The notes beneath the pieces are model-generated. The model worked only from the letters and a program-made list of their open reading frames with translations. It had not been told where the DNA came from and searched no databases. Shown piece by piece: positions 1 to 37,923 of a DNA stretch of 37,923 nt. The DNA is from Chiloscyllium plagiosum (Eukaryota). The translations under genes were made by a program, and so were the position numbers. The stretch spans positions 4,838,122-4,876,044 of the forward strand of contig NC_057752.1 of assembly GCF_004010195.1 (NCBI RefSeq), in the 5' to 3' direction. How positions within the stretch are numbered: the first letter of the stretch is position 1; every line of letters starts with the position of its first letter.

Positions 1-204
1 GGTCAGGTTTGTGGATCTTGGGAAGGAGGTAGAACCGGGCAGTGTGGGTTTCCCGGACTATGAGGTTGGAAGCTGTGGGTGGGAGATCTCCTGAGGTGAT
101 GAGGTTCTGTATGGTCTGGGAGATGATGGTTTGGTGATGGGGGGTGGGGTCATGGTCAAGGGGGCAGTAGGAAGAGGTGTCCTCGAGTTGGCGTTTGGCT
201 TCAG
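1..204 (-). mobile_element. Penelope-like element reverse transcriptase fragment (N-terminal RT region)
   Basis: Minus strand translates (with a frameshift) as ..EAKRQLEDTSSYCPLDHDPTPHHQTIISQTIQNLITSGDLPPTASNLIV..TARFYLLPKIHKPD. The FYxLPKIHK motif is typical of PLE RTs. Runs off the window edge and abuts an oppositely oriented pLTR. Confidence 0.88.
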
Positions 205-333
205 TGATGATGAAGGGCTTTTGCCCGAAACGTCGATTTTGCCTGTCCTCGGATGCTGCCTGAACTGCTGTGCTCTTCCAGCACCACTGATCCAGAATCT
301 GGTTTCCAGCATCTGCAGTCATTGTTTTTACCT
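205..333 (+). mobile_element. PLE pseudo-LTR 3' unit with clipped hammerhead ribozyme core
   Basis: (a)TGATGA-A-GGGC-TTTT-GCCC-GAAAC-GTC at 207-234 (C3 replaced at the junction), followed by ggatgctgcctgaactgctg...cagcatctgcagtcattgtttttacc. Near-identical to 32401-32526. Confidence 0.85.
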
Positions 334-344
334 CTTTGATCTAA

Positions 345-560
345 TACTCCAATCCCATTATAATAAAGACTAATGCAGAATTTACTTTCCTAATTGTTTG
401 CTGTACCAGCACATCAGCTTCTGTGATGACAATACCCAGTTGCTCCTGAAAACAAACATTTCCCAGATTCTCACCATATTTTTAAATATCTGCTTTTTAA
501 GTGGACAGCTTGACACTTATTCACATTATTGTTCATTTCCCAGGTCCTTGCCCAACTGCA
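345..560 (-). mobile_element. Degenerate CR1 LINE RT fragment
   Basis: Minus strand SWARTWEMNNNVNKCQAVH resembles the CR1 WAxxWQMxFNxxKCxVxH motif. Confidence 0.55.
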
Positions 561-879
561 AGCTTTTGGGTCGCCTTTAAAAGCAAAGACCTCAGCACAG
601 ATACTAGCAGATTAAAAGTCCAGATGAAAAATGCAGAAATACTGCATGTCTTCTTTAAACTGACTATTATTTGTAAGGCAAATTCCTCCTTTCAATTGCA
701 TGTACTTTTCTCAGTGTACAGTACAGCATCAGATAGAACTGTATGCATGTCCTGTATGCATATCCCTTGTCTGACAAAACACACTAGAAAACTATAAGCC
801 CAAGTTGGGGAAGGGGGAGACAATATGAAGACACAGTTGCTTCAGCCCAACATTACAGATTCAGAGGAAAATTGACCTG

Positions 880-1135
880 ACATATTAACTATGTTTCTCG
901 CTCTGTAGATGCTGCCAGATTTGCTGTGTATTTCCAGGGTTTGCTGCTTACGTTCCAATTTTTCTAATGGCTGAGCGGACAAATGGACCACTTTGTAGCG
1001 TTGACTTGAATCATAAAAACACTGACTTGAAGCATTAACCCTGTTTCTGCCTTCACAAGTAGTGCTTGGCCTGCTTATCATTTCCACATTTTCTGTTTTT
1101 ATTTCAGATCTCCAGGATGTGTTATTTCACTTTTA
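880..1135 (+). mobile_element. Two degenerate PLE-pLTR-related short repeats
   Basis: gatgctgccagatttgctgtgtatttccag and ttctgtttttatttcagatctccag resemble the pLTR tails seen elsewhere in the window. Confidence 0.5.
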
Positions 1136-1284
1136 CAACTATCTTCAATGTCACTGAGCTGGGGAGAAACAAGTCAGAATTCTCTCTTGATTACTATCCA
1201 GTGACTCCATCCTGCCCAGCTGGAAGATGAGTACCCTTTGTGGTTAAAAAGCCTTCCCATACACCCTGGTTAATGAGCACTTAC

Positions 1285-1393
1285 AGGAGATGCTGGAGAG
1301 TAGCCAGCAACCATTGAACCAAACCTTCGTCCGCATGAGTCAGGATGTGTCTGGAATGTAACAAGATCATTTGCATTTGCTGCAAGCTCTGTC
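1285..1393 (-). CDS. Candidate internal exon of an unidentified host gene (109 nt)
   Basis: Acceptor tttctgttcgatcacAG, donor CCT|GTAAGT. Open as (M)TELAANANDLVTFQTHPDSCGRRFGSMVAGYSPASP; phase-compatible with 2707-2832. No homology recognised. Confidence 0.33.
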
Positions 1394-2004
1394 CTGTGAT
1401 CGAACAGAAATATATTTAATTGGATTTCAGAGCCCAGCAAATCCACAACGGAGATGACACCACAATTCCTAAAAATATCAACTAAATTAATACTTTCCTT
1501 CAAGTCTTAAAATGATTGAAGTAACATTTTGAGACCTATTTTAAAATAGTGTTAAGGACCGTCTGTCACTTTATTTGGAAAACACAAATGCAGCTTTGAT
1601 GAAGGCAAATGTCTGAATGAGGAAATACTGGCTCCATTCAAATCCACTCATTATACAAAGAGCTACCTGAATTGCTGTTGGCTTCAATAGTGTCTTAATA
1701 ATATTGCACTTTTATCAAAGTGATTGAGGTTTCTGCTCACCGCCCCAATTTCCTTTTAGAGTACTAGCGGGCAATAATCAATATATCTCAGAATGTATTT
1801 CAGCATTATCAACCCAGATGTGCACATGCAAATCCAATTCACTATCAAGCAATTCGAGCATTGCTTTTAATGCTGGCCAAATATGATGAGAGACAATGTA
1901 TGTTGGCCCTGCCAGCAACACACCCACTTCAATGAATAAATAGTAGGACTTCTCAAAAGCCTTGGTAACCCTGTAAACAACCCTCTACTGCCCCCACCCA
2001 CTGC

Positions 2005-2690
2005 CATTATCATCACAAGCAGTCCCTCACAGACCAGGATGACTCTTCCACTCTCAGGGTGAGTCCGTAAGTGACTGTACAGTGATGTGGCTACAACAGG
2101 CTCTGGTACACTTGTGGTGGTTGTGGGAAGGAGTGGGTGGGACGGTGTGGCAGCAGGTTCCTTTCTCTGTTTTCTCCGGGCATCTGTTTTTTCTCAACAG
2201 CAAGTCTCAAGGTGTTCGATGCCTTCCTGGATGCTGTCCATCCACTGTGGATGGTCTTGGGCTAGTGATTCCCAGGAGTCAATGGGAATGTTGCACCTCG
2301 CTAATGAGACCTTGAGGGTATCCCTGAAGCACCTCCTCTGTCCACCTGGGGCTTGCCTGTCATTTCAGAGCTGGGAGGAGAGCACCTGCTCGGGGAGTCT
2401 AATGTCGGTCATAGGGACACCGTACCCAGCCCATCGTATCCGATCAAGGTGGTGGTGGGGTTGGGTGGTCAGTGCCTTGATGCTGGGGATGGTTGAGGAC
2501 GCTGGTATTGGTGCATCTGTGTTGGTGTGACTGCTTCAGCACCTTGAGGTCTTTGCTGTAGACAGTCCAAGTCTCTGAGCCATATAGAAGGGTGAGACCC
2601 ACCACAGCTCGGTAAGCCATGGCCAAGGACGGAGTGACTCTCATCAAAGACCCACCACCACATGCTGGAAATATGGAACACACTAACTGC
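2005..2690 (-). mobile_element. RTE-clade LINE, 3' fragment
   Basis: Minus strand YRAVVGLTLLYGSETWTVYSKDLKVLKQ (LLYGSETW is an RTE hallmark), followed by frameshifted RLPEQVLSSQL..APGGQRRCFRDTLKVSL. Confidence 0.85.
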
Positions 2691-2706
2691 AGTGGGAATT
2701 ACATAC

Positions 2707-2832
2707 ATTTTGTTGACCGATATGTTGTGTAATTTTTGTGCCTGAGAGTTTAGTGCTGGCAAAAATTTCAGTTCAGCACTCAGTAACTGCAGGTGTCCCA
2801 GGTCAGTACAGCTGAGCGTAAGCTGCTGTACC
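2707..2832 (-). CDS. Candidate internal exon of an unidentified host gene (126 nt)
   Basis: Strong acceptor (T-run then AAG), donor AAT|GTATGT. One open frame only: VQQLTLSCTDLGHLQLLSAELKFLPALNSQAQKLHNISVNK(M). Lies in non-repeat sequence. Confidence 0.38.
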
Positions 2833-3554
2833 CTTAAAAAAAAAAGGACTGGCATTGCCCTTCTTTATACCAGCTCAGTATGCAGGAGATCTTTTCACTT
2901 TGATGCTCCTATATTTTGGATTGTAGGGGTTTGACACGATGCAATGGTTTCCCATATTTGTGTTGATCCCTCACCCCAATGGAAGAATTATTTTAGCTCT
3001 GTGAAATTGTGGGGAGTTACACAACATGACTTAAATAAAGTTTCAATTGGAAAAACGCCTCAAGAGAGGACGCATGAGAGGCACTTTTGTATTGTGAGCA
3101 GACTAAGGAGACTTTCAACCATCGGTTCTGGCTGGATTTATGCCCTAGTTACAAAGGTAAAAGGCCAAAGTTTAATCTGCAATGTCACATGCAGCTCTTT
3201 CAAAGATAGCAGATTAATCAATCTATTGTATGTTTATAAGTTCAAAGGGATAAAATTAGAATAATCTTATTTGCCAGTCATAGTCCCTTGTTTTCAAATT
3301 TTGACTGATCTATTTTTTTAAACCTCACTTGCATTACTATGTTTTATTTGAAAAAAAAATGTTTGTCTTTAAATTGATAACTTTGTCAGCCCATGCAATC
3401 ACTTGAAATGTCACAAAGGTTTGCCTCTGCTACACCCATGGAATAAATAACTGGTGTAATCTGTAGAGCACAGACACAATCACTAAGTGTCCCCACACTT
3501 AATTGTTTGCTACATCTGCCTCCTCCATCCAACTTCCACAATTACCCCTGGTAT

Positions 3555-3945
3555 CTACATGGAGAGACTGCAGTTGATTTCCTTAGAGCTGTAAAGGCTA
3601 AAAAGAGATTTCATCAAGGTGTTTTAAATCATCAAGAGTTTAGATAAATTAAGATAATAGAAACTGTTTGCCATGGCTGAAGGTTTGACAACCAGACAAC
3701 AAATAATTTAAGGAGCTTGGTAAATGTACCTGAGGTCACATGAAGTAAAAAGCTTTTTTTAAAACTGCAGTCAGTGGTTAGGATTTGGAATACACAGTGA
3801 TTGATATGATTTCAATTGTAGATTCCAAGAGGAATAGCATAAATACTTGAAAAAGAAAAGAAATATAGGGATATGGGGAAAGAGCAGGAAAGTGGGACCA
3901 ACTTTGAAGGGCCAAATGGCCTCCTTCTGTGCCGTACCATTGTAT
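3555..3945 (+). mobile_element. Degenerate CR1 LINE 3' end
   Basis: ..LKRDFIKVFxIIKSLDK.. and the 3' UTR ending gggccaaatggcctccttctgtgccgta. Confidence 0.7.
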
Positions 3946-4263
3946 GTTTGACATGTCAAGTCAGTTCTGTTCCAAATCATAACAACTGAAAGATGGATTT
4001 TGCTTAAACCCAATTCACTTCCAGCTGAAAATAAGCTATAGTTGGAGAAGGGTGAATCACTCTAGCTGCTTGTTATGCTACTACTGATCAGTTATTCATT
4101 ATCTTGCTCAATAGTAACACTTGATCTCCTAGAGAAGGCAAAGACAATAGGCATAATTGATTTTCCTCATTGCAGAAGTTTCTTCTATTGATTGTGGAAT
4201 AACATTGGTAAAGATGATGGAAGTAGCAGTGAGTTGATTTATAGAATATCCTACATTCAAGCT

Positions 4264-4593
4264 GGGCTAGCACAGTGCCTCAGTGGTTAGCACTGCTGCC
4301 TCAGTACCAGGGACGGGGTTTGATTTCACCCTTGGGTGACTGTCTGTGTGGAGGTTGCATTTCTCCCTTGTCTGTGTGGGTTTCCTGCCACAGTCCAAAG
4401 ATGTACAGGTTAGGTGGATTGGTCACGTTAAATTGCCCATAATGTTCAAGGATATGCAGGCTAGGTGGGTTAGCTATTGGAAATGTAGAGTTACAGGGAC
4501 AGGGTGGAGTGGGTCTGGGTGGGATGGTGTTCGGAGGGTCAGTGTGGATTGGATGGGCTAAATGGCCAACTTCCACACTGTAGGGATTCTATG
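4264..4593 (+). mobile_element. HE1-like tRNA-derived V-SINE
   Basis: tRNA-like head (cagtggttagcactgctgcctca), V-domain (gtgggtttcc..cacagtccaaagatgt.caggttaggtggattgg), CR1-like tail (ccacactgtagggattctatga). Confidence 0.9.
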
Positions 4594-4796
4594 AAGTTAC
4601 TCACTATTTCATCCAGGCTATGCCAGTTGTTATGCCTATCACCTTGTGGATGTGAAAAAAAAAATAATTGGGGCAAAAATACTGCGGGAAAGCAAAATAA
4701 AAACAAACTGGGGTGCCAGCTTATTTACAAATCATGGTCTGGGAATCCCTGGTCACCTTCATGTTTTTTCTCCAACTCTATTTGTTAAGTATTGTC

Positions 4797-5449
4797 TTTT
4801 TTTATAATATTTTTATTAAGAAAAAATAGATTTTTAAATATTACAGCAAATACAAAACAATGCAATTCAAAACAGTACAAAACTAAACCCAAATAATAAA
4901 AACAAATTCCCCAACCCACCCTCCTATATGAATGTATAAACATATATAGAGAAGTATAAAATTTAAAAAAAAACCTAAATTAGCTATTTAACTAAATAAA
5001 TAAATACCTAACAACAAACAAATAAATAGTAATAACTCAGCCCAGCCAAACAAAACACTCATACATTCACAGTTCCTCCTCCCTGGATATTGGACTCATA
5101 AAACACAATCATTACGGCTATATAAAAGCCCTTGTTAGTGTGGCAGATAAATCTGTGTCCAGGTATTTCAAAAAGGGTTGCCATGTCTTGTAAAAATTCT
5201 CAGTTTTGTGGTGTACCATATTTGTGAGAAAATCCAAGGGAATATGCTCCATAACAATCTTCCGCCAACCCGACAGGCCTGGGGGTTTTCTGATATCCAA
5301 CCTAGCAAGATATTCTTCCTTGCACATAACGTAAGAATATTGAAAAGTTTTTTCTTATGCATGTCTGCAGGAAATACAATGGGTAGGCCCAAAAGCAGAG
5401 AATTAGGGTCCTTCTCCACCCCTACACCTAAAATCCTCTCCATTGCACC
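4797..5449 (-). mobile_element. 5'-truncated L1-clade LINE with poly(A) and 14-bp TSD
   Basis: ORF2 C-terminus ..ARKNILLGWISENP/PGLSGWRKIV..FYKTWQPFLKYL (one frameshift), 3' UTR, AATAAA and poly(A) near 4797-4816. TSD TGTTAAGTATTGTC at 4783-4796 and 5450-5463. Confidence 0.9.
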
Positions 5450-6949
5450 TGTTAAGTATTGTCAACGTTAAAGGAGTTACATAATGAAAATTGCCCAATT
5501 TAAATTTCAACAAGAAGTACAGAGTCTTGAAATCATTTATAATGCCATTTGTACTGGGAAAGAGGAATAAGTAACAGAGACAAGGTTTATATTCAAGGTC
5601 GGGAAGTCCTATATTAACCATGTCCCTGATCAGGATGATCTCTGCATTTTGAATGTGACTTTTTATTTCTTTTCAGAAACCCCTAAGAGTATCATGGTTC
5701 TGTTTTTTTCTAACAAAGAGAATTGAATTAATGGTCAAGAGACACCAGTTCTGCACCAACTGTAGTAGCTAGGAGCCAAGAATGGTGGACATCGGGCGTA
5801 AGAGGTCGCCATGCATGAAGATAATGCTATTACAAATCCACAAGTAAAATATCCATCAGAATCACTTGTGTTTAAAAGGGGAAATCATTGATGAGGTCAA
5901 CGAACGGAATTCCATTGTATTCTTAGCTGGTCACAGGCAGAATTATAGTTTAAGTTCCTGTGGTACGTTGTAGCCCAGAGCTATGAATAGTGATGATAGA
6001 GGCTTCAACGTTCTTTCCATTGCATGGCTGACCAGGAATTCCTCCTACTGTTACCACCTGCCACTGGAAACATTTGCAGGTTGATACACAACCTGTTATA
6101 AACACACCTTCCTTGGCCATCAAATCCCAGAGGTGAGCCTCGAACCCGGATTTTCTGTCTCAGAGACAGGAACACTAGCCAAAGGCCTCCCTTCACAATC
6201 TTTTAGTTTCTTGTATTTTACAAGATTAGTTTCGGTGCATACCTCTGAAAATGATCTGTCTGCCCTCACCCTAGTTTACTGCATGTAAAGACATCTGCAA
6301 CTGGACAGTGCATAGACTGAATAAAAAAAACTACATGGTGTGGTATGGAATCTGACAAATTGCCACTCTAAGCTGTAGAACTTAATTTAATTAGATAACT
6401 GAACTTCAGAAAAAAGAAGTATCCACAATGGTGACCATGAAAGTTCTGGATTGTTATAATGGATAAGAACTACAGCACTACATGGAAAAGTTACGGGAGA
6501 AGGACTAGCTTAGTACAGATGACAGGCCAAATGACCTTTTTCTATGCTGTAACCATTCTCTGAAACATTTGTGTCATGTTAAGGCAGAACTACAATGTAC
6601 ACAATTCCAGGCAACATATTGAAAGCAGGTTTTAAGGACAATACAATTCATGGAAGTTATGAAGTTATCAAATTCAAAAGTTTAAAGCAGTTTATAGTGA
6701 TATGATCACACTATGAGAACATTGTGTCTGCTCGTTCACGAAGTTAAGCATGCAGCTATCTCTGTGTGTGGGCAGACTGTCACTGAGTCAGCAATGTGTG
6801 GAATGTTAGATATCACCAGTTATTGGTTCCTGCAGAGTTCAGCAATGCAGTACAATGTTACAAAGGAACTGAATAATTTCACGGACACTACATTAACCTT
6901 TTTGTGAAGGACTTGGCAAAGGTGACATAAAACAATTATTTTGGGTGTC

Positions 6950-7150
6950 TATTGGCTCAATGGGTAAATGTGCCACCCAAGGCTGGCAAGCAATGAGAGT
7001 AGGAAGATCCCAAGTGCAATCCCTCATCTGTGCAGAGTTACCCAGCATCAGCCAAATTGTAACTGCAGAGCTGCAATCATTGACTTTGTTTCTGAGTGGG
7101 CTAAAATCAGCTGCTCTCTACCATTATGCATTCATTCTGTTGGAAAGTAG
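6950..7150 (+). mobile_element. Degenerate LF-SINE-like element
   Basis: tggctcaatgggta head, then tctgtgcagagttacccagcatcagcc...aaaatcagc, resembling my recollection of the LF-SINE consensus. Confidence 0.45.
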
Positions 7151-7204
7151 ACAAATGAGTGGCAAATGTGGCCGCTTGATTGGCGCCCCAACACCTATCT
7201 TAAA

Positions 7205-7500
7205 AATATTCACTTCAACCACAGTGGCAGCAGTTTGTACAGGATATACTGCAGCAACTTGCAAAGCCTGTGACCTCTACCCTTTCGAAGGATAAGGAAG
7301 GCAGAGCCATAAGAACATAGGATCACGATGGCAACCAACATCCTGTCTTGGAAATATTTCACTGTTCTTTCATCGCTGCAAGACTTTGGAACTCCTTCAT
7401 TAACAACACTGTGGAAGAGCTTCACACGCAGCCTGCAGTGGGTACAAGAAGATGATTCCCTATCACTTCACAAGGACAGTTATGAATCATCAACAAATGC
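7205..7500 (+). mobile_element. Degenerate CR1/L2-group LINE 3' end
   Basis: cttggaaatatttcactgttc..ctgcagtgggtacaagaag..caacaaatgc; same family as 10858-11580. Confidence 0.6.
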
Positions 7501-7503
7501 CAA

Positions 7504-7838
7504 TCATGGAATCCCTGCAGTGTGGAAGCAGGCCATTCGGTCCATTGAGTCCATATCTATCCTTTGAAGAAGAGGATCCCACCCAGACCCACCCCCCTAT
7601 CCCTGTAACTCTGCATTTCCCACGGCCAATCCACCTAACCTTCACTTCCTTGGACACTATGGGCAGTTTAGCATGGCCAATTCACCTAACCTGCACATCT
7701 TTGGACTGTGGGAGGAAACCAGAGCACCCAGAGGACATCCACACAAACACGGGGAGAATGTGCAAGCTCCACACAGACTCTCACCTGAGGCTGGAATTGA
7801 ACTGGGGTCCCTAGCAGCAGTGCTAACCACTGTATACC
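7504..7838 (-). mobile_element. HE1-like V-SINE
   Basis: Reverse-complement V-domain cacctaacctgcacatctttggactgtgggaggaaaccagagcaccc and head gcagcagtgctaaccact. Confidence 0.92.
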
Positions 7839-8304
7839 CACATCCCATGAATTACATTAAGGGACTAACAATATTTCAGTAAGAGTCAGTATCTTCAATT
7901 GGGAGGAAAATGGTTGATTTTTTTTTTAAAACAAAGAGGGTGTGGCTTTTAAAAAACTGATACTTGAGAATTGTCAGGCATGTAATCTTGAGCAATCTTG
8001 GCACCAACGAAAGCCTGCTTATCTGTCTTCTCCAGATCACTTTAGGTAACCAGCAAACATGTAGAGATTATATATGGAGCCGTCATTAGACAGACAGCAC
8101 GTACAAGGAGCACCTCCAGGATCGTGGTACTGTGAGAGGACAATTAAAAAGAAAAGGGGAGTTAAATTGGATAGCCCTGAAGAACATAGGGTTCAGCATG
8201 CACGATCACCCTGCACACAATTCAGGAATTGTAGGCATCATAATGTGCTGCCTGTATATTACCACAATTGCTGCATCCAGCATGCATTAAACATACTGTT
8301 GAGG

Positions 8305-8468
8305 AGCAAATTACTGCAGATGCCGGAATCTGTACTGAAAACAAGAAATGCCAGCAATCAGTGGGTCAGGCAGCATCCATGGAGAGAGCAAGTTAACATT
8401 TCAACTCAAAACATTAGCTTGCTTTCTGTCCTGACCCGCTGTGATCTCCAGCATATCTTGTTTTCAAA
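8305..8468. mobile_element. Degenerate PLE-pLTR-derived inverted repeat
   Basis: tgaaaacaagaaatgc..gggtcaggcagcatc..gcaagttaacattt is mirrored by aaacattagcttgc..cctgacccgc..gcatatcttgttttca. Confidence 0.6.
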
Positions 8469-8639
8469 CATGCTGTTGAGTTGTTGTCAGCCTCAAGCTG
8501 GGGGTCCAAAAATAGAGAGGTGGTAGCACCATTGAAACCAGCCTGCACTGCATAATGCATTTTCTTAAAAGGGAGATTCATTGTGGCTCAAGTAGGTGGT
8601 GAAGTCCCTCTACACCTCCATCTGATGTGGCAAAAGTCA

Positions 8640-8860
8640 TAACATGAGAAAGAAGATTTTTAAGGCGCTTGGATGTTGCAATAGAGGCTTTGGCAGAAGA
8701 TGCAAAGAATAAGAGAAGTAGATGCAAGAGGTGATGAAGGCTTGCAGCCAAAATGGTCAGATAGTTGCAGTGGTGAACGCCAGGAATCTAACTCTTATGA
8801 CCCAGAATGCAATGCCACAAGAAGTTCAATTACCTCACACAATTGATCAAAGTGAATGGA
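8640..8860 (+). mobile_element. PIF/Harbinger-type Myb/SANT-like ORF relic
   Basis: Frameshifted QIVAVVNARNLTLMTQN / MQCHKKFNYLTQLIK matches the W..IA..VN......RT..QC.KK..DL pattern of Harbinger Myb-like proteins. Confidence 0.6.
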
Positions 8861-10049
8861 TTTGGGCCTCAGGCACTGCTCAGTTCGTCACATCCCTATC
8901 GCTCACCTCCTAACAATCTTTATCAATCAAGACTCATACCTAACATTCATATGCTACACCTCCCCCTCCCCCCACATATAGCAAGCCTCAAACCCACAGC
9001 TCTCAGGCACTGCCAGTAATTCACCCATCTCTTGCAGGAAATGGTTGCACATAACTGGAGACAGCAGAAACTAACAGAAAGGGGAATACCATGCTTTCAT
9101 AACCTGATTACCACGGAGGGTCAGGGCTTACTGTCATTAGAGCAGCCATTTCTGAAGTTATGGTGAGCAGCAGGGCTGAGAACTGGTAAGATAATGGGGG
9201 GGGTTCTTCTTGTACAAGGTACTGTCAATGGTTCTGAAAGAGTCAATGTTGAAGTTGCATTAGCTCCACCCAATCTGATAATGTCTTCGGGGACAGACTC
9301 GGACAGTCTCACGTGAGATCTCATTGGAGACAGATGTATCACCTCTGGTTCCCAATAGTTCTAATTCTGCCGATCTAGTTAATGTTATTTGCACCTATTG
9401 GTATCGTGCAATAAACTACACATTGTTACGCAAATCAAATGGCTCTTCCTGTTAAAGACTCAATGATTTATCCTCTGCCACTGATCATTAGACAGGCAAT
9501 TTGACTCCACATAGTGAGGTACAGCGAGGATTGGAATGCATTACCTTGGGTATTCTGATTTAGGAAGTTTCCATTTTCTTTCGTAAGTTACTGTTAACCA
9601 TTAGTTTACATTTTTGTTACAGTGCCCCAGCAGGGACTATCTGCCATTGTTGGTATTTCTGACTGGAAGGGTAGAGGGAACTTTATTCTGTATCTAGCTG
9701 CATGCTGTATCTGTCTCAGATAAGGACAGTATTGAGGTAGCTTCATTTTCAGTATAAAAGAGAAGACGGAACACTAATCTGTTCCTAACCCCATGCTGTC
9801 CTGGGAGTATTTAATAGAGACCACGTTGAGAAAGCCTTACTTCCATTTTAAGAGAGTAGAGAACTTTACTCTATCTAACTGCTTGCTGTCCCTGTGCTGG
9901 GAGTATTTGGTATTTGATGGGGACAGTGCAGAGGTAGCTTTACTCTGTATCTAATCCCTGTGCTGTCCCTGTCCTGGGAGTATTTGATGGGGGACAGTGA
10001 AGACAGAGCTTTACTCTGTATCTAACCCCATGCTGTCCCTGTTCTGAGA

Positions 10050-10282
10050 CAAAGTTAAAATCACCCAACGCCAGGTAGCTGTTTGTTCAATATATCATTT
10101 CACCTGCATGGCACTGTAATCTTTTGCTATAAATTGTGACTTATGATCCTGCTGCATAGCTACCTGATGAAGGAGCAGTGCTCTGAAAGCTAGTGCTTCC
10201 AAATAAACCTGTTTGACTATAACCTGGTGTTGTGTAATGTTTAAACTTTGTCCACCCCAGTCCAACACCGGCTCCTCCACAA
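10050..10282 (+). mobile_element. Non-coding PLE pLTR unit (family B) with short 5' inversion and TSD
   Basis: 5' gacaaagttaaaatcacccaacgccaggt is inverted relative to acctggtgttgtgtaatgtttaaactttgtc (10222-10252); ~29-nt tail. TSD CCTGT(T/C)CTGAGA at 10038-10049 and 10283-10294. Confidence 0.8.
10161..10195 (+). ncRNA. Minimal type I hammerhead ribozyme (family B)
   Basis: tac-CTGATGA-A-GGAGC-agt-GCTCT-GAAA-GCTA-gtg; palindromic AGCT in place of stem III; predicted cleavage after A10192. Confidence 0.78.
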
Positions 10283-10857
10283 CCTGTCCTGAGAGTGTTT
10301 GCTGGGGACAGTGTAGAGGCAGTTTTACTTTCAGTTTAAAAAGAGGGTGTGCTGAGCACCACAGAGGCTGGGGTGCATCATCACTCTGGAGAGTATGCTA
10401 TTTTGATTTGTTAAATTTCCATTTACCATATTTAGATTATGTTGACCATTTGGTTTGTATTTTAGTTCCAGTGCCCCACTGATTAACCCAATTATGGTTT
10501 CATTTGAAAAGAGTGGGGAAAAAAAAGAAGAGGATCTGGTGGGCACTGTAGAGGCTGGGGTGCATCGTCACCACAGACAATGTTATTTTGAATTAGAAAG
10601 TTTCTGTTCATGTTTTACAAGTTTCTGTTAACCATTTGGTTGTGTTTTTGGCATAGTGCCAGGGGCTGTATAACTACTTGTAAATGATTTCACTTCAAAA
10701 GAGTAGACAAGGAGGATTTTTTTGATAAGTTTCTGTTCCAAGTCAGTAAATTTCTAATGGAGATTTTGTCCTACAGAGCCCCACCAGATCTAACCTGATG
10801 CAATTTTCTTTTTAAAAGAATGGAAGACTGGTGGCTGTGAACTATGCAATCACATGT

Positions 10858-11580
10858 TATTTTTATTTATTCGTACGATGTGGGCATCACTGGCTGTGCC
10901 AACATTTATTGCCATCATAGTTGCCTTGGAGCATGTGTTCCCAAGCATCTGCTGTTCTGCAACTTCTAGGTGATAGAGGTCACAGGTTTAGAAAGTGCTG
11001 TCAAAATATTCTGTCGAAATAAGTAGTGCTTCATGTAGATGGTACATACTGCTGCTACTGTGCGTTGATGATGAAGGGAGTGAATGTTGAAGGTGATGGA
11101 TAGAATGGAATAAAATCCCTACAGTGTGGAAGCAGGCCCTTCGGCCCAACAAGTCTACACCGACCCTCTGAAGAGTAACCCACACAGACCCATTCCCCTA
11201 TCATCCTATATTTACCCTTGACTAATGCACCTAACCTACACATCCCTGAACATTGTGAGCAATTTAGCATGGCCAATTCACCTGACCTGCACATCTTTGG
11301 ATTGTGGGAGGAAACCAGAGCACTCAGAGGAACCCCACGCATACACAGGGAGAATTTGCAAACTCCTCACAGGCAGTCACCAGAGACGGGAGTCGAACCT
11401 GGGTCCCTGGTGCTGTGAGGCAGCAGTGCTAACCACACCATGCCGCCCATAAATATAGGGCCAATCAAGTGGGCAGCTCTGTCCTGGATTGTGTCAAGCT
11501 TTAGAGGCGCACGAATCAAGACAAAGGGGAGAATATCCCATCATACTTCTGCCTCGTGTCTTTTAGATGATGGCTAAACC
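10858..11580 (-). mobile_element. CR1/L2-group LINE 3' fragment interrupted by a V-SINE
   Basis: 3' end gatgtgggcatcactggctgtgccaacatttattgcc; resumes after 11450 with ccaatcaagtgggcagctctgtcctggat. Confidence 0.7.
11104..11448 (-). mobile_element. HE1-like V-SINE
   Basis: Reverse-complement V-domain and head ..gcagcagtgctaaccacaccatgccgccc. Confidence 0.92.
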
Positions 11581-11585
11581 ACTCT

Positions 11586-12765
11586 ATGACAGAATGTAAA
11601 AATAAATTAGTGAATGCAAATGTTGGCTCCTTACAGTCTGAAACGGGAGAATTAATAATGGAAAACAAGGAAACGACAGAGCTATTAAACAACTACTTTA
11701 GATCAGTCTCCTTAGAAGACAACATCAATATCTTCCTAGAAGTGCTACGGAAACGAGGTTCAATTGGAAAGGAAGAATTGAAGGAGATTAGTATTAGTAA
11801 TAAAAGGTCATGTGAAATTAATGAGACTGAAAACTGATTAATCCACAGAGCCTGATAGTCGACGTCCCAGATATTAAAGGAGGTGGCCATGGAAATAATA
11901 AACAAGTTAATTGTCAGCTTCCAAGATTGTGTGGATTCTGGAACAGCACAAGCAGATGGGAGCACAGCAAATGTAACTCCACTGTTTAAAAAAAAAGAGG
12001 GAGAAAACCAGGAATTACTGACCAATTTGTGTAACATCAGTAGTAGGGAATGTGCTAGGGACTATTATAACAAAGATGTGATCACAGAACTTTGAAAATA
12101 CAATGGGATTGCACAAAAATACTGGCTTGACAACCCTACTGGTAGGCTTTGTTTTGAGGATGGAACTAATAGAATAGATGAGGGAGAATCAGTGGATGTA
12201 ATGTTTTTCAATTTTCAGACAGGTTCTTAGAGGTTGGTGTGCAAAATCAAAAGATATGGGATTGGTGCTAATATACTGGCATGGATTGAGAATTTATTAC
12301 CAGATAGGAAACAGAAAGAATAATTGGATCTCCTTTGGAGTGGAAGGTACTGCAGGGATCAGGATGCTGGGATTGACATATGAGGAGCGATTGGGCCAAT
12401 TGGGCCTGTGTTTACTGGAGTTTAGAATAATAAGATGGTACCTCATTGAAAAATCTTAAATTCTGACAGACTGGACACAGGGATAATTTTTCCCCTGACC
12501 ACAGGGGTTCAGAGCAAGGGATTACAGTTGCAGTCCAAAATGGCCCTACCATGAATCCTGTGATGAGGAGAAATTTCTTCGCTCAAAAAAAAAGGTGGTG
12601 AACCTGTGGAATCCTCTACCACAGAAGGCTGTGGAGACCAAAACACTGAATATGTTTAAGAAATAAATAAATAGCCTCCAGCAATCTAAGGGATCACAAT
12701 AATCATGTTAAACAGTGGAATGGCTCAATGAGCTGAAAGGCTATTTTCTGTGGTGCTATGTTCAA
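11586..12765 (+). mobile_element. Old, internally deleted CR1 LINE
   Basis: ELIMENKETTELLNNYFRSV, TANVTPLFKK, LTYEERLGQLGL motifs and a CR1 3' UTR; many stops and frameshifts. Confidence 0.85.
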
Positions 12766-13282
12766 GAACAGACACTAAGTGAATGTACAAGGGTGAATTG
12801 TTCGTATGCAATATAGTATGACTTGATTTTAAAATTACTGTTTATTTTGTGGTGGTTATTAAGCAAAAATAAGAAAGCATACATAGTGACAGTCAGTGAC
12901 AGAGGGCAGCGAAGATGTGGATGTATTGGTGAATGGGGAATTGGAATTGCGTTTACTAGTACTATATTCCAGTGAGTTGTTCATAAACAGACCAACTATG
13001 TGTGCGTGATGGCAGGTTAGGCAGCAAATGACAAACCATGATACATGCTCTGTTGAGTACAATAGAGCTCCTCCAGAGTGAACAGGCAGCTGGAGACCTG
13101 TTTCTGAACAGGAGGGATCTGCCACAAGTGTATATTGGTTTCACACAAGAGTCGTCAGTCTCAAGGTTAGTGTTATCATCTAGTAGGGTCTGGCAGGGAG
13201 GGATATCTAATGGAACTAGAGAACAGTTTGTAGTTCTATATTAATTAAGGGTTAATTGATTGAGACATAGATGCACTGGAGA

Positions 13283-13921
13283 GGGAGGCGATGGCCTAAT
13301 GGTATTATTGCTGGACTGTTACATGGATAGGATAAATAGACAAGGTCTTTTCCCTGGGGTGGGGGAGTCCAGAACTAGAGGGCATAGGTTTAGGGTGAGG
13401 GGAAAGATTTAAAAGAGACCTAAGGGGCAACTTTTTCACGCAGAGGGTGGTACGTGTGTGGAATGAGCTGCCAGAGGAAGTGGTAGAGGCTGGTACAATT
13501 ACAGCATTTAAAAGGCATTTGGATGGGTATATGAATTGGAGGGACATGGGCCGGGTGCTGGCAAGTAGGACTACATTGGGTTGGGATATCTGGTCAGCAT
13601 GAATGAGTTGAACTGAAGGGTCTGTTTCTGTGCTGTACATCTCTATGACTCTCTGACCCAGGTTCGAATCCTTCCATGGCAGAGGGTGGAATTCGAATTC
13701 AATAAAAATCTGGAATTGAGAAACTAATGATGGCCACAATAATTGTCAGTTGTTGTGAAAAATCTATCTCATGCGCTAATGTCCTTTAGGGAAGGAAACT
13801 GTCATCCTTACCTGGTCTGGCCTACATGTCACTCCAGACCCACAGCAATGGGGTTGATTCTTAACTGCCCCCGGGCAATAAATGTGGCCGAGCCAGTGAC
13901 ACAGACATCCAATGAATAAAC
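13283..13921 (+). mobile_element. tRNA-derived SINE (second family) split by a CR1 3' end
   Basis: A box tggcctaatgg at ~13292 and B box ggttcgaatcc at ~13661, separated by the CR1 insert; body tcctttagggaaggaaac..; tail gggcaataaatgtggcc..atgaataaa shared with the 10858-11580 LINE family. Confidence 0.75.
13322..13652 (+). mobile_element. CR1 LINE 3' end (HER1-like)
   Basis: MDRINRQGLFPGVGESRTRGHRF..; ends gtctgtttctgtgctgtacatctctatgactct. Confidence 0.9.
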
Positions 13922-14256
13922 AAATCTGGGGAGTGAGTGATCAGTACGGTTGAAGTTTGTGGGGCAAGGAGTGACAAAACAAAGGTAAATGACTGGAATC
14001 TGTCTAACCAGCATTTTCACCTCAGTCAGCAGACAGTTCTTGTTAACCAGTAACAACCTTTGGATGACCAGATGGCTTAGCTGAAGCAGACAAAGTAACC
14101 TGCTGCAGAATGAAGGCATTGTGATTTGCTGTCAGCATAGCAGGTGTTGATCTGTCTAGGGTCACACAACAGCTCGACGTTTGATGGAGGAAACCCTATT
14201 GTTGTGGTAGATCTCAAAGTTGGCAGGGTGTACCCACAAAGCAATAGGTGCATTAA

Positions 14257-14352
14257 GTGGTACGTGTATGGAATGAGCTGCCAGAGGAAGTGGTAGCGGC
14301 TGGTACAATTACAGCATTTAAAAGGCTTTTGGATGGGTATATGAATAGGAAA
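14257..14352 (+). mobile_element. Short CR1 3' fragment
   Basis: gtggtacgtgtatggaatgagctgccagaggaagtggt.. nearly identical to 13447-13540. Confidence 0.8.
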
Positions 14353-14512
14353 GCCAAAGGGAAAGCCTTATGTCCTATTCACCTGCTGCTTCCTGGCAAG
14401 GGAGGATGAAACATGATCAGCTTTCTTTGAAAGTCAAGCCTCCATGACTTGCCTTGCATGATAGTGGATAGCACGCTGCTGAATGGTGCAAAGAGCTCCA
14501 GCCAGGCACAGT

Positions 14513-14832
14513 GGGCGGCACGGTGGCACAGTGGTTAGCACTGCTGCCTCGCAGCGCCAGAGACCCGGGTTCAATTCCCGACTCAGGCGACTGACTGTGT
14601 GGAGTTTGCACGTTCTCCCCGTGTCTGCGTGGGTTTCCTCCGGGTGCTCCGGTTTCCTCCCACAGTCCAAAGATGTGCAGGTTAGGTGAATTGGCCATAC
14701 TAAATTGTCCGTAGCCTTAGGTAAGGGGTAAATGTAGGGGTATGGGTGGGTTTCGCTTTGGCGGGTCGGTGTGGATTTGTTGGGCCGAAGGGCCTGTTTC
14801 CACACTGTAATCTAATCTAATCTAATCTAATC
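14513..14832 (+). mobile_element. Full-length, young-looking HE1-like V-SINE
   Basis: gggcggcacggtggcacagtggttagcactgctgcctc; A box 14524-14534, B box GGTTCAATTCC 14568-14578; V-domain; (TAATC)5 tail; many CpGs retained. Confidence 0.95.
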
Positions 14833-15159
14833 AGAACCATTACTATGATGACAGGCAACACAGTCCTTGCTTTGCTCTGAGATTGTGGCAGCAGCCATAC
14901 AGAGAGAAGCAGATTTCAATGAGGAAATCTTTACTGAACGTTGTTACTCGCTGAGGTTCAGGTAGGAGAGTTCCTCCTTGAAACAAGAGTGCATACGGGC
15001 TCCTATCTTTTCGAGCAGTTTTTCCTGCTTTGTGTGTCCCCTGTTCATTCTCCAAGTTATGCTTTTTTGGGAGTCAAATGTCTGCTTGCGTACTAATATC
15101 TGGAAGCACTCTTGTTTGTACAGAGGCCTGTAGTCAGGACCAAGTACCTTGTAAATGTT

Positions 15160-15445
15160 AAGAGACAAAAACTCAAAAATTGCTGGAAAAGCTTGGCAGG
15201 TCTGGCAGTATCTGTGGAGAATCAAAGTTAACATTTCAGGTTGAGTGACTCTTCCCTTAGCCACTTTAAAGAACTGTAGAAAGCACCAAGTACTTATAGA
15301 ATCCAAACATAGCTGAAAGGAGACATTAAGTCAAAGTTTTTAATTTTTTCGAGTCATCAGGACAGGGACATAAGAAATCAAAGTTGGAAATGGTACATTG
15401 ATTTCTACAGCATGAGAAGAGGGTACTGATTGGTTAGGCCATTGC
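15160..15445 (-). mobile_element. Degenerate PLE pLTR-related fragments
   Basis: gctggaaaagcttggcaggtctggcagtatctgtggaga (pLTR-like); the reverse complement near 15330-15365 retains gtcCTGATGA with a decayed stem II/GAAA. Confidence 0.55.
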
Positions 15446-16584
15446 TAGTAATGTAGATACAGAAAGATCATTTAACTATTCAATCTTTGTTCTCAGACCA
15501 GATGGGTATACTAATTGTTAATCTTTGCATTCCCCACGGCAACACCTGACCAATCTCAATGACACCGTTCTGAATGAGAAAAAGGGCAATCTATATGACA
15601 AATTCCTTTTGCCGACATCAACCAGGATCTGTGTGTTAACACGTGTAGCTTCTAGAATTCACAATGCACATTACACTCAGGCTAATAAACAACATAGAAA
15701 CCAGGTCCCTACAAAAGGAGAGTTTTATTCCCTCAATCACAATCAACAGGGCTGCAAACAGAGTGCTGGCTTTCTCACAGGCAAATTATTTTGACTCCAC
15801 AAACAAAGTGATGTTAAAACTTCAAAAATCCAAGGGAAAAAAATAATCAATGAGGGCCTGTGTAAATAGGTTATATTGTTCACTGCAGACAATCAGCCTT
15901 CAGCCATATAACAGGCCTCAGCAGGGTCTATTACTGTCATACTGCAGTGTCATGCTGCTTGGAACTATCCACAAGCAGCCTATTTGCAATTGTAGTCCAA
16001 TACACTCATGAGGAAGTTAGATAATGGAATATCTTCTGTCATTGCAGTGGCAGAGGAAGTCTGCATCAATGAGCATCCAGAGCTGGCACCAACTCCATCC
16101 CCATGGTGTATTTGATGTCACTGATCCATGGAAACCACTCTTATTCCACACAATATTTGGTGTTCCTGCTTCCTGTGAGTGGGAGGGAGGCATGAGGGGT
16201 CACAAGCATTGTGGACAAGTGTTTGCAATGGGGCAGTGGGCAAATTGTTACTCCAGGATTTGAATTCATTTAAGATGTCTGAAAGACACTCACTGTATTG
16301 CTTCTTTGATGCAGGCACCTCACTGTAGTGTCATTGGCACTGCAGCTACAGGAATGATGAGTACACCCATCCCAGCAAACCCAGCCATTGAATAAACCAC
16401 ACATGGAAGGAAACAATAGAAGTGCAATGAAGATGGATAGAAGAAGACTTCAGTGCAGCAGAAATGCCAACAAAAACCAGATGGGCTGAATAACCTGTTT
16501 CTGTGCTGTAAATACTGTGTAATTCTACAAAATTAATAAAAGTCAGAGCAAACAAATTTGTCTTATCTTAAAGAAATTTCATTG

Positions 16585-16945
16585 TCTCTGCATATCGTCC
16601 CTGTGTCTAAGTGGGTTTTCTCCGGGTGCTACGGTTTCCAAAGATGTGCAGGTTAGGGTGGACTGGCCATGCTAAATTACCCCATAGTGCCCAGGGATGT
16701 GCAAGTTAGGGTGGATTGGCCGTGATAAATTGTCCCATAGTGTCCAGAGATGTGCAGGTTAGGGTGGATTGGCCGTGATAAATTGCCCCATTGTGTCCAG
16801 GATGTGTAGGATAGGTGGATTAGCCATGGGAAATACGGGGATAGGGTAAGGGTTGGGTCTGAGTGGGTTGCTCTTTGGAAAGTTGGTCTAAGACTTGATG
16901 GGCCGAATGGCCACTTTCCACACTGTGGAGATTCTGTGATTCTAT
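16585..16945 (+). mobile_element. 5'-truncated HE1-like V-SINE with internal 53-bp tandem amplification
   Basis: gatgtgcaggttagggtggattggcc unit starts at 16643, 16696, 16749 and 16801; CR1-like tail. Confidence 0.9.
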
Positions 16946-17944
16946 ATGTGGAGGTGACACTGGAGTAAAGGTCCACAGTTCCCTTCATTGTACAAAGACA
17001 TTTTTCATTCTGTCAAGGACTGAAATACTGAACAGTGTCAGGCTATTCAACCATAAAAAGGTGAAACCATTGTCGAGCCCAACCTTGACTTCATCCGATA
17101 TTTGCACATGGACAATTTCCAGCAACAGCCTGGTTCTTCTGCTCGTGAAACGAGTGGTACGGAGGCCAATGATTGGTCTGTATGGCTCAGTGAACTATCC
17201 AATTCAATCCAGCAGAGAGTCTGTGAATTCAGATAGATCTCAAACAATTTCAAACACACAGTTATCAATTTGTATCCTTCAAAATTCATTTTTGCTGAGG
17301 TGAACTTCTGGCATCCTCTCAGTTCACTGAATTGTTTATCACTTCACTTCTGAAACAGTGACGTTTACAATGGGAAATTGGACTGACTGTCAGAATTCAC
17401 TTCCCCATTTTTAAACCAAGTTCAGTCTTGTTTGAATTGGACCTCTTATAAATCCTACTTGTGCATTTCAATTCCAGTCTCTATTTTGCAACACTGATAT
17501 TTCCTGTTGTTTGGACACACAGAATTAAATCCAAAACACAGTCTGCAGGAAGTCTGGAAGACTCCAGGATGACATTTCTCTGATTTTAGATTTACTCGAT
17601 TGAACCTCTGACAGAAGTAAGCTTTTGCTTAAGATTATGTCCAGACTCTAAATTTCACTTAATGTCTACATCTGAAAGATTGACCGCAATGCAGGATTTT
17701 GTCTATGAATAGTGTGACTCCAGTTAGAGAAATGTGGTTTGTTCCCTTTTTCAATTTTTTTTTACATCCCCTTCCAATTCTGCCCAGATAATATCAGATT
17801 TCAACAGCAATCCAGAAATGTATATCTGCCAAATGACTGAACTTCACGTGTACAAACTATTTTCAATCATCTCAACTGACCCAGATCCAACATCCAATCA
17901 CAGCCCCTTTCATTTCACAGGGTTCCATTAAATGGCAAGTAGGG

Positions 17945-18030
17945 ACAAAATTCCTGGCTGAGTTTTCTCATCCCTAGCTGAGGTACACTGAAGTAGTGAC
18001 ACTGCCAGTGCTGATTTAGCTCACGTTCCT
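17945..18030 (-). mobile_element. LF-SINE-like fragment
   Basis: Reverse complement gagctaaatcagc..cctcagctagggatgagaaaactcagccagga resembles the LF-SINE core as I recall it. Confidence 0.4.
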
Positions 18031-18474
18031 CATCCGTGTGTGTCAACAACATATCAGAAAAGGGACACACACATGTCTCGGGAACCCAAAGTTGGTACTG
18101 GAGGTGGAGGGCACTGCAAATACTGGACCCATTCCTGACCATTTTAGGCAGCCAATTCAGTTCCATTGAGAGCTTTGTTTAAGTTGATCAACTGGGCGAG
18201 TTTCCTGCCATAATGGGAGGTGGTTAGGAGTCCAATGCACCAGGTTGGCCTACAGCCCTCCCCTGCCTGGGTGTGGGTGCAGCCAAAGGCTGCCATGCAG
18301 AATGGTGGCCTGGCTGTGGTATTACAGAGGCATGAAGAAATGGGAGAGGGCACCTTCATGAAGTGACCTTATTACCATCCATTATTGCTGTTCCTCACAA
18401 GTTAAACAGCGTCTGGAGAATGCGTTTCTGTGCCAGTTAAGGGGGCACCCAAATTATCCAAAGAGCAATTATTT

Positions 18475-18655
18475 ATAGAGTCATAGAGGTCTACAGCATG
18501 AAAACGGGCCCTTTGGTCCAACTTGGCCATGTCACCCAGTTTTCACAATTTAAATGGATCCCATTTGCCTATGTTTGGTCTATATCCTTCCATACCTATC
18601 TCATCCATCTACCTGTCTAAAAGCTTCTTAATTGACAAAATTGTACTTGCCTCCC
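18475..18655 (-). mobile_element. CR1 LINE 3' end fragment
   Basis: atagagtcatagaggtctacagcatgaaaacgggccctttggtcca is the reverse-complement CR1 tail. Confidence 0.8.
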
Positions 18656-18910
18656 TTTTACAGGAGGACTGAATCATTTACAGAGCCTTAGGTGAGATTT
18701 GCATACACCATTTGCTTCCTGGAGCCACTTTTAGACTCTGGCTGAACCTGCTGGGAGAGGGTGGAACACCAGAACCTTGGAGCTAGTCTGCTCCAAGTCC
18801 CACAAAGACAAAAATATAGAATAACTGCCAAAATCAGATATCTCCAGGCAACTATTTGGACAGCTTAGCAACTACATTGAAGTGCTGTCAGACAGACAGC
18901 AAAATAGAAG

Positions 18911-20243
18911 GGACGGAAAGGTTTCCCGTGGGAGACTGGTTAGCAAGGTTAGATCTCATGGAATACAGGGAGAACTAGCCATTTGGATACAGAACTGGCT
19001 CAAAGGTAGAAGACAGAGGGTGGTGGTGGAGGGTTGTTTTTCAGACTGGAGGCCTGTGAACAGTGGAGTGCCACAAGGATCGGTGCTGGACCCTCTACTT
19101 TTTGTAATTTACATAAATGATTTAGATGTGAGCTTAAGAGGTACCGTTAGTAAATTTGCAGATGACACCAAAGTTGGAGGTGTAGTGGACAGCAAAGAAG
19201 GTTACCTCAGATTACAACAGAATCTTGACCAGATGGGCCAATGGGCTGAGAAATGGCAGATGGAGTTTAATTTAGATAAATGTGAGGTGCTGCATTCTGG
19301 GAAAGCAAATCTTAGCAGGACTTATGCACTTAATGGTAAGGTCCTAGGGAGTGTTGCTGAACAAAGAGACCTTGGAGTGCAGGCTCATAGCTCCTTGAAA
19401 GTGGAGTCGCAGGTAGATAGGATAGTGAAGGCGGCGTTTGGTACGCTTTCTTTTATTGGTCAGAGTATCGAGTACAGGAGTTGAGAGGTCATGTTGCATC
19501 TGAACAGGACATTGGTTCAGCCACTTTTGGAATATTATGTGCAATTCTGGTCTCCTTCCTTTCAGAAGGATGTTGTGAAATTTGAAAGAGTTCAGAAAAG
19601 ACTTACAATGGATGTTGCCAGGGTTGGAGAATTTGAGCTATTAGGGAGAAGCTGAACTGGCTGGGGCTGTTTTCAGAGGAGCAGGAAAATTGACGTTTCG
19701 GGCAGGAGCACTTCATCAGGCTCCTGCCCAAAACATCGATTTTCCTGATCCTCCAATGCTGCCTGACCTGCTGTGCTTTTTCAGCACCACTCTAATCTTG
19801 ACTCTGATCTCCAGCATCTGCAGTCCTCACTTTCACCTAGGGCTGTTTTCCCTGGAGTGGAGGCTGAGGGGTGACCTTATAGAGGTTTATAAAATCATGA
19901 GGGGCATGGATAGAATAAATAGACAAAGTCTTTTCCCTGGGGTGGGGGAGTCCAGAACTAGAGGGCATAGGTTTAAGGTGAGAGGAGAAAGATATAACAG
20001 AGACCTAAGGGGCAACAATTTTCATGCAGAGGGTGGTGCGTGTGTGGAATGAGCTGCCAGAGGAAGTGGTGGAGGCTGGTACAATTACAGCATTTAAAAA
20101 GGCATCTGGATGGGTATAGAACAGGAAGAGTTTGGAGGGATATGGACCAGGTGCTGGCAGGTGGGACTAAATTGGGTTGGGATTTCTGGTCGCATAGATG
20201 AGTTGAACCAAAGGGTCTGTTTGCGTGCTCTACAGCTCTATGA
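18911..20243 (+). mobile_element. 5'-truncated CR1 LINE (RT C-half plus 3' UTR)
   Basis: SGVPQGSVLDPLLFVIYINDL, SKFADDTK, WAEKWQMEFNLDKCEVLH, RLRGDLIEVYKIMRG; interrupted at 19675-19839. Confidence 0.95.
19675..19839. mobile_element. Non-coding PLE fold-back unit nested in CR1, with TSD
   Basis: TSD GGGCTGTTTTC at 19664-19674 and 19840-19850. Minus-strand CTGATGA-A-GTGC-tcct-GCCC-GAAACGTC at 19692-19719; pLTR tail on the plus strand. Confidence 0.85.
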
Positions 20244-21448
20244 CATAAGACTGTATAAGAAGCTATTATAGAAAGATACAGAAATGTTTATTCTCGGTAA
20301 TACACATGCAATCATAGAGACCGAGAGTATTTTACAGCTTGAGTCATCTCTCATAGTATCCAATGCCTGAGGTAATAATAGCCCAGGTCTATTATTGAGG
20401 ATTGATGGTGTGTCTTTCACTCAAATAAAAGGTTCTTTGATTATTTACCCCGAAGAGAAAGACAGCAGATGGGAGGGTGGGGGGATGGGAAGTAGTTGAG
20501 AATGACAAATGATTTGCAGGCTGGTTTATTTGATTTCAGGGAGTCTTGTTTATTTACTTGTGGGAGAATCATGTACTTTTAAAAATATATGATGAGATCT
20601 TATTTTATTGTACATGAGGATTCACATTTTTAGCTGGCAGAGACTCAGGATTTTATGTGAATGCAAGAATTTGATATTACATGGTGAGGGAATTAAGATT
20701 TCCACATGTGAGGAACTCATTCTTTTATGTGCTTCATTTTAATAATATGTTGTTCACTCACTGGTTTCGAAATGTATCCAGCCCTTAGTTGCAAAGGTTT
20801 TGTTTCTGCAGTAGAATGTTCTGAAGTAACATGCATTGTCAAAAATCACAATAGATATCACCAGATTTGATGTCATTTAATCAGTCTCTTTGTCTAGAGA
20901 CGAGGGTAAATATTTTATGAAGCGCATATAAATGATGTTTTCAATGGCTTCTGTACAAAGAATGTGCATTGTCTGGGAGCCCAGTCTTTGTGTTTGATCC
21001 CTTGATTAATGGGTTTTCTGCAGCAGTTTTAAATAAGAAATGCAAAGGTCTTATGCCAGGGTGTTCCAAACTCTATTTTTCTGTGACTGATGCAGTACTG
21101 AAGTTTCTTTTCAGTTTAGACTGTTTTCAGTTAGAGCGACAAGACAAAGAAATCCGACACAATATGTGCAGTTTCTTGCAACACCCATGTATGAATCAGC
21201 AAACCACAATGGATAAGGAATGGTGCCATCTACTGGGTGATTAATAGAATTGCCAAGCCTGACAGAAACACAAGGAACAAACAGCACAAACTGGACTCAA
21301 TGGGCTCTCCCCATAGCAGACCACAAAGACCAGAAGATGTCGGAACAGGTGTAGGCCACTGAGTCCATGAGTCTGGCTTGCCATTCGATGAGATCCTGTC
21401 TAGTATGATAGATCTCAACTCCACTTTTCCTGCCTTTTATCCTTGATT

Positions 21449-22723
21449 AGAGACAAAAAAGTACAGATGTTGGAATCCAAAGTAGACAGGCAGGAGGCTG
21501 GAAGAACACAGCAAGCCAGACAGCATCGACATATCAGATATAACCCTTCTTCAGGACTGAGGGTAGGTGTGGGGGAGCTACAAACCTACAGACTCCCATA
21601 ACTACCTGGACTACATCTCCTCCCACCCAGTATCCTGCAAGAACACCATCCCACTCTCCCAGTTCCTCCACCTCTGCCACATCTGCTAAGACATTCCACT
21701 CGCGAGCATCCCAGATGTCCACCTATTTCAAACAACGTGCTTTTCCTCCCTTTGTCATCCAGACAGCCCTTCACTGCACCACCTCCATTCCCCACCCACT
21801 GCTCTAAACTGCCCCACACACAATAAAGACAGGGTCCCCCTTCTCCTCACCTACCATCCCACCAGTCTCTGCATCCAACGCATCATTCTTAAACACTTCT
21901 GCCAACTCCAACTAGACCACACCACCAAGAACATCTTTTCCTCCTCACCCCTGTCTGCCTTCCACAAGGACCGTTTCCTTTGACATTCCTTGGTTCATGC
22001 CACCCCACCACTGAACCCCCAGGTACCTTCCCCTGCAACCAGAAAAGATGCAAAACTTGCTGGTACATCACCCCTCTCCCTTCATTTCCATTCAGGGCCC
22101 CAAACAGTCCTTCTAGGTGAGACAGAGGTTCACCTGCCTCTCTTCCAGCACAGTTTACTGTATCCGATGTTCCCGATGTGGTCTTCTCTACATCGGGGAG
22201 ACCAAATATAAACTGAGGGAACGGCTCACTGAACATCTCAGCCGGGCCCACAGGGGCCAACTGGACCTCCCAGTCACCACCCATTTTAATTCCCCCTTCC
22301 CACTCCCTTTCCGACATGACCATCCTTGACCTCCTCCATTGCCAAAACAAACCACAGCATCTTTTGGCGGAATAACACCTCACCTTCCGTCTGGGCGGCC
22401 TACAGCCTGGAGGACTCAACATTGAGTATCCCAGTTTCAAATAACTTCCCTCCCCATCCCGACTCCCTTCCCAGCCCCTCCTCCTCATTCCCACTGCTCC
22501 CTTCCACCAACTGGATTCATTCCTCCCATTGACCAACCAGGTCGTACCCTCTACCTGTCTTCACCTATCCCCACCTCACCACCCTGCCCCCGCCTACCCC
22601 TTTATCTGCAGCTCCCCATACACCCACCCTGAGTCCTGAAGAAGGGTTACACCCAAAACGTCGACTTCTCCACCTCATGGTGCTGCCTGGCTTGCTGTGT
22701 TCTTCCAGCCTCTTGCTTGTCTA
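21449..22723 (+). mobile_element. Penelope-like element (Neptune-type) with RT thumb, GIY-YIG endonuclease and inverted pLTRs
   Basis: YKPTDSHNYLDYISSHPVSCKNTIPLSQFL and FTCLSSSTVYCIRCSRCGLLYIGETKYKLRERLTEHL. pLTR 22610-22723 is inverted at 21449-21578. TSD CTTTTA(T/C)CCTTGATT at 21434-21448 and 22724-22738. Confidence 0.93.
22632..22666 (+). ncRNA. Hammerhead ribozyme motif in the Penelope pLTR (probably inactivated)
   Basis: agtc-CTGAAGA-A-GGGT-tac-ACCC-aAAAC-GTC-gact; catalytic G12 reads A (CpG-type change). Confidence 0.72.
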
Positions 22724-23098
22724 CTTTTACCCTTGATTCCCTTACAGATGAAAAATCTGTCCATCTCAGCCTTGAATATACTGAATGATCCAGCTTCAGC
22801 AGACCCTTGTGGTAAAAACTGCCACAGGTTCCCTTCGGAGCAGAAATGTCTTCTCCTCTGTCTTAAATGAGTAATCCTTTATTCTGAGGTTATACCCTCT
22901 GGTCCTATATACTCTCTCAAGGGGAAAACAACCTTTCACCATCAACCCAGTCCAGTTTGTATGTTCAATAAAGTTCCCTCTTATTCTTCTAAATTCCGAA
23001 TACACCATTCTACTCTACATGAAATAAATGATATTTTTAAACAATAAAGCTTTCATTTAATGTTGGACTGGCACTTGCACATTCAGATAAATCCTGTG

Positions 23099-23346
23099 CT
23101 GAAAATGTGTTGCTGGAAAAGCGCAGCAGGTCAGGCAGCATCCAGGGAACAGGAGAATCGACGTTTCGGGCATAAGCCCTTCTTCAGGAATCAGGAGAAT
23201 CGACGTTTCGGGCATAAGCCCTTCTTTCGGGCTTATGCCCGAAACGTCGATTCTCCTGTTCCCTGGATGCTGCCTGACCTGCTGCGCTTTTCCAGCAACA
23301 CATTTTCAGCTCTGATCTCCAGCATCTGCAGACCTCACTTTCTCCT
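23099..23346. mobile_element. Non-coding PLE fold-back element (family A) with 15-bp TSD
   Basis: Perfect 81-bp inverted arms 23099-23179 / 23229-23309, ~37-nt tail. TSD CAGATAAATCCTGTG at 23084-23098 and 23347-23361. Confidence 0.93.
23160..23187 (-). ncRNA. Minimal type I hammerhead ribozyme (family A), intact core
   Basis: Reverse complement CTGAAGA-A-GGGC-TTAT-GCCC-GAAAC-GTC. Confidence 0.8.
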
Positions 23347-23394
23347 CAGATAAATCCTGTGTTGAGCTCTTGCCCTACAGGAGGTCTAACACAA

Positions 23395-25190
23395 CCTTGT
23401 ATTTATGTTTCACCTTTAACATATTTGAATGTGTCATTATGTTTCACAGGAGCAATATAAAGCAAAATATGACACTGGGCCACGCAAGGAGATATTACGT
23501 TAGGTTAGATAACCGAAAGCTTGACTAAGTGAGGAAAGGAAGGTGTAGGGACAAAGAGGTGTAGGGAGAGAGTTGCAGAGCTTGAGGCCTGGGCAGCTGA
23601 AGGTAGACGCGCCAATGTTGGAGCGATTAAGGTCAGGGAGCTGAAGAGGTCAGAATTGTAGGAACTCAGATCTTGGAGGGTAATGAGGTTGGAGGAGATT
23701 CCAGGGATGGGATTTGAAACCAAGGATGAGAATTTTAAAAAGATGACTTTGCTTGACCAGGAGCCAATGCAGATCAGTGAGTGCAGAGGTGATAAAGGAA
23801 TGGGATTTGGTGCGAGTTAAGACACAGAAGCAGAATTTTGGACACTCTCAGGTTTATGGAAGGTAGAATCAGAGAGACTAGTGTGAACTGAAATATACAA
23901 GTTTCAATGTAGTTAGGGTACGAATGAAGATTTCAACAGTAGATAAAGTCAAGACTGGGGTGAGGTCAGGTAATGTCTCAGAGGCAAAAATAGGATATCT
24001 GTGTTGGTGCAAGTGTTTGTTTGGAAGCTGATCTCAGTATCAAATATGACACTGAAGTTGTGAACAGCTATTGCCTGGGAGATGGGTTGAGTCAGTAGCA
24101 AGGAATAGAGTTTGACGCAGGAGATGAAAAACAATGGCTTCGATCTTCCCAACATTTAGTTGGAAGAAATTTCTGCTCCTGCAATCCTGGATGTTGGATA
24201 TGAGGTCTGATTATCGAGGGGAGAGAGCGCGAGAGAGCTATGTTGTCACTAAGGGGACAGGGTGTAGATGAGAAATAGGAGATGCATCAGGAGAGATTCA
24301 CAGGGGAACACCAGAGGGAATGAGAGTGGGATCAGGAGCAAGAGAGAAGGCATTGTGAGTGATTCTTTGGCTAAGATGAGAGAGATAAGAATGGAACCAG
24401 GAGAGAGCAGATCCCCCCCCCCCCCATTAGCTGGACAACAGTGGAGAGGTGTTGGATGAGGCTGGTATGGTCACCATGACAACAGTTGCACATAGGGAAA
24501 CTTTCCCTCCTCGACCTTTGTCCCAGTCACACAGGACGTCAATGCTCATTTTGATGAGAGCTGCTTCAGTATTGTGGCAGGGTCATAATCACAATTTGGA
24601 GGGATTCAAACATGGAGCTCGAGAAAAGATGCAAATGGACTTGGGAGGTGACAGGTTTGTCGAGAAAAGGGGAGGTTCGTCATGGGAGAGTAGTTTGCAA
24701 GGACAGCGAGGTCAAGAGTTCATTTGTTGAGGAGAGGGGTAACAATGGCAGATTTAAGAGAGAAGGGGCCAGCACCTGAAGAATAAAAATTATTAACCAT
24801 GTCAGCTAAGATCCAGGAGAAAAATTGGGTAGTGCATTGTTAAAAAGTTTGAGGGAACAGGAGGCAGGTCTTATGGACAAGGATGTGTTCAGAGAGAGCA
24901 CAAGGGCAGATAGGAAAGGAACTAAAGATAATTGCAAGTTAGGGTCAAGACAGGGTAGTTTGGCTCAGTGAATAAGTGGAAGGGAAATAACAGAAGAAAC
25001 AGAATGGATGATCATGAGCTCCACACGTTATTGGAGGTTAAATGGAGGAGACAGGAAGAGGGGTTTAAGATGACAGTTTGCAGTGGAGGAAAGAAGTTAG
25101 GGTTATCTTTGCATTTTAAGATGATGCTGTGATATTGAGCAGCTTTCGCAGATACAAGTGGGACACGATAATGTATTCAGTGGTCTGGCC
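23395..25190 (-). mobile_element. Old L2-clade LINE
   Basis: Minus strand HNTEAALIKMSIDVL (cf. HSTETALxKVxND) near 24530-24575; L2-like C-terminus and 3' end near 23400-23450; heavily degraded. Confidence 0.75.
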
Positions 25191-25954
25191 AGACAGAGAT
25201 GATTTTAACTATAGAGTTATTTCACCTTCAATGGAATGAGACGGTTCTATAGTTAATTTTATTGTGTAAGCACTCACACACATTTGTTACAGCAATCAGG
25301 TGAAGATAATTACTAAAGGAGCATCAACATTATAGCAGAGAAATTAGGAAAGTGAAGGAAAATGATGCTGTCAAGACCTTTATTTGAAAGAGGTCTGCTC
25401 AATGGGATAAAGTCAACTGCAACATGATAATCAGATCACTGTGTGATACAATCTTATACAGCCATTTGTGCAGTTGTCAAGCAGACTGTTTTGCCAATCC
25501 CATTTCTCTCCTCCCAGGAGTGTTGTTGGATTACAAGGTAACTACAAGGCTTCCCTTCCCAGGATGTCATGGTAAACAGCAATGGCAAGCGATTTAATCA
25601 GAGTCGGGGCTGGAGCTCCCCTCCTTTAACATCGACTTACATTTGCCTTGTGATCAGGAACAGCGACTATGGCTAACTTCCTTCTCTCGCTTCAAAATCA
25701 ATTACATTCCTCTTCTGGGATTTCAGTTGTGACTGACTGACGTAGTGTAGACTAGGAAGTCCAGTCTGAGACATACCTGCTATGTATCAATTCTATTTCT
25801 TTTCTTTTGATTTCATATCTTTATTTGGTGCAGCACTTTGACATAATGCAATCAGGTGTTCCTAAATGAAAACCTTTCCTCTTTTTCAAGAAAGCAAAGA
25901 GTGGATTTTAATTGAATTTTTTTAAGCTATCATCAATACATTATTTTTCCAGTA

Positions 25955-26140
25955 TTTTTGTCTTCTCCCCACTACTCTTGAAGGTGACTAGGCAGTCCCT
26001 CATGGCTGCCACCTCACTCAAGTAGATATTGAGCCACCAAATGATACATACATGGGAGGAATCAGAGCCAAGTCTGGTCTTCTCTGTGGCTCATACACAG
26101 ACTCCATTATCATCAGAAATCATTACACTAGCTGTTTCCA
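25955..26140 (-). mobile_element. LF-SINE-like 3' fragment
   Basis: Reverse complement ctacttgagtgaggtggc..caccttcaagagtagtggggagaag resembles the LF-SINE 3' end as I recall it. Confidence 0.45.
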
Positions 26141-26475
26141 CTCCTACCCATTATACATGAAGGTCAACTCCCTACTCTGGCTGAGTGGTGCACAGTAAGA
26201 CTCAAACCTACTATTTACTAGACTCTGAGACAGTGTGAGATAATATTATGAAATTAATCATTGAACCGTCAAACTTGGGAATTAACTTTGGCATATGTGG
26301 ATTAATCAGATTAGGGCAGAGGGAGTGGAGATTAGTTGGACTGGGTTTACCATAAATCTGGGGGGTCAGCCTTATTCTGATGCCTGATCAGATCCAAGAA
26401 GGTTTTGTTTCCCACTTCGGAAGGTGGGAATTACTGCGGTAGGATTTAAAAAGCCTACAGCAACGTCAAGGATAG

Positions 26476-27118
26476 AAGAAAAACACCTTTGACCACAAGT
26501 CCATTAGGAAGTGGTCAGCACGTAGTGTCCTAGAGACCCTTCGGGAAAAGGAGAGGGCGGATCCTATCGAGCGGTTCCCTGAGCAGACTGTCAAAGCCAT
26601 TTGGCAGAATGCCTCATCGCCAGAACTTTCCAACAAGCACCAAGACATGGCTTGGCTGGTGGTGAGAAGGGCTCTGCCTGTGAGATCCTTTATGCACGCC
26701 CGGACTCTCAGCCGCACCGCACGCTGCCCTCGAAGCGGCTGCAGGGGGGACGAGACTGTCACACACCTCCTTCTGGAATGTGCCTATGCAGGGGAAGTCT
26801 GGAGAGGAATGTCGGGTCCAGGACTACGTGTTGAGGGACGCGCTGAAGCTTGGGGCAGCTGCCGCCAAGGCGTGGTGGGGAAAGACCACTGTGTAACATC
26901 TGCCTGTCTAACGAAGAACAGGGGGCCCATGCAGTCATTTGGGCTCTGCTGACGCCTCAGCTAATTATATGGGCATATGATTGAAAAATGTACAGACCTG
27001 TATAAAAATGATAAATTCTGATCTCTGTATGTAAATGTTGACATATGTATGGCATGACCAATTGTACAGACCATCAAATTATTTTATGAATAAAGTATAT
27101 TTTTTGAAATAAAAAAAA
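26476..27118 (+). mobile_element. 5'-truncated Tx1-like (L1 group) LINE with poly(A) and 11-bp TSD
   Basis: WQNASSPELSNKHQDMAWLVVRRALPVR..CPRSGCRGDETVTHLLLEC (CCHC knuckle), AATAAA and poly(A). TSD GTCAAGGATAG at 26465-26475 and 27119-27129; internal deletion near 26810. Confidence 0.92.
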
Positions 27119-27134
27119 GTCAAGGATAGGGGTA

Positions 27135-27500
27135 TTTCAAAGGCACTTCTCATAACCTCGGGATATTCTAGAGTGCTTCAAGGCCAATTAGATACTTTTA
27201 GTCACTGTTGAAATGTAGGGAACATGGCCAATCTGCAACTAACAAGCTCCCATCTCAATGATATAACGATCAGATTTTTTTAAAAAAAGTTATGTTTATT
27301 TGCCAAGTAACTAGACAGAACTCTTCAAAATGGGATCTTCATCCTCAGATGCAAACAGGACTTTGAATCAACGTCTTAATTAAAAGATAGTCGCTCCAAC
27401 AGCGCAGTGCTCCCTTAGTGCTGCACTGGAGTGTCAGCGTGGATCGCATGCTTGTGTCTAAACGACACCCTTGTAACAAAGCGATAAGACGATCACCCAG
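27135..27500 (-). mobile_element. DeuSINE-like (SacSINE1/AmnSINE1-related) relic
   Basis: ctccaacagcgcagtgctcccttagtgctgcactggagtgtcagc is the reverse complement of the Deu-domain-like gctgacactccagtgcagcactaagggagcactg. Confidence 0.7.
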
Positions 27501-28524
27501 TTAGCCAGGATTGATATCTCTGGGCTGTAGTTGATAGGACTGAAAGACTTTGCACTCTTTCTTTCTGGAAGATAATCCACAACAGCACTTAAGTGACGAA
27601 GGGAGGACACGGGAGATATTTATTTTGGATAAAGTATTGTTTGAAGTGAAATTGCTCAGCTGTATATCTGCATTAGGCCAGTAGGGGACAGTCAGCTCTC
27701 ACTGACTCACACCCACACGTTGGCACCAGACATTTTGTGATGCGGGCTGTATCAGGGAAAGATGCAGGAGATTTGAATCCCAAACCCTTTTTGTTTAATA
27801 AGTAACCGAAGTACGATATTTACATACCTTAAAAGCAGGCTTGCTATAATTGCCTGTGGACAAACATCAACATCATAAACAGAGGCAAGCACAGCATGAG
27901 CAACTCTTATTCTAACCTCAAAATGGTGGAATCCACCCCACCCATATATCTTTGTTCCTCGCCTACCATCTAGAAGCTTCTAAAACCCGAAAGATGTCAT
28001 GTCATCAGTACTTCCTGATTGAGTTTTAACAATAGATTCTTCACTTTAAATAAAATCCTTACCATTCAAAACATACCGCACAGCTAAGCGTACATAATAA
28101 CTCTTAAGTCCTTGCTGAAAATTTGCTTCCCAAATCGCTTGACAAGACTTCACACACCCAAAACAAAACTCGTACTCCCGCTTTCCAGCCCTAATCTTTT
28201 CCCTTTCTACTCTTTAAGATACTGACACAAGCTAGACTTATTTTCACCAGAGGAAGCCATTCAGCCCCTCAAGGCTGTTCCAGCATTTAATTATAATCAA
28301 GACTGATTCATCCTTTAATTGCAAATACCCATCTTGGTTCCAAAACATTGAACACAATCAGTCAATCAAAGTCTGCACCACAAAGGCACCCAGGTATCCA
28401 ATTTCTTGCTACATTTGAACCCATGTTGCTTGATGTGTTAAATTGATATCTGTGTGGAATCAATGCCCTTCATTTACCTCCAATTGGTCTGTGTTTTTCT
28501 AAGGTACAAAAATTCTAAGATCCA

Positions 28525-28750
28525 GGGACTCTTTTGGTGTGGTGGTAGTGTCCCTAATTCTGACCCAGGAAGCCCAGATTCAAGTTCCACCTGCTCTAGA
28601 GGGGTGTTATAACATATCAGAACAGGTTATGATAAAATATCTAGACCCAAACCCACCAAGGAGCTCTTGTGGTACAATAGTAGCATCTGGGTTTGAGTCC
28701 TAGCTGCTCCTGAGGTGTGTTCCAACACATGTGAACAGATTAAGATAACT
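28525..28750 (+). repeat. Two tandem diverged tRNA-like-headed units
   Basis: ctcttttggtgtggtggtag..ttcaagttccacctgctc..gaacaggtt and ctcttgtggtacaatagtag..gtttgagtcctagctgctcc..gaacagatt, ~135 bp apart. Confidence 0.55.
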
Positions 28751-28796
28751 AAACCTTACCACAATGTGTATCACTTTTCAGTTGTTTCTCAGTCTT

Positions 28797-28834
28797 GATT
28801 CCTGAAGAAGGGCTTATGCCCGAAACGTCGATTC
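28797..28834 (+). ncRNA. Minimal type I hammerhead ribozyme (family A), intact core
   Basis: gattc-CTGAAGA(28802-08)-A-GGGC-TTAT-GCCC-GAAAC-GTC(28827-29)-gattc. Confidence 0.82.
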
Positions 28835-28891
28835 TCCTGTTCCCTGGATGCTGCCTGACCTGCTGCACTTTTCCAGCAACACATTTCCAGC
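28799..28891 (+). mobile_element. Solo ~93-bp PLE pLTR unit with 12-bp TSD
   Basis: TSD TCTCAGTCTTGA at 28787-28798 and 28892-28903; sequence matches the right arm of 23099-23346. Confidence 0.88.
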
Positions 28892-29319
28892 TCTCAGTCT
28901 TGACACCTTTATAGAATGGGAACGAGTTCAGATTGCCACTATCTTTTGTGTGAGAGGGACAGAAGGACCACAATCTTGGGATGTATTTCAGAATGAGACA
29001 GTGCCTTCAAGAACCAATTAGGAGAACAGGGCAATTTAAAATAAAAACAAGGTTTTTATTTTATAATCAATGATCCTTAGCCTAATGTTTTCATGTGATT
29101 TCATTTTAATGATCTTGATATGATCTTCATTTTGAAACTTAAACCTGAATCCTGGTCTCAATGCTGGAATTAAAGGGTATGGGCCACAGACTAGTCATTA
29201 TCTCACTGAATGGCCTATTCCTGTTCCTATGTTTCAAGGTGTTGCCAATATATATTGCTACATTTCATAGAGGAAGGTTGATGGCTTAGTGGTATTGTTG
29301 CTGGACTACTAATCCAGAA

Positions 29320-29500
29320 AGGAGAAAGTGAGGACTGCAGATGCTGGAGATCAGAGCTTAAAAATGCGTTGCTGGAAAAGCGCAGCAGGTCAGGCAGCAT
29401 TCAAGGAGCAGGAGAATCGACGTTTCGGGCATACGTTTCCTGCTCCTCGGATGCTGCCTGACCTGTTGTGCTTTTCTAGCACCACTCTAATCTAGACTCT
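29320..29500. mobile_element. PLE fold-back unit with deleted ribozyme centre
   Basis: aggagaaagtgaggactgcagatgctgg..tcgacgtttcgggcat joined to ttcctgctcctcggatgctgcctgacctg; no CTGANGA retained. Confidence 0.8.
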
Positions 29501-29532
29501 TAACTTTTAAGGATAAGCAATAAATGCTGTCT

Positions 29533-29746
29533 GAAAATGTGTTGCTGGAACAGCGCAGCAGGTCAGGCAGCATCCAGGGAACAGGAGAATCGACGTTTCT
29601 GGCATAAGCCCTTCTGATTCCTGAGGAAGGGCTTATGCCCGAAATGTCGATTCTCCTGTTCCCTGGATGCTGCCTGACCTGCTGCGCTTTTCCAGCAACA
29701 CATTTTCAGCTCTGATCTCCAGCATCTGCAGACCTCACTTTCTCCT
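29533..29746. mobile_element. Non-coding PLE fold-back element (family A) with 15-bp TSD and hammerhead core
   Basis: TSD CAATAAATGCTGTCT at 29518-29532 and 29747-29761; arms ~29531-29615 / 29625-29709; CTGAGGA-A-GGGC-TTAT-GCCC-GAAAT-GTC at 29621-29648. Confidence 0.92.
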
Positions 29747-31279
29747 CAATAAATGCTGTCTAGCCAGCAACGCTCATGAATAATTTTTTTTTTATCCAGC
29801 TGGAGGTCTTATCACAGGCTGTGGTACACTGCAGAATGGTGTCCATGTAAAGATTTCCTACTACACACTTCTATACTTCTGAGTGAAGAGTAAAGATGTC
29901 CAGTGTAGATCACAGATTTAAAATGAAATATTTCTGAAATAAATGGGAGCACAGTTTCCGGATAATTATTAACAATTCATCATAAACGACACCTAAAGTA
30001 GATTTTGAGATCAAATGTGTTCTGGGCAGACCTGTCCCTGTTCCCAGATGACTGCTGAAATACATCAGATTTCTTACAATTCAATTGCTTGGCGCCTGTC
30101 ACCGCATGTGGGAGGTGAATCCTTCCACAATGTCAGTCCGTGTCTCTGGATGTTAGTGAGGTTGATCCCCAAGATGCTGTATTGTCCTTGCGCCATCTAA
30201 ACCATCCCACACATCTAAGAGAGGCTGAATACGGCGCGTCATTGCTCAACAAAAATGCAACCTACACATGCAATTGTGTAACGACGTGAAAACAATAAGA
30301 TTCTCTGCTCTCCATTCGCCTCCCCAGTCAGGTGACAGCTGGGATTTAATTTTTATACTGCCTACAGCAGTGCACGAGGCTTGCGAGACGACAGGCTTCC
30401 AATGTTAATTCATCCTCGTTGCCCAGACGGATTTGTCAGCTGAAATAACCCCATAGCCACCAACATTCTGTGTCTAAAAGTAGCTATTACACTTTGAATG
30501 CAAGAACACCAAATGTCACTTATGCACACAGACCTCCCACACACACACGTTGTGTTTCGCCCAGTTCCTTAGTAAATTCAGAGACTGACTTGAGAGCTCT
30601 GAAAATGACTTCATAAAGTAACAATAAAACCTCTGCAGCTGACTTGCTGCATTCTGGTTCAGCAGCGGAACTGAGAGTTTCAGGTATTAAGGGAAACTGA
30701 GCCAGCGGCTTTTACTGCTGCTGTTCGGCATTGTTGCACGGATTACCACACCGCTTCCTCCAATTTCCTTATCGCGACAGATTTGCAAGTCTGCTATCAC
30801 GAGAAAGGAGGATACGTTTGGTCGCATGAATGCTGGAGTTGCATAGAGACTGATGTATTCCAGTTGTTGTTTTCAAGTGACCGTGGCAATACACAACCAA
30901 ACATGAATTTTAACCGCAGCATACTTTAGCTTGCTGGCTTTAGGCCTCTCACAACCTATCAAAAGATGATAAAAGGACCCAGCCGGTTACTGTAACCGCT
31001 GCTTGTGCAGTTGGCATGTGGTCTGCTGACTGGGAATTGAATCAAAATTCTAATTCTCAAGTCGCGTCAGTGCACAGAGTACAGGGCAACTGTTCAATCA
31101 GCTGCTCCAAGAACCTGCTGAATCTCTCATTCTCGCATGTTGTAACTGAAACAAAGCTGAATCTGAACCCAGGCTACGGCTCCATTCATTGTAAAGCTGG
31201 TACTGTTGTGTGAACTTAGTATGGTGAGCCTCCTTTGTAGTACTTATGCACTAGCAATGAGGGGATCGAAAATTACAAT

Positions 31280-31455
31280 GATCTTTCGTGCCCATCTGAG
31301 AGATTAGGCTAAATCTAACATCTCATTTGAAAGATAGCAGTTCCAACAGTGCAGCACTCCCTCAGTTAATTGTGTACTCAAGCCTCGAGACTGAAGTTTA
31401 AACCTAGGATCTTCTAACTGAGGTGAAAGTGTTACCTTCTCAGTCGCAGCCATTT
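31280..31455 (-). mobile_element. DeuSINE-like relic
   Basis: catctcatttgaaagatagcagttccaacagtgcagcactccctcagt, homologous to 27370-27420. Confidence 0.6.
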
Positions 31456-31659
31456 GCTTTATGCACAATAGACTCAGAAATGGCATTGACCCACATTAAA
31501 GATTGTTCTAACATAGAAGGGGAGGAGAGTGCAATTAATAAAAACAAAGTTCTATGAAATCCGATATAGAAACAGAAAAGACAGGTGAGACAGCAGGTTC
31601 GGGAGCATCTGTGGAGAGAGGAACATGGTCCATGGACAGAACTTTCTGCTTCAGAGGTG

Positions 31660-32372
31660 ATGAGTCTGGAGGCAGAAAGAGCACTTTATCAGGCCAGGGT
31701 GGGGTTGTACCCAAACCTCACTGCTTTGTTGGCTGTTCTGGTACAGCCAAAGTCCCCTGGCTGACCTTCCTGCCTGATTAATTACCACTTAAGGGCATCA
31801 GTCTGCTGTAGGCCTTTGCAATGCAATGTGCCCGACAGATTGGCCCTTGTGGGCAACTTGCCAGCTGTGGGGTGAGTCCCTCCATTAATGGCATCCAGTG
31901 CCTGATTGAAGGATTGGACATCAGGTGGGGCATATCTGTTGGCAGCCACCCTGCCCTTGCTTTGAACACCCCCTCCAACGTCCCTGCACCATGAATGCCC
32001 CCTCCATAACATCACTTCCTATTGTCCTGGGTCCTCCACAAGTCTGGCACTTGGCTCTTCTGCCAGCAGCCATGGCCACCTCCATGGCATTGTCGAATAC
32101 ATTGAGAAATACAGGCCTCTGACCGGCTGGGTAGGACTACCAAACCAGGAAGCTGATACCAGGAAAAGGCCCTACTGAAGAGGGAGATGGCATGGGGCAG
32201 GGTGACACTTGGCACACGGACACACAAGATGGCTGCTGAGCCATCAGTTGGCCAACTTGACACACAAGATGGCCACCAGATCACAATATGGAGAGAGACA
32301 GCAGAGCAGATACAAACACTGCCTGGGGCCACCAGAATGCCAGCACAATGCACTCACAACGCAGTTGATTAG
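31660..32372 (+). mobile_element. Probable PIF/Harbinger relic with Myb/SANT-like fragment
   Basis: ITIWRETAEQIQTLPGATRMPAQC matches the W..IA..V......R...QC pattern; boundaries approximate. Confidence 0.45.
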
Positions 32373-32392
32373 TTTAAGGAAGGTGGGGGAGA

Positions 32393-32526
32393 GCATGTTC
32401 CTGATGAAGGGCTTTTGCCCGAAACGTCGATTTTGCTGCTCGTCAGATGCTGCCTGAATTGCTGTGCTCTTCCAGCACCACTGATCCAGAATCTGGTTTC
32501 CAGCATCTGCAGTCATTGTTTTTACC
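32393..32526 (+). mobile_element. PLE pLTR unit
   Basis: Near-identical to 208-332. Confidence 0.85.
32398..32431 (+). ncRNA. Minimal type I hammerhead ribozyme, intact core
   Basis: ttc-CTGATGA(32401-07)-A-GGGC-TTTT-GCCC-GAAAC-GTC(32426-28)-ga. Confidence 0.82.
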
Positions 32527-32529
32527 AGA

Positions 32530-33002
32530 TGAGTAACAGGTCCAGCCAACACCTCTCATAGAAATGCTAACAGCTTGATACAGACTCAATACAAAGTGCT
32601 AATAGCCAGGACTGCAGTAATCCTCCTCCTCAGGAAGAGCGATTAATGCTCATTACTACAGCAATGGACATCCGCTCAGACATTGAAACTGACAACGACC
32701 ACATGGAAATTAACAAAGGTTGTGCTGAAACTGACAAAGACTGTATTGAAACTATCAACCATTCTGTAATGATTGCCATAAACAAACCATGTTACAAAGA
32801 CAATAATCTCATCACTGACCTATTGTATCACAAGAGGGATAAAAGTTTCTTGACATGTGCTCCAGGTCGAGAGAAGACTTACAACTGACCACTGTGCTGT
32901 TGGTGTCTTTCTCTCTCCCGGAGCTCCAGTATTTCCTTGTACAATAAACTCTGTCATTGAACCCCGACTCTGAATCCAAGGCTGGTGATTTTCCCCACAA
33001 CA
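32530..33002 (+). mobile_element. Possible solo LTR (ERV/Gypsy-like)
   Basis: Short internal repeats (gaaactgacaa), TATA-like gataaaag at ~32838, AATAAA at 32943, terminal ttttccccacaaCA; 5' boundary and TSD not established. Confidence 0.4.
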
Positions 33003-33042
33003 CTACCACTCACTGACTGCCATGTGGTCCAGGGGACTTCCC

Positions 33043-34192
33043 TTCTTTTTAAATTTCAAAAATATACTTTACTCATAAAAATACCTTTATATACACACGT
33101 AGTGCCTAAGGCAATTCGGTTCTATACAGTAGCATGTGGAGCAACAAACAAACCAAAGACATTTCTTACTTGTATAAGATTATATTTACATGCATCTGAG
33201 GCACTGGGAGAATCCGATAACTGAACAGACCCCCATTTGCCTTCAGCAGAAAGCCTTCAGACAGTGGTCTTTCCCCACTGCGCCTTGGCGGTAGCTGGCC
33301 CAGGCTTTAGTGTGTCCCTCAGCACGTAGGCCTGGACCTTGGAATGTGCCAGTCTGCAACACCCAGCCAAGGGTCAACTCCTTGTTCTGGAAGGCCAACA
33401 AGGTTCAGGCAGATCAAAGAGAATCTTTCACTGAGTTAATGGTCCTCCAGACGCAGACGATGTTTTTCTCAGTGTGCTTCCTGGGGAACAGCCCGTAGAG
33501 CACAGAGTCCTGAGTCACGGCGCGGCTCAGGACAAACCTCAACAGAAACCACTGCATCTTTCTCTGGACTTCCTTTGTGAAGGCACCTTCCAGCAGGAGA
33601 TGTGTGACAGTCTCTACCCTGCTTCAAGGACAGCCTACAGTCGTGCAGACAGACCAGGCATTCAGGAAGGATCTGACAGGTAGTGCCCTTATCACCACCA
33701 ACCAAGCGATGTCTTGGTGCTTGTTGGAAAGTCCTGGTGATGCGGCATTCTGACAAATGACATTGACAGTCTGCTCAGGGAACCATATGACAGGATCTAC
33801 ACTCTCCTTTTCCTGCAGGGTCTCAAGGATGCCACAGGCTGACCAATTCCTGATGGAGTTATGGTCAAATTGCTTTTCTTTACAAATTTCTCCACAAAGG
33901 ACAGGTGATTTGGAAGGGTCCAACTACTTGGAGCTTTCCACAGCAACAAGGCCAGTCCCACCTTTCACATCACTGGACCAAGGAGAATTTCAGTACAGAG
34001 TGACACTTATTGTTTCCCTGCCGAGGGTCTCTACACAACTTGATGCAAATGCACACAAAGGTGGCCATCAGAATGAAGGTGGAGTTGGGTACGTCTTTGC
34101 CCCCTCTACCCCCTTATCCAGACATTTGTACATGGTGTGCCTGCAGACGCAATCCAGCTTAGACCTCAGGATGAAGTGGAAGATGGCTTGGG
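33043..34192 (-). mobile_element. Tx1-like LINE 3' portion (older relative of 26476-27118)
   Basis: FDHNSIRNWSACGILETLQEKESVDPVIWFPEQTVNVICQNAASPGLSNKHQDIAWLVVIRALPVRSF; 3' end atatactttactcataaaa. Confidence 0.9.
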
Positions 34193-34590
34193 TCATAGAG
34201 TCTTAGAGTCCTGCAGCACAGAGACAAGCCCTTTGGGCCAAATTGGTCCATGCCGACCAAAATGTCCATCCACTCTAACCCCACTCCCTGCACTTGGCCC
34301 ATATCCTTCCAAACCTTTCCTTTCCATGTACTTGTCCAAATGCCTTTTAAATGTTGTCAATGTATCCACCTCAACCACTTCTGCAGGCAGCTCATTCCAT
34401 GTGCATACCACCCTCTGTGTAAAAAAGTTATCCCTTGGGTTCACTATTATTCTTTCCCCTCTAACCTTAAACTGATGCCCTCTAGTCCTTGATTCCCCAA
34501 CACTGGGAAAAAGACTGAGTGCATTCACCCTATCCGTGCCTCTCATGATCTTATACACTTCTATCAGGTCCCCCCTCAGTCTTGCCCTAT
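34193..34590 (-). mobile_element. CR1 LINE 3' end
   Basis: RLRGDLIEVYKIMRGTDRVNALSLFPSVGESRTRGHQFKV..FFTQRVVCTWNELP. Confidence 0.92.
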
Positions 34591-34664
34591 GATAGTAGTG
34601 TTGAAGAGGATAGTGTTGCCCTATGATAGAAGAGGAACACCTATACAAGGTATTCGCCAAAAAC

Positions 34665-34985
34665 GGTGAGAGTATGTTTCCCCTCAGGGGAGAGTCTAAC
34701 ACAAGAGGGCAGAATCTCCGCATAAAGGGGTGATAATTTAAAACTGACATAAGGAGGAATTTCTTCGTCTTTGGAACTTTTTGCCACAAAGAGCTATGGG
34801 GTTGATCCCCTTGTGTACATTTGAGGCTGAGACAGATAGATTGTTGGTTGTAGGGGAATTGTGGGTTTGGGGGAAAAGGCAGGCATGTGGGCATGAGGAA
34901 TGTCAGATTAGCCCTGATTCTATTGAATGGTGGAGCAAGCTCAACGAGTTGAACAGCCTATTTCTGTTTTTATTTCTTATGGTCT
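34665..34985 (+). mobile_element. CR1 LINE 3' end (older subfamily)
   Basis: MFPLRGESNTRGQNLRIKG..RRNFF and the 3' UTR tattgaatggtggagcaagctc. Confidence 0.75.
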
Positions 34986-35004
34986 TATCGATTCCAACAA
35001 TTTC

Positions 35005-35215
35005 CTAACATCACACGTTAATCTAACCGGAAGCGGCAGGGACAGACCACTATAAACATCGGAGGAAACATCAAAGAAGCGCTTCGCAGGAGGCTCCCAA
35101 GCACTGATGATGTCGCCTAGCCAGGGGACGAAACGTTTGCAACAAAAACTTCCAGCTCGGCGAACAGAACCACAACAACGAGCACCCGAGCTACAAATCT
35201 TCGCACAAACTTTGA
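35005..35215 (+). mobile_element. PLE pLTR unit (family C)
   Basis: CpG-rich unit with TATAAA at 35051 upstream of a hammerhead motif; unrelated in sequence to families A and B. Confidence 0.75.
35101..35140 (+). ncRNA. Minimal type I hammerhead ribozyme (family C)
   Basis: GCA-CTGATGA-T-GTCgCCT-agcc-AGGgGAC-GAAAC-GTT-TGC; stem I GCA/TGC, palindrome AACGTT. Confidence 0.8.
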
Positions 35216-35505
35216 AGCATCCTTCCACTATTACCCTCTGCTTCCTACCATCAAGACAATAGTGTATCCAATTTGTTAGCTCCCCCTGGATTCCATGTAA
35301 TCTGACCTTCCAGAGCAGCCTACCATGTGGAACCTTATGAAAGGCCTTACAGAAATCCAGAGAGAGTACGTCTACTATTCTGCCTTCATCAACCTTCCTG
35401 ATCACTTCATCAAAGAACTCAAACATATTTGTGAGCTATGATCTCCCATCCACAAAGCCATGCCGACGATTCCTAATCAAACTTTGTCTTTCCAAATGCA
35501 TGTAT
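35216..35505 (-). mobile_element. CR1 RT fragment
   Basis: FEFFDEVIRKVDEGRIVDVLSLDFCKAFHKVPHGRLLWKV. Confidence 0.9.
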
Positions 35506-35507
35506 AT

Positions 35508-36592
35508 GGAGTCATAGAGATATACTGCACGGAAACAGATCCTTCGGTCCATGCTGACCAGATATCCCAACCTAATCTAGTCCCATTTACCAGCCCTTGG
35601 CCCATATCTGTCCAAGCCTTTCATTTTTAGATACCCATCCAGATGCGTTTTAAATGCTGTAATTGTACAATTCTTCCTCTGGCATCGCATTCCATACACA
35701 CACCACCTTCTGCGTGAAAAAGTTGCCCCGTAGGTCTCTTTTATATCTTTCCCCTCTCACCCTAAACCTATGCTCTCTAGTTCTGGACTCCCCCACCCCA
35801 GGGAAAAAACCTTGTCTGTTTACTCTATACATGCCCCTCATAATTTTATAAACCTCTATAAGGTCACCCCTCAGCCTCCGATACTCCAGGGAAAACAGCC
35901 CCAGCCTGTTCAGCCTCTCCCTGTAGCTCAAATCCTCCAACCCTGGCAACATCCTTGTTATTCTTTTCTGAACCCTTTCAAGTTTCACATCTTTCCGATA
36001 GGAAGGAGACCAGAATTGCACGCAATATTCCAACAGTGGCCTAACCAATGTCCTGTACAGCCGCAACATGACCTCTCAACTCCTATACTCAATGCTCTGA
36101 CCTATAAAGAAAAGCATACCAAATGCCTTCTTCATTATCCTATCCATCTGCGACTCTATTTTCAAGAAGCTATGAACTTGCACTCCAAGGTCTCTTTGTT
36201 CAGCAACACTCCCGAGGACCTTACTATTAAGTATGTAAATCCTGCTAAGATTTGCTTTCCCAAAAATGCAGCACCTCACATTTATCTAAATTAAACTCCA
36301 TCTGCCACTCCTCACTCCTCCGATCAAGATCCTGTTGTAATCGGAGGTAATCTTCTCCGCTGTCCACCACACTTACAATTTTGGTGTCATCTGCAAACTG
36401 ACAACCATACCTCCTATGTTTATATCCAAAGTAGAGGGCCCAGCACCGATCCTTGTGGCACTCCACTGGTCACAGGCCTCCAGTCTGAAAAACAACCCTC
36501 CATCACCACCCTCTGTCTTCTACCTTTGAGCCAGTTCTGTATCCAAATGGCTAGTTCTCCCTGTATTCCATGAGATCTAACCTTGCTAATCA
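35508..36592 (-). mobile_element. 5'-truncated CR1 LINE, same subfamily as 18911-20243
   Basis: FADDTKIV, WQMEFNLDKCEV, MLRLYRTLVRPLLEYCVQFWSP, RLRGDLIEVYKIMRG; tail ctatgactc. Confidence 0.95.
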
Positions 36593-36594
36593 GT

Positions 36595-36957
36595 CCTCAG
36601 TGCCAAGTTGGAGGGTTGAATCCTGGATGAAGTGAGGGAAGAGGACATGAGGAAGCTGGTGAAGCCGATGTTGATTCCATGTTGTCGGAGGGTCCCAAAG
36701 CAGAAGATGAGGCATTCTTCCTTCAGGCCTCGGGTGGCTTGGATTTGACAGTGGAGGACGCCCAGGACTTTTCTGTCATTGGCGGAGTGGTTAGCCAAAG
36801 GGTGGTGAGGTTTTTTGGTGCGTGTGTCCCAGAGATGTTCCCTGAACTGTTCCGTGAGTTGGCCAGTGTAGAGGACACCACATCTTCCACCTTGGGACCC
36901 TACAACCACACAGCATCAACATCGATTTCACCAGTTTCCTCATCTCCCCTCCCTCCA
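36595..36957 (-). mobile_element. Penelope GIY-YIG fragment with inverted partial duplicate
   Basis: RCGVLYTG..FREHLWDTR..EECLIFCFGTLRQHGINIGF on minus; 36885-36957 is a plus-strand inverted copy of ~36630-36705. Confidence 0.8.
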
Positions 36958-36959
36958 CT

Positions 36960-37923
36960 GAGAACAGAAGCGAGTCAAACAGTCAGGGCAGGCAGGGACA
37001 AGGTTGGACTAATAAATGAAACTGCATTTATTTCAAAGCAAGGGGCCTAACAGGGAAGGCACATGAACTCAGGGTATGGTTAGGAACATGGGACTGGGAT
37101 ATCATAGCAATTACAGAAACGTGGCTCAGGGATGGGCAGGACTGGCAGCTTAATGTTCCAGGATACAAATGCTACAGGAAGGATAGAAAGGGAGGCAAGA
37201 GAGGAGGGGGAGTGGCGTTTTTGATAAGGGATAGTATTACAGCTGTACTGAGGGAGGATATTCCCGGAAATACATCCAGGGAAGTTATTTGGGTGGAACT
37301 GAGAAATAAGAAAGGGATGATAATCTTATTGGGATTGTATTATAGTCTCCCTAATAGTCAGAGGGAAATTGAGAAATGAACTTGTAAGGAGATCTCAGCT
37401 ATCTGTAAGAAAAATAGGGTAGTTATGGCAGGGGTTTTTAACTTTCCAAACATAGACTGGGACTGCCATAGTGTTAAAGGTTTAGATGGAGAGAAATTTG
37501 TTAAGGGCGTACAAGACAATTTTCTGATTCAGTATGTGGATGTATCTACTGGAGAAGACTCAAAACTTGACCTACTCTTGGGAAATAAGGCAGGGCAGGT
37601 GACTGAGTTGTCAGTGGGGGAGCACTTTGGGGCCAGCGACCATAATTTTATTAGATTTAAAATAGTGATGGAAAAGAATAGACCAGATCTAAAAGTTGAA
37701 GTTCTAAATTGGAGAAAGGCCAATTTTGACGGCATTAGGCAAGAACTTTCAAAAGCTGATTGGGGGCAGATTTTCGCAGGTAAACGGACGCTGGAAAATG
37801 GGAAGCCTTCAGAAACGAGATAACAAGAATCCAGAGAAAGTATATTCCTGTCAGGGTGAAAGGAAAGGCTGGTAGGTGTAGGGAATGCTGGATGACTAAA
37901 GAAATTGAGGGTTTGGTTAAGAA
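36960..37923 (+). mobile_element. CR1 LINE ORF2 5' part (APE endonuclease), runs off the window
   Basis: NCIYFKARGL..DIIAITETWL..YRKDR..GGGVAF..FNFPNIDW..LDLLL..SDHN; in-frame stop near 37377. Confidence 0.95.

Follow-up and report, generated by a model that had tools for sequence, protein, structure and literature searches.

Minimal hammerheads of Penelope-like elements

Minimal hammerhead ribozymes (min-HHRs) have been described in the pLTRs of metazoan Penelope-like elements (PLEs) by Cervera and de la Pena (2014, PMC4209133), in an account that already covers both the palindrome and the extra base, as well as genomes with several families and the coexistence of CG and GC families in one genome, as in S. 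mansoni. Among the 41 motifs with a 2-nt insert in Fig. S3 of that work our hand count gives 29 CG, 5 GC, 5 UA, 1 AU and 1 CA, and neither that figure nor its Table S1 contains a cartilaginous fish. The motifs of the window, by which we mean the whole 37,923-nt stretch of Chiloscyllium plagiosum DNA analysed here, share with the published min-HHR the Type I form, the lack of loop 3, the palindromic 15.2-16.2, the extra base 9/10.1, the G10.1-C11.1 pair, a short stem I and an occurrence mostly as single dispersed copies or opposite-strand pairs. The pattern itself, pointed out in a preliminary description of this DNA, is not new (PMC4209133). It is also alike to that of the short-stem-III PLE hammerheads (Lunse, Weinberg and Breaker, RNA Biol 14:1499, as reported in PMC6765202), in which a palindromic short stem III goes with dimer-dependent cleavage. 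A literature search whose coverage left out most subscription papers and bioRxiv supplements returned no paper on min-HHRs in sharks.

In the Anolis Poseidon element PAc (Frangieh et al. 2024, PMC11167929) the ORF begins at stem II, the cut falls 26 nt after the start codon, and reverse transcriptase (RT) starts 111-118 nt in, within an AC-rich stretch. Family C, one of the three motif families of the window (A, B and C), resembles this layout: its ATG at A9 begins a frame that runs for at least 36 codons across an AC-rich tail, the cut is predicted 28 nt after the ATG, and the end lies about 106 nt in. Unlike PAc, family C is accompanied by no RT or endonuclease sequence in the window, and family A has no such open frame. 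Family A resembles the endonuclease-bearing PLEs (Craig et al. 2021, PMC8557442) in its C-terminal GIY-YIG and CX2-5CxxC linker, and its insertions show the strong 5′ truncation, adjacent inverted copy and optional 30-40-bp tail at one end that the same work gives for Neptune/Nematis-type PLEs.

Motifs, insertions and their parent elements

The motifs are minimal hammerhead patterns that head short inserted repeats (Table 1). Our descriptor requires CUGANGA, 0-2 additional nt, a stem II of 4 bp or more with at most one mismatch, GAAA-NN-U-H and a stem I of 2 bp or more. It matches the window six times (10164+, 23187-, 28802+, 29621+, 32401+, 35104+), five times with a Watson-Crick palindrome, against a mean of 0.0085 and a maximum of 1 match per window in 2000 dinucleotide shuffles. 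The motif is short, and four unrelated matches (13724, 28008, 27348, 7898) appear once a single core mismatch is allowed, yet with six matches observed, and copies that are homologous and tied to PLE ORFs, the probability that these are chance matches in repetitive DNA is close to nil; for family A chance is ruled out, and families B and C are each represented by a single copy in the window. The curated covariance models of Rfam gave no hammerhead match in the window at E up to 1; the Rfam miRNA-family matches correspond to inverted arms and all lie below the gathering score.

All nine motif sites of the preliminary description exist, two of them (19692 and 23160) being the low ends of minus-strand motifs with C3 at 19719 and 23187, but only six pass the descriptor, the failures being 207, 22636 and 19719. 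Every base of the core CUGANGA ... GAAA ... UH is kept in seven of the nine (not in 207 and 22636), loop 3 is absent throughout, and 15.2-16.2 is a Watson-Crick palindrome in eight and a wobble one in the ninth (29621, AUGU). The extra base between A9 and stem II was correctly reported for all nine, as were the predicted cleavage sites GUC, CUA and GUU. G10.1-C11.1 is found in 8/9 (G-U at 10164), and a short stem I of at least 2 bp closes the junction in 7/9, being lost at 207 and 19719. Stem II had been said to stay paired, which is wrong for 19719 with its U-C mismatch, and a G-G mismatch occurs in 35104; the reading of family C as GA-AACGTT was a misparse of GAA-ACGT-T, whose palindrome is common to A and C. 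The preliminary description missed a tenth, decayed motif at 21554 on the minus strand and six further family-A arms without the first core box.

Table 1. Coordinates of hammerhead motifs, insertions and PLE remnants in the window
Feature	Position	Strand	Evidence and remarks
Penelope-like RT ORF fragment, inverted relative to the following family-A arm, running off the window	2..208	-	96% identity over 67 aa to P0004
Family-A arm	207..333	+	Motif 207-234 without C3 (A in its place) and stem I, on insertion junction
Family-B motif, intact core	10164..10192	+	Palindrome AGCU, site CUA, stem I 3 bp; putative PLE origin
Family-A insertion, two inverted arms	19673..19838	.	11-bp target duplication; motif 19719-19692 (-) with core present, U-C mismatch in stem II, G1.1>A, no closing pair in stem I
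Inverted 5′ arm of ORF-bearing element	21462..21582	-	Decayed motif at 21554
Broken PLE ORF: RT C-terminal part, CX4CX2C linker, GIY-YIG endonuclease	21570..22440	+	Pfam, tblastn, translations
Family-A motif ~190 nt downstream of GIY-YIG remnant	22636..22662	+	5-bp stem I; core changed by G12>A
Young family-A insertion with one plus arm and, as a 42-nt tandem, two minus arms	23099..23347	.	16-bp target duplication; intact motif 23187-23160 (-)
Young single-arm family-A insertion	28799..28892	+	12-bp target duplication; intact motif 28802-28829
Family-A insertion, two inverted arms	29321..29497	.	CUGANGA in neither arm
Family-A insertion, inverted arms	29531..29747	.	Flanked by target duplication of 15 bp; C15.2>U in motif 29621-29648
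Family-A arm	32398..32527	+	Motif 32401-32428, core intact, stem I weak (2 bp then mismatch)
Family-C element (approximate bounds)	34990..35216	+	Motif at 35104-35137 with ACGU palindrome and GUU site; stem II interrupted by G-G mismatch
Second PLE GIY-YIG remnant	36652..36909	-	36% identical to P0001 across 96 aa (E 3e-16)

Family A makes up eight insertions with 14 arms in the window. Target duplications flank five of the eight and were not found for the other three or for B and C; an inverted arm is present in 5/8, in addition to the inverted ORF piece at 1-333, and only some arms carry a tail, of 35-36 nt. For 28799..28892 a related organism (B) has the orthologous empty site (joint 28786-28892, run X11).

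The GIY-YIG remnant upstream of 22636 and the RT fragment beside 207 show family A to be the pLTR, or end piece, of a PLE. The ORF remnant at 21570..22440 matches Pfam PF01541 (E 1.4e-5) and is 62% identical to P0001, and P0004 is an RVT_1-bearing protein named from Chiloscyllium punctatum whose relatives carry RT and GIY-YIG. A CX4CX2C linker precedes GIY-YIG in frame 3 of this remnant and in P0001, in agreement with the CX2-5CxxC linker of Neptune/Nematis elements, and on this motif the family-A ORF may be placed in a Neptune/Nematis-type clade. When the palindrome was left free, the A-like pattern in metagenome contigs had CG in 89 of 121 matches, and a PLE ORF lies at 15 of 119 metagenome loci, in 13 of these 15 on the same strand and upstream of the motif. 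Families B and C are likely to derive from other Penelope-like lineages; neither has an ORF link within the window, which counts against this part of our explanation, the family-B pattern has 0 matches in the metagenome contigs, and no descriptor match follows the GIY-YIG remnant at 36652..36909.

Pairing, abundance and decay

The preliminary description took the palindromes to covary under selection for self-only dimerisation and the dispersed copies to form a large load of active ribozymes, a reading that we consider improbable. What stands of it is that these are PLE-type minimal hammerheads in which only the pairing of two copies can give a stem III. In favour of the reading, the palindrome is Watson-Crick in eight of nine motifs, and A x B dimers keep only 2/4 stem III pairs. 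The covariation, however, amounts to just one swap (AGCT in B) between unrelated families. The changes listed at the central palindrome positions of family A are C>T and G>A at CpG, and in family-A contigs of two organisms the palindrome changes, among those listed at a 4% threshold, only by CpG decay (7-13%), with neither C>G or G>C nor an ACGT-to-AGCT switch among them. Nor can family-specific pairing through the palindrome separate A from C, both of which have ACGU; since stem I forms 0 bp in A x C and B x C in both orientations (1-3 bp in A x B), it is stem I, not the palindrome, that keeps A and C apart. In computed folds the double hammerhead lies 3-23 kcal/mol above the minimum in 6/6 homodimers; it is a possible fold though not the minimum one. 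The energies computed for A x C pairs belong to structures that lack stem I and are left out of this comparison.

The claim of a large ribozyme load holds for the motifs, family A being very abundant (60,353 contig records in DNA run X1) and also present in RNA (2,817 reads in run X21), but not for ribozymes, as 4 of the 14 family-A arms pass the descriptor and ten fail it, and the inverted arm in 5/8 insertions would pair with the motif in read-through RNA. Many copies of the motif are cut short or mutated. Using summed contig depth as a bracket only and not as a count, we estimate that family-A copies may number roughly 10^5-10^6, which may be an unusual scale beside the ~4,000 (coelacanth) and 9,000 (Xenopus) given in PMC4209133. 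Reads of RNA run X21 run either way at comparable depth, and their coverage shows no step at the site (918/1098 reads at 28829 against 926/1121 at 28830). Nor do the ends listed for this run pile up there, although a poly(A) library from single cells tests cleavage only weakly.

Variation among copies points to selection on master elements, as N7, a free position, varies by 15/23% in DNA runs X1/X11 and loop II also varies, while U4, A14 and A15.1 vary by 0.1-0.5%, shares that are depth-weighted to young copies under an 80%-likeness filter, which lowers the non-CpG rates. All six bases of the three motif CpGs show C>T or G>A (5.7-14%), and the CpG observed/expected ratio of the window is 0.27.

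A model for hammerhead-headed insertions

We are confident that the A motifs head inserted copies of a PLE end piece, with B and C likely from other PLE lineages, and that the hammerhead is likely selected in master elements, while the inserted copies likely decay without function; the published match in PMC4209133 supports this explanation. The element endonuclease would nick the target and RT would start inside the RNA, some 60-100 nt downstream of the hammerhead if PAc (PMC11167929) is a guide. The products that we observe are arms of 95-130 bp with target duplications, many of them beside an inverted partner and some with a 35-nt tail, and 12 of the 14 family-A arms terminate inside the hammerhead footprint. 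Within a tandem master transcript, two motifs are predicted to form a 4-bp stem III from their ACGU or AGCU and to exchange stem I strands, and the paired motifs would then cleave slowly, probably with the assistance of protein. After insertion the three motif CpGs would be methylated and subsequently deaminate. Against this model, the double hammerhead is not the minimum in the computed folds, run X21 shows no step at the site, target duplications were not found for B, C and three of the eight family-A insertions, and none of the 14 arms starts exactly at the cleavage site, contrary to what a cleaved template predicts.

It is possible, though we think it unlikely, that the motif is mainly a structural signal in the PLE life cycle, acting as a protein-bound fold or RNA dimer contact at which RT stops or switches template or the template RNA starts, with cleavage being secondary. 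The 5′ breakpoint lies between about -5 and +31 of C3 in 12/14 family-A arms, and 5/7 arms with CUGANGA start 1-5 nt before C3. Loose contig ends accumulate at 28798-28800 and 28807, where the flanks are for the most part unrelated (agreement 0.31-0.35), strand-switch joints connect 28798 to 28809/28810, and catalytic mutants of the anole PLE insert normally in vitro, with no RNA ends at the site (PMC11167929). However, part of the peak at 28798 arises because the reference copy itself begins at 28797-28799, the shared upstream consensus means that some copies extend further, short products dominate any 5′-truncating element, and the strict conservation of catalytic residues favours selected chemistry. 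The GATTC start of young copies was considered as an end made by upstream cleavage and rejected, as its G belongs to the target duplication (28797) or the tail (23192); the depth at 28797, about 2% of that at 28803, also speaks against such an end. Spread as tandem non-LTR retrozymes through circular RNAs is very improbable. A 42-nt tandem is present at 23150-23232, rare head-to-tail joints occur in contigs, and one chondrichthyan is reported to have tandem retrozymes (2026 preprint), but the copies are dispersed, single or inverted, and this sole tandem has one incomplete unit, where a retrozyme would have at least two tandem units with a complete hammerhead. Nor is it a ready-made active hammerhead, its stem III having a pair probability <0.01 and its fold lying 4.4 kcal/mol above the minimum.

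Returning to insertion of PLE end pieces, we regard family A as a very abundant new example of an element of the described kind, which extends that kind to cartilaginous fishes. In a more speculative extension, to which we give still less weight than to a structural signal as such, a shark lineage would hold 10^5-10^6 hammerhead-headed PLE ends whose 5′ ends are set by the fold and not by the cut, the motif serving as an RNA dimer contact, assisted by protein, at which RT is halted or diverted. If true, the copy load would be 10-100 times the published counts given above, fold-set ends would explain the short, inverted insertions, and genome statistics alone would suffice to test the role of the PLE hammerhead. 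Inverted pairs in introns, if very numerous, would also make a large source of double-stranded RNA. The in vivo role of the PLE hammerhead is still called a mystery in reviews (PMC7761336), and natural variants with which to address it would be most plentiful in sharks, should the copies really number hundreds of thousands.

Hammerhead motifs and their integrity

All nine minimal-hammerhead motifs of the preliminary description are found in the window sequence, each with the extra base after A9 that it had claimed. The motifs are real and of a kind that is already known. Two of them, listed at 19692 and 23160, lie on the minus strand and have their C3 at 19719 and 23187, respectively. A descriptor (CUGANGA, 0-2 extra nucleotides, a stem II of at least 4 bp with at most one mismatch, GAAA-NN-U-H and a stem I of at least 2 bp), which leaves the palindrome free, matched six sites (10164, 23187, 28802, 29621, 32401 and 35104) against a chance expectation of 0.0085 per window from 2000 dinucleotide shuffles, and five of the six carry a Watson-Crick palindrome. 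The other three of the nine fail it, 207 having lost C3 at a junction, 22636 carrying G12>A, and 19719 having a mismatch in stem II together with loss of the closing pair of stem I. By manual reading of the descriptor output only 23187 and 28802 are without a clear lesion, both with a U-U mismatch in stem I. An Rfam search of the window did not detect these hammerhead forms. A further minus-strand match at 28008 (CTGATGA, a 7-bp stem, GAAG-CT-T-C), with one core mismatch and no palindrome, is probably due to chance.

Penelope-like element copies and their abundance

A profile from seven window copies, searched over the window, gave 14 family-A arms (copies of 95-130 bp) in eight insertions. 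Target duplications (exact matches of 8-16 bp) surround five of the eight, inverted arms are present in five of the eight and a 35-36-nt tail is found on some arms only, which is the Penelope-like element (PLE) insertion layout reported by Craig et al. (PMC8557442). Furthermore, one contig of X11, a DNA run from organism B, skips 28787-28891 with a 12-letter overlap and shows the target of the 28802 insertion in its unoccupied state. The 5'-truncated PLE at 21462-22722 (Table) includes a GIY-YIG domain (PF01541, E 1.4e-5), with the family-A motif ~190 nt past the ORF end. The minus-strand frame at 2-202 (67 aa) shares 96% identity with a protein assigned to Chiloscyllium punctatum; the named matches are from sharks and rays, which suggests a carpet-shark-like source.

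Features of the window other than the motifs
Feature	Position	Remarks
RT fragment inverted relative to family-A arm	1-333	
5'-truncated PLE	21462-22722	order: inverted arm, RT C-terminal part, CX4CX2C linker, GIY-YIG domain, motif
Older family-A-like remnants	897-937, 8309-8460, 15180-15241, 31590-31616	GAAATGTT at 8402 and 15241, as expected from CpG decay of the ACGU form
Second PLE GIY-YIG remnant	36652-36909 (minus)	then LINE-like sequence, without descriptor match
LINE remnants (RVT_1, endonuclease domains; zf-RVT fragments)	18825-20126, 34193-37823, 26476-26949, 33469-33870	
Degenerate 70-90-nt repeats around family B	9662-10343	
53-nt tandem repeat	16634-16801	3 copies

The window is repeat-rich animal DNA with LINE remnants (endonuclease, RVT_1 and zf-RVT domains), of which we take those with RVT_1 and endonuclease domains to be CR1-like; such remnants enclose or flank the family-C element as well as one of the family-A insertions. 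The inverted arms at 23098-23310 (82 nt, 100%) and 29531-29709 (84 nt, 96%) would fold as long hairpins in read-through RNA, masking the motif, and yield sub-threshold miRNA-family matches in Rfam. Head-to-tail hammerhead duplications of 33-42 nt, at 23150-23232 (minus) and in contig joints from 28832 to 28797-28799, put a cleavage strand directly 5' of a core and are uncommon in contigs.

Families B and C have one copy each in the window, without an adjoining ORF. In family C an ATG coincides with A9; the predicted cut follows 28 nt later, and the frame stays open for at least 36 codons across an AC-rich tail, with the element end ~106 nt in. This mirrors the anole Poseidon element, in which the cut lies 26 nt after the start codon and the RT starts at 111-118 (PMC11167929). 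For family B we infer a PLE origin from motif anatomy alone; its pattern gave 0 matches in metagenome contigs.

The descriptor density is 158 per Mb (six in 37.9 kb; Poisson 95% range 2.2-13.1 matches), the window having been chosen because it contains motifs of this type. Contig records on 28650-29050 number 60,353 in the DNA run X1 and 41,150 in X11, nearly all of them covering the 96-bp element. Over this element the contig depth sums to 1-3 million times that of the single-copy flank. This is not a copy number; overlapping short contigs may inflate it up to ~31-fold, leaving a floor of ~4-7 x 10^4. As a rough order, family A would have 10^5-10^6 copies. Published counts are 4,000 motifs in coelacanth and 9,000 in Xenopus (PMC4209133), and a PLE expansion in whale shark introns has been reported before (10.1101/443036). 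The suggestion of a very large ribozyme load thus stands for motif abundance, but not for active ribozymes, as only 4 of the 14 family-A arms pass the descriptor.

Palindrome variation and dimer pairing

Family C had been parsed as GA-AACGTT; the correct reading is GAA-ACGT-T, in which A14 is a core base unpaired with position 17, so that ACGU is common to families A and C and AGCU occurs in B only. The family-wide variant spectrum was taken from two DNA and two RNA runs aligned to 28650-29050 at 80% likeness, with shares depth-weighted by contig and X1 counts partial. Changes in X1/X11 were C15.2>T (8.9/8.1%), G16.2>A (6.8/13.0%), C11.1>T (8.5/13.1%), G12>A (8.8/14.1%), C17>T (6.1/7.8%) and G1.1>A (5.7/6.6%), these six positions being the three CpGs of the motif. 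U4, A14 and A15.1 vary by 0.1-0.5% and N7 by 15/23%. The core is therefore constant across subfamilies, while copies shed CpGs, general base G12 included. No C>G or G>C was found at the family-A palindrome among changes listed at a 4% threshold. Palindrome covariation, which had been read as support for selection, is unsupported as stated, as two palindrome types over three families amount to one swap and the changes listed at the two central palindrome positions within family A are of the CpG type only. Stem I has one compensatory change, 22636 having G-C at 2.3-1.3 versus U-U in young copies; at 1.3 the runs also show A or C.

A hand count of Fig. S3 of PMC4209133, covering 41 motifs with a 2-nt insert and setting aside 15 longer forms, gave 29 CG, 5 GC, 5 UA, 1 AU and 1 CA, and S. 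mansoni carries CG and GC families together. Among A-like matches in 6 of 64 parts of the metagenome contigs, where counts are raised by related copies, 89 of the 121 have CG as the palindrome, as do 39 of the 67 distinct stem II forms, and stem I reaches at least 3 bp in 68 of 90 palindromic versus 6 of 31 other matches. A PLE ORF is present at 15 of 119 loci, and by manual row reading 13 of these ORFs are upstream of the motif on the same strand.

Pairing was computed for the window copies in a double-hammerhead model in which each core takes the cleavage strand of its partner. A with A gives 4/4 stem III pairs and 3-6 bp of stem I, A with B 2/4 and 1-3 bp, and B with C 2/4 and 0 bp. A with C gives 4/4 stem III pairs yet 0 bp of stem I in either orientation, so stem I suffices to part these families, and in the model the palindrome would merely add to this separation for B. 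The proposal of family-specific pairing through the palindrome is accordingly not borne out as worded, A and C sharing ACGU. The double-hammerhead folds of all six homodimers exceed the minimum by 3-23 kcal/mol, which agrees with the low in vitro activity reported for PLE minimal hammerheads and the protein need of the anole element (PMC4209133 and PMC11167929, respectively).

RNA reads and 5' breakpoints

X21, a poly(A) single-cell RNA library from organism A of which ~2% was read, has 2,817 reads that map to the element, with nearly none on the flanks; the element reads therefore stem from other copies, 37 of these reads being at least 99% alike and 1,563 below 90%. X22, the second RNA run, gave no reads on this region. 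Both orientations are present (~960 vs 1,200-1,390 over the tail start). X21 has neither a depth step at the site nor a listed pile of ends, such a library being a weak cleavage test. A>G and T>C places within 28650-29050 number 8 and 10 in X21 versus 2 and 4 in X1, and A>G at 28824, 28825 and 28858 has a share of 10-17% or 2-5%, depending on read orientation, versus <0.6% in DNA. This excess could reflect A-to-I editing of inverted-arm hairpins, but strand-biased transversions occur as well, and strong expression of a small number of old copies would give the same pattern.

By manual reading of profile matches, 12 of the 14 family-A arms start between about -5 and +31 of C3, and of those with CUGANGA five of seven start 1-5 nt before C3; none of the 14 starts exactly at the cut. 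Contig loose ends cluster at 28798-28800 and 28807, their agreement being low (0.31-0.35), although the reference copy itself starts there and upstream sequence is common to some copies. The clustering of breakpoints at the hammerhead is the most interesting lead of this analysis, and is put forward as a lead only.

Follow-up and report, generated by a model that had tools for sequence, protein, structure and literature searches.

The insert at 23099-23346 of the stretch of DNA analysed here (37,923 nt; hereafter, the window) raises the question of what a short palindrome with a hammerhead ribozyme on its minus strand is: a mobile unit in its own right, or a product left by another element. 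The original prediction had taken it for a young, non-autonomous unit of the retrozyme or MITE-like type. As described below, the insert is real and recent and is made up of the ribozyme-bearing terminus of a Penelope-like element (PLE), present in two copies placed head to head; this layout has already been described for PLEs and is not a new kind of element. We consider it most probable (at about 0.75) that the insert arose as a one-off when an endonuclease-bearing PLE integrated, the two arms of the insert being copied separately and then joined. Published work is cited by PMC number or DOI; PMC6155905 was used as background only.

Anatomy and recent origin of the insert

A 15-nt target sequence flanks the insert (248 nt) on either side (Table 1). 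The exact repeat is 16 nt long (23083-23098 and 23346-23361); because its first T fits the flank as well as the element, the target-site duplication (TSD) was assigned as 15 nt, the length originally predicted. As a chance control, 20,000 random 248-nt segments of the window were drawn, none of which, locus-like draws aside, had a repeat of this type longer than 10 nt (a length reached in 4 cases); five further draws gave 16 nt and were taken as the insert locus itself (about 4 expected).

Table 1. Positions of the parts of the insert and of related insertions, numbered from the first letter of the window
Feature	Position	Strand	Remarks
Left TSD	23084-23098	+	15 nt; match reaches 23083
Inverted pLTR copy	23099-23192	-	Starts 5 nt upstream of hammerhead C3 and ends at tail start; without tail
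Minimal type I hammerhead, complete core	23155-23192	-	By sequence; predicted cut between 23160 and 23159
Duplicate	23192-23226	-	Exact 35-nt copy of 23150-23184; partial hammerhead without C3-U4-G5
Fold-back centre	23222-23228		7-nt loop of 30-bp palindrome
Direct pLTR copy	23229-23309	+	5'-truncated at helix II start; without catalytic 5' half; equal to inverted arm over 81 nt
PLE tail	23310-23346	+	37 nt; on one arm only
Right TSD	23347-23361	+	Exact repeat
Related PLE family	21449-22727		About 77% alike in pLTR; same layout, long coding direct arm
Related family	1-333		82% alike; short direct pLTR and tail joined to an inverted arm running off the window
Sister single arm, same subfamily	28797-28892	+	Without tail and without inverted arm; 12-nt TSD
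Sister fold-back, same subfamily	29531-29746		Shares outer ends and tail with the insert; has its own TSD and another centre

The predicted perfect arms (23099-23179 and 23229-23309) are 100% complementary (0 differences in 81 nt; 82 nt when one TSD base is counted), and the unpaired tail, expected at about 37 nt, has exactly that length. The inverted arm is longer by 13 nt, which the direct arm lacks at its 5' end. The minus-strand fold of the insert was computed at -190.8 kcal/mol (z = -22.9 against 200 shuffles), which agrees with the expectation that a transcript would fold into a long hairpin. The 49-nt spacer between the arms is, however, not a plain loop: it holds the 35-nt duplicate of Table 1, which had been missed and which creates a second, inner palindrome of 30 bp (23192-23221 and 23229-23258). 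The insert had also been described as free of coding sequence. In line with this, Pfam gives no match for the 101-aa stop-to-stop frame that covers the insert, but one frame of the direct arm continues open to the end of the tail. This frame (23229-23346) has an ATG at 23267 and may correspond to the first codons of the parent ORF; an open frame is expected here, because the pLTR and tail of a PLE hold the first codons of its ORF.

As for the age of the insert, a 3,203-nt contig from organism A (run X1) covers 23327-23680 without differences and represents the filled site. In run X9 of organism B, the match of a 685-nt contig begins only at 23346 (contig position 337) and has 8 differences over 322 letters (about 2.5%). 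Since an empty site would match from there, we infer that the site is empty in organism B, on the basis of the matching part of the contig (its 336 upstream letters aside). A flank contig of run X5 starts at 23361 at a depth of 2.5, from which the filled or empty state is not readable. The letter C at 23263, typical of the subfamily of the insert, makes up about 40% of the depth in X1 and X5 (organism A) versus about 3% in X9 (organism B); the subfamily therefore expanded after the split of A and B. The predicted youth of the insert is thus supported: it is filled in A and apparently empty in B, and its arms are identical.

The hammerhead core and its folding

The hammerhead core predicted on the minus strand is intact at the level of the sequence, with C3 at 23187, stem II at 23168-23179 and GAAAC-GUC at 23160-23167. 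Helix I has 5 bp with one U-U mismatch and is followed by CUGAAGA; an extra A precedes helix II, which has 4 bp with a 4-nt loop; in GAAAC-GUC, 15.2/16.2 are palindromic and helix III is absent. These features match the traits of minimal hammerheads (min-HHRs) in metazoan pLTRs (PMC4209133), namely a short helix I, an extra nucleotide between 9 and 10.1, the G10.1-C11.1 pair, the palindromic 15.2-16.2 and the lack of helix III. In contrast to the schistosome min-HHRs, in which helix II has 7-8 bp, that of the insert has 4 bp (PMC4209133). According to the same paper, min-HHRs are mostly solo and are also found as opposite-strand pairs 100-700 bp apart; in the extracts of it used here, no shark family is named among the min-HHR examples.

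The complete core is present in just one of the three ribozyme copies of the insert; the 35-nt duplicate and the direct arm both lack its 5' part. A check with hammerhead covariance models had also been suggested. Rfam was silent despite the core: there was no match at the gathering score across the window, and the 13 weak matches at E up to 10 in 22500-23500 included no hammerhead. The weak microRNA matches among them reflect the hairpin only.

In the full minus-strand transcript the core sits within the stem, and the 35-nt duplicate can replace it in pairing. The idea that the hairpin fully locks the ribozyme was rejected, since the duplicate lowers the computed cost of the monomer hammerhead fold to 5.6 kcal/mol (13.0 kcal/mol for a type III fold across the duplicate). 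In vitro, cleavage was absent for single min-HHRs and slight for dimers (PMC4209133); the hammerhead of PAc, a lizard PLE, needs protein, and its cleavage is dispensable for insertion in vitro (PMC11167929). The ribozyme of the insert is probably a passenger in the making of it, and no result of the analysis suggests that cleavage took part.

Two more hammerhead-core motifs, of unrelated sequence and probably belonging to other PLE families, were seen at 10164-10188 and 35104-35134, the latter within a LINE RT fragment. Other repeats in the window are LINE-type RT and endonuclease-like fragments (18825-19484, 34193-35435, 35734-36294 and 37020-37379; some in long inverted pairs), two of which have RVT_1 matches in Pfam; a fragment of another non-LTR retrotransposon with a zf-RVT match (26476-26952; E 7.7e-12); and three tandem copies with a 53-nt period inside an apparent SINE (16634-16801).

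Related insertions, fixed ends and varying centres

The window was searched by BLAST with its own copy 29616-29748. There were 17 hits, 13 of which form eight insertions; four short older hits were set aside. Four insertions belong to the subfamily of the insert (23099, 28797, 29318 and 29531; main arms 93-99% alike) and four to related families (1-333, 19675, 21449 and 32397; 77-82% alike). Two of the eight consist of a single arm; the other six are head-to-head fold-backs, no two of which share a centre. Among the closest relatives the outer ends are common, and the centre and length differ in each; the sister at 29531 has 3 differences in 81 positions, where the arms of the insert have none. 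TSDs were found for five of the seven insertions tested, the exceptions being 29318 and 32397. In the fold-back at 29318-29500, in which no TSD was found, the arms, at 93% and 85% likeness to the reference copy, belong to different subfamilies; it represents either one event on two RNAs or two insertions. In the fold-back at 19675-19838, the inverted arm starts inside the pLTR, away from the tail sites.

All four subfamily insertions in the window are stubs, and none is joined to coding sequence there; the link of the pLTR to an ORF with RT and GIY-YIG was seen in the related families (77-82% identity). The insertion at 21449-22727, which lies about 360 bp from the 248-nt insert and looks like a decayed Neptune-like PLE, codes for the end of the RT, the RT-EN linker and a GIY-YIG domain (PF01541; E 1.1e-05). 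The linker has C-x4-C-x2-C at about 22030-22060, which fits the CX2-5CxxC motif found between RT and EN in the Neptune clade (PMC8557442). The tail of this insertion is on its short inverted pLTR only, and its TSD is 15 nt with one mismatch. Judging from this neighbour family, the parent clade of the insert is probably Neptune. In the insertion at 1-333, the inverted arm (1-207) codes for a putative RT-like N-terminal stretch, labelled as such by a motif. For the corresponding 68-aa piece (2-205), no match was found in PDB sequences and only a weak DUF in Pfam; it hit automatically named Atlas clusters with recognition below the mark of the tool. Metagenome scans with two family motifs gave 0 stretches each, and a literature search by title and start of abstract found no description of the PLE family of the insert in sharks.

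For the element ends and abundance, the direct arm with the right flank (23229-23680) was compared at 90% likeness with three DNA runs and one RNA run. In the DNA runs, 51,891 of 16,500,310, 52,441 of 25,246,529 and 48,944 of 36,030,436 contigs fell on it. The summed contig depth was 3-17 million on the arm versus about 2-9 over most of the flank; this measure does not give copy number, and its use as such was rejected. The comparison shows that the subfamily belongs to a very abundant repeat, with which four insertions in 38 kb agree.

Among 24 of the 666 rows of loose contig ends, piles were seen at 23306/23311 and 23345-23348 in all three DNA runs, and the continuations past them had low agreement (0.33-0.43) and were AT-rich. 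These piles coincide with the two tail boundaries; in the lizard PAc, two measured RT start sites bound the tail (PMC11167929). At the other end, the 5' starts of nine arms (those at 19675, 21449 and 29434 being left out) lie at -5, +3, +8, -5, +13, +4, -5, +1 and -3 relative to C3. Thus, the 3' ends are at two fixed sites and the 5' ends within -5 to +13 of C3 in nine of nine arms. None of the nine starts at the ribozyme cut site (+28), which argues that the template was uncut RNA, as in PAc. Among the seven subfamily arms tested, three start at exactly -5 and none further upstream. The arms at 23192, 28797 and 29616 share this start letter 5 nt before C3, which may be the RNA start; the first G was perhaps copied from a cap. 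What we take to be an initiator-like word lies at the same place in the inverted arm of the neighbour family (21553-21560). The original prediction had set a unit with fixed ends against plain truncation products with random ends: the ends are indeed not random, but the fixed piece is a single pLTR arm and not the hairpin.

The last result bears on whether the 248-bp palindrome itself propagates as a unit, through transcription, cleavage by its ribozyme and reinsertion. The clean TSD, the perfect arms and the complete core would suit such a unit, and so would the pairing of the antisense arm with the partial copy, by which the complete hammerhead could be looped out at the modest cost given above. 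Among the eight window insertions, however, there is no second copy with the centre of the insert; centre and length vary among the relatives, the insert lacks two complete hammerheads in tandem, none of the nine arms begins at the cut site, and single min-HHRs were inactive in vitro (PMC4209133). A MITE- or retrozyme-like unit, as originally proposed, is therefore not supported, and we consider it highly improbable.

The comparison with the two classes is as follows. MITEs are uniform units with terminal inverted repeats, present in many copies. The six fold-backs of the window have six centres, and the tail is outside the stem. As with MITEs and the Harbinger palindromes of frogs (PMC5625713), the insert is short and self-complementary, can fold alone and may be an ADAR substrate; unlike them, its arms are not terminal, its centre differs in each copy, its TSD is long and variable, and its origin is a retroelement. 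The insert resembles the animal non-LTR retrozymes, which have been reported in one chondrichthyan, in being non-coding and related to pLTRs and in having a type I hammerhead (bioRxiv 10.64898/2026.07.22.740005; PMC7229834). Retrozymes, however, are head-to-tail tandems with a complete hammerhead per unit, whereas the insert is head-to-head with one complete core, and at least two head-to-tail units with complete hammerheads, by which a retrozyme is recognised, are absent from it. Retrozymes are further recognised by circular RNA and by ends that self-cleavage sets; on the latter point, 0 of the nine arms have their start at the cut site.

Probable integration by a PLE, transcripts and implications

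The layout, the tail, the hammerhead and the TSD support the PLE origin of the insert. Published insertions of endonuclease-bearing (EN+) PLEs, of the Penelope/Poseidon and Neptune groups, have an inverted 5'-truncated copy head-to-head with a direct copy and a tail on one arm (PMC8557442; PMC3846280; PMC11167929), and the insert shares with them the tail of 30-40 nt at one end, the palindromic junction, the TSD and the two fixed 3' ends. Four of five features of such insertions fit the insert (inverted pLTR beside a direct one, tail, min-HHR, and TSD with a presumed empty site). The insert differs from them in that both arms are shorter than 130 nt and non-coding, in the clustering of the 5' ends of its subfamily at the hammerhead and in the very high copy number. 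The rotifer PLEs likewise have palindromes at the inverted junction, but TSDs of 8-10 bp versus the 15-16 nt of the insert (PMC3846280). Both target strands are nicked and extended by the purified PAc protein, which prefers AT-rich targets and for which a dimer is predicted (PMC11167929). Mobilisation by a PLE RT and GIY-YIG enzyme supplied in trans, as predicted, is supported, the insert itself encoding nothing.

In our preferred reading, the GIY-YIG domain would make staggered nicks 15-16 nt apart, and each nicked target strand would prime its own cDNA, one from each tail site, on a template uncut by the ribozyme. With an RT start some 130 nt away from the RNA 5' end, run-off would give exactly these stubs. 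The cDNA ends would then be joined, with microhomology, by a snap-back on helix II and a jump to the other cDNA, which the junction letters at the centre appear to fit; a slip of 42 nt during joining would leave the 35-nt duplicate. The identity of the arms would reflect the recent copying of both from a single young template, and not a design as terminal inverted repeats. Several observations fit this reading less well: the subfamily was not seen joined to coding sequence in the window (four of four insertions are stubs); the three starts at exactly -5 are not predicted by plain random truncation; the inverted arm of 19675-19838 starts off the tail sites; and 29318-29500 has no TSD.

Head-to-head palindromes of rotifer PLEs have been explained instead by self-priming (PMC3846280), in which a hairpin arises when a single cDNA, or else an antisense template, folds onto itself at helix II and is copied. 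The identity of the arms would follow from this, and the centre lies on the self-complementary helix II, where four letters fit a snap-back, so that this part of the proposal fits. The inverted arm, however, outreaches the 5' end of the direct arm by 13 nt, and its own end falls precisely on the inner tail site, where RT is known to start; in the neighbour insertion, it is the inverted arm that carries the tail, and the direct arm has none. The 13 extra letters together with this inverted-only tail argue that neither inverted arm simply copies its direct arm, and we regard self-priming of the whole hairpin as unlikely.

Separate priming of the two arms is compatible with more than one source of RNA. 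With the same integration chemistry, the template may have been a short, non-autonomous, SINE-like solo pLTR RNA of about 130-150 nt whose start lies 5 nt ahead of the hammerhead. This differs from our preferred reading in the RNA source only, and both can hold together. The shared start at -5 in three of seven subfamily arms, the stub form of all four subfamily insertions in the window and the expansion of the subfamily in organism A (23263 C, as above) favour it, and in rotifers the pLTR sequences alone suffice for mobilisation in trans (PMC3846280). An autonomous transcript from the 5' pLTR would, however, give the same stub, since the RT starts near the start of the ORF; moreover, related families with the same clustered 5' ends carry coding sequence, and one frame is open through the tail. 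The run-off stubs would fit either template, and we hold the short RNA to be possible, though the less probable source.

RNA was represented by about 2% of run X21 (a single-cell poly(A) library; 12,955,460 records), of which 2,054 records fell on the arm, in both orientations. The unique flank had 0 RNA depth and no pile of starts or ends was seen, which is uninformative with this portion of a fragmented poly(A) single-cell library. Fifteen reads join opposite strands at the start of 23229-23680; hairpin-type copies are therefore transcribed somewhere. A>G differences occurred at 10 places in RNA versus 1-3 in DNA. Within the GAAA of the core (23242-23244), they made up 37 of 444, 59 of 447 and 72 of 460 reads in the usual sense-RNA class, versus 4 of 297, 6 of 300 and 5 of 308 reads of the other class and 0.04-0.37% in DNA; that is, a family-wide, strand-biased A>G of 8-16% in X21 RNA against less than 0.4% in DNA. 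Strand bias was tested for 15 of 40 rows (19 more rows exist): all six A>G rows on the arm were biased (P 0.003 or less), and seven of the nine other rows were unbiased. The biased rows also included 23268 T>C and 23309 G>A, and a few highly expressed loci can therefore mimic an editing signal. One A>G site falls in the tail, which is unpaired, and among the X21 rows considered the antisense reads showed no corresponding T>C excess. ADAR editing of PLE hairpins at the hammerhead core is thus possible, as a lead read against unmatched DNA. Heavy editing of Penelope in a lizard has already been reported (PMC5625713).

As a single locus the insert is ordinary; its value is that of a clean and recent specimen, with an apparently empty counterpart site, identical arms, ends that fall on both RT start sites and a readable junction. 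It offers a test case for how PLEs finish integration, by double priming or by self-priming, a step left unvalidated in PMC11167929. Its family is a large source of short perfect hairpins in the genome. Tentatively, and with more doubt than confidence, we suggest that in this shark-like lineage a short, capped non-coding RNA starting just before the hammerhead has become the main substrate of the PLE enzyme; the stubs would then be complete run-off copies rather than truncations, double priming would make ready-made hairpins of many of them, numbering on the order of 10^4-10^5 or more per genome, and the GAAA core of transcribed hairpins would be edited by ADAR. If so, such editing would disable the ribozyme, and the young insertions would constitute a natural record of the second-strand steps in PLE integration.
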